A stretch of 64,000 nucleotides of DNA from a virus: the IMG/VR virus record IMGVR_UViG_3300013102_000002, positions 1-64,000 of that record; one strand, written 5' to 3'. Positions 1-64,000 of the stretch are shown here, piece by piece. The notes beneath the pieces are model-generated. The model did not search any database. It was not told where the DNA came from and worked only from the letters and a program-made list of their open reading frames with translations. The position numbers and the translations under genes were made by a program. Positions within the stretch are counted from its first letter, which is position 1; the number at the start of each line of letters is the position of its first letter.

Positions 1-1
1 A

Positions 2-358
2 AAATTAGATCCATCGCAATTTGATTTGGGAGAAATTAATTACACTCACAGATGCCATCTTAATGCAGTTCAAAAGGTTCGTGAGGGGAAGGCCGAGAAA
101 GTTTACTCTTGTGTTGCTGTAGACAAAGACAATAAAGATGTGATCATTGTCCATTTTATTAATCAAACTAAAGATGGTAAATTCATTGACCATACATGGG
201 GATGGATGAAGGAACATTATGATTATTATTTAATCAAGGAAATCAAAGAGAACGAGCAGAATAATATTTGGAGAATTTTGAGTAGCACAAAGGAGTTTTT
301 ATTTGAACTGAATTCTACTTGGTTTGAAAGTTTGTTTTGTAATAAAGAGATAATCTAA
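2..358 (+). CDS. Hypothetical phage protein, 5'-truncated; possible Cys-His-Asp (transglutaminase/papain-like) fold
   Basis: Frame is open from position 2; motifs RCHLNA...VHF...IDHTW. Confidence 0.6.
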   Translation, partial: KLDPSQFDLGEINYTHRCHLNAVQKVREGKAEKVYSCVAVDKDNKDVIIVHFINQTKDGKFIDHTWGWMKEHYDYYLIKEIKENEQNNIWRILSSTKEFLFELNSTWFESLFCNKEII

Positions 359-393
359 TCAAACATAAATTTTATTAAGAAAATGGTGACTAT

Positions 394-600
394 ATGAAAG
401 TATTTTATTCTGACGACCATGATGGACATTATCCTGTGGGTGTGTGCTCAATCATTATTGCAGAGAACGAAGTAGTTGCAAGAAATAAACTTAAGAATAA
501 ACTTATTGAACACGGTTTAAGTGCAGAAATAAGCTTTAATTTACATGAAATAAACACGGAAAAATCAGAAGCATACATAATTTTAGATGGTGATTATTAA
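394..600 (+). CDS. Hypothetical phage protein (68 aa)
   Basis: ORF with GGTGA RBS, in gene run. Confidence 0.75.
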   Translation: MKVFYSDDHDGHYPVGVCSIIIAENEVVARNKLKNKLIEHGLSAEISFNLHEINTEKSEAYIILDGDY

Positions 601-634
601 GTAAATTACAATCAATCGAGATCCAGATTTCATT

Positions 635-657
635 AAAAAAGCCTCCCATGAGGAGGC
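635..657 (-). terminator. Intrinsic terminator between convergent genes
   Basis: GCCTCC-TCATG-GGAGGC hairpin followed by T-run on minus strand. Confidence 0.7.
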
Positions 658-666
658 AACAAATGA

Positions 667-864
667 CTATTTTACTCTCTTCAAAGCTGGCTTCATGAAC
701 TCTTCGTCAAGTTCTTTAAGTACTTCTTTAACAGCTTTGCTGGCCGCTCGCGTTGCAATCTTCTCTTTGAACATATCCCAACCGCCATTTTTCTTAATAA
801 TATGCTGTTGAGCAGCTGCTCCAAAAATTCGTTTACCGTTAACAAACTGGCTTGGTGCTGGCAT
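667..864 (-). CDS. Small basic hypothetical protein (moron-like, own sigmaA-type promoter)
   Basis: GGCGGTGA RBS; TG-a-TATACT -10 upstream; terminator downstream. Confidence 0.75.
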   Translation of the reverse strand: MPAPSQFVNGKRIFGAAAQQHIIKKNGGWDMFKEKIATRAASKAVKEVLKELDEEFMKPALKRVK

Positions 865-976
865 CTACATCACCGCCTTAATGGATTTAACAATAGTATA
901 TCATGGTAATTTGCATGTTGTATATTGGAAGAAAGTTAGTAATTATACAACAGATAAATCGTTAGTTTTTTCACAA

Positions 977-1237
977 TCACTTCAATTTGATTCTCATGTT
1001 CATGGGCCAAAACAAGACATTGACCAAAGTACTTACAACTTTATTTTTGTGAATGAACCTTGCAAAGCCACTCTTAGCCTTAACCACTTGAAGATGCTGT
1101 TCGATCAACTCAGAAGGGTTGCTTTCCTTATGTTTTAGATTTAGTTTTTCCATTTTTCTAAATGCTATAGCTAAGTTAATACCGATAAATAAGTAAAGTG
1201 CTAAAACAGCAGATACAAAAATAATCATTAGTTTCAT
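977..1237 (-). CDS. Small membrane protein
   Basis: AAGGAG RBS; N-terminal hydrophobic helix. Confidence 0.7.
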   Translation of the reverse strand: MKLMIIFVSAVLALYLFIGINLAIAFRKMEKLNLKHKESNPSELIEQHLQVVKAKSGFARFIHKNKVVSTLVNVLFWPMNMRIKLK

Positions 1238-1313
1238 TCTCCTTTGATTGTTATGATCATATGATATTCATCAAACCATCAAGTTATGAATAGAGTTTAG
1301 GAGTGGTCGATAA

Positions 1314-1469
1314 TGTGTCACTGTAAATATTGTGATGAATCAGAAGAAGAAAACGGCTTCTGGGGAGATGTTTACTTTTATATGGAAGAGAACAAATGCG
1401 ACAAGGAAACAGCGATGAAAGCCATAGAAACGATATACGAGGAATTTTGTAAAAGAACCATTTCATGAG
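1314..1469 (+). CDS. Small acidic CxCxxC protein (about 51 aa; not in ORF track)
   Basis: GGAGTGG RBS; MCHCKYCDESEEENGFWGDVYFY...CKRTIS*; start coordinate +/-1. Confidence 0.6.
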
Positions 1470-1478
1470 GAATAATAT

Positions 1479-1523
1479 TTAATGAATAAATATATGTACA
1501 AAAAATAGATAGTGTGATATAAT
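1479..1523 (+). promoter_or_regulatory. sigmaA-type promoter of parM with upstream 16-bp box
   Basis: TTAATGAATAAATATA then TGTACA-17-TATAAT with TG extension. Confidence 0.7.
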
Positions 1524-1544
1524 TCTCTTATGGGGTTAGAGGCT

Positions 1545-1584
1545 ACAAATGTCCACAACTGTACTCGCTGTGGCAAACCTGTAC
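1545..1584 (+). repeat. Candidate parC-like 10-bp iterons in the parM leader
   Basis: ACAAATGTCC ACAACTGTAC (TCGCTGTGGC) AAACCTGTAC in 10-bp phase. Confidence 0.35.
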
Positions 1585-1602
1585 ACATGGGAGGATTATA
1601 TC

Positions 1603-2547
1603 ATGATCGAAAACTGTGAATTGGATCTTGGATTTAGTTGGACAAAAGGTAAGAATAACAAAAGATCATATCTTCAACCATCAATAATAGGTGAATCCAA
1701 GCCGATGTTTGAAATGAATATCAAACCAGATGATTACGTATTTAACGATGAACTGTTTGTCGGTAATTTGGCTTTAAGACATAGCGACATCAAGTATTTC
1801 TCAATGAACAATAATAAATCTGAAGCTAGAACGAGCGATGTAATATTAAAGACTGCAATAGGCTCGCTTGCTAGATCGAATCCTATCAACTTGCTTACTG
1901 GGCTTCCATTGAATTTTTATTTTAAACAAAAAGATGAATTCGAACAGAAAATAATGAAGCTCAATGATACTTCTTCATTCACTGTTCGCAAGGGTAAGAA
2001 TAAAGATATGAATATAAAAATATCTATAAATGAATGTAAGGTTGTTCCACAAGGCTATGGAATTGCCATGGACTACATATTAAAGGCAGATGGAAATATT
2101 GACAAACACAAAATTGCTAAATCGAAAATTCTAGTAATTGACTTAGGATTCTATACATTAGGATTACTTGGACTTGATAAGATGGAAATCATGAAAGAAT
2201 CTACAGCACTGTTACTTGGTGTTGAAAATGCCTATAAACTTTTGCAAAGTTATCTTCAGGCGAAAATAGGACGTTCTCCAGCTAAGTATGAACTTGATCC
2301 CTATGTTATCTCAGGTGTTTATGAAGGCAAAAATATTAGTGATTTAATAAATAAATCTTTTAGGGCATTAGCACAGCAGATACAGAATGAGATTGAAAGC
2401 TTGAATATCACATTTAATTATTACTTAGTAGGTGGAGGCGCAGCACATCTAATCTACGAATATTTAGATTTACCGAACAAGATACTATTTGACCAACTCT
2501 CTCAATTAAGAGGGTATGGAAAGATAGGTGTTCGTTTATGGAAATAG
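1603..2547 (+). CDS. ParM/StbA-family actin-like ATPase
   Basis: DLGFSWTK phosphate-1, TGLP, VPQGYG, VIDLGFYT, VGGGA motifs; GGGAGG RBS before ATG 1603. Confidence 0.88.
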   Translation: MIENCELDLGFSWTKGKNNKRSYLQPSIIGESKPMFEMNIKPDDYVFNDELFVGNLALRHSDIKYFSMNNNKSEARTSDVILKTAIGSLARSNPINLLTGLPLNFYFKQKDEFEQKIMKLNDTSSFTVRKGKNKDMNIKISINECKVVPQGYGIAMDYILKADGNIDKHKIAKSKILVIDLGFYTLGLLGLDKMEIMKESTALLLGVENAYKLLQSYLQAKIGRSPAKYELDPYVISGVYEGKNISDLINKSFRALAQQIQNEIESLNITFNYYLVGGGAAHLIYEYLDLPNKILFDQLSQLRGYGKIGVRLWK

Positions 2548-2798
2548 TTGCTAGAGCAAGACTGAGACCTGAAAAGGACAAAGATCTGATTAATGCATTC
2601 GAACAATTGCCCAAGCATAAGGATAAAAGTGATGTTGTGAGGGATGCACTAAGGCTCCTATTTTTCGGAAATAATAGTAATAATAAATATATAATTAATG
2701 ATAATGAAATTGTTGAGTCATCAGAGTCCATTGAGACGGAGTTAGTATCAGACGAAGAAGTCGATAAAAGTATAGATGAATTCTTATTGGGAATATGA
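2538..2798 (+). CDS. ParR-like ribbon-helix-helix DNA-binding adaptor
   Basis: Overlaps parM; RHH pattern (ARLRPEKDKDL...KSDVVRDALR) and acidic tail. Confidence 0.7.
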   Translation: MEIVARARLRPEKDKDLINAFEQLPKHKDKSDVVRDALRLLFFGNNSNNKYIINDNEIVESSESIETELVSDEEVDKSIDEFLLGI

Positions 2799-2857
2799 GA
2801 ACAGGGAAACCTGTTCTATACATAGATTAAATAACATTATGAAAGAGGTGTTTTATA

Positions 2858-3070
2858 ATGCTACTTATTTACGACAAAGAGAAATTTGATGCAGAGTACG
2901 AAATATTATACTTAGACTCGAACAATCCAGAGAAAAGATGCGTTGAAACTTATGATGGGTGGCCTGGGCTTGAAAGAATTGAGAACATGGCTAAGTCAAT
3001 GAAAATGGATACTGTTGAGGTTGTCACTATTTATAGAAGTGTGGATAGATATCAGGTTGATTTAGATTAA
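2858..3070 (+). CDS. Hypothetical protein
   Basis: GAGGTG RBS, 70 aa. Confidence 0.7.
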   Translation: MLLIYDKEKFDAEYEILYLDSNNPEKRCVETYDGWPGLERIENMAKSMKMDTVEVVTIYRSVDRYQVDLD

Positions 3071-3091
3071 AACAAATACACGGAGGTTTTT

Positions 3092-3328
3092 ATGAGTGGA
3101 TCAAGAGATATTCCTTTAATTAACCAACCATACATTTATATTGATCAAGACTGTTCTTCATTCACAAACGGAAATACCTATAGGGTAATTGAAACAGGAC
3201 AGCATTGGTATAAAGAATTTGGTCTTTGTGTCTGGATGACAAATGATGAATGCCCAAATACAAAAGATGCTGATTATGGAACATCAGTAAGTATTGATGA
3301 GTTCCATAAATGCTTTTGGAAGGCGTAA
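3092..3328 (+). CDS. Hypothetical protein
   Basis: GGAGG RBS, 78 aa. Confidence 0.7.
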   Translation: MSGSRDIPLINQPYIYIDQDCSSFTNGNTYRVIETGQHWYKEFGLCVWMTNDECPNTKDADYGTSVSIDEFHKCFWKA

Positions 3329-3378
3329 GATTTGATAATATCAATATTTCATGCAGAAATGAGAGAGGAGTGAAAATA

Positions 3379-3774
3379 TTGCTACGCATAGGTAACCCCA
3401 TTCCACCAGAAGAGATTCCATTTGAAGCTTTAGATAAAGAAATGGTAAATATAATTAAACTACTGAATTGTAGTTATGGTTATAAAACTAAATATTGCTG
3501 TTTCGGACACGAAGAAAACGATAATTTATACATAATGTTTCATGAAGACATGAATAGTCAAATTGAAGATTTGGCTGTTAAAGTAGTAAATCACATAAAA
3601 GGTATGGACTTAAGTTTTAAGTTTTGGATAAGAAATGTTCAAGGCAAAGTTGAGAAGAACTGGCTTTGTGAAACAAACGGCGCAAAACTTGAAGCTGACA
3701 GATTTAGAATATTGAATGAGTTGACTGAGGCACTTATTGATTGCTTCAAGAAAGGAGATGTTATTCATCTGTAA
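3379..3774 (+). CDS. Hypothetical protein with TYW3-like N-terminal motif
   Basis: GAGGAG RBS before TTG 3379; LDKEM..IIKLLN...YKTKYCCFGH. Confidence 0.6.
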   Translation: MLRIGNPIPPEEIPFEALDKEMVNIIKLLNCSYGYKTKYCCFGHEENDNLYIMFHEDMNSQIEDLAVKVVNHIKGMDLSFKFWIRNVQGKVEKNWLCETNGAKLEADRFRILNELTEALIDCFKKGDVIHL

Positions 3775-6700
3775 TCAATGTAATTCAATACTACTACATA
3801 ATCACACTGATAGAGGATCTAATCTTAAGCTTAGAGATACCACAAACACCATAGAGGGATTGATTCAAACAGCACATGATATGGGGCATAAGGGATTAGC
3901 CATAACTGACCACGAGTCTGTAAGTTCACATGTAAAAGCAATACAAATCACCGAACAACTAAAAAGGGATGGAAAAATAGCTCAAGACTTTAAACTAATC
4001 TTGGGCAATGAAATTTATCTAGTGGAGAACACAGAAGAGATTCGTACCAACTATAAATCTGGTGTAACGAAGTTTCCACATTTCCTGTTACTTGCCAAGG
4101 ATACAGTCGGTCATGAGCAAATTCGCTATATGAGTTCTAAAGCTTGGGCAGATTCTTTTTACACTGGACCCATGCTAAGAACTCCAACTGAGAGAGGTTT
4201 GCTTGAATCAATTATCAAAAGAGATCCTGGACATTTGATTGCTTCAAGTGCATGTCTGGGGTCTCCACATTGTATCTATTTACTTGAAATGAAAGTACAC
4301 CACGAAAACAATGACTTAGAGAAAGCAAAACAAAGCTATAAAAAGGTTTGTGATTTCACTGAATGGTGCATTGAAGTATTTGGGGAAGATGATTTCTATC
4401 TCGAACTTCAGCCAGCATATAGTGAGGAACAAATATATTGCAATAAACAATTACTTAAACTCTCTAATAAATATGGTCTTAAATACATAATCACTACCGA
4501 TAGTCACTTTCTACGTCCAGAAGATCGAATTGTACATAAGGCATTCTTGAATGCCAAAGAAGGAGAACGTGAAGTAGATGCATTTTATGAAGCTACTTTT
4601 GTTCAAACGATTGATGAGATGTCAGAACGACTAAATTATCTGGAACATGAAGTAATCAAAACAGCCTTAGACAATACAATGGAAATTGGGAATAAAATTC
4701 AAGACTACACAATTCTTAAACCGACTGTTATTCCCAAGATTGACTTACCTGACTTCAATCTTCGTGGAACTTTCAGATCTGTATATGGAAAATATGAATT
4801 TATTAATAAAATGGCACACTCAGAAAACCCACAGGACAGATATATAGTTAAATTGATCGAAGATGGTTTTTATGAATACTTGCCCTACAATACATATTCA
4901 ACTGAGAAATTGCATTCTGTGGCTGGACGGATCAATGTTGAACTAGGTGAACTCTGGAAGATATCAGAAACTCTTAATCAGTCAATGGCGAGTTATTATA
5001 TTACTGTCAGAGAAATTGTAAACGTAATTTGGGATGATGATTGCGGAAATAGTCTTGTGGGTGTTTCTCGTGGGTCTGCTGCTGGATATCTAATTTGCTT
5101 TCTTTTGGGTATCACACAAGTTAATCCACTTGAGTATGGAATTGAAATGCCACATTGGAGACATCTTACAGCCGAGCGCCCCGAATACCCGGATGTGGAT
5201 ATAGATACTGAAGCCGCAAAAAGAGATCAGATATTTAGACAATTAAAACAATACTTTGGCGAAGAACGAGTATTGCAAGTATGTACTTTTGGAACCGAAG
5301 CATCCAAATCTGCTGTTCAAAGTGCTGCCCGTGGTCTTGGAATTGACAATGATGTAGCAATGTATGTTTCAGGACTAGTGCCATTTGAACGAGGGAGTAA
5401 CTGGACACTTTCAGATTGTGTAAATGGCAACGAAGAAAAAGAAAGAAAGCCCGTACAGGAATTTATCACTGAAATCAACAAACACGAACATTGGCTAAAT
5501 GTTGCAATGAAAATCGAAGGACTTGTAAACAAACGCAGTATCCATGCCAGTGGGGTTATTGTCTTCAATGAAGAATTTTATAAAACCAATGCAATGATGA
5601 CTGCACCTAATGGAACACATGTAACGCAATTTAGTCTTGAGGATTGTGAAGCTGTTTCAAATATGAAATTTGACCTTTTGACGATTGAAGGACTTGATAA
5701 AATTCGAGTCACATTAGACTCATTACTTGCAGAAAACCTCATGGAGTGGCAAGGTACGATACGCAAAACCTACAATAAGTATTTGCATCCTAACAAAATT
5801 GATATGATCAGCCCCAAAGTATATGACTTAATTGGATCGGATAGTATTACTGATTTGTTTCAATTCTCTACTGAAATTGGGATTCAAACAGTAAAAAGAA
5901 CTAAGCCAGCAAACTTGATTGAGCTTGCTTCTGCCAATTCACTAATGAGACTAATGGGAAGTGGACATGGAACTGAAACACCTATTGATAGTTTTATTCG
6001 TTTCAAAAACAATATTGGGGAATGGTACGAAGAACTTCACAAACATCAACTTAATGAAGATGAAATTAAGATACTTGAAAAACATCTTTTAACATTAAAC
6101 GGTGTTGCCGATACACAAGAATCTATCATGTTGTTGTCGATGGATGAAAAAGTTGCTGGATTTTCAATACAAGATGCCAATAAACTTAGAAAAATTATTG
6201 CCAAGAAAAAAGCAACTGAGATTGAGAAAATCAAGAAGAAATTTTATGAAGAAGGCTTAATGCTAGGTAATCGGACAGAGATGCTTGATTATGTATGGAA
6301 CGTACAGATTGTGAGACAGTTGGGTTATTCATTTTCAATCCTTCATACACTTGCATATTCAATCATTGCTCTACAAGAAGCAAGCCTAAACATCAACTAT
6401 AATCCTATTTACTGGAGAACAGCATGTCTAACGGTCAATTCAGCATCCATAGACAATGAATCAGACGATGATGAAGAAGACACTAAATCTAAATCTCAGT
6501 CCACTAACTATGGTAAGATTGCTTCTGCAATTGGGAACATGCAGAGTCGTGGAGTAAAAGTTGGTTTGCCAAATATCAATAAAGCTTACTTTGGATTCAA
6601 ACCTGATATTATCGAAGATCAAATCATATTTGGATTGAAAGGTATTAATGGTATTGGTGATGATGTTGTACAAAGTGTTATTCAAAATCGTCCATACGCT

Positions 6701-7720
6701 TCATTTGATGATTTCCTGATACGAATGTATGACACCTCAACTATCAAAAAAGCCCAGTTGATTCAATTAATCAAAGCTGGATGCTTCGAGACATTTGGTG
6801 ATCGTATCTCTATAATGAAGACGTTTGTGAATAAACTCTTTACGCCAAAAGAAAAACTCAATCTCCAGAATCTAAATGCTGTAATTGAATGTGGTCTTAT
6901 CCCTCAAGAGATGCAACAGTATTCTAAACTCTTTAATTTCAGAAAGTATGTAATGAAGAAAATACATAGAAAAGTTGATAAAGACAAGTATTATATACTA
7001 GATAAGATTTCTACTCCATTTTATTATGAGAATTTCTCTGATCAAGGCATAAAAGAATATAGTGGTAACTTTCCTGTAATCAGTGAGAATGTATTTAAGA
7101 AAGAATACGATAAGAAGATGGATGGTATTAGAGAATGGTTGTCACTTCCTGAAACCCTAGAATTGTTTAACACAAAACAATATGAAATGGAATGGGAATC
7201 GGTTGCCGAAGGAACGATTAGCAAATGGGAAATGGATTCACTATCTTTCTATTATACTGAGCATGAACTTGAACACATCGATTATGCACGTTATGGGATA
7301 AGTAAATTCGAGGATCTACCCGAAGAACCAATAGTTGTTTCAACGATGACCTTTAGAAATGGTAACAGCAGACCCAAGTTTAAACTTGATTTTATCACAG
7401 GAACCGTATTAGACAAGGACAAGAACAAACATACTGTGGCCCTTCTAACAACTGATGGAGTAGTGACACTTAAATTTTCTGATGGAGAATTTGCACACTA
7501 CAACAAACAAGTGTCTAAACCTAAGCCCGATGGAGGGAAACAGATTGTAGAAAAGACTTGGTTTGCCAGAGGAAATAAACTGGTGCTATGTGGATATCGT
7601 AGAGGAGCACAATTCAAACCACATCGATATAAAGACACAAATGTTAAACACACAACGATGCTGATTACTGCAATTGGTAAGGATGGGTCAGTAAAAGTTG
7701 AAACCGAAAGAAAGAAATAA
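3737..7720 (+). CDS. dnaE: DNA polymerase III alpha subunit (family C, YorL-like)
   Basis: PHP domain HNHTD, AITDH, TTDSH; SRGSAAG; YPDVDID; SIHASG; YSFSILH; start uncertain (3737/3758/3767). Confidence 0.96.
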   Translation: MIASRKEMLFICNQCNSILLHNHTDRGSNLKLRDTTNTIEGLIQTAHDMGHKGLAITDHESVSSHVKAIQITEQLKRDGKIAQDFKLILGNEIYLVENTEEIRTNYKSGVTKFPHFLLLAKDTVGHEQIRYMSSKAWADSFYTGPMLRTPTERGLLESIIKRDPGHLIASSACLGSPHCIYLLEMKVHHENNDLEKAKQSYKKVCDFTEWCIEVFGEDDFYLELQPAYSEEQIYCNKQLLKLSNKYGLKYIITTDSHFLRPEDRIVHKAFLNAKEGEREVDAFYEATFVQTIDEMSERLNYLEHEVIKTALDNTMEIGNKIQDYTILKPTVIPKIDLPDFNLRGTFRSVYGKYEFINKMAHSENPQDRYIVKLIEDGFYEYLPYNTYSTEKLHSVAGRINVELGELWKISETLNQSMASYYITVREIVNVIWDDDCGNSLVGVSRGSAAGYLICFLLGITQVNPLEYGIEMPHWRHLTAERPEYPDVDIDTEAAKRDQIFRQLKQYFGEERVLQVCTFGTEASKSAVQSAARGLGIDNDVAMYVSGLVPFERGSNWTLSDCVNGNEEKERKPVQEFITEINKHEHWLNVAMKIEGLVNKRSIHASGVIVFNEEFYKTNAMMTAPNGTHVTQFSLEDCEAVSNMKFDLLTIEGLDKIRVTLDSLLAENLMEWQGTIRKTYNKYLHPNKIDMISPKVYDLIGSDSITDLFQFSTEIGIQTVKRTKPANLIELASANSLMRLMGSGHGTETPIDSFIRFKNNIGEWYEELHKHQLNEDEIKILEKHLLTLNGVADTQESIMLLSMDEKVAGFSIQDANKLRKIIAKKKATEIEKIKKKFYEEGLMLGNRTEMLDYVWNVQIVRQLGYSFSILHTLAYSIIALQEASLNINYNPIYWRTACLTVNSASIDNESDDDEEDTKSKSQSTNYGKIASAIGNMQSRGVKVGLPNINKAYFGFKPDIIEDQIIFGLKGINGIGDDVVQSVIQNRPYASFDDFLIRMYDTSTIKKAQLIQLIKAGCFETFGDRISIMKTFVNKLFTPKEKLNLQNLNAVIECGLIPQEMQQYSKLFNFRKYVMKKIHRKVDKDKYYILDKISTPFYYENFSDQGIKEYSGNFPVISENVFKKEYDKKMDGIREWLSLPETLELFNTKQYEMEWESVAEGTISKWEMDSLSFYYTEHELEHIDYARYGISKFEDLPEEPIVVSTMTFRNGNSRPKFKLDFITGTVLDKDKNKHTVALLTTDGVVTLKFSDGEFAHYNKQVSKPKPDGGKQIVEKTWFARGNKLVLCGYRRGAQFKPHRYKDTNVKHTTMLITAIGKDGSVKVETERKK

Positions 7721-7742
7721 ATATAAAAAGGAGAATGAAATT

Positions 7743-7886
7743 ATGGAAGGTAACCTCATCAAACTATCCAAATCATCAATTGAAAAACTGCTAAACCGTT
7801 CAATCTCAAACGATTACTATAAACTACTGCTCAGGGAATCATTAATTAATCTCTTAGAAACGAAGGAAAACGAAGAATATGAATAA
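7743..7886 (+). CDS. Small hypothetical protein
   Basis: AAGGAG RBS before ATG 7743; overlaps next gene. Confidence 0.55.
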   Translation: MEGNLIKLSKSSIEKLLNRSISNDYYKLLLRESLINLLETKENEEYE

Positions 7887-8139
7887 ATATAATAATTATA
7901 ATGAACTTGATTATCACAATTCTTCATATGCAAATAAATTCTTCCCTGATCCACAGGATAAGGAGGTGACTAATTATTCTACCTGTGCGGGATGTGGGGA
8001 AGAAGTAAGTTTGAGTGATGTTGCTGAAGGTGAAATTTTAGATATTTATGGTATGTGTGTACATGATGATCGACAGTGTATCAAAGATGCTGTGCAAGCA
8101 AGAGTCGTAACTTTGGATGAAGTGAGTAATGAAGAATAA
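7879..8139 (+). CDS. Zn-finger-like hypothetical protein
   Basis: PDPQD...CAGC...H...C pattern. Confidence 0.7.
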   Translation: MNKYNNYNELDYHNSSYANKFFPDPQDKEVTNYSTCAGCGEEVSLSDVAEGEILDIYGMCVHDDRQCIKDAVQARVVTLDEVSNEE

Positions 8140-8168
8140 TTAATGAATAAATATAGGAGGGTGATTGT

Positions 8169-8345
8169 TTGAATCTGGTAGGACATAATATTGCGCTTGT
8201 TGAACAATTGAAAATACATATGATTAATAAATTGAATGAATATTATAGAGATGGATTTATTGTCGAAGGTAGATTTGAGGAATCATTAGAGAATGAAATC
8301 AAGTCGTTAGATGAACGGATTGGCACCATACGTGGTTTGCTATGA
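8169..8345 (+). CDS. Hypothetical protein (58 aa; not in ORF track)
   Basis: GGAGGGTGA RBS, TTG start; ATGA overlap with ruvC. Confidence 0.65.
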   Translation: MNLVGHNIALVEQLKIHMINKLNEYYRDGFIVEGRFEESLENEIKSLDERIGTIRGLL

Positions 8346-8896
8346 GTCGATATCTCTACGGATTTGATTTATCAATGGAATGTACTGGAGTTACTGTTTT
8401 TGATTTAGACAGTTTAAAACCAGTGCTTGTTACTAGCATATCTACGTCTCATTTTAAGAAGACTGCTACTCATGGACAAAAGTTAAAATACATAGAAGAT
8501 GAATTAATTAAAATAGCCAAAGAGTTTAATCCAACAGTTGTAACCATTGAGCGAGGATTTAGTCGATTTAATGTATCTACTCAAGTCATATATAGATGTC
8601 ATGGTGTTGTGAATAAACTATTCTACCAATATGACCAAATATACTATCCTCCGAAGACTGTCAAAGAAGCGATTTGTCGCGGTGACGCTACTAAGAAATA
8701 TGTCCAAGACACAATTAAAAAAGTATATCCTGGTGTGATTTTTAACAATGAAGATGAATCAGATTCGTTTGCTGTAGCACTTACATATTTGATTAAGAAC
8801 AAGTTAATTGAGTGGGATAAGGTTGAAATAAAGAAGACTCCAACTAAGAAGAGGACAATCAAGAGGATTAAAGATGTGGAGAGAGCAGAGGAATAA
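8342..8896 (+). CDS. ruvC: Holliday junction resolvase, RuvC family
   Basis: GFDLSMECTG, VTIE, PPKTVKEA.CRGDATK, DESDSFAVA motifs. Confidence 0.9.
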   Translation: MSRYLYGFDLSMECTGVTVFDLDSLKPVLVTSISTSHFKKTATHGQKLKYIEDELIKIAKEFNPTVVTIERGFSRFNVSTQVIYRCHGVVNKLFYQYDQIYYPPKTVKEAICRGDATKKYVQDTIKKVYPGVIFNNEDESDSFAVALTYLIKNKLIEWDKVEIKKTPTKKRTIKRIKDVERAEE

Positions 8897-8901
8897 TACA
8901 T

Positions 8902-9033
8902 ATGGAAAAAGAGCTTAACCCAATTCTCAAAGAACTCTGGGACGATTATAAAAAAGTAGTTAAGGAAAGTGGATATGGAAAAGAATCGATAGATATCTTA
9001 GTCAAGATTTACAGCTTTGCTCCTTCGGAGTAA
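8902..9033 (+). CDS. Small 43-aa protein just upstream of the integrase (not in ORF track)
   Basis: GAGG RBS; MEKELNPILKELWDDYKK...FAPSE*. Confidence 0.55.
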   Translation: MEKELNPILKELWDDYKKVVKESGYGKESIDILVKIYSFAPSE

Positions 9034-9042
9034 GGCTTTTTT
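9013..9042 (+). terminator. Intrinsic terminator ending the early operon
   Basis: AGCTTTGCTCC-TTCG-GAGTAAGGCT hairpin plus T-run. Confidence 0.75.
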
Positions 9043-9144
9043 CTTGTGAATGAACCTTATATAAAATTATTTGCTCCACCATATACACTTACGTAAGTTT
9101 TTGATAGAATAGAATTATATAAGATAAATGGAGAGTGAATAATA

Positions 9145-10629
9145 TTGGCAAATGAGTTGGTTTGTATATTTAATAGAAAATCGAGATCAGATGGAGATAC
9201 AGATTCCACATTAACAAATCATCGTACTATTACAACCGACTTATGTAAACGTATTGGTGTTCGTTATACCAAATCATCAACCTATGAAGAAATACTGTCT
9301 GGTGGCACCAAATTTGAAGAAAGAACAGAGTTGTTACGAATGTTAAGAGATATTGAGTCTGGTTTATATCATGCAGTAGTTGTAGTTGAGTTACAACGTC
9401 TAGCTAGGTCTGGGCATCTATCTCAAATGATAGCCGATGTACTAGAAAAAGCAAACTGTTTAATTATTACACCCACTCAAACTTATGATCTAAGAAATAA
9501 AGAACATAGGTTGATGTATGATATGGTCTCCTCTCTTGGAGTATACGAGCTTAAAACAACCGATAACCGTATGAGAGATGGATATATTAATAAAGCAAAA
9601 GCGGGGCATTACGTTTCTGCACAAGCGCCATTTGGCTATGACGCTGTATGGGATGATGTTATTAAAAGAAAACATAGGACACTTGTGCCAAATGACCAAG
9701 CAAAATATGCACAACTCATGTTTCAGATGGCAGAAGAGGGGTACTCACTCAGAGATATCAAAGCAGAGTTGGATGAGAGAGGCATTAGGTCTACTTACGG
9801 AAACAAGTGGTATATAAGAACAATTCAACATATTTTAAACAATAAGCAGTATCTTGGAATATTAGTTGTGCAACTCAAAGACAAATATACTAAGGAAGTT
9901 TCGGAAATCATTGAAACACATAATGCTTTCCCCGCATTGGTGTCTATTGAGCAATTTATCCGAGTGCAACTTGCAATTAGAGGTCGTTTGAGTGGAGATA
10001 TGGAGACTCGAACACGCTCTAGAGGAGCAACCAGAACAATATTAAAAGATCTTGTATTTTGTTATATATGCAAAAGAAAAACTGGTTATACATCTAGCAT
10101 TAAACGAAAAGATATTCTTGTTGTTAAAAAATGTGAATGTGGAAATAGAGGAGTAATTGAACCAACACTTAAAGAAAAGTTCAATCAGCAACTAGAGTCC
10201 ATTGAACAGTACTGGAGAGATGAGTGGAATATAGCTTTAAATGGCAACACCACATCTAATACAAATGATCTAGATGAAAAGTTAGCCGATCTAGAGTCGA
10301 ATAAAAGTAAATATACTGCTAGATTAAAGAAACTGTCAGACGGTTTTTTAGATGGTTTATTTGAAAAAACTGAATTTCTGGAGAATAAAAAAGCTATAAC
10401 AAATGAAATTATAAATATTGACAAATCCATTTTAGAAGCTAAGGCACAACTAAATGCAAATAATACAGAATTACAAAGCCTTCAATTGGAAAACAGGTTT
10501 ACAATATTAAATCAAATAAAGAACTCTGAAGACACCAAGGAAATAAACCGTTTATTAAAACTCATTATTGAACGTGTTTATTATGAAAGGAAGGGCAATG
10601 AAATTATTTTAATGATTGCTCCAAAGTAA
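9145..10629 (+). CDS. Large serine recombinase (integrase, SprA/SpoIVCA-like)
   Basis: N-terminal RKS catalytic motif, ELQRLARS, APFGY, Zn ribbon CYIC..CEC, coiled coil. Confidence 0.93.
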   Translation: MANELVCIFNRKSRSDGDTDSTLTNHRTITTDLCKRIGVRYTKSSTYEEILSGGTKFEERTELLRMLRDIESGLYHAVVVVELQRLARSGHLSQMIADVLEKANCLIITPTQTYDLRNKEHRLMYDMVSSLGVYELKTTDNRMRDGYINKAKAGHYVSAQAPFGYDAVWDDVIKRKHRTLVPNDQAKYAQLMFQMAEEGYSLRDIKAELDERGIRSTYGNKWYIRTIQHILNNKQYLGILVVQLKDKYTKEVSEIIETHNAFPALVSIEQFIRVQLAIRGRLSGDMETRTRSRGATRTILKDLVFCYICKRKTGYTSSIKRKDILVVKKCECGNRGVIEPTLKEKFNQQLESIEQYWRDEWNIALNGNTTSNTNDLDEKLADLESNKSKYTARLKKLSDGFLDGLFEKTEFLENKKAITNEIINIDKSILEAKAQLNANNTELQSLQLENRFTILNQIKNSEDTKEINRLLKLIIERVYYERKGNEIILMIAPK

Positions 10630-10631
10630 AA

Positions 10632-10693
10632 CTGTGTAAATGTATAATTTTACTCACTATGGCAACCTATTATTACATCTTCAGATCACACAG
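10632..10693. other. Candidate attP site
   Basis: Imperfect dyad ATGTATAAT...ATTATTACAT (also CTGTGT...ACACAG) directly after the integrase stop. Confidence 0.4.
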
Positions 10694-10701
10694 AAAAAAA
10701 T

Positions 10702-10736
10702 AACCCCCAAATGGATTAATCTCCAAATGGGGGTTT
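10702..10736. terminator. Probable bidirectional terminator between convergent genome arms
   Basis: AACCCCCA...TGGGGGTT stem, A-run on the left and T-rich tract on the right. Confidence 0.7.
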
Positions 10737-10755
10737 GTTGTTGTTTAGTGTTTCT

Positions 10756-11610
10756 TTAATTTTTAATCCTTAATTCATCATCTTCAAAATAGTATTCCAT
10801 AAGTTCCACATATCCAAGAGACTCAAGAGATTGTTTTATTCGGGGTACGTATCCAGGTGTAATGGTTATCATTCTGACTTTTTCATTAAACTCTGAAGGA
10901 TAATATACGGACTGAAAAACCAAAGACGTGTCATCATTCTTGATTTTTAACTCAATGATACACTTACCTCTAGAAATGTCTTCTGCTAAAATATCTATAT
11001 ATCCATCAGTTACAGAATATTGACACCCTATTAATGTCATACCATCTTCTATGAGACAGAGGTTGTCTTTTAGATAATTCTCTAAATCTTTTTCCAGATA
11101 GTTATTTTTATCTAATCCCCTGTCATCCATATTTCTTTTAGCGTCAATAAACAAGTTCTTTGTTATTTCAGAAACATCGTCTGCATGATACAGTTCTGGA
11201 TTGAAATATATTATGGTGCATCCATTAATCTTTTTTCTCAAGATTATATTATGAGACTCCAACTCTTTGATTGCTGAATTTAATTTTGTTCTCCCTATAT
11301 TCAAATATTTGCACATTTGATCTTGCGTGGGATTCTCATTATTAATGAACAATGAATTCGTGGGTGAGTGCAAGCACCATCCAAAACGACCAAGAAACCC
11401 AAGGGCTTCACAACTTAATGATCCTTCATCGAATATGTCTCTTAACGCCTTTGTATTTGTCTTATATCTTCTATCATAAGAAGTAATCATATTAACGCAA
11501 TTATATTCATCCATATCCGGTATATCAGATAGTGGAACATCTTTCAAAAAACTAATTTCTCCAGTATATAGGTCTATTACCTCTTGATCAATCATTTCTG
11601 TATTCATCAT
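10756..11610 (-). CDS. RepL-like winged-helix protein fused to a NucS/PD-(D/E)xK endonuclease domain
   Basis: TQDQMCKYLNIGRTKLNSAIKELE...YFNP HTH; C-terminal LEKDLENYL...YIDILAED...IIELK. Confidence 0.65.
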   Translation of the reverse strand: MMNTEMIDQEVIDLYTGEISFLKDVPLSDIPDMDEYNCVNMITSYDRRYKTNTKALRDIFDEGSLSCEALGFLGRFGWCLHSPTNSLFINNENPTQDQMCKYLNIGRTKLNSAIKELESHNIILRKKINGCTIIYFNPELYHADDVSEITKNLFIDAKRNMDDRGLDKNNYLEKDLENYLKDNLCLIEDGMTLIGCQYSVTDGYIDILAEDISRGKCIIELKIKNDDTSLVFQSVYYPSEFNEKVRMITITPGYVPRIKQSLESLGYVELMEYYFEDDELRIKN

Positions 11611-11649
11611 CTCATCATCATCTCTTCTCAATATTTTATGTAAAAGTAA

Positions 11650-11728
11650 GGACATAAATGTCCGGTAGCATCAAAAATAATGCTTATTTTACGTATGTTT
11701 ATTTATTAACACCGGACATAAATGTCCG
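11650..11728. repeat. Two copies of palindrome GGACAT-AA-ATGTCC
   Basis: 11650-11663 and 11714-11727, between the two RepL-like genes. Confidence 0.8.
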
Positions 11729-11737
11729 CACTTTTTA

Positions 11738-12379
11738 TCAATTTTCCCTTATTTCAATTCGTTTTTCTTGTTCTTTCCTTCTATTACTTCTACCATTTTT
11801 ATCATCAAAACGACTATTATGATATTCAATATCATCAAACAATCCCGGAACACATGAATTGATATTCTGTCCAACAAATATCAGATAGGGGTTGACGATA
11901 TAAAACACTTCATTCAAAGTTTCTATCTTAACAATTATCTTCTTTTTTTCTAAACTCTTCATGTTTCTTCTTATAGAACGAACGTCCATATTTATTCTTT
12001 CTGCTAGGCTTGTTTGGTTTAGAGGATAATCATTTTCATCAACCAAGATATTCATTTCCCACTTTAAAAATTTTCCTAATTTAAAAATAAACAATTTTTC
12101 TCCATCGGTTAAACTGTAATATTCTTCAGCATGTTCAAACTCGTGATAGAAAATCTTTACAAAGTGTTCATTCTTTTGCCAGTGTTTCTTGTCGGGATCA
12201 TCAACGGATAATTTAAAACATAGACGTTTATTTTCTTCTTTTGCTCTTAATTCATTGTTTATGTAATCAATAATTTCTTCTCTGGCGTGAAAATCTTTAG
12301 CTGTATTTACGTTATCTCCGAAAGCGATACTCATAAGCTCTTTTGTTTTAGCATTAACAACCTTTTTACTTTTTGCCAT
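11738..12379 (-). CDS. RepL-like replication/maintenance winged-helix protein
   Basis: FVKIF...LNQTSLAERINMDVRSIRRNMKSLEKK...YIVNPYLIFVG. Confidence 0.7.
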   Translation of the reverse strand: MAKSKKVVNAKTKELMSIAFGDNVNTAKDFHAREEIIDYINNELRAKEENKRLCFKLSVDDPDKKHWQKNEHFVKIFYHEFEHAEEYYSLTDGEKLFIFKLGKFLKWEMNILVDENDYPLNQTSLAERINMDVRSIRRNMKSLEKKKIIVKIETLNEVFYIVNPYLIFVGQNINSCVPGLFDDIEYHNSRFDDKNGRSNRRKEQEKRIEIREN

Positions 12380-12410
12380 TTATACAACATCCTTCATCAT
12401 CATCGTGGTT

Positions 12411-12650
12411 TTACTTTTTATATCTATCTAATTCTCTTCTTAGTACGGCAGTATTTTTAACAATCAGATTTAGATTTGCTTCTACAGTTTTATTAATAAA
12501 CCCATCGACCAGTCTGCGTAAAAATTCATCATCATGGTTCTCGATGTGAAAATAAACGCCATTCGACTTTTGTTCTGAATCAATCAACACGAACCCCTTT
12601 GACATCAATAAAACACAGAGATAAAAGTCTTTAGTAATATAAGTCTTCAT
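12411..12650 (-). CDS. Small protein, DUF5659-like (paralog 1)
   Basis: Start at MKTYITKDFYLCVLLMSKGF (AAGGA RBS); paralog of next gene. Confidence 0.7.
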   Translation of the reverse strand: MKTYITKDFYLCVLLMSKGFVLIDSEQKSNGVYFHIENHDDEFLRRLVDGFINKTVEANLNLIVKNTAVLRRELDRYKK

Positions 12651-12771
12651 GTAATCATCATCCTTAAAATATATTAATGAGCCGTGAGGGGGTGAATTGC
12701 CGTAGGCAAGAGGGGGTGGTGCGGCAGGTCGGGCGTTACGTAGTAACGAACGAGATGGTATTAGCACCCAC

Positions 12772-13026
12772 TTAATAACTCACTCCATATTGTTCTAACT
12801 CATCTTCAACAATTGCTTTATTGATTTTCATTTTTTCCATATCTACTTTTGCTTCAGTGTTCAAGAACTGATCTATAAGCTCACGCAATAAAGCATCATT
12901 GTCATGCTCTAAATAAAGCAGTATTCCGTTTCTTGTTTTTTCAGACTTTACTAACACAAATCCATTGCACATAAGCAACACACAGAGTCTTTTATTTTTA
13001 GTAATATATGTTTCCATCTTCATCAT
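12772..13026 (-). CDS. Small protein, DUF5659-like (paralog 2)
   Basis: TYITKNKRLCVLLMCNGFVL, clearly similar to neighbour. Confidence 0.7.
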   Translation of the reverse strand: MMKMETYITKNKRLCVLLMCNGFVLVKSEKTRNGILLYLEHDNDALLRELIDQFLNTEAKVDMEKMKINKAIVEDELEQYGVSY

Positions 13027-13067
13027 CTCTCCACTGATTAAATTTCATGATTAAACTTCTTCATAAC

Positions 13068-13093
13068 AAAAAAGAGGCACATTTCTGCACCTC
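13068..13093 (-). terminator. Terminator of the late/lysis operon
   Basis: AGAGGTGC...GTGCCTCT plus T-run on minus strand. Confidence 0.65.
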
Positions 13094-13132
13094 TCCATAA
13101 CATTCAATATATCTTTATCAATCCCCAAAAAC

Positions 13133-14248
13133 CTAAATCAGATTCTTCTCAACAATGCTCGCAATGTATCTATGACCTTTGTCTCCTGGGTGTGCAGTAT
13201 TTGAACCACTTGCACCAGAAAAATCATTAGTGGTTGGTCCATACAGTCCTCTTGTCTGGGCAAAAGTGTAAGACTTTCCCCAAGCTTGATACATATCTAT
13301 CAATCCAGTATTATATTTTTTACTCAATTCATAATTTACCTTTACATAGTTAGGCCAAGCAGATGCCCATCCTGATCCAGATGTCATGTAGGGAAGTAGA
13401 ATAACACTTGACCCTATGCTTATAAAGTGTTGAACCAAAGCATCCATATTATTTTTATATGTTGATAGACTAACACCTGTTCCGCCATCATTTATCCCTA
13501 ATGCAATTATAGCAAGATGAGGTGGCTTACCAGCCCAAGACGCTTTAGTATTCGTATTGTTCCAGTCCCCTGAAACATATCCAGAAAAGCCAATTCTGTG
13601 TACTTGAATTCCTGTGGTTGATATCTCTGCAAGTATTCCTTGTACCCAAACTTGAGTAGTATTTGCCGGGACAATGGTTAAAACGTGAGCACCTGCCGTT
13701 AACCCTGTAAATGTTTGATAATTGTTAAAAGTAATTGTTGCTCCAGTACAACTAAGTGAACCAACCGATGTTCCGTCTATTTTAACGTCAGCATTTCCAC
13801 CTGTAGGGCCTTTTGTGTAGATAATCGTGAATTTATCGCCTGTAAAATTAATCGTGAGTGGAGTGGTAGCTCCTGTGGAATTGGCATAACAACCACCAAA
13901 TCCAGACTTGGAACCAGGAGACAATGACCACCCTGTACCAAATGTAACTCGTGAGTGTGATCCCGCAGGTAGAGCACCTTCATATACATTAATGAATCCT
14001 TCTCCAGCATTGCCATACTTTGCTTGAAGAGACTTTCTCAATACACATGACCAAGCAGTATTAGGTTCGTCAGACGTAAATTCTCCCCTGGTAATCGAAT
14101 CTCCAATACAATATATTTTACATGGTGTAACTGATCTTTCAGACAAACCAATACGATAATCAATAAGCGAATCCTTCATGTTATATCCGAAGGCTTGGTT
14201 TTGCTGATCAGCCCACTTTTTTGCTGCCGCTAATGATACTGCATCCAT
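13133..14248 (-). CDS. SGNH/GDSL hydrolase with inserted beta-sandwich domain
   Basis: GDSIT, GFSG, GIND, HPGDKGH blocks; start MDAVSLAAAKK. Confidence 0.85.
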   Translation of the reverse strand: MDAVSLAAAKKWADQQNQAFGYNMKDSLIDYRIGLSERSVTPCKIYCIGDSITRGEFTSDEPNTAWSCVLRKSLQAKYGNAGEGFINVYEGALPAGSHSRVTFGTGWSLSPGSKSGFGGCYANSTGATTPLTINFTGDKFTIIYTKGPTGGNADVKIDGTSVGSLSCTGATITFNNYQTFTGLTAGAHVLTIVPANTTQVWVQGILAEISTTGIQVHRIGFSGYVSGDWNNTNTKASWAGKPPHLAIIALGINDGGTGVSLSTYKNNMDALVQHFISIGSSVILLPYMTSGSGWASAWPNYVKVNYELSKKYNTGLIDMYQAWGKSYTFAQTRGLYGPTTNDFSGASGSNTAHPGDKGHRYIASIVEKNLI

Positions 14249-14250
14249 AA

Positions 14251-14637
14251 TTATCCACCAGTCCTTCCTTTGATAGTTACATTTCCACCCGTAACAGAGG
14301 ACAAACTGACAATAAATGATACGAGATTTTCCGTGTTTGTGAACGTCCAAACTTCATTCATTCCACCAGATGTGCCAATTTCAAAGTCTGAGACTCTGTA
14401 TCCAGATATGGGAATCTGTGCTCCACTTTCTGATACACACTTAAAATCAATTGTTGCACTAGTTGCTGTACCGTATATTTCAATAGTGATAGAGGATTTT
14501 CCATTGATCGAATATGTTCCTGTTGTTGTAGAAGTTGCCGCATTTATAAGAGTAAAGGATACTGGAGACGAGGGAGAGTTGGTTGAACCACCAATAACCG
14601 TAACCTTTTGAACTGTTCTTAGACCATTCTCAAACAT
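14251..14637 (-). CDS. Beta-rich putative virion/accessory protein
   Basis: GAGGTG RBS; Ser/Thr-rich beta strands. Confidence 0.7.
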   Translation of the reverse strand: MFENGLRTVQKVTVIGGSTNSPSSPVSFTLINAATSTTTGTYSINGKSSITIEIYGTATSATIDFKCVSESGAQIPISGYRVSDFEIGTSGGMNEVWTFTNTENLVSFIVSLSSVTGGNVTIKGRTGG

Positions 14638-14659
14638 ACTTTCACCTCACTTTTATATT

Positions 14660-14938
14660 TTAGTATTTTCCAAACCATTTATAGCTGATTCCTGATTCAA
14701 CAATAATAAACGAATATAATTTTGTGTCGTCTCTGTTTATTTGTACTCCCTGGTCGGCATCAAGTGGGATAGGAGAACTATTATTGATTTTCACAGTGCA
14801 TGCCTCAGTATTCAAAAAAGAAAATTCATAATATATGCCTCTTGGATTTGTTAAACTTGTATCAATAATTGTAAGGATTTCTTGGTTCTCTGTACTAACT
14901 TGGCGATCTCCATTGTATCCTGCATACTTTCCTGCCAT
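14660..14938 (-). CDS. Hypothetical phage protein
   Basis: GAGGAG RBS, 92 aa. Confidence 0.75.
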   Translation of the reverse strand: MAGKYAGYNGDRQVSTENQEILTIIDTSLTNPRGIYYEFSFLNTEACTVKINNSSPIPLDADQGVQINRDDTKLYSFIIVESGISYKWFGKY

Positions 14939-15014
14939 TTTTCTTTCATCTCCTCGTATTGGGTTCAGTGGAGGAGAAATACATCTCCTCTCACCAAAAA
15001 ATATATTTGCACTT

Positions 15015-15413
15015 TTACTTATTAATTTTCCCAGCGAACTCCAATCCCTGCTTTACCAAAATCTCAATCAATTTCTTCTCTTGTTCACTAGGTTTTACTC
15101 CATAATGTTCACAAACCCCATCAATCACCTTCAAAGCAAGTTTAATCTTATCATCTTCATTCAATGTCCCATTCGCATATGTGTTTACATATTCGACAGT
15201 CTCAGCAGCAACATCCAATACAAAATATGCTTTCTTTTTATACTTGTCCGCGATAGGGAGGATGTTTACAACAAGTCGTTCAATATTATCCAGACTCAAA
15301 ATAGTTTCAACATTCTTAATTGTGATCCATCCCTTTTTATTCATCCATGGGATAACAAAGAATCCAGCAACAATTAGAAGTGTAGCTCCAACAATGATGT
15401 ATAAGTCATCCAT
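15015..15413 (-). CDS. Holin-like membrane protein (single N-terminal TM, LL-H-like)
   Basis: TM helix, then helical domain; directly after the endolysin. Confidence 0.55.
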   Translation of the reverse strand: MDDLYIIVGATLLIVAGFFVIPWMNKKGWITIKNVETILSLDNIERLVVNILPIADKYKKKAYFVLDVAAETVEYVNTYANGTLNEDDKIKLALKVIDGVCEHYGVKPSEQEKKLIEILVKQGLEFAGKINK

Positions 15414-15431
15414 TATAATTCCTCCGTATAT

Positions 15432-16310
15432 TTATTTACTTATATACAATTTCTTGTTTACTCCATTAGGAGTGACTTTGTGTCCTAACGAAATAACGGA
15501 TTGTGCTGAAACATAGTTCATGCCATCCTTCATAATGGCTGTAACTTGAGTGCCATTAACTTTCAGAATCTTATTATTGTTATTCCATTCCAATATATCT
15601 CCAAGTTTGTCACGAAGAGTAGAGGCGGGTATGTAGTTTGATCCATTTCTCATAAATCCATCGACTACTTGGTTATCGGATGTGAAAATAATTTTGGTTG
15701 GGATATCAGGCAATACAGGAGGATTTACCACAGGAGAAACTATCTCTGGTTTTGTGCAGTCTTCATATTCAGAAACAATGTCTTTTAATAACTGTTCATA
15801 TGTTCTGCCGCTATCTGCAAGTCCAGACTTAGGATCTGACTTGCGTTGTGGGTCAAGAATGAAGTGTGCGGTGATTGCCTTTTTAGGATCGAGATTAAAC
15901 TTATAGCAAATATACGCTATAACCCATACATATCTCTTATATGACTCAGCAGAATTGATATTATTCCCATAGCAATATTCAACCCCAATTGCAACATCAT
16001 TAGAGTCATCGCCATATAATTCGTTATCCTTAGTTTTATTGTAAAGTACATGCCAAGCTTTCTCTGGAGTTCCAGTGAGGGCAGGAATACATTCATAAAT
16101 GAATTTATCATCTACAAACAGATGAGCAGAGGCAGATGTTTCATTTTTAGTGTTTTCATAATATGTCACGTTGTTTAAAGCTGTTGATCCTTTGTTTCCT
16201 GTATCATGAGCCACGACAAATTTAACAGAAGGCATCTTAATACCTGATCTACGTTTAGTTCCCGAAGTCAGATATTTTTTAGTAATTTCATATTTCATTT
16301 TAAAAGACAT
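15432..16310 (-). CDS. Endolysin, N-acetylmuramoyl-L-alanine amidase (Amidase_2) with C-terminal wall-binding repeats
   Basis: VAHDTGN, SASAHLFVD, AWHV, IGVEYC, H..LDP.RKSDP. Confidence 0.92.
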   Translation of the reverse strand: MSFKMKYEITKKYLTSGTKRRSGIKMPSVKFVVAHDTGNKGSTALNNVTYYENTKNETSASAHLFVDDKFIYECIPALTGTPEKAWHVLYNKTKDNELYGDDSNDVAIGVEYCYGNNINSAESYKRYVWVIAYICYKFNLDPKKAITAHFILDPQRKSDPKSGLADSGRTYEQLLKDIVSEYEDCTKPEIVSPVVNPPVLPDIPTKIIFTSDNQVVDGFMRNGSNYIPASTLRDKLGDILEWNNNNKILKVNGTQVTAIMKDGMNYVSAQSVISLGHKVTPNGVNKKLYISK

Positions 16311-16404
16311 TTATCATATACTCCTCTCGAAACTTGTGTTATGATGCAGTTGAGACGATTTCATTGTTGATGCTCAAGCAGGGCGATACAATACAGTCGT
16401 CTTT

Positions 16405-16878
16405 TTAGTTTTGATTTTCATTGTTTTGGTTCTCTGGTTGAGATGGCTGCTGTGTTTGAGATGTTTGCTCTCCAGTCTTATCTTTCAATACGGCAATAAT
16501 TTGCTTGAATTGAGGGGGGACCAAGATATTTGCTCTACCCAAATTTTCACCTATACTGATTAATTCGTTCGAGATATAGAACCAAATTGCTCCAGTCATT
16601 AAAATGTGCATGTCCAACACAATATCCGCTCTATGCATAACTGCAATAATTACAAACATAATTCCTTTCTTAGCCAAGCCCATTGAACCTTTTTTACTAC
16701 TCAATCCAGAGTTGGGAACGCCTCGTCTTGCTTCCCACACACTGGCATAGAGACCCGTAAGGTAATCAACAATTACAAGAAGCGAAAGAAATTGAAGCAA
16801 TTCAGTCCATCCCCCAAAGAAGTAGCTAACACTCCCGCCGAGGAAAGCAACTATTAAATTTATAATTTTAGCATACAC
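16405..16878 (-). CDS. Holin (Phage_holin_4_1/TcdE-like)
   Basis: FFGGW, DYLTG, LSSKKG..GLAKK, NELISIGENLG; GTG start after GGAGG. Confidence 0.9.
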   Translation of the reverse strand: MYAKIINLIVAFLGGSVSYFFGGWTELLQFLSLLVIVDYLTGLYASVWEARRGVPNSGLSSKKGSMGLAKKGIMFVIIAVMHRADIVLDMHILMTGAIWFYISNELISIGENLGRANILVPPQFKQIIAVLKDKTGEQTSQTQQPSQPENQNNENQN

Positions 16879-17000
16879 AAATACGTCCTCCAGCCTTATA
16901 TATTGCATATAAGTGATATTTTTCCAAACAAAAAAGAGACACATTGCTGTGTCCCTCACTTTTTACTCAAATATTCGATTTTTCTGATTTTGCCTCTCAA

Positions 17001-17059
17001 AAAACCCAGTGTTTATGCGGACTTTTTTGACGTATTTCCTCATGAAATTCCTATTTTAT
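17001..17059. repeat. Composite repeat, copy 1 (partner at 39543-39602)
   Basis: AAAC[CCAGTGTTTATGCGG]ACTTTTTT.ACGT.ATTTCCTCATGAAAT-N4-ATTTTAT. Confidence 0.8.
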
Positions 17060-17365
17060 ATAATCTTCAATATTTATATTGTGATTCTTACGCAAATCTT
17101 CCAAGGTAATAAATTCATACTTTCTGAGAAATGGGATATTTTGATCATCTCTTATTTTAATTATTCTTCCATTTCTCATAGTTATGGAAATAGAATATGA
17201 TAAATATTCCATTCCATCCCATTCTTCTTTTAGGGATTGACGGAATGACTTTACAGTGCCGACCATATTGCAGTCAATTTTTTTTAAACTGCGCCAACCA
17301 TTATAAACATAAACTTTATCATTTATTTCGCATTCTATCAAATCGGAGTACATTGTATAAGCCAT
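17051..17365 (-). CDS. Hypothetical moron gene with own sigmaA-type promoter
   Basis: TATAAT -10 near 17411-17416; flanked by 18-bp palindromes. Confidence 0.7.
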   Translation of the reverse strand: MAYTMYSDLIECEINDKVYVYNGWRSLKKIDCNMVGTVKSFRQSLKEEWDGMEYLSYSISITMRNGRIIKIRDDQNIPFLRKYEFITLEDLRKNHNINIEDYIK

Positions 17366-17477
17366 TTCAAGTCATCACCCTTTTATTGAAATCGTAAATG
17401 TTTAATAATAATTATACACCATTTACTAATTTGTTCCAATAATAGTTTTGCGTAATTTGAAAAAAATCTCCCATAAA

Positions 17478-19490
17478 TCACATCAATAAATCGATGACAT
17501 TAGAAATAATACCACCAATAAATTCATTTGCAAATGAACTAGGATGAATTTGATCATCATAAAGTAACTCATAGTCTAGCATTCCCTTGTCAACTGAATC
17601 TTGAAAGTATTCGTTGAAATCTATCAAACCATAATTGTTTACTTCGCAGAATTCTTTTAATGCTACGAAATAGTCGGAGTAATTAATTGCCGAATGTCCA
17701 GCGCCCTGATACTGAATTGTCTTGTCTCCAATCGTACTCAAGAACAAGAAGTCTGTCTTTTTAGTACCGCCGGAGTTCTTGTGGTTATTTAACTTCGTGA
17801 CCAGTGCAGCTAGATTGCTTTTAAATGTGGCAATCGAAGTCTGCGCGAGGTACTCATTAACAATTGGTGCCTGTACCACGGCCAAAGTTGGAGTAAATGG
17901 GACGTAATTGAGAATTTCATCTATGTAGTGAGGTGAACCATCATTTAGCCATGACCCAACAGCGGCAGCCCCAATGGAAAAATTACGAACATTATTCCCG
18001 CCAAATATAATACCACGCAATTTAATCACCGGAGAACCATACGCCGTTCCACCTGTCGTGGTGAAATTCGTTGCACTCCCATTCGCCCCAGCGTATCCGA
18101 AATAGAGATCACCTTTTTGTTTGAGACCATAATCAATACAGTATACACACTCGCTTGCACTAGTTGCATAGGTGTCAATAACAACATTACCCGTATTTAT
18201 TACAACTTCGGGTGAAGAGAGTAGTGTGTGAGATCCGTCTACCACTTTGTACACTTTGGGATAGCCAGATACAGCAGGATAAAATGCATTTGCTGTGTTT
18301 CGTCTATCTAAAGATAATAATCCTGCGTTTGTTATTCCATTATTTTCGTCCGAAAAAAACACCTCGAACTTGCCGCAGGTTGGTCCTTTTTGTGCGCCAA
18401 TATACACCTTACGCACAGAATCTTTCATTTCAACGCGAAACATGGCTGTATTTATTTTACTCTGATACACTTTTGCTCCAGCATATAAGTAGGGGCTGAG
18501 ATCATCGGTTAATATTGTTCCGTCAGACCTTGTAAGAAAAATGTTTACTCCACCTTTATCAGCAGAAAGTGGCAGAATATTACTTACTTTAACTTCCCCA
18601 TATCCAGGAATATATATATAACTTCCGATTGATAGCCAATCGGGTAAAATATATTCCGCAGTATGAATGACATTACTTGATCCACCGGAGGTAAGCAAGT
18701 AATAAATACCTCCGTTATTTTTGTACAGGGTAAATCCCGATTCTGTAGCGTATTTACCATTTGGAACAACCTCAAAATAATCATATCGATTTAAGACACG
18801 TTGTGTTTTTTGGGTTTTTTCAGGACCAATGATCAAAGCGCCAGTACCAATTTTGTTCTGAAAAGCAAAATATCCTATATTAGCTACTGCATTGTCGCTA
18901 TTTGCTGCCCAAGAGTAGAACCCGCTGGCCTCAACAGGCGTGATTAAACTTAATGATCCCTCTCCGTAATTACCAGATAAAATGTGAATACAATCACTAT
19001 TTTTATTAATTCCCTCTTTGTCTGCGAACAGTATCTGTGAAATTTCTTTAGCTCCCAGTTCGTTCGATGTAGAAAAAGGAATGATTGATGTAGTATATAG
19101 TTTGTATTTTTGCTCTAGATGTTCCAATAGCCGAGCAAAGAAACCTTCGCTATACGGAAACGACATATGTCGTGAAAAATATACACCCTCAAAATCATTT
19201 TCTGGTGCGCCTTGACCCCATCCGTGAGAGTCTCCAAAAAACAGTATCTCTCTGTCAAATGTTTTTTTTGCTCTACGGTTGACTGTAAGTACTGGAAAAC
19301 TGGCAGAATCAATATTTATAGCATATTTTTTTAGAAACGAAATACTGAACATAGCGGTGTTGGTCTTTGCATCAATGTTTGTAATATCATCAACCGTATA
19401 TTCTGTGTTTTCATCAGAAACTGATCCTGCTGCTATGGATATCCATGACGAAGACTCGCTGTCAAATTTTTTTAATGGTATTTGTGGCAT
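17478..19490 (-). CDS. Tail spike/receptor-binding protein with SGNH esterase domain
   Basis: FFGDSHGWG...DQIHPS; located in tail module. Confidence 0.75.
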   Translation of the reverse strand: MPQIPLKKFDSESSSWISIAAGSVSDENTEYTVDDITNIDAKTNTAMFSISFLKKYAINIDSASFPVLTVNRRAKKTFDREILFFGDSHGWGQGAPENDFEGVYFSRHMSFPYSEGFFARLLEHLEQKYKLYTTSIIPFSTSNELGAKEISQILFADKEGINKNSDCIHILSGNYGEGSLSLITPVEASGFYSWAANSDNAVANIGYFAFQNKIGTGALIIGPEKTQKTQRVLNRYDYFEVVPNGKYATESGFTLYKNNGGIYYLLTSGGSSNVIHTAEYILPDWLSIGSYIYIPGYGEVKVSNILPLSADKGGVNIFLTRSDGTILTDDLSPYLYAGAKVYQSKINTAMFRVEMKDSVRKVYIGAQKGPTCGKFEVFFSDENNGITNAGLLSLDRRNTANAFYPAVSGYPKVYKVVDGSHTLLSSPEVVINTGNVVIDTYATSASECVYCIDYGLKQKGDLYFGYAGANGSATNFTTTGGTAYGSPVIKLRGIIFGGNNVRNFSIGAAAVGSWLNDGSPHYIDEILNYVPFTPTLAVVQAPIVNEYLAQTSIATFKSNLAALVTKLNNHKNSGGTKKTDFLFLSTIGDKTIQYQGAGHSAINYSDYFVALKEFCEVNNYGLIDFNEYFQDSVDKGMLDYELLYDDQIHPSSFANEFIGGIISNVIDLLM

Positions 19491-19598
19491 TGCAAATTAA
19501 ACACCTTTCTAATCATAATTTGCGACTTGTTAGATATCTATACAAAATATAAATATCTAATAAAAAACCAACAAAAAGTAGATTTTATATTTTTATCA

Positions 19599-19871
19599 TT
19601 ATGGACTATTGTTGATGCTCTGATTACCTTCATTATATTTATTCCAAAGAACTAATAATTCATCGTCAGATCTGACTTTAATCTCATTTTCGTTGTAGAT
19701 AAAACGAGGTATGGTTGACATAAACATAATTTCTAGGTTGAAATGTCTCTCTGTGTTTTCAGAGATAAATATGTCAGATGCTAATGGACTTTCAAATGCA
19801 TCTGAAAAAGTGTGTATTACATTTTTGTCTTTATCTGTTCGAACAAAGTGTTTATACATAATCATGAGCAA
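19599..19871 (-). CDS. Tail fibre chaperone-like small protein
   Basis: FSDAFESP...RHFN motif; directly after a fibre gene; start may be a later Met. Confidence 0.6.
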   Translation of the reverse strand: MLMIMYKHFVRTDKDKNVIHTFSDAFESPLASDIFISENTERHFNLEIMFMSTIPRFIYNENEIKVRSDDELLVLWNKYNEGNQSINNSP

Positions 19872-19880
19872 TTTACCTCC

Positions 19881-20933
19881 TTAAATTTCAGCATCGGCAG
19901 TATAGGACTCCAGTATTGATGGGACAGAGCCTCCAAAATTAAATCCTGAATTTGTTATTCCCTCAACTACCGAAATTGTAGAACCAGTAAAGGGAGTTGT
20001 GGTTACTGTTGGGATTGTACGCATAGTTACGGGAAATACTACACGTCCCCTATAACTAGTTCCTAAACTATACGAGTACAAAAATCCAAAATTATACGAT
20101 GAATAATACCTTTGACACAACATCAACTCTTCCGAGGGACTGCGCGGTTGAAATGACATTGCTGATTCTCCTGAGCATATTTGAACTTGAGCAATATCAA
20201 TCGTGCCGCTGCCCACAAAAGTTTCGGATATTGTGTCTCCAACCGTTGTAGAAGTCGTTGTTCCCCAGACATATTGAATGTCGAATCCCAAAGCATCACT
20301 AACATTTGTTCCAAATGTCTTACCTGATAATGTGTTAAGGTTGAAGGTAAATGTATATTTCGTCCAGGTAGGTGTAAGGGTCCACTTGTTCCCAGAAATT
20401 GTTTCAACAGCACTAGGAGAACCACCAGCACCATAATACTGAAATAACTTAATACCAATTTTTTTGTTTGCGATTGAACTACGCGCCCAAAAACTAACTG
20501 TTACTTTTTTACTTGTCCCCGCAAGTAATCTTGTGCCGTTTTCAATCAATTGGCGAAGAACATATTCTGCTGTAGCTCCATATCCACTGCCTGAACCATT
20601 TACATTAATTCGATAATAATATATTGAACTGTTTAAATCTCCTGGATTGATTGATTGTTTTGAATGTGTAATAGATGTAGGTAAAGTACCTCCAGCAGTA
20701 TTATAGCTTGTAACCCATCTGTCAGCACCATACGCACCATTAGCCGGATTAACAAAGGAAGTTCCGCGTTGCCAAACATCAAAATTGCCGTTTATAAGAG
20801 CCTGTCTAGACAACGATGCAAGACCCATTTGATTAACGCCATATTCACTTATTCCATCTGAGACAGATCCTGCCGCAACTCCAACCCACGACGATGTTCC
20901 TGTATCATACCTTCTTAAAGGTTCGCTTGCCAT
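19881..20933 (-). CDS. Tail fibre/receptor-binding protein with carbohydrate-binding module
   Basis: LINGNFDVWQRG, ADRW, VTVSFWA, EELMLCQRYY. Confidence 0.85.
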   Translation of the reverse strand: MASEPLRRYDTGTSSWVGVAAGSVSDGISEYGVNQMGLASLSRQALINGNFDVWQRGTSFVNPANGAYGADRWVTSYNTAGGTLPTSITHSKQSINPGDLNSSIYYYRINVNGSGSGYGATAEYVLRQLIENGTRLLAGTSKKVTVSFWARSSIANKKIGIKLFQYYGAGGSPSAVETISGNKWTLTPTWTKYTFTFNLNTLSGKTFGTNVSDALGFDIQYVWGTTTSTTVGDTISETFVGSGTIDIAQVQICSGESAMSFQPRSPSEELMLCQRYYSSYNFGFLYSYSLGTSYRGRVVFPVTMRTIPTVTTTPFTGSTISVVEGITNSGFNFGGSVPSILESYTADAEI

Positions 20934-20977
20934 TTATTAACTTCACTCCTTGATTATGTATATTTATCGATACTGCA

Positions 20978-21694
20978 CTAAACCTTTTGCCATAACATTG
21001 TTGTGTCACTAGGCGCTGTTGCTCCTACATATAACATTCCTGTTTTAGCATTTAACTGAGCCTGTATATTACTAGTTAATCCGTCCAAGTATCCAAATTC
21101 AGTATTCGTGATTCCTGCCGTACCGATCTTAGTAGCATCTATTTGTGCTGATGCATTAATATCGGCATTCACAATCACTCCTGCCGCTATGGCAGTCGTA
21201 GTGGTTCCAGCAGTCATAGTTATGTCTCCAGACAGTGCTGGCATACGAGCAGCCAACAATGTTCCACTGGACAAATCTCCTGCTGAACGAGTAACTAGGT
21301 CAGCCAAAGACGATCCTGTCTTGCTAATCTTTGTCCATCCAATCGCAGCAGACGAGTTAACATCGGCATCAACTATTACTCCAGCACTAATAGCTGTCAC
21401 AGTACTGCCAGCAGCAGAAGTAATGTCACCTGTTAGAGCTTCGGAATATGCCCCAGGAAGAAAACCACTGGAATCTAATGGAGCATAGCCATTAGCCTGA
21501 CCTTTCTCAGATGTAGACTGTTTGTTATTAATCTGTGTTTGGATTAGCGAGGTAACTCCACTCAAATATCCAACTTCTACCGCTGTAGTTGTAGAAGACA
21601 TAAGTTTTTTACTTCCATCTGTTACCAATGCTCTACTTGCTGTCAAACTTGTTATTGTAGCATCTGTAAATATTGAGGCATCTAAAGACTTCAA
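20978..21694 (-). CDS. Tail fibre shaft/adaptor protein
   Basis: YL.GVTS.IQTQ repeats; KGQANGYAPLD; shares module with 745-aa fibre. Confidence 0.75.
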   Translation of the reverse strand: MKSLDASIFTDATITSLTASRALVTDGSKKLMSSTTTAVEVGYLSGVTSLIQTQINNKQSTSEKGQANGYAPLDSSGFLPGAYSEALTGDITSAAGSTVTAISAGVIVDADVNSSAAIGWTKISKTGSSLADLVTRSAGDLSSGTLLAARMPALSGDITMTAGTTTTAIAAGVIVNADINASAQIDATKIGTAGITNTEFGYLDGLTSNIQAQLNAKTGMLYVGATAPSDTTMLWQKV

Positions 21695-21706
21695 AATCTC
21701 GCCTCC

Positions 21707-22018
21707 TTAACTTTCAATATCAATTAATTTTTCTTCTTCTTTTTTAACTTCTTCTTGGATAGGTGAACGAAGAATGTTTGTCAATTCAAGAATTGAATCG
21801 GCAACACCTAATCCATTTGATTTGATCGCACTATCAAAAATTTGCTCCAAGATTGTCATATCAATATTAGTAAACTGGCAAATACCTTCTTTATTGTTAT
21901 TCAATATATTTACAATATAAAGAACTTGTTCCAGTCTTCCATAGCCAGAATATCTAAGCGAAAGGTCAGAAATCTTCTTAAAATTTTCTAACTGCTGATT
22001 ATTAAATTGATATCTCAT
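21707..22018 (-). CDS. Hypothetical tail-region protein
   Basis: GGGAG RBS, in operon. Confidence 0.7.
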   Translation of the reverse strand: MRYQFNNQQLENFKKISDLSLRYSGYGRLEQVLYIVNILNNNKEGICQFTNIDMTILEQIFDSAIKSNGLGVADSILELTNILRSPIQEEVKKEEEKLIDIES

Positions 22019-22044
22019 ATGTATTAAAACTCCCTTTAATATAT

Positions 22045-24282
22045 TTATCCCATAACTACAACTCTATATTGATTTGTAGTAGGAGCCACAGCGAAATCTA
22101 ATGTAACTACAGTTGTACTTGTCATTGTAATATCAGGGATAACCTGTTCGAAGGTAGTAGCATCATAAAGAATTACTTGGATATCTCTGGTTCCCAAGTT
22201 ATGAGTCACTGGAATAGAAGTGAGTGTTCCATTGCCAATAGTAGCAGCATATCTGGTCATAAATCCTAAATTAGTTTTTGCTGCCGCAGCAGTTGTACCA
22301 CCAGTACCACCATTGGCAACGGCTATAGCAGTACTGTTCCATACTCCTGTGGTGACAGTACCTAGCGTTGTAATACTTGCAGAGCCTGAACCTGTTAGTT
22401 CTGAATAGGCTACACTGCCCCATATATAACTTCCTGCTGTGGCTGTTGCCTTAAGAGTCTTATTGGCGTTACCTGTGCCATTTGCAGGAACATGAAGATT
22501 ACCATCTCCTGATGGATGAGTATAAACTGTTTGGTTAACTCCATTAATGGTGATAACACCATTAGTTGCTGGATTGGTTACTAAAGTTGCTCCAGCAGCA
22601 ATACCATTAAGCTTTGTTAGCATCGCCCCAGACATTAAACCTGAATTACCACCAGCGACAGCATCAGGAATGACATCGATTCCACCTGTGACATGGTCAC
22701 TACCATGAATAGGATATGGAGTGCCGGAGTAAGCCTGAATATATTTGATTACAACTTTTGTTCCAGCAGAAATACCAGCATTTAAAGTTACAACAGTAGA
22801 AGAGGTTTCGATGTAGGCATCTTCATCCTGCCATAAGTTATCCAGTCTAACATCGACACGATGTTTATTGGGAACATATGTACCAGTTGTTAAAGTGAAT
22901 GCCGTTTGACCTTCTGTGGCTACGAACGATTCATATTTGATAACATAGTTTGTATCAACGGCATTATTATCAGCAGATAAAACACCACTACCATCAACGG
23001 ATAGGTTAGTTCCTACGATTATTCCGCCTAATGTGGTAGTAGTTGCAGGGATTACAGATATCGTGTTTCCACTTTTAGTTAATCCTACACCAGTTATAAT
23101 TTGACCCGCACCACTAAATTGAGTAAATACTAATGCTGTTGTTCCAAAAGTGATTGGATTATTTGTAGTTAAAACAAAACCGTTATTATCATTAACAGTC
23201 CCAGATTCAACAAAGGTAAACATCCCAGCGGTAACTTTTGCAGAAGTATCTGCGTCTGTTGCACGCGTCCACGAACCTGAAGCAACGACATAAATACCGT
23301 TTTGAGAACCAGTAGTCTGATCCTTAACTAACACACGGTCTCCAGCAACTAAAGTTACTCCATCAATGGTTTGTATACCACTTAAGGTAATGTTTGCAGT
23401 AGTAGCAACTCTAACGGATTCTTTAAAATCTAGCCCTTGTTTATATGCATCAACATATTGTTTTGTCGCTGCCTGTAGGGCTAACGTTGGATCTGCTGGT
23501 AAAGTTACCGTTCCCGTAAATACGGGATTGTTTACAGGAGCTTTAGCATTTAATTGGGTTTGGATTGCACTTGTTACGCCATCTAGATAGTTAAATTCAG
23601 TAGTTGTTACTAATCCCGTACCAAGTTTAGTGATATCGATGTTGGCACTAGCATTTACATCGGCGTCAACTATTGCACCAGCGGTAATTGCAACAGTATT
23701 TGTTCCTGCTGTCATAGTTACATCGCCAGTAAGGGCAGGGAGTCGTGCAGCAAGTAAAGTCCCACTTGATAAATCTCCGGCAGACCTTGTTGCTAAATCA
23801 GCAAGTGATGAACCTGTTTTTGATATTTTAGTCCATCCAATAGCAGCTGCACTATTTACATCAGCATCTACGATAACTCCAGCAGCGATTGCAGTTACTC
23901 CGTCACCCGTTGAAGTAACATCTCCAGTATGATTAGGATGCACATAGTTATTTGCTCCCGTTGCAACTCCAGCCAACTTTGTAAAATCAGCAGAACTCAT
24001 TGATCCTGCGGCAGAACCAGAGGCCGGAGAGATGGATACTGTTACTGTTGATCCACTTAGCGATGCTCCGATAGGTGCAGTACCAACAATAGATGTAATT
24101 GTTCCAACACTGGTCAGTTCAATCCATGCGGTTCCGTTCCACATAAAGGCTTTGTTAACAGTGGTATTAAAATAAGCCTGACCACTGACAGGAGAGGACG
24201 GGGCGGTTGCTAAATTTTGAAGTCTGGCATTTTGTAATTCATTTTGATTTAGGTCTAAATTTGAAAGATGTTTCAGTTTCAA
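22045..24282 (-). CDS. Long tail fibre protein
   Basis: AATKQYVD, FKESVRVATT.NITLSG.QTIDGV..GDRVLVKDQ...NGIY, ANGGTG, C-terminal HNLG domain. Confidence 0.85.
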   Translation of the reverse strand: MKLKHLSNLDLNQNELQNARLQNLATAPSSPVSGQAYFNTTVNKAFMWNGTAWIELTSVGTITSIVGTAPIGASLSGSTVTVSISPASGSAAGSMSSADFTKLAGVATGANNYVHPNHTGDVTSTGDGVTAIAAGVIVDADVNSAAAIGWTKISKTGSSLADLATRSAGDLSSGTLLAARLPALTGDVTMTAGTNTVAITAGAIVDADVNASANIDITKLGTGLVTTTEFNYLDGVTSAIQTQLNAKAPVNNPVFTGTVTLPADPTLALQAATKQYVDAYKQGLDFKESVRVATTANITLSGIQTIDGVTLVAGDRVLVKDQTTGSQNGIYVVASGSWTRATDADTSAKVTAGMFTFVESGTVNDNNGFVLTTNNPITFGTTALVFTQFSGAGQIITGVGLTKSGNTISVIPATTTTLGGIIVGTNLSVDGSGVLSADNNAVDTNYVIKYESFVATEGQTAFTLTTGTYVPNKHRVDVRLDNLWQDEDAYIETSSTVVTLNAGISAGTKVVIKYIQAYSGTPYPIHGSDHVTGGIDVIPDAVAGGNSGLMSGAMLTKLNGIAAGATLVTNPATNGVITINGVNQTVYTHPSGDGNLHVPANGTGNANKTLKATATAGSYIWGSVAYSELTGSGSASITTLGTVTTGVWNSTAIAVANGGTGGTTAAAAKTNLGFMTRYAATIGNGTLTSIPVTHNLGTRDIQVILYDATTFEQVIPDITMTSTTVVTLDFAVAPTTNQYRVVVMG

Positions 24283-24322
24283 GAACTCCTTTCATACCAT
24301 TGTAGAGTTCAATGATATATTT

Positions 24323-24826
24323 TTATTGCCCTACATACGCCTTGCCTGAAAATGCAGCAGTGAATGATAGTGTGATTGTGTCAGGAGATGTATATTGAAC
24401 ATCTCCTTGTAACAAATTACCACTGCTATCTACAATACTGACATTTGGATATCTACTGAGATTATGCACAATATTCCATGTTGCCGAAGGAGATATTTGG
24501 TTATGAGTGTATGTTTCATAGTCTCCTCCACCACTATCATAGGCTTCTGTGCCAGTAGCTCTCTTATAAGGAATAAATTTATTATTGGGATCACCATTAA
24601 CATAATGAACCCATACTTCGTCTCCAGCAACAAATATAATGTTCGGATTACAAGGAACACTATATGAAGTGTCTGTTATACCATTAAGATATACTTTGAC
24701 TGCATATCTAGAAATAACTGACTCTACAGTCCCTACGTGATAATCTCCACCAATTAGATTTCTATTATTTAACTCCATATTGACAACAGATTTGATTAAT
24801 TCTAGAAGCATTTCTTTGTCGCTCAT
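24323..24826 (-). CDS. Baseplate/spike-like protein (OB-fold N-terminus, HNL C-terminal domain)
   Basis: GTVESV...GDEVWV; W.IVHNL..YPNV. Confidence 0.6.
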   Translation of the reverse strand: MSDKEMLLELIKSVVNMELNNRNLIGGDYHVGTVESVISRYAVKVYLNGITDTSYSVPCNPNIIFVAGDEVWVHYVNGDPNNKFIPYKRATGTEAYDSGGGDYETYTHNQISPSATWNIVHNLSRYPNVSIVDSSGNLLQGDVQYTSPDTITLSFTAAFSGKAYVGQ

Positions 24827-24839
24827 TTTTTCACAGCCT

Positions 24840-26021
24840 TTAAACAAAGTCCCAATCATTCAAAACTTTATTGTATTTGATGCAGTCAAAATCCATTAAT
24901 TGAGGGGTAATTGGGAGGGAGAAGGATTCTATTAGGTATTTTCCGGTTACTGAATTACTGGAATCTTCAACACCCACAATATCATTAGCATCCAATATAT
25001 AGAGTGGAGCACTAGACAGTGATAAGCGTTCAGTGAATGATAACCTCTTCATCATTTCATATTTTGCTCTCCAAAACACAGGTCCATTGTCGGTTCCACC
25101 AAGTAGAGGATCTGGATTTCCATCATTGTGATAATATAAAATATCACCAATTTTTTCTACCGTGTATGGACTTCCAGTCCAACGAGGGTCGGAATCGGAT
25201 ATTACAAGTTCATATCTTTGAGTAGCTGTTTGACCCGAACCGCCGAGTACAATAATTCTATTGCAGATAGTATCTTCTAACTTTCTAGTGTTCCCTGCAT
25301 AGAATCTGTCTTTTTGATCGTAATTAAAACTCCAGACAGTAGGAAATGTACTGAATTCATTTAGATCAATATTTCTTAAACGCAGATACCCATATACATC
25401 ATAATAAATCGTACACTTCGCAAGTATCGCTAATTCAGAAATTGCTTCCCATCGACTAGTACCAGCCTCATACACTAATTCATAAGGCACCGTTTCTGTG
25501 ACTGTGTCAAAGTTAAAAAGTGTTTCGCCAGCGCCACCAGCAATTGTTTTAATAGCTTGAGCAATATTTGCTCCAGTTTCAATGGTAGTCGTATTGATAA
25601 ACTTGCCTCTTCGGTCAGTCAACATGTACGCTTTGTCCTGGCCCTGAATAGTTGCAATTTTCCCATCAAGAGTATGACTGTCTGAGGGTTCTGTAAGGAT
25701 AAACACACCCTGTGGAATGTACTCAATTGTACCGTTAGGCAATTTTAAACCTATGAATAGTTTAATTCTTTTATCAAGCCAAAACAGAGAAGAATCGGAC
25801 CAATCATATTCATTGTTTAAATTTTTCAATGAGAATGAAAAACTTCTACGAATAGGACGACTAGCATCAACCGAAATTGAGCCAATATCCTCTCTTGTCA
25901 CATCTTTAGTCAGTTCTTTGATAAAGTTCATCTGGCTGTCATAGATTTCTATTTTTATGAATACGAATTTAACTGATGCCTTCATTGCTTTTAAAAAATC
26001 ATCACTGCAAATTATTGCCAC
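24840..26021 (-). CDS. Baseplate hub/tail-associated protein (DUF5048-like)
   Basis: PIRRSFS, YIPQGVF, YYDVYGYL; position after Dit-like genes. Confidence 0.65.
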   Translation of the reverse strand: MAIICSDDFLKAMKASVKFVFIKIEIYDSQMNFIKELTKDVTREDIGSISVDASRPIRRSFSFSLKNLNNEYDWSDSSLFWLDKRIKLFIGLKLPNGTIEYIPQGVFILTEPSDSHTLDGKIATIQGQDKAYMLTDRRGKFINTTTIETGANIAQAIKTIAGGAGETLFNFDTVTETVPYELVYEAGTSRWEAISELAILAKCTIYYDVYGYLRLRNIDLNEFSTFPTVWSFNYDQKDRFYAGNTRKLEDTICNRIIVLGGSGQTATQRYELVISDSDPRWTGSPYTVEKIGDILYYHNDGNPDPLLGGTDNGPVFWRAKYEMMKRLSFTERLSLSSAPLYILDANDIVGVEDSSNSVTGKYLIESFSLPITPQLMDFDCIKYNKVLNDWDFV

Positions 26022-26030
26022 ATTCTCACC

Positions 26031-26837
26031 TCAACTCTCAATAAACGTGTCATAGTCATCAATCTCTTGACAGTCAATTGAAATCTCTAAATAATCATAT
26101 CCATTCCATGTATTTAGAGGAGACGATTTTCTGAGATTACTTAAATCACAAACATAAACTTCACCATTACCTGACTTAATAATCATAGGTTTGTGTTCAA
26201 CGATGAACTTGTTCAAGATATTCAAATATGTATCGCCTGATTTAGTTAAATCGTCTGGGATCATAACCGCACTTAGAGTAAATGTATGATAAAGAGTTTC
26301 ATTATAATAAACAGAAGGATATTTACTGAATGTTTCAACTGAATATCTTCCTTGATTAAGCTGCATGTCAACCATGGGACCACTATCCATTGTTTTATCA
26401 AATGACAATACTTCATTAGTATCTTTATCAACTACAAAGTACCCAGTGAAGTCAGATGTCCCAACAATTTCATTAGGAGCGCCTTCGATACCATTTTCAC
26501 CAACAGGGTAAACACCGTAAATATACGTGTCGTTAGCCTGAGTGTAATCTGTGAAAGTGAAAGTTTCTCCTTCAATATAATCAACATTACCAATGGTTAA
26601 TGAATTTAACTCATTAACTTTTCTACGCTTAATCACAAACTTGGCAATTTTATAACCTTCATTTGTAATATTCCCTGCTTCTAAATTGCCTTTGAATTTA
26701 GCTAAGAAGTATGTATCCATTTGCCAATCATCTTTACTTGAAGTGAGATTAACTGTTCCATCAACGGCAGATCTTACATGTAACTCGTCTATAATACAAT
26801 TGGAAATTTCAACGTTGTTGATATTTACTATACTCAA
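26031..26837 (-). CDS. Baseplate/distal tail-like protein
   Basis: Position after tape measure; GGAGGTGA RBS. Confidence 0.6.
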   Translation of the reverse strand: MSIVNINNVEISNCIIDELHVRSAVDGTVNLTSSKDDWQMDTYFLAKFKGNLEAGNITNEGYKIAKFVIKRRKVNELNSLTIGNVDYIEGETFTFTDYTQANDTYIYGVYPVGENGIEGAPNEIVGTSDFTGYFVVDKDTNEVLSFDKTMDSGPMVDMQLNQGRYSVETFSKYPSVYYNETLYHTFTLSAVMIPDDLTKSGDTYLNILNKFIVEHKPMIIKSGNGEVYVCDLSNLRKSSPLNTWNGYDYLEISIDCQEIDDYDTFIES

Positions 26838-26849
26838 AAAATCACCTCC

Positions 26850-28130
26850 TTATGATACGACTGTTGCCCCAAGAGTATATATGTTATCTATTTGTTGAAT
26901 ATAAACATAAAAGCTGTTGCCCGTTGCAGAGACCGATGTTATTGGCGTTTTAACGTTAGATAAGTCATAAGATGATAAATAAAACTTGCCACTGTAGTAT
27001 TCAAGCGCCAATCTTCCGTTGTCTCCAATTAGATTTAAAATCTTAGAATTAGAAACAAATGATTCTTGGTTGATCCATACGAACGATGAACTTGGCTCGT
27101 TGTTACCAATATACAAATTAAGAAGTTTTTCTGTTGTCTGAGTAGAGTTTTGAATCCATATATTTTTATTGTCTGATGGAGCAACATTTCTCAGCGACAT
27201 TTGAATAACTATAGGAGTCGTTTGGGCAGCATCCGGTAACCACAATGCATTAATATTTGTTGGAGTTGATGCTGATTTAATAATCTGACCATCATCAGAA
27301 ATTTGATTATTAGTAAGACCTCTAAACCAGGACTTCAACGTGAAGTTATTATCTATGGAATATCCAGTATCAAACCATGCTTTGTTATTTGTCCTTGTAT
27401 CAAGTTCTTCTCCAGATATATAAATTGGATTGTTGGATTCACCAATGATTTGAGTGACATCCCAGGATAATTGCATTCCCGCTGGATCTACATTCTCAAT
27501 AGTCAAATTTACATTGAGGTTTGGAGTAGAGTAAAACACACTGAAGGGGATTAATCCTGAAGTACCCGTTAGGCTGTTGTTACTGGTCGCCTGAAACTCA
27601 ATAAAATATGATGACCCACTCGATAAATTGTCTACCGTATAACTTAATAATGGAGTTGATTGTATTCCAGACTGAGCAATGAGGACAGAATCATCATTGT
27701 ACAAATAAGCAATCCAAGACTTAATAGGGATAGACTGTGCTTGAGAATAAGAGGCAGAGAAAGTGTAGGATGGGCTTGCTACAGCAGATATACTACTTAC
27801 AGAAACTATTGGTCTAGCAGATGATTGAAAAACTTCATAATCAGACGAGGCCGTGGAGGCGCTTCCGCTATCCCAAACTTGAATAGAAATTTTATACTGA
27901 TTATTGTTCGTTAAAGTGTTTGCTGGTATTGAGTGTGAAGATGCATAAGAAGAAGTTTTACTGACAGTATATACCGTTGCATTTGTCGTATTATTCTTAA
28001 TAGTTAATGCATAAAAATATTGGATTGCTCCCGACACTTTCCACGTAACTACATTAATTTCCGTTGCATCAATTGTGATTCCTTTGAGAGATATATTGTA
28101 CGGTTTTTGAATGATTTGAATCACCTCCAT
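26850..28130 (-). CDS. Tail/baseplate protein with FN3-like domains
   Basis: First gene after TMP; beta-rich; three (A/E/T)P(S/T)...W repeats. Confidence 0.65.
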   Translation of the reverse strand: MEVIQIIQKPYNISLKGITIDATEINVVTWKVSGAIQYFYALTIKNNTTNATVYTVSKTSSYASSHSIPANTLTNNNQYKISIQVWDSGSASTASSDYEVFQSSARPIVSVSSISAVASPSYTFSASYSQAQSIPIKSWIAYLYNDDSVLIAQSGIQSTPLLSYTVDNLSSGSSYFIEFQATSNNSLTGTSGLIPFSVFYSTPNLNVNLTIENVDPAGMQLSWDVTQIIGESNNPIYISGEELDTRTNNKAWFDTGYSIDNNFTLKSWFRGLTNNQISDDGQIIKSASTPTNINALWLPDAAQTTPIVIQMSLRNVAPSDNKNIWIQNSTQTTEKLLNLYIGNNEPSSSFVWINQESFVSNSKILNLIGDNGRLALEYYSGKFYLSSYDLSNVKTPITSVSATGNSFYVYIQQIDNIYTLGATVVS

Positions 28131-28178
28131 AATTAAGACGACACCATAGTGAGAACGGATGCCGTCTTAATAGGTTAA

Positions 28179-31100
28179 TTATCTTCTTTGACTTGTAATA
28201 AGATGTTCCAATCCAGTAAGAAATTCAGTTGGGTTGTCTGCCTTGACTGTAATTGGGCCAGTGAATGTATAACTAGGTCCACCAGCAACTGCAGGAGTGG
28301 ATTTATTAAATGTAATTCCAGACATTGCTCCAGTAAGATTACTCATAACAGAACCGACAATATCTCTAGAACGAGAGAACATGTTTTTGAGAATATCTTG
28401 ATGATTTTTTGTTAAAACAAGTTCACCATCTTCAAGAATGGCAGGAACCTCATTTGATTTAAGAGGTTCTTTTCCTGCTGTGCCTCCTGTGTGATAAACC
28501 CACTGAGTACCATCCCAATGCTTACCCTTAACTGCTTCCTGCAATTGCTCCATTATTGGAGTAGAGATAACTTTATCTTGTTCTGCTTGCATTTTGGCAA
28601 TTTCTTCTGGGGATAGAACATAATAGTTGGGGCTATTAGGGTCTACATAAGGATTCGAAGAAGATGAAGAAGGGGAAGATTGAGACATTGCGGCATTCGC
28701 AGCGTTAGCCATTTCAGCATATAACTGCTTTAGCTTCTCAAGTTTAGAGATGACTTGATTGATATAAGTATCCCAATTACTCAAAGATAAGCTTTGCCAA
28801 TTATTTACTACACCTTCAAGTAAAGTTGTAGCCTCAGAAGCAGTAATCGTACCATCCTCTAAACCTTGCTGAATTGCTGCTTGGAACTGATCAAGTTTAT
28901 TCTGAGTATCCGTAACAGTTTGATCATAGAGAGAGGAGAGAGAGGACTGATATAATTTCAGTGCTTCTAAATCGGCTTGATGAATTGCTTTAGTCTTCTC
29001 AAGATTAGCGTTAAGAATTTCAACTTCAGAATCCTTAGCTTTCTGTAGACGATCAATTTCATTCTGGATAGCAGATTTTACATCTTCACGTTCATACTGC
29101 TTAACGAGATCATCTTTCTGCTTCTCCAACTCATCAACTCTGGCTTTATCATAGGTGAGGATTAGTTCACCAGATTCAGTGACATACTCAAAGCGCTTAT
29201 CATTCTTAACCTTATTCAACTCGTCATTGATGTCCTGGAGTTCTTTTAAACGATCCTCTTTTTCAATCTGATCGTCTAAATTATCGAGAACAGTTTGTTG
29301 AGCTTCAATTTGAGAATCATAATACTTCTCACGAGTTTTGATGAGTTCAGACAATGCTGCTTCTTCTTTGGAATAGCGGAGTTCAGTATCACGAACAGTA
29401 TTGTTGACTTCATCAAGTTTAGTTTTGAGTGAGGAGATAAGAGCGACTTGGGAGTTAATTTGAGCAGAGAGAGAAGAAAGGTTGCTGAATGAGACGTTAT
29501 CCATGTCCTGATAAAAGTTGAGTGCAGATTTTACTTGAGTTGCAATATCTTTTACTTTAGAGGCATAATCGGATAAATCAGAACGAGTAGAAGAGGTAGT
29601 ATCTACAAAGGAAACATTTGTGAGATACTTTTTATCTGCCTCATCTAGAGTGGCGATAATGGAGTCGATGGAGTCAGAAAATTCAGATAGATCAAGAAGA
29701 GAGTCGGGACCAATTGAAGATTTTAGAGTGTCGAATAGGGAAGAGAGGGCTTTGGAGGAGAAGTCGATTGCCGCCCTAGTCGCTTCTCTGATTGCAAGCG
29801 ATGTATCATACCAAGTATCATTGTTAGCCTTTAATTGAGCATTTAGGGCTTCTAATTGCTCTGTGGTTAATTTGTCTGCTGTCTTCGCATTTTCACTCTG
29901 CTTAATTCTAGCCTTAATGGATTCAGTGTCCTTTTCAACTGCCGCCAACTTTTCCCTATATAAGTCAATCTGCTTTTTAAGTTCACTGCGATAGTCAGCA
30001 GAATCCTCATTGAGTAAACTTTGGACATCTTTAGAGTCATCAACTTTATCCTGAATCTTCTCATAAGACTTGCTCATCTTATCGAGCCATACATTGGTAT
30101 TCTCAAGTTTCTGATTATCCAATGTCTTTTGTGATTCTTTCTGTGCTGCTATGTTATCAGTTATGGCAGTCTTATTTTCTCTGATAGCTTTTGTATACAT
30201 CTGAAACTGATCAAACTGTTTTTGCAACGCTTCTTGTGCCGTTTTAGACTTCATGGAATTATATAGATTGGTAAATGAAGTGGTGGCTTCTCCATTAGCA
30301 TCTATCCATGAAATCATACTATATTGCTTTGCTTTGGCTTGAACTTCATCTCTGGCCGCAATTAGTTTTGTATTGGCTTGTTGAAGTTTTGTGGTCTCTA
30401 GTTTTTGTCCTTTAAGAAGATTAGTAGTTTGTTCAATAGCAGCAGGATAATTTTTATCTGACTCATACCCAGATGACTTTTCTTTATACAGGGCATTAAG
30501 TTTAGTTTGAGCATCTGCTTCGGCATTTATGGCGTTAATACGCTGTTCGGTGGCATCTTTAAACTCTGCTAAGTCTTTATCTTTTTCTGACTTGGTTTTG
30601 TCTTTTGATGTTTTTTCTTTATCCTTTGATGATCCAGTTTCAGCCGCAGTTGCACTATAGTCAGCCGAAATATAGTTTAATAAACCAAGTTTGGCTTGAA
30701 GGCCAGCCAATGTCTGTTTTTCGGCAGTCAACCCAATTGAATCACTTTTATCCTTAGCAATAGTTCCTAATCTTCGTTCAGCTTCGAGATCAGTCATTTC
30801 TCCACTATTTACTAAAGCTCCATAGGCATTTCTAAGTTTATCAATGGCTCTCATTTCGGCTTCCATTGTAGCAATTCTGTCTGTAGCATTTTGGATAAGA
30901 TTTTTTGTCTTTTCTATTTCAGAGTTAATAGAAGAAACTCGTTCTTGCTCCTTCTTTCTCATATAAGCTACAATAGCATCCTTGCCTAAACCAACAACAC
31001 TGGTAAAGTCACCAAAAGTCTCAGTTAATTTAGCTAAGGTCTCAACAGATAAATATCCCTTATCTGCCATTTCTCCTTGGGCAGTATTAATGAGGTCAAT

Positions 31101-34100
31101 TTCACTCTTACCATTGGCAACTGATTTGCTAAATGCATCCATTTGAGAGGTTGAGCCACCAACAACATCATCCAGAATGTCCATTGCTTCTGATAAAGTT
31201 AATATCTTATCTTCAGCGTCACTCAACGAATCGGCGGCACCATCAGCGCCATCATTAACTCCTTGGAAATTTAATTGGCTGATCGCTGTTTGAAGGATGT
31301 TAAATTGATCTTTTGTTAATTTTGCAGACCCAGCAAATCTTTCGAGTGATGCTACTGCGTCATCCATACTATTAACTTTTGTATTCTGGAAAATACTGAA
31401 AACTTCATTTTTATATTTTGCAAGTATATCCAAATCATCAGTTTTAGCGGTTGCCATAATAGAAGCGAATCCATCAGCTAAGACTCTTGTAGATGCCTTG
31501 ACCTCTGTACCACCAGCTTCAATGGTATCCGCATAAGCACTAAATTGAGCTTTAAACGCTTGTTCGCGCTTGCTTACTGCCTTGTCGAACTCGGTTCCAG
31601 CGGAATCAAACTTATCTTTTGCGTCAAGAATGGCCTGTGCTATTGATTCTGAAATAACATCCAACCCAGAAGTATCATAATCAGAAGGGTTGACTTCAAG
31701 TTGGTAGGGAGCAAAGTTACCAAGTTGACCCTTATCATTTTTAATTGTCTGTTTGTTTGCAATGCTACTTTCGAGTTGCTCTTGCATTTTAGATAAAGAA
31801 TCAATTTCGGCTTGTGCAGAATTCTTTTTTGCCTGTTGACTCTCAATCTCAGAATTAATTGCTGTTTTGTTGGCCTTGTACTCATCTAATGCCTTTTGTT
31901 GCTCAATTGCTGCCTCTTCTTTGAGCGCTTTAATTCTGTCTCCAATAGCAAGTGTATTTTCTTTTACCGCTACTGTCTGATCTTCAACTGTGCTCATGGT
32001 GATGCCATGCTTGGCTGCTAGATCAGATTCGACGCTTGCTAATCTTATTTTCTCTTCGGTGTTTAAAATCGTTTTTTTGGTTAGATTATCATATTCATTC
32101 GATAATTCTTGTAGCTCTTTTAGACTCCCGGTTTTATCTTTAAGTTTATCTAAGCTAGTTCCAGTATCGTCCATCACTTCAGAAGCATTAGAGAAATGAC
32201 CTATAACTTTTTCGAGTATAAACCCCAATCCAGCAAATGCAACCCCAACTAAACTACTGACAAGCAAAGCTCTAAGGCCAATTTTAACCGCTCCTAAGAC
32301 GACTGTCATTCTACTTAGTGCTCCAGATGCAGCAGAAGCAGAAGTGGTTATACCAAATAGATTAATAATAAATGCCTTAAACGAAGCATTTAAGAGATAT
32401 ACTCCAGAGGCAATTACACCAAAAATAACAGGAAGAGCACCAAATGTATCGACAGTTTTTGTTAGGGCGCTACCTAATCCTGTCATTAGCGAGGTAAGGA
32501 CTACAATTGAATCAGATATTAAAGCATTACCAACGGAGAGGGAGAGGGTGTCCCAGGCTGTCTTCATCTTTTGTATTCTGGCTTCCAAGGATTGCATGAA
32601 CTTGGTATTTTCGGATACGGCAGAACCTTGTGAGTGTAACGCGGTCTCTGTTGCATTTAAAGAAATCTGATAGTTCTGCATGAGGGCAAGAAACCTAGAT
32701 AATTGAAATCTCAAATCTGTTACTTTCAGAATTGAATATTCAATTCCTACTGACTGCATTTTAATCAATGCAGCGGAAATGGTTCTTCTTAAAAGTGTCT
32801 TTACACTTGACCATCTCTCTCTATATTACTATAGAGGTCAGACTGTAATTTTATCTCTAAATGTTTAGAGATAGCCAACGTTCAGTCGTTACGGTTCGAG
32901 TTCTATTCAAATAGAACAATTACCTCGGTATTGTCCCTGTATAATAAAACAAGCTATATAGATTAAAGGTATCCCATTTGGACGATCAATCATATATTTG
33001 GCTGGTTTACAGTAGGAGTTTCACCGATATGGTTGGCAGTTCACTAATTAATCGCTTAATTAGGGGGCAGATTTTTTACCCGCGAGACTGACAGCAGTTG
33101 ACTGCTGTTGTTCCTTGGAAAGACTAGACCAGCGAGAGGCCAAATCTACCAGTATGTCAGATACATCTCGTGTTTCTCCGCTTAAATCCCTCATCTGAAC
33201 TCCAACCCCAGCAAGCACAGACTCGGAATCTTTCATGGTGGTTAAACGTGAATATATTGTTTTCAGTGAGTTCGATCTGTTATTTTCATTATGCTTATAA
33301 ACATAATTACTGACCGTAATCAGAACATTACGGCAAGAACGATTCTTCGATCGTTCCTCTCTATGTCTCCATAGAGTGCAGACTATCGCTTTATCCGGTC
33401 TGGATATCTCTACACTTAGTCGTTCACGGTGTATTTAAACTTCCGCCCTGTCTTCCTGTTTATAAGGAGTTCCAAGTCAATCAGTAGAGATTTTTCACTA
33501 ATATGTTCCCATACTAGGCGGCAACTATTTTACCGACCACTGAACCACTTTCACGTGTTGCTGTAGTAATGGCTGTCGTATTCCCGATTAACTCTTCCAT
33601 TGTTACGCCAAAAGCCTTAGCTGAAGCGCCTGCCTTTGTGATACTTAAAGCAATGTTTTGAGAGGAAATAGCAAAGTTATTATCACATTCTGTTACTTTC
33701 AGATTCTTCTTTTTGAGAATCTTACTGACTATATTCATTTTAAAATATAGCGGAGAAAACTCTTCGGATTTCTCTCTTTATGTCTCCATAAAGTTCAGAC
33801 TATCGCTTCATCCTATGTAGTAAATAGGAGCCTTTTCACTTAGTCGTTCACGCTGCTCTCGCTTGCGCCCTGTTGCCGTCACCATAGTGTGTTACGGTCT
33901 CCAAGTCAATCAGAAAAGGTTTTTCACTATACATTACTGTATAAGGAGGCAGAAATTTTTTACCTCGTTGATTTTATTTGCAACTTCAATGCTCTTACTA
34001 GCTTCCACATTAAACACCGTCATAGCAGACGTTAAAGTGTCTACGGCTTCAGCAGGAGTCAAATCTGATATATTCTGAAACAATGTTGCAGTTTTTGCTA

Positions 34101-35637
34101 GTTCAATTGTTTGACTTTCATCAAATCCCATCCGGGCAAAACCAATGGCGTTCTCATTTACTTCTTTAATACTTCGACCCAATTCATTCGCTAATTCAAT
34201 GCTTTTCTCTAACATGCTATCAAAATCTGTATCGTTATCCATTACGCGCTTTAATTGCGTAATTTGGCTATCCACATCGATGATTGTTCTTGTCATTTCT
34301 TTTAGTGCGCTAGTTATCCCAAAGAATACACTTCCTACTCCAGAATAGAGTAAGATATTTGACATTGCAGATTTTAAACTATCTCCAAACGTACGAGTGT
34401 GACCAGAAGTTGCTCTTGCTTCGTCTCCAATCTGTCTAATTTCGGCAACGAGTTGAGCGGCTTTAGCCTTATAATTATCAGTCGAAGTAGTTAGATTTTT
34501 TAATTGCGTCAATAGCAAATTTAGCTTTGTGGTGTCAATTTTAGAATAAGCACTGCTTAAACTTGCCACTTTCTGCTCGGCCTTGGTTTGAATCGATATT
34601 AATTCTTGTTCTGCTTTCATTTGTCTAGAGGCAAGGTCGTTTAGGGCTTTAATTCTGCGGTTAATACCATTCAGTTCACTATCTGTAAGTTGCCGACCAG
34701 ATGCTTGAATCATTGCAATTCTTTGTGCAACTTCATCATATTTACGATTAAGCAAATCTAATGCTTTTGTATTTTCAACACCAGTAACAGCAGTCGTTTT
34801 ACTCGTTGCTAATTTACTGTTTAAGTTGGTATATGTTTTAGCATCCTGAATTTCACGTTCGCGAATAGCTTTTAAATACCAATCCTCATATGCCTTTCTT
34901 GTTTGTTGGGTGCGAGAAATCTCAGCCCGTTCTAAGTCAGCATTATTCTGAATCGCTCTCTGTTGGCTCTCATTCCATTGACGCTCAAAATCCCTAGTCT
35001 TAGATTCGGCGGTAATTCTTCCTTGAGCCATTTGTTCAGCCAATGCCAATTCTGTTTTAGAATTTTTTGTAATTTCATTTAATTGATTTTGATTCCAGTG
35101 TCGCTGGAAGTCACGAACTCTTGATTCAGAAGCAATTCTACCTTCAGCCATTTTATTGATTAAAGACTGAAGTTCTTTTGCGTCTTTTATTTGATTCTGT
35201 ATATTGTCTATATTCTTAATGGAGCCATCGGGAAGAGTGGTTACTACCTGTTTTGCGTTTGTTTCTGTGCTTCCATATGTAGTTGTTTTAATTCCTTTAC
35301 TATTTGTTTTCTCGCGTTCAATCTGCCACTTTTTTTCAGCAGCAATAGCTTCGTTTGTTACCTTAATTTGTTCGTTAATACTTTTTGTAGTAGTATTTAA
35401 CCCATTATTAAGAGTATTGTTGGCTGAACTCTGCTGATTAATTTGTGACGTAATTAAATTAAGATTCTTAGAGAACGAGGAGAGGTTCTTAATAAAATCA
35501 TCGTTAATAGTTATATTTAACTTTAGCTTTTGAAGAGACGGATGCTTGCTCAGTTGTTCAATCGACTTATTGATATCTTTTTCTGCGCGGCTTAAATCGA
35601 GTGCAGCACTTATCAAAATCTTCATGTTATCAGCCAT
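28179..35637 (-). CDS. Tail tape measure protein, 2185 aa, spliced: join(33962..35637, 33532..33685, 33078..33272, 28179..32711)
   Basis: Removing three introns fuses four exons in frame and rebuilds INEV|DNNFAIS, RESGSVVG|NSLKTIYSR, SLAG|RFQLSRFLALM; C-terminal YHTGG..EVPAILEDGE. Confidence 0.92.
32712..33077 (-). ncRNA. Group I intron 3 of TMP gene (366 nt, no ORF)
   Basis: Exon ends in U, intron ends in G; P1 GCCC/GGGU; P10 AAAUCU/AGAUUU; P3 GCCAAC/GUUGGC; P7 GACUG/CAGUC. Confidence 0.9.
33273..33531 (-). ncRNA. Group I intron 2 of TMP gene (259 nt, no ORF)
   Basis: P1 GCCG/CGGU; P10 AGUU/AACU; P3 UCUCUAC/GUAGAGA; R CGUGAACGACUAAGUG; S GCGAUAGUCUG; terminal G. Confidence 0.92.
33686..33961 (-). 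ncRNA. Group I intron 1 of TMP gene (276 nt, no ORF)
   Basis: P1 GCCUC/GAGGU; P3 CCUUUUC/GAAAAGG; R CGUGAACGACUAAGUG; S GCGAUAGUCUG; terminal G. Confidence 0.92.
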
Positions 35638-35677
35638 TATATTCAAATCACTTCCTTTTACTTACTTTTGGGCAAAC

Positions 35678-35709
35678 AAAAAAGAAGCGATTCAAACGAA
35701 TGCTTCTTT
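35678..35709 (-). terminator. Terminator-like hairpin ending the accessory island upstream of TMP
   Basis: AAGAAGCATTC...GAATCGCTTCTT plus T-run on minus strand. Confidence 0.65.
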
Positions 35710-35718
35710 AATACCTTT

Positions 35719-36960
35719 TTATATAATTTGCTTGAAAATTTCATCTAATGTTTTATTTTCTAAATCTCCAGGAAAGATAAAAATGCAATTGTCAATGTAT
35801 CCCCATGAACTAAGATTTGATATTTTTTTCTTTGCTTTTTTTATATATTTATAAATGAATGGATTATTCAATTGTTGAGAACTCCAAAGACCAAAATACT
35901 CAATATAATATTCTCTGCCGTTATAACTAACTACCCAATCAAGTCTTCTTCTGGTTTGATCTTTATCGAAATAGTCACGGTAGAGAGGATGACTGATATA
36001 TTGTATGCCTTTTGAAATAAACCAGTTCGAGATAATCATTTCAGGTATAGAATCACATCTATTTCCTTCAGAATCGACGATCAGATTATCATAGTAGTCA
36101 TCTTCTGAATAATTTGGTCCAAGTCTCTTTTTGAGGTGATATTCTCTTAAATATTTTCTTTCACATTCCTCACAATAACGATGAATATTTTCAACATCGT
36201 TAAAATTTGTACGAAACTTGGATGTCTCAAGCCAATCTTTACAGGATGAACAATATGCGGCTCCCTGGATAAGTAACTCATTTTTCAATCTTATTGTAAC
36301 TTTCCCGTTTTTTCTACTTTTCATTTCTACATTAAGATCCCAACATTCTTTGCATCTTGTTCTAAACCCATTCCTATCTCTATAGAAGAATTGATCGTTC
36401 TCTGGTAATATTTTATTGCAATCTTTACAAATTCTCTTTTCTCCTTCTAATTTAAACTTATGAAGATGATTATATCTTTTGATTTTAAGTGTTTTTGTGG
36501 CGTATGCTCTAATGGTTGAATATTTTCTATGACTTAGTTTCTCAGCAATTTCATCTTCTGGAGTGAATGCGAAATTTTCTTTTAAATAATCAATTTCCCA
36601 CCGTTCCCATTTTTGTTTCTTTGATGCTCTGTGTAATCCAAGTTCATTTCTTTTATATCTAATCGAGTCAATTGTTTTATTTAATTCTTTTGATAGTTGT
36701 TCATCGTCATATTTTTCCCAGTTGACTTGCAGACAAATCAACTCTTCTTCTGCCCACATGGTATTGTTTGGTGTTGCGCCCATAAGAATGACGATTTCAT
36801 TCCATTTTTTGTTGTTATAGAATTTAGTATATTGATATGAAGATATAAAACCATCGGTTGCTTTTAGAGAGTTTTTACCTGGAACCCTACCATATTCGCT
36901 ATAATATCTCCAAAAATTATCATATAAAGTTTTGTAGTCCAATTTAATTACACCTCGCAA
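35719..36960 (-). CDS. Free-standing homing-endonuclease-like protein (W..EE helical repeats, CxxC fingers, C-terminal PD-(D/E)xK-like nuclease)
   Basis: WAEEE/WERWE repeats; CKDC..CKEC, CSSC..CEEC; CDSIPEMIISNWF...RLDW...IEYFG. Confidence 0.65.
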   Translation of the reverse strand: MRGVIKLDYKTLYDNFWRYYSEYGRVPGKNSLKATDGFISSYQYTKFYNNKKWNEIVILMGATPNNTMWAEEELICLQVNWEKYDDEQLSKELNKTIDSIRYKRNELGLHRASKKQKWERWEIDYLKENFAFTPEDEIAEKLSHRKYSTIRAYATKTLKIKRYNHLHKFKLEGEKRICKDCNKILPENDQFFYRDRNGFRTRCKECWDLNVEMKSRKNGKVTIRLKNELLIQGAAYCSSCKDWLETSKFRTNFNDVENIHRYCEECERKYLREYHLKKRLGPNYSEDDYYDNLIVDSEGNRCDSIPEMIISNWFISKGIQYISHPLYRDYFDKDQTRRRLDWVVSYNGREYYIEYFGLWSSQQLNNPFIYKYIKKAKKKISNLSSWGYIDNCIFIFPGDLENKTLDEIFKQII

Positions 36961-37328
36961 GTATTCTTGAATCTATTTATCTCAATTAGTAGATCACAAG
37001 GATGCATTGAACTTTTCTGAATAAAAGAAAAGCATTCCTTATCATCCCATCCAACAACGGTCTCATATTCATATGTATCCGACAAACCCATCTTTTCCAA
37101 CATATCTAAAATCATGTTTTTGAAATCATACTCGGGCAGGCTTTCGCCCATCTTAGAAGTAGTGTATAATTTGAATGTTAGAGTATCTTCTCCACGTTTG
37201 ATGTTTGATTTTGCAACTTGGGAACTGTTTGCAACTGTATGCCAAGTGCGGCCAAATCCATCTCTAACATAATAAACATTGCTTTGCTCGAAAAGAGGGG
37301 TTATTAATTGAACCTTTGTTTTCATGAT
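36948..37328 (-). CDS. Hypothetical protein
   Basis: AGGAG RBS; TTTACA-17-TATAAT promoter; start approximate. Confidence 0.7.
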   Translation of the reverse strand: MMKTKVQLITPLFEQSNVYYVRDGFGRTWHTVANSSQVAKSNIKRGEDTLTFKLYTTSKMGESLPEYDFKNMILDMLEKMGLSDTYEYETVVGWDDKECFSFIQKSSMHPCDLLIEINRFKNTCEV

Positions 37329-37363
37329 CATCATCTCCTGAAATATAATATCATCTAAGGTAA

Positions 37364-37465
37364 TTATATTACGCTAGGAGTAATTTGTAAAGTGTTTATT
37401 TAGAATTTTGTTTGCAATAGATTTGGTTTGAGTATATAATAGATTTACATATATTTATTAATTAA
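37364..37465. promoter_or_regulatory. Divergent sigmaA promoters with a 16-bp box in the HTH gene leader
   Basis: Minus: TTTACA-17-TATAAT; plus: TTGCAA-17-TATAAT; box TATATTTATTAATTAA at 37450-37465. Confidence 0.7.
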
Positions 37466-37478
37466 TGGAGGCGAGCAA

Positions 37479-37685
37479 ATGGTTAAAATAAATGTGGCTG
37501 AAATGCTTGGAAAACATAAAATGACAAGAAAACAACTGTCTGAAATTACGGGAATCAGAGAAGCAACAGTTGGTTTGCTTTATAATGAAACAATCAAAAG
37601 AATAGAAGTGGAATGGATAGATCAGTTGTGCAAAGCCTTTGATTGTTCTGTTTCTGACCTTATCGAATATATTCCAGATAAATAA
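37479..37685 (+). CDS. Xre/Cro-like HTH regulator (HTH_26/YozG-like)
   Basis: MTRKQLSEITGIREATVGLLY...LCKAFDCSVSDLIEY. Confidence 0.9.
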   Translation: MVKINVAEMLGKHKMTRKQLSEITGIREATVGLLYNETIKRIEVEWIDQLCKAFDCSVSDLIEYIPDK

Positions 37686-37736
37686 AAACATACAAAAAGA
37701 CACCTTCTGTTAAGAAGATGTGCTTTTTAATATTAT

Positions 37737-38315
37737 TTATTCTTGGATTGCAGTTACAATCCCATTATCAAGATATACATACTTTTCATCACCATAAACC
37801 CATTGTTCAGAAATATTATCCCCTGTGGTTGTTTTATTGATGTCGTTAGGTAATCCCCAACTTGAAGTTTTAAGTTGTTCTTTGGTCTCCCCAATAACGG
37901 GTGGTTTATCCCTATATTTTTCAACATCTGATTTTTCTTTTTGAGCTTTATAAGATTCTTTTTCTTCATTGATTAATTCAGTGAATCGATCTTTATATTG
38001 AGATGGGATATCGTGTGTATTTGAATAAACCATATAATCATCTTCATCGTGAATTGATTCTAATGCAGATGCATAATGATAAATTGCATTTAGTTCATCA
38101 TTAGAATCCTTATATTCTTCGGTTTTCGTAATTAGAGAACTGTAGTCTTTATCCTTAATTAGCGAGTCTAATTCTGTTCTCATTTCATTACTAATTTCGA
38201 TGTTGTTTTGATTATCTGTATTGACGGAACTAACAGCATTATTTGAACTACACCCACCCAAAATCACCATAGCCAAAACCACACAAATTCCCATGGCAAC
38301 TATCTTTCTTCCCAT
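37737..38315 (-). CDS. Lipoprotein (possible superinfection exclusion)
   Basis: Lipobox ILGG-C; C-terminal G.TKEQL..SWG.P...EQWVY...YLDNG.VTAIQ; start approximate. Confidence 0.75.
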   Translation of the reverse strand: MGRKIVAMGICVVLAMVILGGCSSNNAVSSVNTDNQNNIEISNEMRTELDSLIKDKDYSSLITKTEEYKDSNDELNAIYHYASALESIHDEDDYMVYSNTHDIPSQYKDRFTELINEEKESYKAQKEKSDVEKYRDKPPVIGETKEQLKTSSWGLPNDINKTTTGDNISEQWVYGDEKYVYLDNGIVTAIQE

Positions 38316-38612
38316 TTTCAATCTCATTCCCAACATACAAAAACACCCCCAAATTTATCCACTCATACTTAAAAGTATAAGCGATATGTATCGGAGATGC
38401 CATAATTTTCAATCATGTATGAAACAATATGTTGGAGATATTATTTGGTTTAATTCTACCTTAATTATATTATAACCTAAATAATTAATTTGTAAACATA
38501 TATTTATTAATTAAACTCCAATTACACGATTAATTATTTAAGTCACAACACAATTATCCCAAGAGAGTAGAGGACCATAATAAAAAGCCACTCATTCGAG
38601 TGACTTAAATGC

Positions 38613-39119
38613 TCATGCGTCCAATTCATTTTCAACATTGTATCCGAGTTCAACCAGTCTCTTTTCAACCTGCTCTTCTACAAGGTTCTGAATAGTCTCT
38701 TTCAAACTTAATGTTTCAATCAGTTGCAAATCAACCTTGAACATATCTATGGGAGTAAGTTCACCCTTTTTATCTTCGAGTCGATTGCGCGTAACAGACT
38801 GAACCTGATTTGTCATGACAAACGAATCTTTGCTGAGTTGACCAATGTATTCTTTCTTTTTTAAGATCACATCAGTCATAATTGTCTTTTTTCTTATCCC
38901 TTTTTTATTAAACAATGATGTAATAGGAAGTACGACTACGGTATTCCGTGGAAATTCGCTGTCAAATAGAACGATAGCTCTATGTGTCCCACTGATAACG
39001 CATGAATCGCGTTTTATCTTTTTCTTTTCTCCACCAAAATCAACATTAAAAATCTCGCCTCTTTTGAATGACCGTTGATTACTGAATACGGTTTCTGATG
39101 CTACAATTTTATTAACCAA
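38613..39119 (-). CDS. PemK/MazF-family endoribonuclease toxin
   Basis: KRGEIFNVDF, G.HRAIVL, TVVVLPITS, SFVMTNQVQSV...RL. Confidence 0.8.
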   Translation of the reverse strand: MVNKIVASETVFSNQRSFKRGEIFNVDFGGEKKKIKRDSCVISGTHRAIVLFDSEFPRNTVVVLPITSLFNKKGIRKKTIMTDVILKKKEYIGQLSKDSFVMTNQVQSVTRNRLEDKKGELTPIDMFKVDLQLIETLSLKETIQNLVEEQVEKRLVELGYNVENELDA

Positions 39120-39143
39120 GAAAAATCTTCTCCCTTGACAAAA

Positions 39144-39344
39144 TTAGCCCTCTAGAAGCTTTTCTTGATGTTGTTTAAACTTAAGCCGATTGTTCTCCTT
39201 CGGATCACCAGTAATAACTTTGTAATAGTCAATACCAGTATCTCTTTGGAGTTCGCTCAGTGCTTGTTTGAAAAGAGACTTTTTCTTCTGCTTGTCTGCT
39301 ACGGCTTGGTTTGAAACTGTTCGCAATTGCACGACATTACTCAT
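39144..39344 (-). CDS. Small protein upstream of toxin; putative atypical antitoxin
   Basis: Bicistronic with MazF-like gene behind a TG-TATAAT promoter. Confidence 0.55.
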   Translation of the reverse strand: MSNVVQLRTVSNQAVADKQKKKSLFKQALSELQRDTGIDYYKVITGDPKENNRLKFKQHQEKLLEG

Positions 39345-39542
39345 CAAACATCACATCTCCTAAGTTATTTGGCTAATTTTATTATAACACAAATCAAGAG
39401 AGAATTAACATATAGTATTCCCGATATGACCAAATAATTACATAATGAATTTTTTTCTAAATAATTTGCAAAACTGCCAACACCTATAAGCAGATGTTGA
39501 CTATTTCGAGAATTATTCAATTTTTATAAATTTAATGATTCA

Positions 39543-39602
39543 GAAACCCGCATAAACATTGGACTTTTTTAACGTGATTTCCTCATGAAATGATAGTTTT
39601 AT
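39543..39602. repeat. Composite repeat, copy 2 (15-bp core inverted relative to copy 1)
   Basis: AAAC[CCGCATAAACATTGG]ACTTTTTT.ACGTGATTTCCTCATGAAAT-N4-GTTTTAT. Confidence 0.8.
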
Positions 39603-39943
39603 CTAGTGTTATTTTTTAAAACTAATTTTTCTAGTCCATCAAAAAAACCTTGTACAGTATCCACAGATGAAGAATTATACATTTGAATTTTATCGTCTTG
39701 TTTACACGTAACACTTCCACTATCTGAAAACCCATCACACCATACCTGCGGATACATAATTGGGTTAGGATTAACTACAGAAGGCAGAGGGGTGACATAG
39801 GTTGGTGGATAATGCACATAAGTAGGATAAGTTGGAAAAGTGGAGGCAGGTGGTGATTTTTTATTAGAATCAATTTCAAAAATTAGCTTTGCAATTTCTT
39901 CGACAGTTCCTTCGATTTCAATACCGTGAATGGTTGCTTTCAT
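39599..39943 (-). CDS. Hypothetical Pro-rich protein
   Basis: AGGAG RBS; IEIEGTVEEI N-terminus. Confidence 0.75.
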   Translation of the reverse strand: MKATIHGIEIEGTVEEIAKLIFEIDSNKKSPPASTFPTYPTYVHYPPTYVTPLPSVVNPNPIMYPQVWCDGFSDSGSVTCKQDDKIQMYNSSSVDTVQGFFDGLEKLVLKNNTR

Positions 39944-39972
39944 TATTTATCTCCTATCTTTTCTACGTTATA

Positions 39973-40977
39973 TTAGCCAAAAATCTTATTTCTTTCTTCG
40001 GCAAAATCTCTAAGATCATAATGGGCTATAGTTGTAGCGATATTCTCGTGATGAGCTATATATTTTGAGACTATTTCTATAGGAACCTTTTTAACTTCCA
40101 ATAGATATGTAACACAAGACGCTTTAAAAAGATGAGGGTTTATCCGTCTTCCTAGAATATTCGAAAGAGTTTCTTTACAAAACTCATTAGCCCAAGCTTC
40201 CGACATGGAACCAACTTCTCCACCATATTTAGTAGTAAAAATATATTCTGATTCATAATCCCGTTTTTCAATCCAAAGTTTCACATACTGCAATGCTTCT
40301 TCATTCACCATATACGGCTCTTGCTTCCCATCTTCGCCCCGACCCTTCAGACGAATTATATGAGACATTGTGTAGCCGCCACCTTCAACAATAGGATAGT
40401 TAAGAATCTCAGTTTTAAACTGTGGGATCTCTGCACGTCTTGCACCTACATTAAAAGCAAATGCTACCCATGCAGCACCCAGATAGTTTTTATCATTCAA
40501 TAATGTTTCCATCAATAGATCATAATCGTCTTTTGATATTTTTACTTTTGTGTATACATGATTTTTCGATATAGCTGGTAATCCACGAGTGAAGTTTCTA
40601 AATGTTTTATAATTCTTGTCATCATCCGCAACAACATTCTCTATATAGTTAGAAAGACTTGAGACACATGCCTTGCGTAAACCGATGGCACTAGAGGACA
40701 TTTTTCTTGTGTCTCTTAAAAAACTGATATATCTTAAAAAATCTCGTTTGCTGATCTCGTGTAATGGCTTATTATTCATGCTCTTATAAACGTAATAACC
40801 GAACTGTCTTAAACATGATTTATATTGAATTTTAGTTTTCTGACTATGTGCCTGAACCGAGATGTACTCCTCGACCAAGTTACGGTAATCTTCATTGACC
40901 AGTTGCCATTTCTCTTCGTCAACAGGAGGGAGCTTGTCGGCTGTTTCTCTGAGCATATTTTTATTTATACTTACCAT
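39973..40977 (-). CDS. Tyrosine recombinase (YomM-like) within tail operon
   Basis: GARRAE, KGRG, NPHLFK, HHE...HYD catalytic pattern. Confidence 0.9.
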   Translation of the reverse strand: MVSINKNMLRETADKLPPVDEEKWQLVNEDYRNLVEEYISVQAHSQKTKIQYKSCLRQFGYYVYKSMNNKPLHEISKRDFLRYISFLRDTRKMSSSAIGLRKACVSSLSNYIENVVADDDKNYKTFRNFTRGLPAISKNHVYTKVKISKDDYDLLMETLLNDKNYLGAAWVAFAFNVGARRAEIPQFKTEILNYPIVEGGGYTMSHIIRLKGRGEDGKQEPYMVNEEALQYVKLWIEKRDYESEYIFTTKYGGEVGSMSEAWANEFCKETLSNILGRRINPHLFKASCVTYLLEVKKVPIEIVSKYIAHHENIATTIAHYDLRDFAEERNKIFG

Positions 40978-41044
40978 GTATTCACCTTCTCATTTTACTT
41001 GCCAAATATTTTCACAAAATAACCATTTCATCAAAACTCACATA

Positions 41045-41485
41045 CTACTTCTTCACACTTAATCCCTGTCTCTTCAGCCCATTATAAATAGCATGTTCAA
41101 CGCTACCATCATTCAACAATTCATCTCTCGTAACCTCAGTAAAGGGCCTCCCTTTATGCGTATAAGGGAAAGGCCATTCCTCGTTGTACCCAACACCAGT
41201 TTCAACAATGACAGATACATCTCTACCATCATCCATACGTTTACTCTCAATGGATACTGTATTTGAATTAATCATATCTACATGAATATTAGCATCGTCA
41301 ATCAAACCACCATTTTCACCCAAACGTTCATAAATTACTGGTTCATAAACATCATAAACCTCAGATTGAATATTCTCCTTCATCTTAGGTCTGACCAGTT
41401 TTTCACCAACATCTTCTTTGAGTGTTTTGGGTAGTACTTGCTGGTTAACATATTTAGCTAATTCATTAATATTTTTAAAGTTCAT
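41045..41485 (-). CDS. Tail completion/neck protein (YomN/HK97 gp10-like)
   Basis: VYDVYEP..YER...GGL; IVETG; RPF. Confidence 0.65.
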   Translation of the reverse strand: MNFKNINELAKYVNQQVLPKTLKEDVGEKLVRPKMKENIQSEVYDVYEPVIYERLGENGGLIDDANIHVDMINSNTVSIESKRMDDGRDVSVIVETGVGYNEEWPFPYTHKGRPFTEVTRDELLNDGSVEHAIYNGLKRQGLSVKK

Positions 41486-41972
41486 CAGAATCAACTTCAA
41501 TGTTTTCGGCTGTTTTTGCTTCTTGTAATGCTGCTTGAATTGCAAGCTCTGCTGTTGCTTCGCCAATGCCTTTTGATACTTGTTCAAGTTTGGCTTTTAC
41601 TTTCTCAATCTGATCCTTTGGAATATGATTATATACTTCGACTAGGATTCCATTATCAAGCAGATTATGTGTAAATTTAATCAAGTTAGGAATATCATTT
41701 TTCTTTGGGATAGGAAGGTCGGTGAACTCTCTAAGAATCAATGTATCCAAGAGTACAACAGTATTCTTAATTGTTTCATTTGTTACATTTTCGCTTTTCT
41801 TTAAGTCTTCGAGCAGTCCAATGTAAGTCATAACCACATTCTCAATCAGTGACTCACGGAAACTAGTGTAGATTGATACTTCATATTGACCATCAAGAAT
41901 ATGTACTTTTTTAAGTTCATTGAATTTTGAACTAAGTTTATTTAACTCAGCAGCGGTAAGTTTTTTAGTCAT
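41475..41972 (-). CDS. Tail assembly chaperone-like protein (YomO-like)
   Basis: Position after major tail; ILREFTDL motif. Confidence 0.55.
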   Translation of the reverse strand: MTKKLTAAELNKLSSKFNELKKVHILDGQYEVSIYTSFRESLIENVVMTYIGLLEDLKKSENVTNETIKNTVVLLDTLILREFTDLPIPKKNDIPNLIKFTHNLLDNGILVEVYNHIPKDQIEKVKAKLEQVSKGIGEATAELAIQAALQEAKTAENIEVDSDEL

Positions 41973-42127
41973 TTATTTGTTCACTCCCATTAAATATATT
42001 TAGTGTCAATAAGACACTTAGTACAGACTTCTTAAAATAAAAAATCTCTATATCGTGTCTCAGAAAGAAAAAAATAGGGAAAAGACAGCATTTTAGCCGA
42101 CTTCTCCCTATTGTATTTTTATTACTT

Positions 42128-43120
42128 TTATGCAGAAGTCACTTGGATATAATCCTTAATGCCTGTTGCCGTGTGCGTTACCGTAATCAAACTCGTACCA
42201 GCCGCAACACGTGTGACCAAGCCACTTGAGTTGACTGTGCAAGTAGCAGTAGTTCCAGAAACATATGTGCAATCAGCGGCAGGAATAATTGTGTTTGCGT
42301 AAATGCCACCACGAACGCCATAAACGGTAATCTGCGATGTTGTAGTAGTAGTGGACAGAGACATGGTAGATGGAATTGCTGCAATTGCCTGATAGCTTGC
42401 GGTCGATGCAGCAATTGGCTTAATATACACATAAGCATAAGCATTATCGGAAGGATTAATCAGTGCCATTCCATCCAATTTACTTGTACTTACACCACTA
42501 GCGGTAAACTCAAGCGAGAAGTTACCGGAAACCTTGAACTGAGGGATTACACATTGCCATACAGCAGATTGACCAGCAGCATTAAAAATTTTAGCTGTCA
42601 TAGTCAACTCATAAGCAGCAGGTACGCCATCAGCCGACACTTCGATGTAGTCAACAGTAGAAGTTGCACGATAACTAACTTTAACAGTAGTATTTCCACC
42701 ACCAGAAACTGCGAACGTGCTGCCAGTAGGAGTTACAGTGATCAACGAATTGTCTGCTTTTTGTACATATACATTTCCTACTGGTGTTCCAGAAACAGTA
42801 CCAGAACCAGAAGAGAGAGTAACTACTTCATCTTGTACATAGAATGGTTTTGCTGCCGAAACAATACTCGTACCATTAGAAATTGCCATATATGTTTCAT
42901 CAAAACGACAATCCTCAATAGTAACATCGAGCTTCTTTTCAAAATTGTAAACATATTGCAGGGCGTTACCAAAACCGCCTCGTACTTCCTGGCTATTCAT
43001 GGTTTGATTCAAAGCAGAACTGATGAGTGTCTTACCCTTAAGTACAATTAGGTCTGCCGTAGTGTCGCGCAATTGAACGTCACATACTGATACCAAAAAC
43101 TGTTGGTTGTTAGCCGCCAT
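42128..43120 (-). CDS. Major tail protein with C-terminal Ig-like (Big_2) domain
   Basis: EVRGGFGN; C-terminal TV.SSGLVT.VAAGT..ITVT. Confidence 0.8.
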   Translation of the reverse strand: MAANNQQFLVSVCDVQLRDTTADLIVLKGKTLISSALNQTMNSQEVRGGFGNALQYVYNFEKKLDVTIEDCRFDETYMAISNGTSIVSAAKPFYVQDEVVTLSSGSGTVSGTPVGNVYVQKADNSLITVTPTGSTFAVSGGGNTTVKVSYRATSTVDYIEVSADGVPAAYELTMTAKIFNAAGQSAVWQCVIPQFKVSGNFSLEFTASGVSTSKLDGMALINPSDNAYAYVYIKPIAASTASYQAIAAIPSTMSLSTTTTTSQITVYGVRGGIYANTIIPAADCTYVSGTTATCTVNSSGLVTRVAAGTSLITVTHTATGIKDYIQVTSA

Positions 43121-43175
43121 TATTCATCCTCCTAGATAGTTAAAACGTTATATTTACTTTATAAATTGAAATGAA

Positions 43176-43901
43176 CTATGATTTGAAAATATCTCCGTCT
43201 GAAGTAATTTTCTTGAACTGAGATTCAGTCATAGTTACATCTGCATATTTTGCTTTTTCTTCTACATGAGACAACCAATGTTCTATTTCGTCTGATTTTC
43301 CGTTCTCGGCCAACAGAGCAGCATATGTATCAAAATTCTTAATGATCGAATATCTTTCTAATGTTTTATTGAATTGATAGATAGTATATTCTTTTATTTC
43401 TTTATATGGTCGTTTTGATAGACAATGAAGTGTAACTATTCTTTCCTCTAGCGTGGGCGGACTGCCGTTTTTCCTAGATAGAAATTCTTCTGCTTCCATT
43501 AATGTTTGTTCCATTTCTGGATCTAACATATCATCATCAATTTTAATCATATTCATTTCAAGAATTACTTTTTTGATTTCATCAAATTCATATCCATCAA
43601 ATACAACATCATTAATTTGCAATAGAATGCGTGATTCATCATATAAGAAACCATATTTTGCTCCGTTAAGAACTAGGCTTAAAACCTTGTCTAATTTATC
43701 CAAAACATGTTGTTCACCAGTTTGTGATGCCACGACAAATAAAAAATCAAGATATGTCATCTTGATTATACGGATGTCCTGCATTCTATTTTTTTGAAAC
43801 AATAGACACTGAACTGAGTCATAGAATTCATCAATATCTTTCATGGTGATGGGAAATATCTCAATACCTTTAACGAATCTTGTTTCTCCCCATATTTGCA
43901 T
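43176..43901 (-). CDS. Conserved tail-region protein (YomV-like)
   Basis: KMTYLDFL, YTIYQF, IEHWL motifs; position. Confidence 0.6.
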   Translation of the reverse strand: MQIWGETRFVKGIEIFPITMKDIDEFYDSVQCLLFQKNRMQDIRIIKMTYLDFLFVVASQTGEQHVLDKLDKVLSLVLNGAKYGFLYDESRILLQINDVVFDGYEFDEIKKVILEMNMIKIDDDMLDPEMEQTLMEAEEFLSRKNGSPPTLEERIVTLHCLSKRPYKEIKEYTIYQFNKTLERYSIIKNFDTYAALLAENGKSDEIEHWLSHVEEKAKYADVTMTESQFKKITSDGDIFKS

Positions 43902-44408
43902 TTAAACCGACCTCACCTCTGGATATATTTCATATCCTGAAAAGTAAGTGTTGTAACTGTATAGTCTAATGGGTTTATCTACATAAACAAGTCCTATTGA
44001 TTCGATGTCTGCTCCATGAATTTCCTTTAATATTTCCTGTATCATGATCAAAGGTCTCATACGACCCTCATCCATCAACCAAATTTGATTGCTTGAGATT
44101 ACCTGAATAGCAAAGCAAGTATTGGACATTACGAAGTTATTTGGTGAGAACTCTCTTATAAATATTCGAATCTCACTTTTTTCTTCATCTACAGATGATA
44201 AATTGAAAGGAGTGAAAGATATTCTTATTTGCTTTGGATCTGAATTATCATACAAGGAATTTATTTCTTCTTGTGTAAGATCTGGACTATACATTGCATC
44301 CTTGGTTGGATATTTTAAACATTTCATCAAAGTCTGATTCTGAGTCAATTTCATAAATATATTCTTGATTAGAACATCAGAGTTTTCCAAAGTGAAATAA
44401 TTATTCAT
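43902..44408 (-). CDS. Tail terminator-like protein (YomW-like)
   Basis: AAGGAG RBS; position. Confidence 0.55.
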   Translation of the reverse strand: MNNYFTLENSDVLIKNIFMKLTQNQTLMKCLKYPTKDAMYSPDLTQEEINSLYDNSDPKQIRISFTPFNLSSVDEEKSEIRIFIREFSPNNFVMSNTCFAIQVISSNQIWLMDEGRMRPLIMIQEILKEIHGADIESIGLVYVDKPIRLYSYNTYFSGYEIYPEVRSV

Positions 44409-44421
44409 TTCATTCTCCTTT

Positions 44422-45681
44422 CTAGTAGACACTCTTAATTTGAATTCTCTTATTTACAGAAAGTGATAATTCGCCGCACGTAGCAACCAATCTAACAAAA
44501 CTTGTAGTTTGTGGACTCAGATATTTTAACCCTTTAATGACACAAGAGTTTCCTGTTTGAGTGGTTATTTGTGCAAGGTCAGTAAATGAGTCTGAAGCAT
44601 CATTAACCAAACTCCATAAAACAGTCTTCGTGTTATCTGGTATAGAATTGTTATAAATAACTACGGAATACGATTGTGACTGAGTGACCTTACAAATATC
44701 AGCACCAGTGATTGCAATTGAATAATTATTTGTAATTACATTAGAAATAGACAACAGAATCGAAGTGTGTATGCTAGGATGATCTGTCAAAGATGCTGTT
44801 ATGGTGACTTCACCATCTGTCAACATTTCTACAACTCCAGACTCAGAAACAGTAGCGACTGCTTCATTAGAAGAGGAGTAAGTAATAGGTAGATTTGTTG
44901 AAACAACCGATCCGTTTTTCATGTCTTTAGCGTCAATACTTAACTGTAACGCATCTCCGACACTAGCAACGGCTGACTCTCCATTTAAAATCTTTATGGA
45001 ATAAGAGTGGATATTTTCATAATAATCAGCTATTCTTAAGTCCATATTATCAGTATCTTTATTATAAAACCCTTCTTCGAGCGTTAAATTAATTATCCCA
45101 TCAATCAAACGATCTACCGATGTTACCCTCCAACCTCGTCCATCAAGAATAAATCGCTTATCTTTTTCAATCTTTCTTGACCATTCATTATTCTGAATGG
45201 TGATATTTCTACGTTCGTTGGGCATAATAATTACTTTGCCATCAGTTATACCAAAATTAGTGGCGGAGTCTGATTTAAAGCAGAACCATGACTCTCTAAT
45301 ATCGCCATTTTCGTCTAGCCATTTAATTGACGAATAGCAACGAATCATTGTTCCTCTATCATACATATCTCCAAGTTGATGATCGTTTTGGACAGTGAGC
45401 CAATATTCGTTATTCCAGAAATATAAATATCCCACATTCACAGATTGACCAGGAATAGCAGTTACTATTTTTTGAGATTTAGTATCACTATCATCAGTAA
45501 TCCAAACATCTGATTGAGTAGAGGTGAGAGGAGAGAAGGGAGTCAAGAGTAAAATATTATAGTAAGAAGGGTTATTGTAAAAAGAACCAACAATCTTTGC
45601 TTTTGTAGAGTTAATTCGGATATCTCGTATACTGCTACCATAATCTTCGTTTCTTTGATTGAATATATCTATATAAGACAT
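44422..45681 (-). CDS. Head-tail joining protein with Ig-like domain
   Basis: Big_2 motif YSSSNEAVATVSESG..G.VTITAS. Confidence 0.65.
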   Translation of the reverse strand: MSYIDIFNQRNEDYGSSIRDIRINSTKAKIVGSFYNNPSYYNILLLTPFSPLTSTQSDVWITDDSDTKSQKIVTAIPGQSVNVGYLYFWNNEYWLTVQNDHQLGDMYDRGTMIRCYSSIKWLDENGDIRESWFCFKSDSATNFGITDGKVIIMPNERRNITIQNNEWSRKIEKDKRFILDGRGWRVTSVDRLIDGIINLTLEEGFYNKDTDNMDLRIADYYENIHSYSIKILNGESAVASVGDALQLSIDAKDMKNGSVVSTNLPITYSSSNEAVATVSESGVVEMLTDGEVTITASLTDHPSIHTSILLSISNVITNNYSIAITGADICKVTQSQSYSVVIYNNSIPDNTKTVLWSLVNDASDSFTDLAQITTQTGNSCVIKGLKYLSPQTTSFVRLVATCGELSLSVNKRIQIKSVY

Positions 45682-45705
45682 GCTTCACCACCTTTTTAGT
45701 GGTTG

Positions 45706-46140
45706 TTATTTCAATTTATCTGTGCCAAAGAAATTGTAAGTATAATCTACAATCATCTTCGATATCTCTTTTTTTCTATCCGTTCTAAGTACGAGCAACT
45801 TTTCCAAATGATTTGCTTGACTCGTCATTGCAAATTCCCTAGATGTCATTGCTTGCTCAATTAAACTGAGATTGACTATTTGAGAACTCAGATATTCAAC
45901 AACCATTAAATTACCCAATATCTGAACCTCATCTAAACTCAATTCAATATTAAAAGTCAAATTAGAATCATCGCGATCATTTAAATCCTGCAAACATCTT
46001 CTGAATTTTGGAATAGAATTAAGCAAGTATTGAAAAGATATTGCTTCTCGAACAGACGAGGCGTTGAATATTGGATCATTTATTTGAGATTGAAATACTG
46101 TGAAAATTTCAGTATAAACAGTTGGGGTCATCAAAGACAC
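45706..46140 (-). CDS. Head-tail adaptor (YomZ-like)
   Basis: FN.ELS.DE..IL..LM; SQANHLEKL. Confidence 0.65.
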   Translation of the reverse strand: MSLMTPTVYTEIFTVFQSQINDPIFNASSVREAISFQYLLNSIPKFRRCLQDLNDRDDSNLTFNIELSLDEVQILGNLMVVEYLSSQIVNLSLIEQAMTSREFAMTSQANHLEKLLVLRTDRKKEISKMIVDYTYNFFGTDKLK

Positions 46141-46143
46141 CCC

Positions 46144-46659
46144 TTATCGTCTAGGATTTTCGATATCAATATCAGCGTTGAGTTTATCTTGAATCAAGTT
46201 GATGATATGGGTATCAGTCAGTTCTTTTGATTCATATTTTTCTCTGGCTTTTCCTAAAATGAGAGATTTAACTCCAGTTGTTGCATTATCAAGAATGACA
46301 CTTAATTCTTCGACCGATTTTTGTAACATCAAATCAATTTCATCTGGAAGAATAGAATTTTTATAATGTGCATCAATCTTAAGATGTGAAATAACGTCAA
46401 GTTGATCTTCAGGAAAAATGATCCAATTCTCTTTAAAGAATACTGACTGCTGTGCTTTCATTTCTTTCAGTTCTTTAATAGTAAGTTCTTGTTCGTCCCC
46501 TTGTGCTCCCCACTCTCTGATAACATTTGAGGTAGATTTATAATACAAGAGACCCTTACAATTGCTGAGGACGGTTACGTTTGTGTCATCTGTAATTTTT
46601 CTAACTACTTTCTTTTTTGTTGCAACCTCAGTTGTCGCTTCAATATTTTTTTCAGCCAT
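46144..46659 (-). CDS. Head-associated protein (YonA-like)
   Basis: W...GD...LT..EL..MK; position after capsid. Confidence 0.6.
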   Translation of the reverse strand: MAEKNIEATTEVATKKKVVRKITDDTNVTVLSNCKGLLYYKSTSNVIREWGAQGDEQELTIKELKEMKAQQSVFFKENWIIFPEDQLDVISHLKIDAHYKNSILPDEIDLMLQKSVEELSVILDNATTGVKSLILGKAREKYESKELTDTHIINLIQDKLNADIDIENPRR

Positions 46660-46684
46660 TTTTACTCTCCCTTTTTACATTATT

Positions 46685-46716
46685 TTTAGGAGAGATTATA
46701 AAAACTCTCTCCTAAA
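46685..46716 (-). terminator. Hairpin/terminator after major capsid gene
   Basis: TTTAGGAGAG...CTCTCCTAAA inverted repeat. Confidence 0.55.
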
Positions 46717-46733
46717 TTGTTTTTATATATTTA

Positions 46734-47726
46734 TTACGAAGGAATGTATACACCATATTTAGTTGAAGTCAGTACAGATACACCATATTTCTTCTTGAAT
46801 GTGTATTCTACGCTATCATCAGCATTAGCATTGTTGTCGTTCGAAGATTGAACGATTTCCGGTTCTCCTTCAAGTACAAGTTTAACAATCTTTTCTTCAG
46901 TAGTTGGAAGAACCAACAGGAAGTTGCCAATTGCAAAAGTATCAGTACCAGGAATATGGGATTGTTTAAGTTCGTAGAAATTACGACCATCTACAACTTT
47001 GAAGAATCCGTCTTTATTACGATCAGCAACAACCTGACCGTTATAGGCAACATAAGAAGGAACGGCCTTCTGCAAGCTCAGTTTTTGACCAACAACCATA
47101 GCTTCGCGTTGGGTAGCTGCTTCAACATGCATCATCAGAGTGTTGAACTGAGTCAGATCCCAAGTTCCTGTATATGTATAAGGAGCAGAAAGAGCGCTAT
47201 AGCCAGTAACGATTGCTGCACCAATATCTGCACCAATTTGAGCATTAAAAGAAGCTTGAACTTTAGAGATCAGTTTAGCCCAATCCACTTTACCGGAAAG
47301 GAAACGTTCCAATTCTTCATAAATCTTAATCCCTTTGTACGCAGTAGGCACAGTATTGCCAGTGCGTTCCAGTCTCTGACGGCGAAGTGCATTAGTGCCA
47401 GAAGCAATTGTTGCTACGTTAAACAAGTGATAATCATCTACCATAAATACGGGACGATCTCCGTGAGCCACATTGCGGTAGTCTACGAAATCAGCAAATT
47501 GGTCTTCAATACCTTCAGTAATCAAAACATCAAGAATGTCTTCCATTACAGTAAACAATTTATGTCCGTTTGCTCGGAACGCACGTTTCATATTTTTTTC
47601 TTCACCTAGAATTTCAGTGAAGATTGCACGAAGAGATTCTTCTGCCTCGGATTTAGAGAAATTGCCCAGTTGTCCTTTTGCCAAGTCGATCCCAAGATCA
47701 ACAATTTTATTTCTATCAGTAGTCAT
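46734..47726 (-). CDS. Major capsid protein (YonB-like)
   Basis: FVDYRNVA.GD, LRRQRL, IYEELERFLSG.VDW; AAGGAGG RBS. Confidence 0.85.
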   Translation of the reverse strand: MTTDRNKIVDLGIDLAKGQLGNFSKSEAEESLRAIFTEILGEEKNMKRAFRANGHKLFTVMEDILDVLITEGIEDQFADFVDYRNVAHGDRPVFMVDDYHLFNVATIASGTNALRRQRLERTGNTVPTAYKGIKIYEELERFLSGKVDWAKLISKVQASFNAQIGADIGAAIVTGYSALSAPYTYTGTWDLTQFNTLMMHVEAATQREAMVVGQKLSLQKAVPSYVAYNGQVVADRNKDGFFKVVDGRNFYELKQSHIPGTDTFAIGNFLLVLPTTEEKIVKLVLEGEPEIVQSSNDNNANADDSVEYTFKKKYGVSVLTSTKYGVYIPS

Positions 47727-47757
47727 CTTAAATATATCCTCCTTAGTATGTTGAAAA

Positions 47758-48249
47758 TTAGTTTGCAAGTACTTCGATTACAGATGCTGCTTGACCATAA
47801 ATGGTTGTTTTTTCGATAACTTTACCGATAAATTTAGTAGTCGTAGGAAGCGAAGCGGAGATTGCAAGCAGCGAGGAAGCATTTGCTGGCATTACATATT
47901 GACCAACAACGGTAGTTCCTGTGATCATGATGTCTGTAATGGTAATCAAATCACCATTTTTAGTTTTAATTCCGCGACCTGGGGCACCACTTGGAGTAAA
48001 ATAGTCGAGCAATGTTTGACCAGCCAGATAAACTACTTCTGGACTTGCTGCGATATACAAAGACTTACCTGCAAGCGTTGCTGTTACTGGTTGGACTGGT
48101 GTAAATAGTTCGCGTTCACCAGTCACCAAATCTTCTGCGAAAAATACTGAACCATTCTGTGTATCTGCTGTTGCCTTAAAAGAAATCAAACCATTGCCTG
48201 TTTTTACTGCGTCAACCTTATCTAGACGAACTGCGCCTTGTACCGCCAT
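47758..48249 (-). CDS. Capsid decoration protein (YonC-like)
   Basis: NG...GERE motif; between scaffold and capsid genes. Confidence 0.65.
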   Translation of the reverse strand: MAVQGAVRLDKVDAVKTGNGLISFKATADTQNGSVFFAEDLVTGERELFTPVQPVTATLAGKSLYIAASPEVVYLAGQTLLDYFTPSGAPGRGIKTKNGDLITITDIMITGTTVVGQYVMPANASSLLAISASLPTTTKFIGKVIEKTTIYGQAASVIEVLAN

Positions 48250-48373
48250 TTTTAAGTCCTCCTAATATTTGTATGTTTTTTTGAAATACAAAAAAGCGCG
48301 AGATCATTTCCCGCACCAATGATAAAAATATATAATATAATTTGATACGTTTCACAACGAACAAACTAATAAA

Positions 48374-50071
48374 TTAATCTACTTCTTTTTTAATAATGAT
48401 GTCTGCATATGATTTGTCCGAGACTGTCTTGGTCTGAGAATTGTCAACAATAGAATAGCGAATCGGTTTTTCTGCTTCTTCAGTTTTGCTGAAGTTTTGA
48501 GTAGGAACTTTTCTAGTTTTTCTACCAAGAATCACACAAAGTTTATCTTCAATTTCTTGAAGTGAAAAATTAGCGCTATCTTCCTTAACTATTGAAATCT
48601 CTTCTTCAGTTAAAGACGTAGAGAAAGATTCGAATAATTCTGCTTCTGCCTTTTCGCGTTCGATTTGAGTCTTCTTAGCCAATTCTCCATCTGTTGCTTG
48701 AAACTTCAGTTCCAGATCAGAATACTTAGCCTGTAGATTTTCAATGTTTATATTCAATTCTGCGATAGTTCTCTGTTTATCTTCTTCGAATTTCTTGGTG
48801 AGCTGCTTTTCTTTTGCATTAATCATGAAATCTGATTTTGATTTTGAAATTCCATCTAGAGCAGAATACATGCTATCAATATCTTCATTCATATCCATTG
48901 CCATTGGTACAAAATCGGACTTATATCTAACAATGGAAGAGGTATTGATTTCTACAGCATCACCCACCATAGTAAATGGAGCACCAACCATATAACACTC
49001 TTTACAATCCCAAGCAATAACAATATTTTCTACGGTCTTATTATCAATATAGGAATATCTAGGGTATGTATAAACTTCATCCCAATATACTTCTGTTAGG
49101 GTTTCGATTTCACACAGTTTTCTGTAAAGTTCGTTCTCTAATTGCTCAGATGTTAAAGAAAAATCTTCTTTGTTATTGATATCATTATCCTTCTCAAACA
49201 TTTCCTGAATTTTTGCTTCTAGGTCTTCAATAGAGAATTCAGAATAAACAATTTCTTTTATAATAAGATCTGCCTCAGTTAAACTATATTTTTGCAATAG
49301 TGATAAAATATCTTCTGGCACTTTCCTAAAACCTCCTTCTTTTAAATCTTCTGCAACATTACTTTCTAAATGTTGCATGTTTTTCAGCGAAAAATTAAGT
49401 TGTTTTAACATCTCAAAGAATGAATCTTCGAATGAAGATGTAGAATATTGTTCTAATTGAGCCATTGGAAAACAAGGGGTAACAGTGCTTCCTAATGCAG
49501 CAACGGCTTCAAATGTAAATGAATTTATTTTATAGCAACCAGCATCCTTGGAGTATCCACCCTTAATATTGTTGATCTCCATTGAAACCTTTGGCTCTAT
49601 TCCTTTACTCATCCATTCTTGAATTTTCTGTGTAGCTTCATATCTTTTCCATAAAAAAACGTTATCAACAACGACATAGGTTTTAATATCTGGAGATTTT
49701 TCCGATCCTTCGTTTACTTCTTCAAAAGAAACATTCGCATCAGAACCAATAACTCCAATAGGATAAGTGTCATTCTTGATTGTTAGGTTTCCATCTTTGT
49801 CGGTTGTTAAATATGGATTGTGTCCTTCTAAATCACCATCTGAACCGTAGATGTCTTCATCTTCTGTATATTTAGCAACAATAGGTTTATTAAAGATGGT
49901 AGGTTTAGCAATTTCAAATGCTTCTTTTGTAATGCTAGAACCATTCCGATTGTCTCCAAAGGCAAATACTTTCATTTTAACCTGAAGAAACGAGTCATCA
50001 AAGTTCTTGATATTTTCAAAACTTGCCTTCAAAGAAAGTTTTTTTTCGTCTATCAGTTTACTCACCTCCAA
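48374..50071 (-). CDS. Prohead protease/scaffold (YonD-like)
   Basis: NRNGS, KPIVA, LWKRY, VSMEI, LG....PCF; acidic coiled C-terminus; true start possibly CTG 50056. Confidence 0.75.
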   Translation of the reverse strand: MEVSKLIDEKKLSLKASFENIKNFDDSFLQVKMKVFAFGDNRNGSSITKEAFEIAKPTIFNKPIVAKYTEDEDIYGSDGDLEGHNPYLTTDKDGNLTIKNDTYPIGVIGSDANVSFEEVNEGSEKSPDIKTYVVVDNVFLWKRYEATQKIQEWMSKGIEPKVSMEINNIKGGYSKDAGCYKINSFTFEAVAALGSTVTPCFPMAQLEQYSTSSFEDSFFEMLKQLNFSLKNMQHLESNVAEDLKEGGFRKVPEDILSLLQKYSLTEADLIIKEIVYSEFSIEDLEAKIQEMFEKDNDINNKEDFSLTSEQLENELYRKLCEIETLTEVYWDEVYTYPRYSYIDNKTVENIVIAWDCKECYMVGAPFTMVGDAVEINTSSIVRYKSDFVPMAMDMNEDIDSMYSALDGISKSKSDFMINAKEKQLTKKFEEDKQRTIAELNINIENLQAKYSDLELKFQATDGELAKKTQIEREKAEAELFESFSTSLTEEEISIVKEDSANFSLQEIEDKLCVILGRKTRKVPTQNFSKTEEAEKPIRYSIVDNSQTKTVSDKSYADIIIKKEVD

Positions 50072-50092
50072 TCAAGACGATATAAAATGCTG

Positions 50093-51613
50093 CTACTTTC
50101 TCGTTTCAGGATTATTGCTATCATTTTCAATAGTTTTTTCTCCTGCTTCAGATAAAGGTTTCTTACTCTTTGGTCTTCCGTTTTCATCTCCTGCAATAGT
50201 ATGAGCAGACTGTAAAGGAATCCACTTTTCTTGAAGATTTAGTATCTCATTTTCCAAGAATGCATTTGCATATCCACTAGAAGCTTTTCCGCCAAGTGCT
50301 GCGTTAATAACCATTTTATTAGGTATCCCACTATTTGCAGCGGCGGACTGAGAAGTTATAAATTCATCTATATTAAACACAGATGTTTTTAACATTCTGA
50401 CTCTAAAATTTGAGTAAGCAGGGAATTGACCAAGATATTTATTGATCCATCTTTCTATTTGGTTCAGCATCAAAAAAGCCTTTGCTTCATCTGCTTGCAG
50501 CGCCTTAGATAATGAGGCAGATGTGGATTTGTCGTTACTGCTGAATAGTAACTGAGACACCCCCGCATCAGACCAGTATTGAGCGGTTGCCTCACTTACC
50601 TTATTTCTATCAATGGAGTCTTTTTCAAATGTAATATCCGAAACGTCCATTGGAGATGTGATAATAGCAACTTGTTTTGGTAGGTTTGATTGAATATTTT
50701 CATGAAATTGAGCCGCAACATCTGCTGTAATAAGAAACTTATTTTCTTCACTATTCTTATCGTCAATAGGTATTTTTTGAAATAGTAATTTAGAGTTTCC
50801 CAATTCGGCTTCAGCCTTTTCCAGCGCTTTGAAATCAGCAATATTCAATGCTGCCTCAAATGTTCCAACAAAGGGGGGAAGGAAGTTCCAATTCGTTTCA
50901 TCATGCTTTATACATATAACATTGGTTGGTTCCAGTTCATACCAAAAGAAAGAGCTTCTTCTTTTAATATCACCTTTTACTCTGTCGTAAGCATCTCTAA
51001 ATTCTTGAGGATACATTCTCAATCTCTCTGGATACACAAAGAAATAAGTTAAATTAAAACTCAAGAAGTACAAACCATCTTCAACATATGTAATTTTTGT
51101 ATAATCATTATCAAGTTGTTGAAAGAAAAAACTTTCTTTGTTTTGGTGAACATATCCACAATAAACACCTTCGCGCCAAACAACTTGTAAAACTTTTGAA
51201 AACTCATGTTTAATATTCATCAACTCAACTTGATTGACGGTATTATAGTATTGATTCTCAAATGATTTTTTATTAACCTTTTTTGGGTTGAAATTTTTAG
51301 GCTCAACTATATGGTCTAAAGTTGTGAGCGAAGAGAAATGATCACAGGAAAGTCTATATTGAGAAGAAACGTTATATAAATATTTACTTATTCTTCTGAG
51401 TTGCTTTTGATTAGCATCAATCTCTGGTGCTTGCAAATATTTACGCAAATCTTCTCTCTTAAATGTTCCAATTAATTGCTCTTTTAAGCGATACGGATAA
51501 GTCTCTAAGTTAATTAATTCTAACTTTTGAAAGTGAGCATGAAGTTTTTTAGCATATTGTTCTTTTAATTCTTCTTCCGTATACTCTGGAGAAGATTTAT
51601 TTTCATTAACCAT
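50093..51613 (-). CDS. Portal protein (YonE-like)
   Basis: LR..S.YLY; AGVSQLLF; PLQSAHT...GRP; between terminase and protease. Confidence 0.85.
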   Translation of the reverse strand: MVNENKSSPEYTEEELKEQYAKKLHAHFQKLELINLETYPYRLKEQLIGTFKREDLRKYLQAPEIDANQKQLRRISKYLYNVSSQYRLSCDHFSSLTTLDHIVEPKNFNPKKVNKKSFENQYYNTVNQVELMNIKHEFSKVLQVVWREGVYCGYVHQNKESFFFQQLDNDYTKITYVEDGLYFLSFNLTYFFVYPERLRMYPQEFRDAYDRVKGDIKRRSSFFWYELEPTNVICIKHDETNWNFLPPFVGTFEAALNIADFKALEKAEAELGNSKLLFQKIPIDDKNSEENKFLITADVAAQFHENIQSNLPKQVAIITSPMDVSDITFEKDSIDRNKVSEATAQYWSDAGVSQLLFSSNDKSTSASLSKALQADEAKAFLMLNQIERWINKYLGQFPAYSNFRVRMLKTSVFNIDEFITSQSAAANSGIPNKMVINAALGGKASSGYANAFLENEILNLQEKWIPLQSAHTIAGDENGRPKSKKPLSEAGEKTIENDSNNPETRK

Positions 51614-51665
51614 TTATTCACCTCCAATGCTTATATGGTTTGAGGGGAGAGGATGGAGCAGGGGA

Positions 51666-53498
51666 TTAATAAACTGTTGCCTTGCGCATAAAGAAGAAAT
51701 CCATAGGATTAGATGTGGTTCGTTTCTTCTTAGTAATGCTTTCTCTTCTCAGTTCATAAAGGAAATGAGCAAGGAGTAGCAGCGTATAGAATCTATCGTC
51801 ACCAATCTTATTCTCTTTATCTTTTGGTAAATCATAAGAGACATTATTATTTCCCGATTTAAATCTATGAATGCTAACGGTCTCTTCCTTCATAAGATCA
51901 ATATTGATAAGAGCTATTTCTTCTTCCATTGTCAGATGACGCTCTTTAATATTTCTTTCCTTGTCATCATCAATAATAAGATTGGCGTATCCTTTGCCGT
52001 CATACTCTTTAGTAAATTTAATTAGATCGAGTTCCATTAGTTCTTTTAGTTGTTCGACCATCTGCACCTTATATTTTTTAGGAGAAATCAGCCGCAACTT
52101 ATTTACTGCCGTGGGATATCTAGAAGAAACATTCTTATATTCATCATGTGAAGAATCAATTAACCCTTTGTGTTTAACTCCTTTGGAATCAGTCCATTCG
52201 TCCAACAAATTATCGGCGAATGCGTTAATCCCGCCACCACCAGCACCAGAGTCAAAAAGAACGCCTAAAATATTCTCATAGTCTGGAGCCTTCCCGTTAT
52301 AGTTCAACAGCATTTCCTTAAAATAAGCTATTTGATCTGGTGTCATCATTGGAGTACGTTTTTTCTTAGACAAATCAGAAAAACTAACACTATTTACAAT
52401 CTCACCGTAGTATCCAATATTTGGGTCTTCAACAATCCTCATTACAGAACAAATCGAATTATCATAACTTCTTGCGGGGTCAAACGCAAAAATAAACTTA
52501 TCACCTGTATTATCATTAGACATGATTGGTAATTGATTAATAGAGTTTCGAGTAATTATACCTCTCTTAATAACCTGAGCTTCGCCACCATCGGTTGTAA
52601 AGCGGTTATAATACTCTCTAAGGGCTTTTTCTCGATTGGTCTTCATTGCATTGTCAACTTGCTCTTTCTTAAGCAGAGGAGGATGTTTTTCTCCATCCAT
52701 CAGAGGATCTAGAGGAATGTCACAGGGGATATCTGCAACAAAATATCTGTCATCGCCCATAATCATCTTTTTGGAAAATTCCCTGTATCTTTTGAAGAAG
52801 ATGGTATCGACATCGCTTGCAGAGGAAGCGTAGATTAGCTGAGTAGGATTCTTTTTTCTTTGTGAATCTAGATTAAAACCAGAGTCAGTAGAGGTTGCAA
52901 AGTTACTATCTTGGGTTGCAAATGCTTCAGAGATCATAACAATTTCATCACTTGAAAATCCTGCTTCATCAAAAAATACTGCCGTAGCACGTTTTGAACG
53001 GTTATTGTCGGGGTTCCCGTTAAGTGTGAATATCTCACTGCCATTATAAGAAAGAGTATGAAAGCTTGCCGGATTATGTGTGAATCCGTCCTGGTTAGCA
53101 GGGCTAGTTACGACTTCATTTCTAAAAATATCTTTAAGTGATTTCGTTGATTCAATTCTTTGTTTTGCTATTTTCTCGATCTTCAAAAATGTTTCTTGTG
53201 ATTGGCTACCAACGCTTGAAATTATGTATATTTGCTGATTCTCAAATAAGAGAAATTTTAATATCATAAATATTGCACCAATGAAACTTTTCCCGAAATT
53301 CCGCGAACAGCACCATACTACATATGGTTTAGTCCATGATTCATTCAAAACATATTTTTGAGAGTCCAGTAACTTAATCCCAAGTATTTGCTCACAAGCG
53401 ATAACAGGATTTCTTCTCCAAAACTTTATAATCTCTGCATTTTTTTCATAAAGTTCGATTTTTCTATGAGATAATAACTCTTTTGATCGTTTACGCAT
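51666..53498 (-). CDS. Terminase large subunit (YonF-like)
   Basis: SRNFGKS Walker A, FDEAG Walker B, FDPARSYDNS, DDRFYT. Confidence 0.92.
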   Translation of the reverse strand: MRKRSKELLSHRKIELYEKNAEIIKFWRRNPVIACEQILGIKLLDSQKYVLNESWTKPYVVWCCSRNFGKSFIGAIFMILKFLLFENQQIYIISSVGSQSQETFLKIEKIAKQRIESTKSLKDIFRNEVVTSPANQDGFTHNPASFHTLSYNGSEIFTLNGNPDNNRSKRATAVFFDEAGFSSDEIVMISEAFATQDSNFATSTDSGFNLDSQRKKNPTQLIYASSASDVDTIFFKRYREFSKKMIMGDDRYFVADIPCDIPLDPLMDGEKHPPLLKKEQVDNAMKTNREKALREYYNRFTTDGGEAQVIKRGIITRNSINQLPIMSNDNTGDKFIFAFDPARSYDNSICSVMRIVEDPNIGYYGEIVNSVSFSDLSKKKRTPMMTPDQIAYFKEMLLNYNGKAPDYENILGVLFDSGAGGGGINAFADNLLDEWTDSKGVKHKGLIDSSHDEYKNVSSRYPTAVNKLRLISPKKYKVQMVEQLKELMELDLIKFTKEYDGKGYANLIIDDDKERNIKERHLTMEEEIALINIDLMKEETVSIHRFKSGNNNVSYDLPKDKENKIGDDRFYTLLLLAHFLYELRRESITKKKRTTSNPMDFFFMRKATVY

Positions 53499-54651
53499 TG
53501 GTTTCACCGCTAGTCTTTAAATCAAGTATCTGTTTATTTGCCAAACGTAATCTCTCTTCAAGTTCCTCTTTTGATCTTTGCAGTTCGATTATTAAGTCCC
53601 GTTGGTCTTTAAACATATCCTCAATATCTTTTTCATCAAAATTCAACTGGCTAATTATTGCTCTAGAACTAATGTCTGCTGTCATTTTCATACCATAAGC
53701 TTTTTTCATGTCGTAATAATCTTCTTCGGCATCTTCAAATCCTAATTCTCGCAGATCTTTCATAAGATAGCCGAGAGTACTACGACCTGCCTTTTTATCA
53801 CCACGATGTTTAATGGCTATGGCGTTTTCTTTAGCTAATTTATCGTTATTATCTGTAATTTGTTTTTTAATAGCGGTAAGATTTTTTATTTCTGCGCTAT
53901 TCTTCAATAAACTCTCAAAATCAGAACTCAATTTATTAATCAACAAATCCATTTTTCGTATCTGACTATTGTTATTTATTAATTGAATAATGATTGATAT
54001 TTTATGTTGGTCTTCGAGAGTATCTTCGTCTAGATATGGAATTATTTCTGCATACATAAACTTTCTGTCTAGCGCCAAATATCCATCAAATGGATCATAA
54101 CCAAGCAATCTATGACAATCCTTCTGGGACTGAATGTCTTCTGACGTAAGAACAATATCTTCATCGTCATATTTATTTTGTGATTCACTAATAGGCTTAG
54201 AGCCTTCTTTTTTTTCATTGTCGGATGGAGAATTGGCTTCTTGGTGCAACATGCTATCCTTATCCGTAATGATATCGCTATCTTTATGAGAAAGTTCTTT
54301 AGTATGAGGCATGGAGATATTTTTCATATACACACCTAGAAAATCCATATCTCGTCTTTCAGATTCTTCGGCAGATATTAACCATAATTCATGAATATAA
54401 GGTCGATTTATTTCTGCCAGTAATCCATTGACCGCAGAGATGTAGTTTAAATCTTTTGGGTTTGCCAGGGGCAGGTTTTTGGTAAGGCATTCTTTACAAA
54501 CTGGATATTTACCATCATCATAGAGTGTACTATTGGTATGGTAGAAACCAGTTTTAATGTTATGTTCTTTTTTGCATGAAATACAGACTCTATACAATAA
54601 AGGATTTTTAGATCTTTTTTTTCTAACTGGTTTTTCTGATTTAATTACCAT
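53491..54651 (-). CDS. Zn-finger protein upstream of terminase (YonG-like; candidate small terminase)
   Basis: CISC..FY...PVCKEC; overlaps terL. Confidence 0.6.
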   Translation of the reverse strand: MVIKSEKPVRKKRSKNPLLYRVCISCKKEHNIKTGFYHTNSTLYDDGKYPVCKECLTKNLPLANPKDLNYISAVNGLLAEINRPYIHELWLISAEESERRDMDFLGVYMKNISMPHTKELSHKDSDIITDKDSMLHQEANSPSDNEKKEGSKPISESQNKYDDEDIVLTSEDIQSQKDCHRLLGYDPFDGYLALDRKFMYAEIIPYLDEDTLEDQHKISIIIQLINNNSQIRKMDLLINKLSSDFESLLKNSAEIKNLTAIKKQITDNNDKLAKENAIAIKHRGDKKAGRSTLGYLMKDLRELGFEDAEEDYYDMKKAYGMKMTADISSRAIISQLNFDEKDIEDMFKDQRDLIIELQRSKEELEERLRLANKQILDLKTSGETNA

Positions 54652-54895
54652 ATAGTCCTCCCCTAGACGATAAAAGCATCCGTCCATAATTTAATTTGAT
54701 GAAACTCCCATTTCACAACACTTTCACTCCACTTACCGACAACAAAATAAAAAACTTAAATGAGGATAGCGGGGGAGTGTCCACTGTTTAATGCAAACCC
54801 TTGTAGCAGGGGCATCCTCATTTAAAAAAATAAAGACAACAAAAAGGGCGATTCTATATTAGCAATCGTCCAAGGAGTTCTTCTTATTTTTTACA

Positions 54896-55288
54896 TTAAA
54901 TCAATTCATCGTCTTCTCCGTCACCATCAACAAGTTCGATCTCGAATGTGTACCCGTCATTCATAGCATCAATATCCATTTGTAGCATATCAACTTCCAT
55001 AGTCAATTTATCTAGTCTCTCGGCAAGCGCTCCATGACTAGAGGCATGACCCCAAAGTTTCATTAATTCAAACTTCAACTCATCTTTAGTTTTTGCTTTG
55101 CACAATACTTCAACATAATTATCCAGAATTAGATTGAGATTAATTTTCATATTCGGAACAATAATTACATTCGTATCTGTGGCAATGTCCTCATCAGACA
55201 GAAAAGTAGAAGGGAGGTCTCGCGGATCTCCATCGGGCTCTCCTTGCATATACTCATCGTAGTCTATTATAAACGCCTCCCTTAGCAA
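54896..55288 (-). CDS. Acidic hypothetical protein
   Basis: 130-aa ORF in operon; start uncertain. Confidence 0.6.
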   Translation of the reverse strand: MLREAFIIDYDEYMQGEPDGDPRDLPSTFLSDEDIATDTNVIIVPNMKINLNLILDNYVEVLCKAKTKDELKFELMKLWGHASSHGALAERLDKLTMEVDMLQMDIDAMNDGYTFEIELVDGDGEDDELI

Positions 55289-55360
55289 GATGGATAATTG
55301 ACTATGTATAATTAGTGTATAGAATGTATAAAAACATAGATTATATATGTATATTTATTA

Positions 55361-56575
55361 CTATAATTTAATATTATAAGTTACAGTTCTTCCCTTGTCT
55401 TCCTCGATAATCATAATCTTTGCTCCAGCGTTGGAAGTCTTCTTTAGCTTCAGAGAGTAGTCATCGATTCCGATAATCGCATCTGTTTGAATATACTCAA
55501 CATTACGTCCGCCATTCATTGCAATTGTTTTTTCGTGAGAATGATGCAAATGTCCACTCAGAAGGATGTGAACGGGCTTGTTGTAGGTAAGCATATAATC
55601 CTTAATACTGTTCTCAAGATTACGTTCATTCTCTCCATGAACACAAAGGGTTTTAGTTCCTAAAATATCCAGATACGCAAATTCACTGCAATTCGTCACA
55701 GTAATATTTTTATTGTTTCTTAAGTTGGCCTCAATCAGTTTAGTGATCCATTTCTGAGCATTCTCATGTGGGAATTCATCGCGTTTACCCGACAACATTC
55801 TCATTTGATCATGATTTCCGAAGATAGAGTAGTAGTCTACCAAACAATATTTGCTTAACTCATTCAACCAGTGGCTCATAAATTCAGCAAAATGAATAGC
55901 AGAATCCGTAACTCCCAACTTCAAACTCATTAACTGACTCATACGAAGAATACCATCTACACTGTCGCCAAGATTAGGGAGAACAACATGATTAATCTTC
56001 TGATCATCATTAATAACAATGAATTCTTCAAGCAATTTCCACATACGCTTCTCAAGAATCTCAGGGCTATACTCATTAAGAATCTCATTTTCCCATCCAC
56101 GTAACTGGAATTCAACACCATCATGCATGTCTGCAATAGGGAAGAGGAAGTCACGCTTGGTATTATTATTCTTAATATAGATATCTGGAACAATAATTGT
56201 TGGTCTATTATTCACAGACTCAATAATCTTTTCCTCAAGCAACTCAGCTCTGGACTGTTCACGAATCATTTTATTGTATTCAATCTTTTCAGACTGAAGC
56301 TTAATACGCTCTTTTTGCTGCTCAATTGTTGCATCACGTACTTCTTGAACAACTTCATTGTTTGCATACTTAGAAAGAATAATTGGTTTCCATTCGAGAT
56401 AACTATTATAACGTTTACGCCATCTAGATTCAGAGTATTCTTCTTCGCATTCTTCATTTAGGAGTTTTGCTGCTTGAGTCCAGGTTATATCGTAGGTAAT
56501 TAGATTCTCGCCTAAGCGCAACAAAAAATCGTCAATACTTTCTGACGATTCTCGTTTAATATTTAAAGGAGTCAT
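55361..56575 (-). CDS. Calcineurin-like metallophosphoesterase (YonJ-like)
   Basis: DMH, LGDSVDG, GNHD, HG, GHLHH. Confidence 0.85.
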   Translation of the reverse strand: MTPLNIKRESSESIDDFLLRLGENLITYDITWTQAAKLLNEECEEEYSESRWRKRYNSYLEWKPIILSKYANNEVVQEVRDATIEQQKERIKLQSEKIEYNKMIREQSRAELLEEKIIESVNNRPTIIVPDIYIKNNNTKRDFLFPIADMHDGVEFQLRGWENEILNEYSPEILEKRMWKLLEEFIVINDDQKINHVVLPNLGDSVDGILRMSQLMSLKLGVTDSAIHFAEFMSHWLNELSKYCLVDYYSIFGNHDQMRMLSGKRDEFPHENAQKWITKLIEANLRNNKNITVTNCSEFAYLDILGTKTLCVHGENERNLENSIKDYMLTYNKPVHILLSGHLHHSHEKTIAMNGGRNVEYIQTDAIIGIDDYSLKLKKTSNAGAKIMIIEEDKGRTVTYNIKL

Positions 56576-56586
56576 TCAATCACTCC

Positions 56587-56781
56587 TTATTCTTCTACTT
56601 GATGACTAGGCTCGAAATCTGAAGCTACAGTAATAGAAATGTTGCTACCATCAAAATCTTGAAGGAGAGACTTAAGATCAAAAATGTAAATCCCGTTTTT
56701 ATCTTCAGCAGTTACTGTCATTTTGTCCATTTCAAATAGACCAGTACGATTAACTGTTTTACTGTCCTTATTTTTAGCCAT
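56587..56781 (-). CDS. YonK-like small protein
   Basis: MAK....V...G....TVT.EDK...FDL..LL.DFDG..ISIT. Confidence 0.75.
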   Translation of the reverse strand: MAKNKDSKTVNRTGLFEMDKMTVTAEDKNGIYIFDLKSLLQDFDGSNISITVASDFEPSHQVEE

Positions 56782-56813
56782 ATTTTTTACTCCCCAATAT
56801 GTATTTTTATTGA

Positions 56814-58127
56814 TTACAGCAAATCTGCACAAATCTGAGCAATATCAGAACGTTCGCCTCTTGAAAGAGTGATGTGTCCAACCAATTTCTGATTCTTCAT
56901 GGTTTCAATAAAATGAGTTAGTCCATTTGAGTACATATCGAGATATGTATTATCGATTTGCTCTGGATCACCAACCATGACCAATTTTGCTCCAGATGCA
57001 AGTCGAGTGGCGATAGTTTTTACCTCTAGCTTAGAAAGATTCTGTGCTTCATCCATGATCATAAACTGCATAGGAATGCTTCTTCCACGAATGTAGGTCA
57101 ATGGTTCAACCTTGATAATATCTTCATACCCTTCAAGGGTTTTATTTAATTCGGTATCACTTTTACAATCAAACAAAAATTCAAGATTATCGTAGATTGG
57201 TTGCATCCATGGTCTCATTTTTTGTTCGATTTCTCCTGGTAAATAACCAAGATCTTTACCCATGGGTACGATAGGACGGCCTACCAATACCTTACGATAT
57301 TTTTGTTCGTCCATTGTTTTTTGTAGTCCAGCAGCCAATGCTAAGAGGGTTTTACCTGTTCCTGCTTTACCTGATAGTGTAACAATTTTAACATCGTCAT
57401 CAAGTAATAATTCCAGAGCCATCATTTGTTGTACATTACGATGGGTAGTGGTTCCGAATACAGGGTCTCCGGTATAATGGTAGAATGGAACAATATCACC
57501 GTTTTTCTTTCGGCAAACTGCACTCTTACTAACATTTATATTTGACTTCAAAATAAACATATGATTTTCGGGATAACTATCGAACATTTCCATGTTCAAG
57601 TATTTGTTCTTATAGAAGAAGTCGATAATATCATCATCAACGCTTAATTCATCGTATCCCTTGTATAGTTCACTTTCATTAGTAGCAACTTTGTCATTTT
57701 GGTAGTCCTCAGAGTTAACAGAAACAGTATCCGCTTTGATACGAACCAATACATCTTTTGATAGTAAGATTACTTCAGTATCTGGACTTGCAATTGTTAA
57801 GTCATAAGCAACCGATATAATAGCATCGTCATTATTACATTCAATGAATTTATTAAAAACAGGAGACTCTGGATTATGAGTTATAATCTTGATTGTGCCG
57901 CCATTGTTTAACTTTACTCCAAGGTGCAACTTTCCATCTTCTCGAATACGATCCAATTCTCTCGCTACATTTCTAGCGTTGTATCCAACCTCGTCCATTT
58001 GTTTCTTCTTTGAGTCCAATTCACTTAAACAAACAGCAGGAATAACTACCTCGTTATCTCCAAAGGAATAGATAGCGTGTGGATCGCTTAATAGGATATT
58101 TGTATCGAGAACATAAGTCTTTTTCAT
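56814..58127 (-). CDS. phoH: PIN-PhoH (PhoH2/YlaK-like) ATPase/ribonuclease
   Basis: YVLDTN PIN domain; GKAGTGKT; LGYLPG; RGRS; DEAQN; GDPEQID. Confidence 0.92.
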   Translation of the reverse strand: MKKTYVLDTNILLSDPHAIYSFGDNEVVIPAVCLSELDSKKKQMDEVGYNARNVARELDRIREDGKLHLGVKLNNGGTIKIITHNPESPVFNKFIECNNDDAIISVAYDLTIASPDTEVILLSKDVLVRIKADTVSVNSEDYQNDKVATNESELYKGYDELSVDDDIIDFFYKNKYLNMEMFDSYPENHMFILKSNINVSKSAVCRKKNGDIVPFYHYTGDPVFGTTTHRNVQQMMALELLLDDDVKIVTLSGKAGTGKTLLALAAGLQKTMDEQKYRKVLVGRPIVPMGKDLGYLPGEIEQKMRPWMQPIYDNLEFLFDCKSDTELNKTLEGYEDIIKVEPLTYIRGRSIPMQFMIMDEAQNLSKLEVKTIATRLASGAKLVMVGDPEQIDNTYLDMYSNGLTHFIETMKNQKLVGHITLSRGERSDIAQICADLL

Positions 58128-58358
58128 AGGCGTTACCTCGTTGGGTAGGATGGAGGGGAGGTTAATCCCCTCATGTTTGTTGCGGGTTTTCTCCTATATG
58201 GAGGATGATATATGATTCTTGCGCCCCTTACCGGGGATATTGTTGCACTTCATCCAGATAAAAACTCATTTCCGTGTCTTATTTAACTCCCCACGGCGTG
58301 GAATCGAACTCTGGTATCCGATATGTATAATAAAACTATTGTTTTATATGAATATTTA

Positions 58359-58679
58359 TTATTTAATTGTGTCTTTTAGTCCCTTGGCAGGTTTAAATGC
58401 AGGAGCTTTTGATTTTTCAATATGAATAGCAGCCTGCGCTTTTGCTGTTTCGGGATCAACGCCTTGTTCTTTAAGTTGAGCCAAAAGCTTAGGATTGACA
58501 CCTTGACGAGCGGCACGTTCGCGTACTTCGAATGCTCCAAATCCATGTAGTGACACTTTTTCACCATTAGCCAAAGCATTTGCGATTTCTTCGAATGTTG
58601 ATTCTACTGCCAAAGTAACGGTTTTCTTATCCAAGCCTGTTTTACCTACAACTGCAACGATCAAATCCTGTTTATTCAT
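58359..58679 (-). CDS. hup: HU DNA-binding protein (YonN-like) with insertion in the arm
   Basis: MNKQDLI, GFGAFEVRERAAR.G.NP, PAFKP. Confidence 0.92.
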   Translation of the reverse strand: MNKQDLIVAVVGKTGLDKKTVTLAVESTFEEIANALANGEKVSLHGFGAFEVRERAARQGVNPKLLAQLKEQGVDPETAKAQAAIHIEKSKAPAFKPAKGLKDTIK

Positions 58680-58801
58680 AATTTAAATTTCTCCCTTAGT
58701 TTTATAAATAGTAGAAGAATAACATATATTTATTCTTCCCTATTAGCGTTTTTGAAAAATTGTTAAAAAACCTATTGTTTATAAGGGTTTTTTGATGTTT
58801 T

Positions 58802-59608
58802 CTAAATGGTCTTATTTTTTGTTTTCTCATAGTACTTCTTGTTTTTATCTCTGACGATCTCTTTTTGTCTTTTATTCCAGCAGACACTACAATACTTATT
58901 TCTATTGGAGATAATGCGAATTGGGGTTCCGCACTCACAATAATCAACCCTAAAACCTCGCCACATTTCATACAATAATACAAATTCTCTGAAATCAAAA
59001 ATATTTATCCCATTATTCTCATCGTTAGCCTCGTATTCATCTGCAATATTGATCTCCACAAAAGACGACTGATGATTGTCTGATGGAGTCACATATCCTA
59101 ATTGCTTTAAATGATTAATTAAATTTCTATTCGCGTTAGAGAATGAGAGACCGCAATCTTTAAAGAAGTCTCTGTTGCAGTACGTACCAATCTTACAATC
59201 TCTTCCAATGATCTTATTAATCTTTCCGTAAACCATTAACACAAATGCAATTTTTTCAGCGTCTAAGTTTTCAATTAATTTAATTCTTTCTAGTTCATTC
59301 CCCGAAATAAAAATGCTGTCAATTTCATTTAATTTAAAGTCTTTATTAGAACGTTCATAACTTCTTTTTGTTTTGAAAATAGAAGAGACTGTGCTAGAAA
59401 TATAACTGTCCCATTTTTTTACCCTATATTTTTCTTTCAATCTCTTCTTTAAATATGTTTCAATATTATCTACAATAATACCTTTATCAATACTGCTTAT
59501 AACATAATATTTAACTAGTGTTCTAATAGTATCTGTCAGATTTTCGTCTTCGATTTCGTTATTTAAGACACTTTCCATGTATTTTTTCTCATTCAAAATC
59601 AATTTCAT
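58802..59608 (-). CDS. Conserved hypothetical protein with C-terminal Zn finger, coupled to the RNAP gene
   Basis: ILNEK N-terminus; CECG...KYCSVC; overlaps RNAP 3' end. Confidence 0.75.
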   Translation of the reverse strand: MKLILNEKKYMESVLNNEIEDENLTDTIRTLVKYYVISSIDKGIIVDNIETYLKKRLKEKYRVKKWDSYISSTVSSIFKTKRSYERSNKDFKLNEIDSIFISGNELERIKLIENLDAEKIAFVLMVYGKINKIIGRDCKIGTYCNRDFFKDCGLSFSNANRNLINHLKQLGYVTPSDNHQSSFVEINIADEYEANDENNGINIFDFREFVLLYEMWRGFRVDYCECGTPIRIISNRNKYCSVCWNKRQKEIVRDKNKKYYEKTKNKTI

Positions 59609-62378
59609 CTAAGTCCACCTCGTAATAAATTTTCTCAGTCTCTTTAAATTTCAATCCGCCATAAATAATGTCACCACTTTCATCTTGTACCGGGAATCTA
59701 AGTTTTCCGTCATTGTTTTGGAGAAGATTTTTAACGATTTGTTCTCCACACACATCCCACAAGAACTGTTTGGTTTTTTTATTCTTCTCTTTATAGCAAA
59801 TATCTATAATGATATTCGTCAATTCATCAATATCACTACATAATTCCAAAGCCTTCTTTCTAAATTCTTCAATAAACCTCTGTCTTTTCTCCGATTTTGT
59901 CTCATCTTCTTCTCTGGAATTTTTTATATACCTCATGTGAGACTGAATTTTTTGATTGTGTTCATTATGAAGTTCTACTATTTTATTTTTTAGTGATTTA
60001 TCATAATACTTAACCGACTTCATGATTTTATAGTCGAATATAATATCTTTACTCTTTTTTGTGGGTGTTTTAAATTCATTTTCAATCTTCCAACAAATAC
60101 GATTCATTGTTGAGTTAGCAAGTGACACCGGAAAGTCTTCTAGATATGATTTTATAAACTCACTTTCTTCATCAGACTTATTTTTTTTATTTAACATTTG
60201 TTTCAGAGAAATACCAAATCGATAATTACAGTTAGTATTGTTGTTCGCAATATACCTTTTATATTTTTTCATTAGATGAGGATATATGTATATAAAGAAG
60301 TATGGTTTTTTATCTGCAACAATAAGATTATTAAGTCTTTTTATTTCTTTGATTTCATCGTTATCTTTTTCTGATAGCTCACTATTTTTTTTATCATACC
60401 ACTCCTTTGGCATGGGATTGCTCTGTATACCTTTTGTTTTGTCTATTGCATTTTGTTGGTAATGCTGTACACATGTAATACGATATAAAACTTCTTTATA
60501 TTCATTGCTATCTTTATCCAATGTAGCAAGTACATCATACATTGCCGTGCCTCTATTTGTAACTGCCCCAATTTCGTCTCCAAAGGAGAGTTTATTGGCC
60601 TTAATTAGAGATTGCTCGTCTGGAATGATCTTGTCGGCGCTTTTCTGAGTACAGATAATTGGTTTTAGGTTTTTTACAGCACCCTTAATAATATCATTGT
60701 TGACAGTTAACATTAAGTCGGCATCAAAATCCATACCATTTAGAGCGTTTGCTGTACTATCAAAAGAATTCACGATTGTTACTGTTTTCATGTGTTTGTA
60801 CCATTTTTCAGTTTCTTCTGATTTGATCAATTTAAATGTACGAATATTATTATGTAATGTCATTGGTGCTCTAAATGCAACCACTTCACTAATGTCCTTT
60901 TCATTCCAGTGATTGCTATAAAATTCTCCTGCTTTTAAAATTCCTGTTGGCGCAATACCAAACATGCTTTGACAAAGAGAGTAGGGGTCACCGGACGCAA
61001 TACTAAAATTGCCCTCGACAATCAAGTCGCCTTTCTTGGCATCATCTATTCTTTTAGAAATCATGTCATAAATTCTATTTTTAATAAATGGGTCATTATT
61101 CATTCGATGATCTGCCATTATTGCCATTGAAAAATCATATTGGCTGCTTAGTACATTTTCGTCTGTTAGATGATCTCCTCTAAGAAATAGGAGGGACTTC
61201 ATATGGTCGTCGCCCAAAGAATCTTTAATCATTCTTACTGTCGGATAAATTAATGAATCAATCTGTTCATCACTAAGATCAAGAGACTGTATAAATTGAT
61301 AATTGAGATTTCTTTGGTTCTCTAGTTTTTCTGGAGCAACTTTAGTGACACTCAGAGTATAGGAATTTTCCTTGCAACATCTCAAGTAGTGTTCCATATT
61401 ATCATAAGAACCCCACAGTTTTAACATTGATTCGGTAAGTATTAGTTCCGCATCATGGATATTCCTTTCGTCTCCCCATATATCTATCACAGTATCTTTT
61501 TTTGCTATCGTATCAGCAAAATCTGTATACATAAAGGGGAATATCATACCTTTGATGAAACTTCCTCTTATACACATACCACTGGGAACATAATCTTCTC
61601 CAAGCTCCTTATTCCATCTTTCCAGAAGAGAAGGTAGCGCCAAACCGAACCCATCGCTTGCATTGTTTTCACATAAGCAATCATCCACATCTTCCATTTT
61701 AGGGAATTTACTGTCTTCTTCATCATATATCCTAATTACATTTTCCTTGAATGAGGTAATACAATCTTTTACAACAATAATTCCCTTTGGATCTGAGACA
61801 GGTACGCTTGCGCTACAAGACAAGGCTTTATAAGCCTCTAATTTTGCTGGAACAAACGTAATATTTTTATTTCTTCCATTGTCGATTTTATTATTGATTA
61901 TTTCGTGTATATCTTCACTCATATAAACAACGGTACTGTTTTTTGCACCTCCGGTAGTCGCCAACAAACGATTAAATCTCTTTCCATTAATATAAAACCC
62001 TTTTTTTCTATTCATTCTGTCAAAATCGGAAATTTTATCAATGATAACGCATATGTATTCTGGAACATATCTCAAATCATTAAGTTTTATGTATAGATTC
62101 TTAATCTTTACTCTGTTTTCAAGTGAATTTGATTCTTTTTTTGTCCTTTTAATTTCATTTTTAACTTTTTTAATTTCTTTTTCGATATCTAGATTATTCT
62201 CAGATTTATCTCTATGTATTTGTTTAATGAATCTAATTACTGAACTATCAGCCAAGGAAACAATTTCATCATTCTCCATAGCTTCAGATAGGGTAATCTT
62301 TAAATCCCAATTTGCTTTTCTAATTCTAGTAGAATTAATTTTTAATATGTATTTAAGACTCGTCTTTTGCTTTGCCAA
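59589..62378 (-). CDS. Single-subunit two-barrel RNA polymerase (YonO / RdRP-like family)
   Basis: PAKLEAYKAL, SDGFG, R...KG, LNYQFIQ, FRAP, NGMDFDAD, QQNAIDKTKG. Confidence 0.88.
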   Translation of the reverse strand: MAKQKTSLKYILKINSTRIRKANWDLKITLSEAMENDEIVSLADSSVIRFIKQIHRDKSENNLDIEKEIKKVKNEIKRTKKESNSLENRVKIKNLYIKLNDLRYVPEYICVIIDKISDFDRMNRKKGFYINGKRFNRLLATTGGAKNSTVVYMSEDIHEIINNKIDNGRNKNITFVPAKLEAYKALSCSASVPVSDPKGIIVVKDCITSFKENVIRIYDEEDSKFPKMEDVDDCLCENNASDGFGLALPSLLERWNKELGEDYVPSGMCIRGSFIKGMIFPFMYTDFADTIAKKDTVIDIWGDERNIHDAELILTESMLKLWGSYDNMEHYLRCCKENSYTLSVTKVAPEKLENQRNLNYQFIQSLDLSDEQIDSLIYPTVRMIKDSLGDDHMKSLLFLRGDHLTDENVLSSQYDFSMAIMADHRMNNDPFIKNRIYDMISKRIDDAKKGDLIVEGNFSIASGDPYSLCQSMFGIAPTGILKAGEFYSNHWNEKDISEVVAFRAPMTLHNNIRTFKLIKSEETEKWYKHMKTVTIVNSFDSTANALNGMDFDADLMLTVNNDIIKGAVKNLKPIICTQKSADKIIPDEQSLIKANKLSFGDEIGAVTNRGTAMYDVLATLDKDSNEYKEVLYRITCVQHYQQNAIDKTKGIQSNPMPKEWYDKKNSELSEKDNDEIKEIKRLNNLIVADKKPYFFIYIYPHLMKKYKRYIANNNTNCNYRFGISLKQMLNKKNKSDEESEFIKSYLEDFPVSLANSTMNRICWKIENEFKTPTKKSKDIIFDYKIMKSVKYYDKSLKNKIVELHNEHNQKIQSHMRYIKNSREEDETKSEKRQRFIEEFRKKALELCSDIDELTNIIIDICYKEKNKKTKQFLWDVCGEQIVKNLLQNNDGKLRFPVQDESGDIIYGGLKFKETEKIYYEVDLDEIDFE

Positions 62379-62426
62379 TAGTTAGTATTCCTCCTTGTTT
62401 TTTATTAATTAGTTATTTAACTATAT

Positions 62427-62693
62427 TTATTCATATGTATTTGTAAAACTAAATTCTCCTTTAAACGGTTCCCGATAAAACACTCCATTATTAGCGTTAT
62501 TCATCATCCAAATTGCTTCATCGTCTACAACATTGGAGTCTAAATACTTTGTACAATCGTTCAATCCTTCTTTCATTTCTTTGGAAACAAACTTCTCATC
62601 TAGATAATCAGCATCTCCGTCATAATACTTATCTTCCATTTCCTTAATTGAAAACCCTTGATATTGCATGTTAATCTCCTGTGTTTTTTTCAT
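62427..62693 (-). CDS. Acidic hypothetical protein
   Basis: First gene of the RNAP operon; start 62693 or 62669. Confidence 0.65.
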   Translation of the reverse strand: MKKTQEINMQYQGFSIKEMEDKYYDGDADYLDEKFVSKEMKEGLNDCTKYLDSNVVDDEAIWMMNNANNGVFYREPFKGEFSFTNTYE

Positions 62694-62784
62694 ATTATGT
62701 ATTCCCTTGCCCTTTCTTTTATACCCTCGTATGTTTTATTCAGGAGATGCTTGCTTGTGTTTAGCAATCTCTCTCTGTGTTTAT

Positions 62785-62942
62785 AATATAACATGATAAT
62801 ATTGCATCGTCAACATATATTTATTAATTAAATTCACAATGAGGCCGGGATCAAAGGGAGGTTATTCCTTCATTATATATAATAAAAAAGATGCTGATTT
62901 TAATGAATAAATATATACAAATAAATATATATGTGATATGAT
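62785..62942. promoter_or_regulatory. Divergent sigmaA promoters, each with a 16-bp box at its -35
   Basis: Minus: box + TTGACG-17-TATATT; plus: box/TATACA-17-TATGAT. Confidence 0.75.
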
Positions 62943-63009
62943 GTGTTTATGAGACAGATAAGTGCAGACATAATAATTACAATACATATCAAATAAGGAG
63001 GAGAACATT

Positions 63010-64000
63010 ATGAGTGCTATAACAAACAATGTAGTGGGATTACATACGGGTAGTGTGTGGGAGGATATCCAGACGCACCTAAAAGGATTTGAAAGCAAAC
63101 ACACATCTGAAAATTATGAACGTGGTTTGAGAAAGTTCTTTCAATGGTATAAAGGAAAAGATCTAGAGTTGCTAACAAGGGAAGACTTATATATCCGAAA
63201 TGCAGACGTTTTGAAATACCGCAACTTTCTAAAAGAAATACTCGATGAAGAAGGAGAAAGACAATATACAAATACTTCGATCAACAACGTCATTGCTGCC
63301 ATTCAATCACTTTATGTGTTTCTAGAAAAAAACGATTATGATGTAAAATCCGTTACCACCAGAATCAATCCACTTGCTGATGACTCGGTAAGATGTGGTG
63401 CGCTCTATACGCACGAGGCTGAAAAAATGGCAGACATTGTTGTTGATACTGTCAAAGGAATAGAAAAATCGGCATTGATTAGAATGGCATACACAACAAG
63501 CTTTCGTAAGGATTCCCTACGTAAATTAGAATGGAATGACATTGTAAAACATCCAAGTAATAAATATTACGAAGTGACTGTAATGGGTAAAGGTGGTAAG
63601 AAACATACTGTTCCAATTTCAGAAGATCTTTATCAGTATCTACTGAAGATTAAGGATCAGAAGTATTATGCGAGATATGATGATAATAAAATATTCCACT
63701 TAAGTACTGGGGCAATTCAGGATATGATGACTTTTTTGAAAAATAAACTTGGTATCCCTGAACAAAGAAATGTTGTATTCCATAGCTTCAGAAACGTTGC
63801 GTCTATGTATGGAACATTGGAAGAAGCTAAAGAGCACTACAACCACAGCAGTTACAATGTAACAGAAAAATATAGACACAAAGATAATGACATGAGTAAT
63901 AGTTTGAGTTTGAGAATTGGTGAAAAGATTGACGATGGCGTTTTTGAGGAATTAAGTAAAGAGGAATTAATTCAATTACTTATGAGACAAAACGAAGGAG
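63010..64000 (+). CDS. Tyrosine-recombinase-fold protein (YopP-like), 3'-truncated by the window (not in ORF track)
   Basis: AAGGAGG RBS; TTSFRK, MGKGGK, FHSFR, HYNHSS...EKY; frame open to 64000. Confidence 0.85.
   Translation, partial: MSAITNNVVGLHTGSVWEDIQTHLKGFESKHTSENYERGLRKFFQWYKGKDLELLTREDLYIRNADVLKYRNFLKEILDEEGERQYTNTSINNVIAAIQSLYVFLEKNDYDVKSVTTRINPLADDSVRCGALYTHEAEKMADIVVDTVKGIEKSALIRMAYTTSFRKDSLRKLEWNDIVKHPSNKYYEVTVMGKGGKKHTVPISEDLYQYLLKIKDQKYYARYDDNKIFHLSTGAIQDMMTFLKNKLGIPEQRNVVFHSFRNVASMYGTLEEAKEHYNHSSYNVTEKYRHKDNDMSNSLSLRIGEKIDDGVFEELSKEELIQLLMRQNEG

What the first reader, a model, noticed from the sequence alone, without database searches (positions are those of the whole stretch)
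358..58347. Dispersed 18-bp palindrome ATRAAAT-N4-ATTTYAT at accessory-gene boundaries: possible phage gene-cassette system
Seen: 7-bp arms around a variable 4-bp spacer at 358-375 (ATCAAAC ATAA ATTTTAT), 616-633, 1449-1466 (GTAAAAG AACC ATTTCAT), 3335-3352, 17042-17059 (ATGAAAT TCCT ATTTTAT), 17386-17403, 19571-19588, 39585-39602, 41014-41031, 54699-54716 and 58330-58347 (ATAAAAC TATT GTTTTAT). Several touch or overlap the stop codon of a small gene (about 358, 1469, 17051, 39599). Pairs bracket single genes (394-600; 17051-17365) and the tyrosine recombinase block (39585/41031). Three copies continue with the same GAGGAA. Inference: conserved arms, a variable spacer and gene-boundary placement fit tyrosine recombinase core sites used to shuffle single-gene cassettes, integron-like, with the 39973-40977 enzyme as candidate. 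A repressor operator is the alternative. Copies at 616 and 17386 are degenerate.
Basis: partly seen in the sequence, partly recalled or inferred. Interest (0 to 1): 0.7.

Follow-up and report, generated by a model that had tools for sequence, protein, structure and literature searches.

The report
Gene-boundary palindromes of an SPbeta-like phage
A short DNA palindrome that marks gene boundaries in this large soil-bacterium phage and its relatives is real, though only about eight of the eleven listed copies are genuine. Related phages tend to have swapped genes exactly at these marks, so they look like crossover or docking points, but nobody has shown which protein uses them.

Summary
The motif is real but was drawn slightly wrong, and only part of the window list holds. 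The true form is two 6-bp arms (ATRAAA / TTTYAT) around a 6-bp centre, with weak extension to about 10-bp arms.

I scored the window with a matrix trained only outside it:
- Strong: 358, 1449, 17042, 39585, 41014.
- Moderate, each with an orthologous copy in a related phage: 3335, 54699, 58330.
- Noise level: 616.
- Not copies: 17386, 19571.

Genome-wide there are 30 exact copies at spacing 6 and 0-2 at any other spacing. SPbeta, phi3Ts, Geobacillus E3 and a staphylococcal SPbeta-like phage show the same enrichment.

The window belongs to a 174.5-kb SPbeta-like phage. Gene 39973-40977 is the YomM orthologue, not the master repressor MrpR.

The arms vary independently, so no hairpin is selected. 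Copies sit after the stop codon or terminator and before the promoter box or RBS, which points to a DNA-level boundary element. Mosaic junctions between related phages fall at the core edges.

This supports module-exchange joints, not an integron. Catalysis by a recombinase is unproven. Other windows of this genome were already flagged by the scan for the same motif.

The parts
358..375 (+). palindrome copy, strong (21.4 bits); abuts the stop of ORF 26-358, 18 nt before ORF 394-600
1449..1466 (+). palindrome copy, strong (19.8 bits); left end of a homology block shared with phage G001; followed by SPBRE-like box and promoter of the ParM/Alp-like gene
3335..3352 (+). moderate copy (13.7 bits) with an orthologue in G001 that has the identical 6-bp centre while both flanks are unrelated
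17042..17059 (-). palindrome copy, strong (20.7 bits); stop of ORF 17051-17365 lies in its centre; upstream of the holin gene
16999..17041 (-). shared segment after the copy: GAGGAAAT plus a terminator-shaped stem-loop (A-run, loop with ATAAA, T-run); 31 nt are 93.5% identical to the segment after copy 39585
39585..39602 (-). palindrome copy, strongest in the window (22.0 bits); orthologue in G001 directly follows the yomM stop with 5 of 6 centre bases the same, whereas here one extra gene (39599-39943) lies between
39541..39584 (-). shared GAGGAAAT plus stem-loop segment, paralogous to 16999-17041
41014..41031 (-). palindrome copy, strong (19.7 bits), 36 nt before the start of the YomM-like gene; orthologue in G001 47 nt before its yomM (4 of 6 centre bases the same)
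54699..54716 (-). moderate copy (15.2 bits); exact-consensus orthologue in G001; preceded by a 150-nt structured non-coding block about 90% identical between the two phages
58330..58347 (-). moderate copy (14.2 bits) just after the HU-like gene; orthologue in G001 with 5 of 6 centre bases the same
39973..40977 (-). YomM orthologue: Xer/Cre-fold tyrosine-recombinase-family protein; candidate, unproven, partner of the sites
63010..64000 (+). YopP-like tyrosine recombinase (runs on to 64077 of the genome) with canonical H-x-x-R and H...Y motifs by eye; second candidate partner

Best explanation
The genuine window copies belong to a family of about 60-70 double-stranded DNA palindromes spread over this 174.5-kb SPbeta-like phage. 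Each has 6-bp arms, a 6-bp free centre and weak extension to 10-bp arms. SPbeta-type phages of Bacillus, Geobacillus and Staphylococcus carry the same family.

Shown:
- The spacing is strictly fixed.
- The two arms vary independently.
- Copies sit right after a stop codon or terminator and before the promoter box or ribosome site of the next gene.
- Homology blocks between related phages begin and end at the outer edges of the 18-bp core.
- Cores, with their centres, survive as islands when both flanks have been replaced.

Inferred:
- Each copy is a docking site for a dimer of a conserved phage protein.
- The copies act as the preferred crossover points where related co-infecting phages exchange gene modules.
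- The most likely partner is a phage Xer/Cre-like protein: YomM-like 39973-40977 or YopP-like 63010-64077.
- The distinct centres would prevent rearrangement within one genome and would pair each copy only with its counterpart in another phage.

Exchange by short-homology recombination without a dedicated enzyme would leave the same traces.
For: - Fixed spacing: 30 exact copies at N6 against 0-2 at other spacings. SPbeta has 14 against 0-3.
- Matrix hits far exceed simulations.
- No pairing covariation at arm position 3/16: A-C 12, A-T 14, G-C 9, G-T 20; Fisher p = 0.28.
- Placement: the upstream stop lies within -12 to +3 in about 46 of 62 copies, and the next start is mostly 17-46 nt after the copy. 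The promoter-associated box is always downstream of the palindrome, 9 cases to 0.
- Window against G001: the homology block 1443-2842 starts at copy 1449. Copies 3335 and 39585 are conserved islands between unrelated flanks or next to an inserted gene.
- SPbeta against phi3Ts: 6 of 32 block boundaries lie within 6 bp of a copy, against 1.8% for random positions. Junctions fall at base 1 or within a few bases of the core edge. Five of 12 isolated syntenic exact islands are palindromes.
- Centres: no identical pair, none self-complementary, and a hint of fewer near-identical pairs than column shuffles give.
- The YomM-like protein is the most conserved protein against SPbeta (63%).
- It has a Xer/Cre fold and invariant R, K, H, K/R, H, Y positions.
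- The motif is enriched in every phage tested whose YomM is at least 55% identical. It is not enriched in Lactococcus P1048, whose YomM is 31% identical.
Against: - No binding or cleavage data exist for any protein.
- Only about one in five SPbeta/phi3Ts block boundaries is at a palindrome. Short intergenic regions are largely filled by the palindrome, so part of the coincidence is expected. My rough estimate, conditional on the intergenic region, is p of about 0.003.
- The one laboratory-hybrid crossover that can be resolved (Hyb3, near 54013) is not at a copy.
- Centres drift between this phage and G001 (2 to 6 of 6 bases the same, about 74% overall), so 'addresses' are not held fixed.
- YomM has Lys at the Arg-II position. 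It could instead serve one special site, for example for cyclisation or multimer resolution.
- Uniqueness of the centres is close to the chance expectation (0 identical pairs against 1.6-2.2 expected).
Confidence: 0.5

Rival explanations
1. Purely regulatory or architectural docking site. A dimeric phage protein (helix-turn-helix type, HU-like, or a catalytically idle recombinase-fold protein like MrpR) binds between genes. It would insulate, block or time early-gene expression. Junctions at the copies are then only a by-product of short shared homology and of selection to keep the sites.
For: Independent half-sites at fixed spacing. Near-universal placement between stop and ribosome site. Precedent in SPbeta of a recombinase-fold repressor bound to a multi-copy element (PMC10516654). 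Centres drift at about the average rate.
Against: Where a promoter box shares the spacer, the palindrome lies upstream of it, and often after a terminator, so outside both transcripts. MrpR ChAP-seq in SPbeta gave ten peaks at SPBRE promoters (PMC10516654), and the motif I derived from those promoters is a different sequence from the palindrome. The precision of junctions at core edges and the 18-23-bp islands are not predicted by this reading.
Confidence: 0.3
2. Compact promoter for a phage-specific RNA polymerase (YonO-type, 59589-62378) or a phage-modified host polymerase, placed before each gene.
For: Order terminator-like hairpin, then palindrome, then ribosome site in about a fifth of copies. 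Copies lie 17-46 nt before starts.
Against: The symmetric sequence gives no direction. In nine intergenic regions a separate sigma-A-type promoter with its box lies between the palindrome and the gene. Copies are rare in the late, YonO-transcribed cluster and dense among early genes (PMC8270828). There is no match to -35/-10 spacing.
Confidence: 0.07
3. RNA-level element (hairpin, processing site or translational operator) in the leader of each gene.
For: Position close to ribosome sites. Inverted repeat able to form a 6-bp stem.
Against: No covariation: A-C mismatches are as frequent as A-T pairs. The stem would be weak and all A-U. Copies lie upstream of promoters where these are present. 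No Rfam match.
Confidence: 0.04
4. Chance matches in A+T-rich DNA, built from start-codon (ATGAAA) and stop-codon (TAA/TGA) contexts.
For: Three listed copies are indeed noise.
Against: Spacing control, simulations and orthologous copies in other phages.
Confidence: 0.01

Closest known systems
pdif sites and dif modules of Acinetobacter plasmids (PMC6449649)
   Same: Many Xer-type sites (arms around a 6-bp centre) flank discrete accessory-gene modules that are found reshuffled between related replicons.
   Different: pdif arms are the asymmetric XerC and XerD halves used by host enzymes, on plasmids. Here the arms are symmetric, the element is a phage, any enzyme would be phage-encoded, and no recombination has been shown.
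PeSL promoter/stem-loop cassettes of T4-type phages (PMC2839356, PMC4122927)
   Same: A short conserved intergenic motif repeated between small variable genes. Insertion, deletion and replacement junctions between related phages fall at it. About a fifth of the copies here are also coupled to a terminator-shaped stem-loop.
   Different: PeSLs contain an early promoter and work through ordinary homologous recombination. The palindrome here is not a promoter and has a copy-specific centre.
Heterospecific lox/FRT sites used for cassette exchange (my own knowledge)
   Same: Identical arms with different centres do not recombine with each other but do recombine with a matching partner. That is the behaviour the unique centres would give.
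   Different: That is an engineered system. Dependence on centre identity is not tested here.
SPBRE, the operator of the SPbeta master repressor MrpR (PMC10516654)
   Same: A multi-copy intergenic element of the same phage group, bound by a tyrosine-recombinase-fold protein.
   Different: Different sequence (derived), about ten copies at promoters. Its counterpart in this genome is a separate box that lies downstream of the palindromes.
Integron attC/attI cassettes
   Same: Single genes bounded by recombination-type inverted repeats.
   Different: No attI, no common promoter and no long imperfect attC. Every gene keeps its own ribosome site. Neighbouring centres differ, so cassette circles are not expected.

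Membership tests
SPbeta-group intergenic palindrome (arms ATRAAA/TTTYAT, 6-bp centre; unnamed in the papers searched) | Fixed 6-bp spacing between the arms | tested here: met
   30 exact at N6 against 0-2 at other spacings; window 4 against 0-1
SPbeta-group intergenic palindrome (arms ATRAAA/TTTYAT, 6-bp centre; unnamed in the papers searched) | Score above chance with a matrix trained on other parts of the genome | tested here: met
   Met for 358, 1449, 17042, 39585, 41014 (strong) and 3335, 54699, 58330, 2839 (moderate). Not met for 616, 17386, 19571
SPbeta-group intergenic palindrome (arms ATRAAA/TTTYAT, 6-bp centre; unnamed in the papers searched) | Same motif enriched in related phages, with orthologous copies | tested here: met
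   SPbeta, phi3Ts, Geobacillus E3, Staphylococcus SPbeta-like, G001, G002. Orthologues of six window copies found in G001
Tyrosine-recombinase core site (dif/Xer, lox/Cre type) | Inverted arms of about 10-13 bp around a 6-8-bp central region | tested here: met
   6 strong plus about 4 weak arm positions on each side of a 6-bp centre
Tyrosine-recombinase core site (dif/Xer, lox/Cre type) | A cognate recombinase with the catalytic R-K-H-R-H/W-Y set | tested here: inconclusive
   YomM-like: Xer/Cre fold, invariant R, K, H, H, Y, but Lys (22 of 23) at the Arg-II position. YopP-like: canonical motifs by eye only
Tyrosine-recombinase core site (dif/Xer, lox/Cre type) | Binding, cleavage and strand exchange at the centre | not testable with these tools
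   Needs EMSA, ChIP and suicide-substrate assays
Tyrosine-recombinase core site (dif/Xer, lox/Cre type) | Natural recombinant junctions map to the site | tested here: inconclusive
   Junctions lie at core edges and cores persist as islands. Short-homology recombination would give the same pattern, and one resolvable laboratory crossover lies elsewhere
Integron (attI/attC, IntI) | attC sites (long imperfect palindromes) in an array next to attI, a common promoter and an IntI-type integrase | tested here: not met
   Uniform 18-bp cores dispersed over 174 kb, each gene with its own ribosome site. The fold is nearest XerA and Cre; IntI ranks tenth
SPBRE / MrpR operator | The 15-bp SPBRE sequence at early promoters | tested here: not met
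   The motif shared by the ten ChAP-seq promoters is a different sequence. The box of that kind in this genome is separate and lies downstream of the palindromes
RNA hairpin or intrinsic terminator | Base pairing kept by compensatory change; G+C-rich stem and T-run | tested here: not met
   No covariation, all-A/T stem. True terminator-like hairpins are separate neighbouring elements

The most novel reading that the evidence does not exclude
SPbeta-type phages carry a built-in, genome-wide module-exchange system. A phage Xer/Cre-like enzyme (YomM or YopP type) recombines address-matched palindromes between co-infecting relatives. The 6-bp centres act as addresses that forbid rearrangement within one genome but allow position-true swapping of accessory genes.
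Probability: 0.3. Interest if true: 0.9.

Novelty: new variant of a known kind. Interest (0 to 1): 0.65.

Why it matters
Mosaic phage genomes are usually explained by random illegitimate recombination followed by selection. Here a defined 18-bp element marks the joints in a well-studied model phage group (SPbeta, phi3T). In that group three recombinase-fold genes exist, and only one of them (MrpR) has a known role. If the palindromes are enzyme-used crossover points, they would be a natural counterpart of engineered cassette exchange. They would also be a direct handle on how large temperate phages trade defence and counter-defence genes. If they are only docking sites, they still define an unrecognised regulatory layer that sits before most early genes. 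Either reading is testable in Bacillus subtilis 168.

Tried and rejected
- SPBRE/MrpR operator, my first idea: rejected after deriving SPBRE from the ten published target promoters and after finding that 39973-40977 is YomM, not MrpR.
- Sigma-A promoter inside the palindrome: no -35 at the right distance.
- Hairpin: no covariation.
- 'Barcode' from uniqueness of centres alone: uniqueness is near the chance expectation. Only a weak deficit of near-identical pairs appears.
- Laboratory hybrids phi3Ts x SPbeta as a decisive test: the crossovers lie in 1.4-18-kb stretches of parental identity and cannot be placed. The one resolvable crossover is not at a copy.
- Megablast of the window against the phage collection found nothing.
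- G001 has almost no nucleotide homology in the lysis region, so copy 17042 has no orthologue to compare.
- Papers searched for YomM or for a description of this palindrome gave nothing. Lazarevic et al. 1999 was not searched for or opened.
- Rfam: only group I introns in the window.


Full report
WHAT THE WINDOW IS

The window is the first 64 kb of a single 174,510-bp contig with 34% G+C. Genes run on the + strand to about 10.6 kb and on the - strand to about 62.4 kb.

Gene 39973-40977 (-) matches the phage-integrase family and is 63% identical over its full length to YomM of Bacillus phage SPbeta. A tblastn of all called proteins against SPbeta finds 21 counterparts. They include:
- the DNA polymerase (3737-7720, 52%);
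- the HU-like YonN (58359-58679, 50%);
- the YonO RNA polymerase (59589-62378, 24%);
- a YopP-like protein (63010-64077, 30%);
- an MrpR-like protein outside the window (102473-103468, 26%).

So this is an SPbeta-like phage. The closest YomM homologues come from Paenibacillus.

Over the whole genome, however, it gives 2, 25 and 52 hits at 0, 1 and 2 mismatches, against about 0.1, 2 and 27 in Markov simulations. Most hits lie beyond the window and almost all are between genes.

Column counts show that the conserved part is six bases on each side of a free six-base centre. Weaker symmetric positions extend each arm to about ten bases.

A spacing control settles it. Exact arms occur 30 times at spacing 6 and 0-2 times at every other spacing from 0 to 13. 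SPbeta gives 14 against 0-3.

I then trained a matrix only on copies beyond base 64000 and set the threshold at about one false hit per genome. The results are:
- Strong: 358, 1449, 17042, 39585, 41014.
- Moderate: 2839, 54699, 58330, 3335.
- Noise level: 616.
- Negative scores: 17386, 19571.

Orthologous copies in the related phage G001 back 3335, 54699 and 58330.

ANATOMY

- The two arms vary independently. At the variable position pair, A-C mismatches (12) are as common as A-T pairs (14). No hairpin is therefore being kept, in RNA or in DNA.
- The upstream gene's stop lies within -12 to +3 of the left arm in about 46 of 62 copies. The next start codon is mostly 17-46 nt beyond the right arm.
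- A second repeated element is a box of the type TTTAATGAATAAATATAT sitting on sigma-A-type promoters. It resembles the SPBRE that I derived from the ten published MrpR targets of SPbeta.
- Where that box shares an intergenic region with a palindrome, the palindrome always comes first, 9 cases to 0.
- In some copies a terminator-shaped stem-loop with a conserved loop lies next to the palindrome.
- The usual order is therefore stop, terminator, palindrome, promoter, ribosome site. This puts the palindrome outside both transcripts and points to a DNA-level role.
- In the window, copies 17042 and 39585 carry such a stem-loop on their downstream side and share 31 nt at 93.5% identity from the right arm onward. 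Their centres and left sides differ.

RELATIVES

The motif at spacing 6 is enriched in:
- SPbeta and phi3Ts (14 exact each, against 1 for the reversed control in phi3Ts);
- Geobacillus virus E3 (24 of 31 variable-gap matches are N6);
- a staphylococcal SPbeta-like phage (10 of 14);
- G001 (11 of 17);
- G002, in a variant with G or C at the outermost position.

It is not enriched in Lactococcus phage P1048, whose YomM is only 31% identical.

DO GENE-CONTENT BREAKPOINTS FALL AT THE MOTIF?

Window against G001 (YomM 92% identical):
- The only long homology block in the first 12 kb is 1443-2842. It starts at copy 1449 and ends at 2839.
- Copy 3335 has a counterpart with the same centre. The window has two extra small genes before it, and the sequence after it is unrelated.
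- Copy 39585 matches a G001 copy that directly follows the yomM stop. In the window one extra gene is inserted between, and the downstream DNA is unrelated.

SPbeta against phi3Ts:
- Six of 32 block boundaries lie within 6 bp of a copy, against 1.8% for random positions.
- Identity starts or stops at the first base, or within a few bases, of the 18-bp core.
- Five of 12 truly isolated syntenic exact islands of at least 16 bp are palindromes with their centres.

Cautions:
- Palindromes fill a large share of short intergenic regions, so the excess over an intergenic-only null is smaller. My rough estimate is p of about 0.003.
- Four in five boundaries are elsewhere.
- Centres between this phage and G001 are only about 74% alike (2 to 6 of 6 bases).
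- In the laboratory hybrids of phi3Ts and SPbeta the crossovers sit in long identical stretches that happen to end at palindromes. The single resolvable crossover is not at a copy.

CANDIDATE PROTEINS

The YomM-like protein is the most conserved protein between this phage and SPbeta, and it stays at 62-70% identity across Bacillales genera.
- Its model (pLDDT 84) is closest to XerA, Cre, the Tn1549 integrase, IntI and XerH.
- In 23 family members R180/R181, K218, H282, H309/H310 and Y320 are invariant.
- The Arg-II position is Lys in 22 members and Arg in one.

This looks like a maintained active site, unlike MrpR, which has lost crucial catalytic residues (PMC10516654). The YopP-like protein shows canonical H-x-x-R and H...Y motifs by eye.

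Nothing links either protein to the palindromes except geometry and co-occurrence. YomM could equally serve a single site, for genome cyclisation or multimer resolution. This phage also has a ParM/Alp-like partition gene.

VERDICT

The family is real and the window holds about nine copies.

The best reading (0.5) is a DNA-level docking element at module boundaries that also serves as the preferred crossover point between related phages. Catalysis by a phage Xer/Cre-like enzyme with centre-matched pairing is the most novel version that the data do not exclude (about 0.3).

A purely regulatory docking site is the main rival (0.3). Promoter, RNA element and chance are unlikely.

'Integron-like' does not fit. 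The nearest known analogues are pdif/dif modules (PMC6449649) and PeSL cassettes (PMC2839356, PMC4122927).

Earlier notes of this scan on other windows of the same genome reached similar readings. I re-tested the central claims on different data: the window copies against G001, and SPbeta against phi3Ts.

Noticed in passing
window 32819-33087, 33359-33541, 33776-33971 (- strand): Three group I introns in a row (Rfam RF00028: 72.9, 35.8 and 48.9 bits), with related 53-nt segments. They appear to split the tape-measure-like gene into pieces (28179-32768, 33514-33738, 33934-35646). The middle piece matches SPbeta yomI.
   Followed up: partly
window 1479-1511 (+), 62906 (+); 35829-35859, 37433-37465, 38486-38515, 62812 (-); about 25-30 more beyond the window: A box of the type TTTAATGAATAAATATAT sits just upstream of sigma-A-type promoters with an extended -10. 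It resembles the SPBRE operator of SPbeta and is probably the operator of the MrpR-like repressor (102473-103468).
   Followed up: partly
window 54745-54895 (- strand): A 150-nt non-coding block is about 90% identical to G001, although the neighbouring genes are far more diverged. It folds well (z = -3.6) into a long hairpin that ends in a T-run. It could be a small RNA, a leader or a packaging or late-control signal next to the terminase-region genes.
   Followed up: partly
window 16999-17028 and 39541-39570 (- strand); similar copies near 131100, 142500, 149350, 152730, 173090 of the genome: A terminator-shaped stem-loop with a conserved loop (contains ATAAA) lies at a fixed distance from some palindromes, on either side. 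It forms a composite intergenic module.
   Followed up: partly
window 1549-2547 (+): An actin-like ParM/Alp partition protein gene lies behind a repressor-box promoter. This hints that the phage may be able to persist as a plasmid, although the related G001 is classed as an integrated provirus.
   Followed up: no
window 38613-39119 (-): A MazF/PemK-like toxin-domain gene lies in the variable segment (35.5-39.6 kb). In G001 about 0.6 kb takes the place of this segment.
   Followed up: no
window 39973-40977 (-): The YomM-type recombinase-fold protein is more conserved (62-70% across Bacillales genera) than any structural or replication protein of these phages. A homologue also occurs in Geobacillus virus E3 (63% identical). 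This suggests an essential, unknown role in lytic growth.
   Followed up: partly

Follow-up and report, generated by a model that had tools for sequence, protein, structure and literature searches.

The tape measure protein (TMP) gene of a large phage known from a soil metagenome is divided into four exons by three group I introns, all on the minus strand. The host record, IMG/VR virus IMGVR_UViG_3300013102_000002, comprises 174,510 bp with direct terminal repeats and is rated 100% complete, its likely source being a rhizosphere metagenome; the window analyzed here is its first 64,000 nucleotides, and positions refer to this window. Judged from their sequences, the three introns are real but ordinary, and the same introns occur, at identical sites, in related phages and prophages. 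They very probably form one family of compact ORF-less group I ribozymes, and two ORFs of 570 and 1529 aa, together with two short pieces, are in all likelihood the exons of a single YomI-like TMP gene. What is new here is modest: in a large soil phage, one domain holds three such introns, and they belong to a wider tape-measure intron family. The features of the gene are collected in Table 1.

Table 1. Exons and introns of the phage TMP gene, and same-family introns in the TMP genes of relatives
Feature	Genome	Positions	Strand	Description
TMP exon 1	this phage	33962..35646	-	1685 nt; PHROG 4211 E 7.5e-57; 3' end ...GAGGU
Group I intron 1	this phage	33686..33961	-	276 nt, ORF-less, codon phase 2 (GT-T)
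TMP exon 2	this phage	33532..33685	-	154 nt; colinear with YomI and L007
Group I intron 2	this phage	33273..33531	-	259 nt, ORF-less, phase 0; sixth codon an in-frame TAG
TMP exon 3	this phage	33078..33272	-	195 nt (65 codons), phase 0 at either end
Group I intron 3	this phage	32712..33077	-	366 nt, ORF-less, phase 0
TMP exon 4	this phage	28179..32711	-	4533 nt; PHROG 4211 E 2.5e-80; colinear with YomI
Site 1	Microcystis phage MaeS			1313-nt intron with 265-aa ORF
Site 2	viral contig L008			1404-nt intron with 362-aa ORF
Sites 1 and 2	Paenibacillus barcinonensis prophage			same-family introns
Site 2	Bacillus pumilus			same-family intron
Site 3	Paenibacillus sp. NPDC057886			same-family intron

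Both the 570-aa ORF (35646-33934, minus strand) and the 1529-aa ORF (32768-28179, minus strand) match tape measure PHROG 4211, and the 1.25 kb between them contains all three introns. Excision of the introns at the boundaries given in Table 1 produces a stop-free frame of 6567 nt, which encodes 2188 aa from the TTG at 35646; counted from the ATG at 35637, the spliced frame is 6558 nt (2185 aa), as in the original prediction, which had treated these pieces as one gene with an unbroken frame. The junction peptides that had been foreseen, INEV-DNNFAIS, SVVG-NSLKTIYSR, and SLAG-RFQLSRF, were rebuilt in silico; in the spliced RNA, the joins would read GAGGU-UGAUAA, UCGGU-AACUCA, and CGGGU-AGAUUU. 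In the alignment of the spliced TMP with the uninterrupted SPbeta YomI, a single HSP covers query residues 3-461 of a 501-residue spliced stretch, and NEVDNN, VGNSLKTI, and QLSRF are restored across the junctions, with no gap at any of the three. The same gene is also uninterrupted in a close relative, L007 (complete genome, 166,580 bp), whose product shares 88% amino acid identity with the spliced TMP (78.6% nucleotide identity over 1500 nt) and aligns ungapped at three of three junctions; no intron of the tape-measure family was found in the whole genome of this relative. Because the L007 gene is uninterrupted and the alignment ungapped, the splice sites are fixed to the nucleotide. The first three exons tile the PhageMin_Tail domain PF10145, with exons 1, 2, and 3 matching profile positions 3-87, 87-135, and 136-201 (of 201), respectively; the match of exon 1 lies at its residues 485-564, and that of exon 3 has an E value of 1.3e-8. 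All three introns thus lie in or at the edge of one conserved domain, which agrees with their predicted placement in the most conserved TMP segment. The C-terminal, cell-wall-lytic part of exon 4 gives an endolysin match (PHROG 669) at residues 1112-1528.

Two of the checks proposed along with the original prediction, a group I covariance search and an alignment to intronless TMP homologs, bear it out, the latter by the ungapped junctions with YomI and L007 and the former by three matches to the Rfam model RF00028 (gathering score, 50 bits) at the positions of the three predicted introns. The match of intron 3 (33087-32819; 72.9 bits, E 4e-18) is above the gathering score, and those of intron 1 (33971-33776; 48.9 bits, E 6e-11) and intron 2 (33541-33359; 35.8 bits, E 5e-7) are below it. 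With the family model R1, scores of 260.5 and 262.3 bits were obtained for introns 1 and 2, respectively, both of which belong to the R1 training set. No group I matches beyond these three were returned by the RF00028 scan of the complete 174,510-bp genome. The introns contain no internal ORF of at least 40 aa, and a query with the endonuclease protein of a relative gave nothing significant in any of them and no remnant in intron 3.

The anatomy of the introns was found to be as predicted in its main elements, including a U·G pair at every 5' splice site, G as the last intron nucleotide, P3 helices that differ in sequence but pair, a covarying P7, and a common 3' tail indicative of one family. 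P1 is formed by exon GAGGU and guide GCCUC (33950-33946) in intron 1, by CGGU and GCCG (33522-33519) in intron 2, and by GGGU and GCCC (33068-33065) in intron 3; the final U of all three 5' exons stands opposite the first guide G as an invariant U·G, and covariation with the site is seen in the pair at exon position -4 (A-U, C-G, and G-C). All three introns end in G (33686 in intron 1 and 32712 in intron 3). P10 is weak in intron 1 and comprises 4 bp (AGUU/AACU) in intron 2 and 6 bp (AAAUCU/AGAUUU) in intron 3. The P3 helices are CCUUUUC/GAAAAGG, UCUCUAC/GUAGAGA, and GCCAAC/GUUGGC in introns 1, 2, and 3, respectively. P7 is GACUA/UAGUC in intron 1 (33845-33841/33802-33798) and intron 2 (33421-33417/33385-33381) and GACUG/CAGUC in intron 3 (32887-32883/32845-32841), an A-U to G-C swap. 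After P7, the three introns have a common layout that consists of P9, P9.1, P9.1a, a single-stranded UCAGUA, P9.2, and GAAARUAACAGA, such that the tail GUCAGUA-hairpin-GAAARUAACAG is present in each, and UCUG next to P7 pairs as P9.0 with CAGA located 5-6 nt before the intron end. Intron 3 has a larger P5/P6 region (P4-P6) than introns 1 and 2 and a branched P9.1. Introns 1 and 2 are 66-67% identical to each other, and each is 58% identical to intron 3. Subgroup IA2, in the 1990 classification attributed to Michel and Westhof, is said to comprise the typical phage introns and to be marked by the extra helices P7.1/P7.2 between P7 and P3'. By this criterion, neither helix was seen in any of the three introns, in all of which P3' follows the 5' strand of P7 after only 2 nt (AG or AA).

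Compensatory changes support the predicted fold. Among the three introns alone, 22 of the 62 predicted pairs are compensated by double changes, the hairpin sequences differing while the pairing is kept. Across 13 family members, in an alignment that was fitted to the model and hence favors its pairing score, 94.5% of the cells are paired versus 30-48% with slid partners, and double changes occur in 39 of 55 pairs; none of 500 shuffles reaches this. Double changes affect five of the seven P3 pairs across these members, and helices 3-5, corresponding to P4-P6, are 95-100% paired, with double changes in 10 of 14 pairs. The covariance model was used in place of MAFFT, which misaligned P1-P2 when the compact and large intron types were aligned together. 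A long-range pairing of GUCAGUA with UACUG near P3, suggested by RNAalifold, was rejected, as its tail side does not vary, introns of the intron-3 type have no partner for it, and the pairing is broken in one member.

A splicing pathway can be proposed for the three introns, the activity of which is predicted from these features. After late transcription, each intron would fold, and free guanosine would cut after the last U of the exon, which the guide keeps in place through a U·G pair. The freed exon end would then attack after the terminal G of the intron to join the exons. Without splicing, exon 1 is read to a TAA stop codon at 33936-33934, and reading into introns 1, 2, and 3 ends at a stop after 9, 6, and 6 codons, respectively. 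Since reading of unspliced RNA would end within the first 6-9 codons of every intron, the full TMP needs the removal of all three introns, and only RNA free of them would be translatable into the 2188-aa protein.

Introns of the same family, located at the same sites and ending in the GUCAGUA-hairpin-GAAAGUAACAG tail, are present in the Paenibacillus prophages G003, G057, G035, and L106, in B. pumilus (L115), in L008, and in MaeS. Rfam overlooked clear family members in L113, L115, L008, and MaeS; a missing Rfam match is therefore no proof of absence. A family covariance model trained on five compact members gave matches in 5 of 93 Paenibacillus genomes. In the prophage of G057, one of these five genomes (C27:28706-31370; loci L123, L118, and L125), the TMP gene has four interruptions, three of which are family introns at sites 1, 2, and 3 and the last of which is a 1.4-kb insertion at a fourth site, and in the G035 prophage, sites 1 and 2 are occupied and the fourth probably is too. 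The fourth-site insertion of 1.4 kb, found in P. barcinonensis and P. illinoisensis, lies between residues 189 and 190 of the 501-residue query; it begins with a matching guide (TTCGGT/GCCG) and a 5' end like that of intron 3, and it matches neither Rfam nor R1. The TMP gene of the P. barcinonensis CECT 7022 prophage thereby has three interruptions. Occupancy thus varies between relatives from 0 to 4 interruptions. The intron ORFs of L008 and MaeS, which are 34% identical to each other, match DUF559/Vsr-type nucleases, in contrast to the introns of the present phage, which are without such an endonuclease ORF. The 1404-nt in-frame insertion of L008 was also considered as an intein, which was ruled out because it is full of stops. 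MaeS is listed as a cyanophage, and its TMP gene is of the Bacillus type.

Among 140 phage records with a TMP homolog, 132 have one match that covers at least 80% of the query, and among the 60 records listed, a TMP split into two pieces was seen only in Geobacillus virus E3. In E3, a group I intron (RF00028, 48.7 bits) occupies NEV-DNN, the site of intron 1; unlike the introns described here, it is single and of a different ribozyme lineage, with no R1 match and without the common tail. A megablast search of the region against the phage collection gave no matches, and in a blastn search of the same collection with intron 1 as the query, only short stretches of the core were matched, in unrelated phages. 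No paper describing this tape-measure intron family in these relatives was found in a literature search.

Several further observations concern introns in related genes. The same GUCAGUA-hairpin-GAAAGUAACAG tail was found at L073:514-684 (minus strand; R1, 69 bits) inside a phage capsid gene (PF13252), and the family is thus not strictly tied to tape measure genes. In two viral contigs, L028 (4663-5350) and L047, the TMP is only 26% identical and two group I introns stand in tandem where PF10145 ends, one with an RF00028 score of 73.5 bits and the second with a match to the family model, so that the end of this domain looks like a recurrent target. The homologous TMP gene of a Saccharibacillus deserti prophage (L112:2345-3003) is interrupted directly after NEVDNNF, four codons from site 1, by a group II intron that has no ORF and measures about 660 nt (RF02004, 104 bits; RF00029, 62 bits); Tourasse and Kolsto (2008; PMC2504315) remarked that no group II introns had been found in phages. 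In an 890-nt soil contig, the starts of exon 2 and exon 3 are found at the spacing expected without intron 2 (143 nt), with a loose end ...NEV before DNN, which hints at an intronless relative, the matches being of 18 and 25 nt only. None of the runs listed as containing the stretch was an RNA run, and comparison of four DNA runs with it revealed no joints.

TMP introns and a phage gene with three introns are already published. Tourasse and Kolsto (2008; PMC2504315) described the group I introns TMP-IVS1, IVS2, and IVS3 at three sites in TMP genes of B. cereus-group prophages, among them introns at two of the sites that are 80% identical and differ by an adapted P1; most of the introns contain no endonuclease gene, and stop codons appear in their first 27 nt. 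They resemble introns 1-3 in occupying three TMP sites with site-adapted P1, in mostly lacking endonucleases, and in their early stops. In contrast, at most two introns per gene were reported there versus three within 1.25 kb here, their hosts are of a different phage type from the 174-kb genome with its YomI-like protein, and they were called IA1/IA2, whereas introns 1-3 show no P7.1/P7.2. The IVS3b intron of pBWB404 follows PF10145 position 201 behind a GGT codon, which is the position of site 3 here; its ribozyme matches neither Rfam nor R1, pointing to a lineage unrelated to introns 1-3. According to Landthaler and Shub (1999), as cited in PMC11878797, orf142 of phage Twort, a tail tube gene, has three group I introns and undergoes exon skipping. 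As far as that account goes, Twort orf142 is like the present TMP gene in that three related introns interrupt one structural gene of a Firmicutes phage and leave short internal exons; the host gene is another one, and splicing and skipping were demonstrated experimentally in Twort, whereas here splicing is predicted from the sequence. Exon skipping was reported in 47% of SIOphi polymerase transcripts (PMC11878797). The TMP gene is frequently interrupted in phages, and the splicing of the TMP transcript of Vibrio phage ICP1 was observed by RNA-seq and RT-PCR (Barth et al. 2023; PMC10448857). ICP1 thus shares an interrupted tape measure gene with the present phage; it differs in having one intron (two in one isolate), each with an HNH endonuclease gene, and in its Gram-negative host.

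Comparison of the introns across genomes bears on their history. Intron 2 is 77-78% identical to the site-2 introns of two Paenibacillus prophages versus 66% to intron 1. In the tree, site-2 and site-3 introns group across genomes, some supports being weak (0.09-0.9); exceptions are intron 1 of the present phage, which stands apart from other site-1 introns, and the site-1 intron of G035, which falls within the site-3 group. The introns thus tend to cluster with others of their site rather than with those of their own genome, a pattern that argues against recent spread within this phage. As to the predicted colonization of three sites by one family, the single family holds, and the colonization was not a recent event in this phage, each intron being closer to same-site relatives elsewhere. 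A homing history can be envisaged in which the introns would have entered conserved PF10145 sites by endonuclease-driven homing and the DUF559/Vsr-like endonuclease gene, still carried by same-site relatives, would later have been lost here. Their persistence may be due to adequate splicing together with the rarity of precise loss. As a possible helper endonuclease, a 413-aa ORF upstream of the TMP gene (35719-36960, minus strand) was considered; it has zinc-finger-like CxxC pairs and a weak similarity to the Vsr-like endonuclease of relatives (E 0.002, one pair). This candidate was rejected, as it does not track the introns: the intronless relative G001 and E3 both have homologs, but the L008 genome has none.

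A regulatory role would assign the introns a different meaning. Splicing could serve as a GTP/Mg-sensitive checkpoint that times tail assembly, or cross-splicing could generate a shorter TMP isoform without exon 3. As originally noted, exon 3 is 195 nt long, and with its two ends in phase its skipping would keep the product in frame; moreover, the 3' ends and P9.0 are common to all three of the introns, and the skipping of exons by related group I introns was reported in Twort orf142 and SIOphi (PMC11878797). However, the loss of exon 3 would take PF10145 positions 136-201 with it, pairing of the intron 2 guide with exon 4 is poor, the close relative L007 works without introns, and intron presence varies freely among relatives, which makes such control very unlikely. 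Occupancy of 0 to 4 sites fits parasites rather than a built-in control device, and the three introns are accordingly best seen as tolerated genetic parasites of the most conserved part of the TMP, not as regulators.

It is, if anything, still less likely that one or more of the introns no longer splices and that the gene is dead or expressed in pieces in a defective phage. The scores of introns 1 and 2 under the Rfam cut-off and the metagenomic derivation of the genome could be taken in this sense, but the core helices all pair and covary, the 6.5-kb frame is intact once the introns are removed, the genome is complete with terminal repeats, and several genomes retain orthologous introns at these sites. 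An assembly artefact, in which intron repeats caused false joins or inflated the intron count, has next to no probability, for although two long Logan contigs from the run that is the likely source break off within intron 2, at 33499 and 33513, the introns are only 58-67% identical and too different to be collapsed or duplicated in assembly, an independent soil run contains 33521-33949 nearly unchanged, and isolate genomes show the same exon-intron layout. For the contig ends at 33499-33513, no exact 31-nt repeat between the introns is evident.

Tolerated introns of this kind leave what is known of this type of system unchanged, and their interest lies in the family. In (pro)phages of Paenibacillus and Bacillus, intron lineages tend to follow the site, four PF10145 sites are used, and up to four interruptions occur per gene, three of them by this family. 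Public records split such TMP genes, as in E3, where GP42 and GP43 are given as "N-terminal" and "C-terminal", and elsewhere, as in MaeS, the pieces are recorded as hypothetical proteins. The intron series suits the study of guide adaptation to new sites and of endonuclease gain and loss. If splicing proceeds as predicted, the present gene is a clear example of how several self-splicing introns, clustered in one conserved domain, can be tolerated by an essential structural gene.
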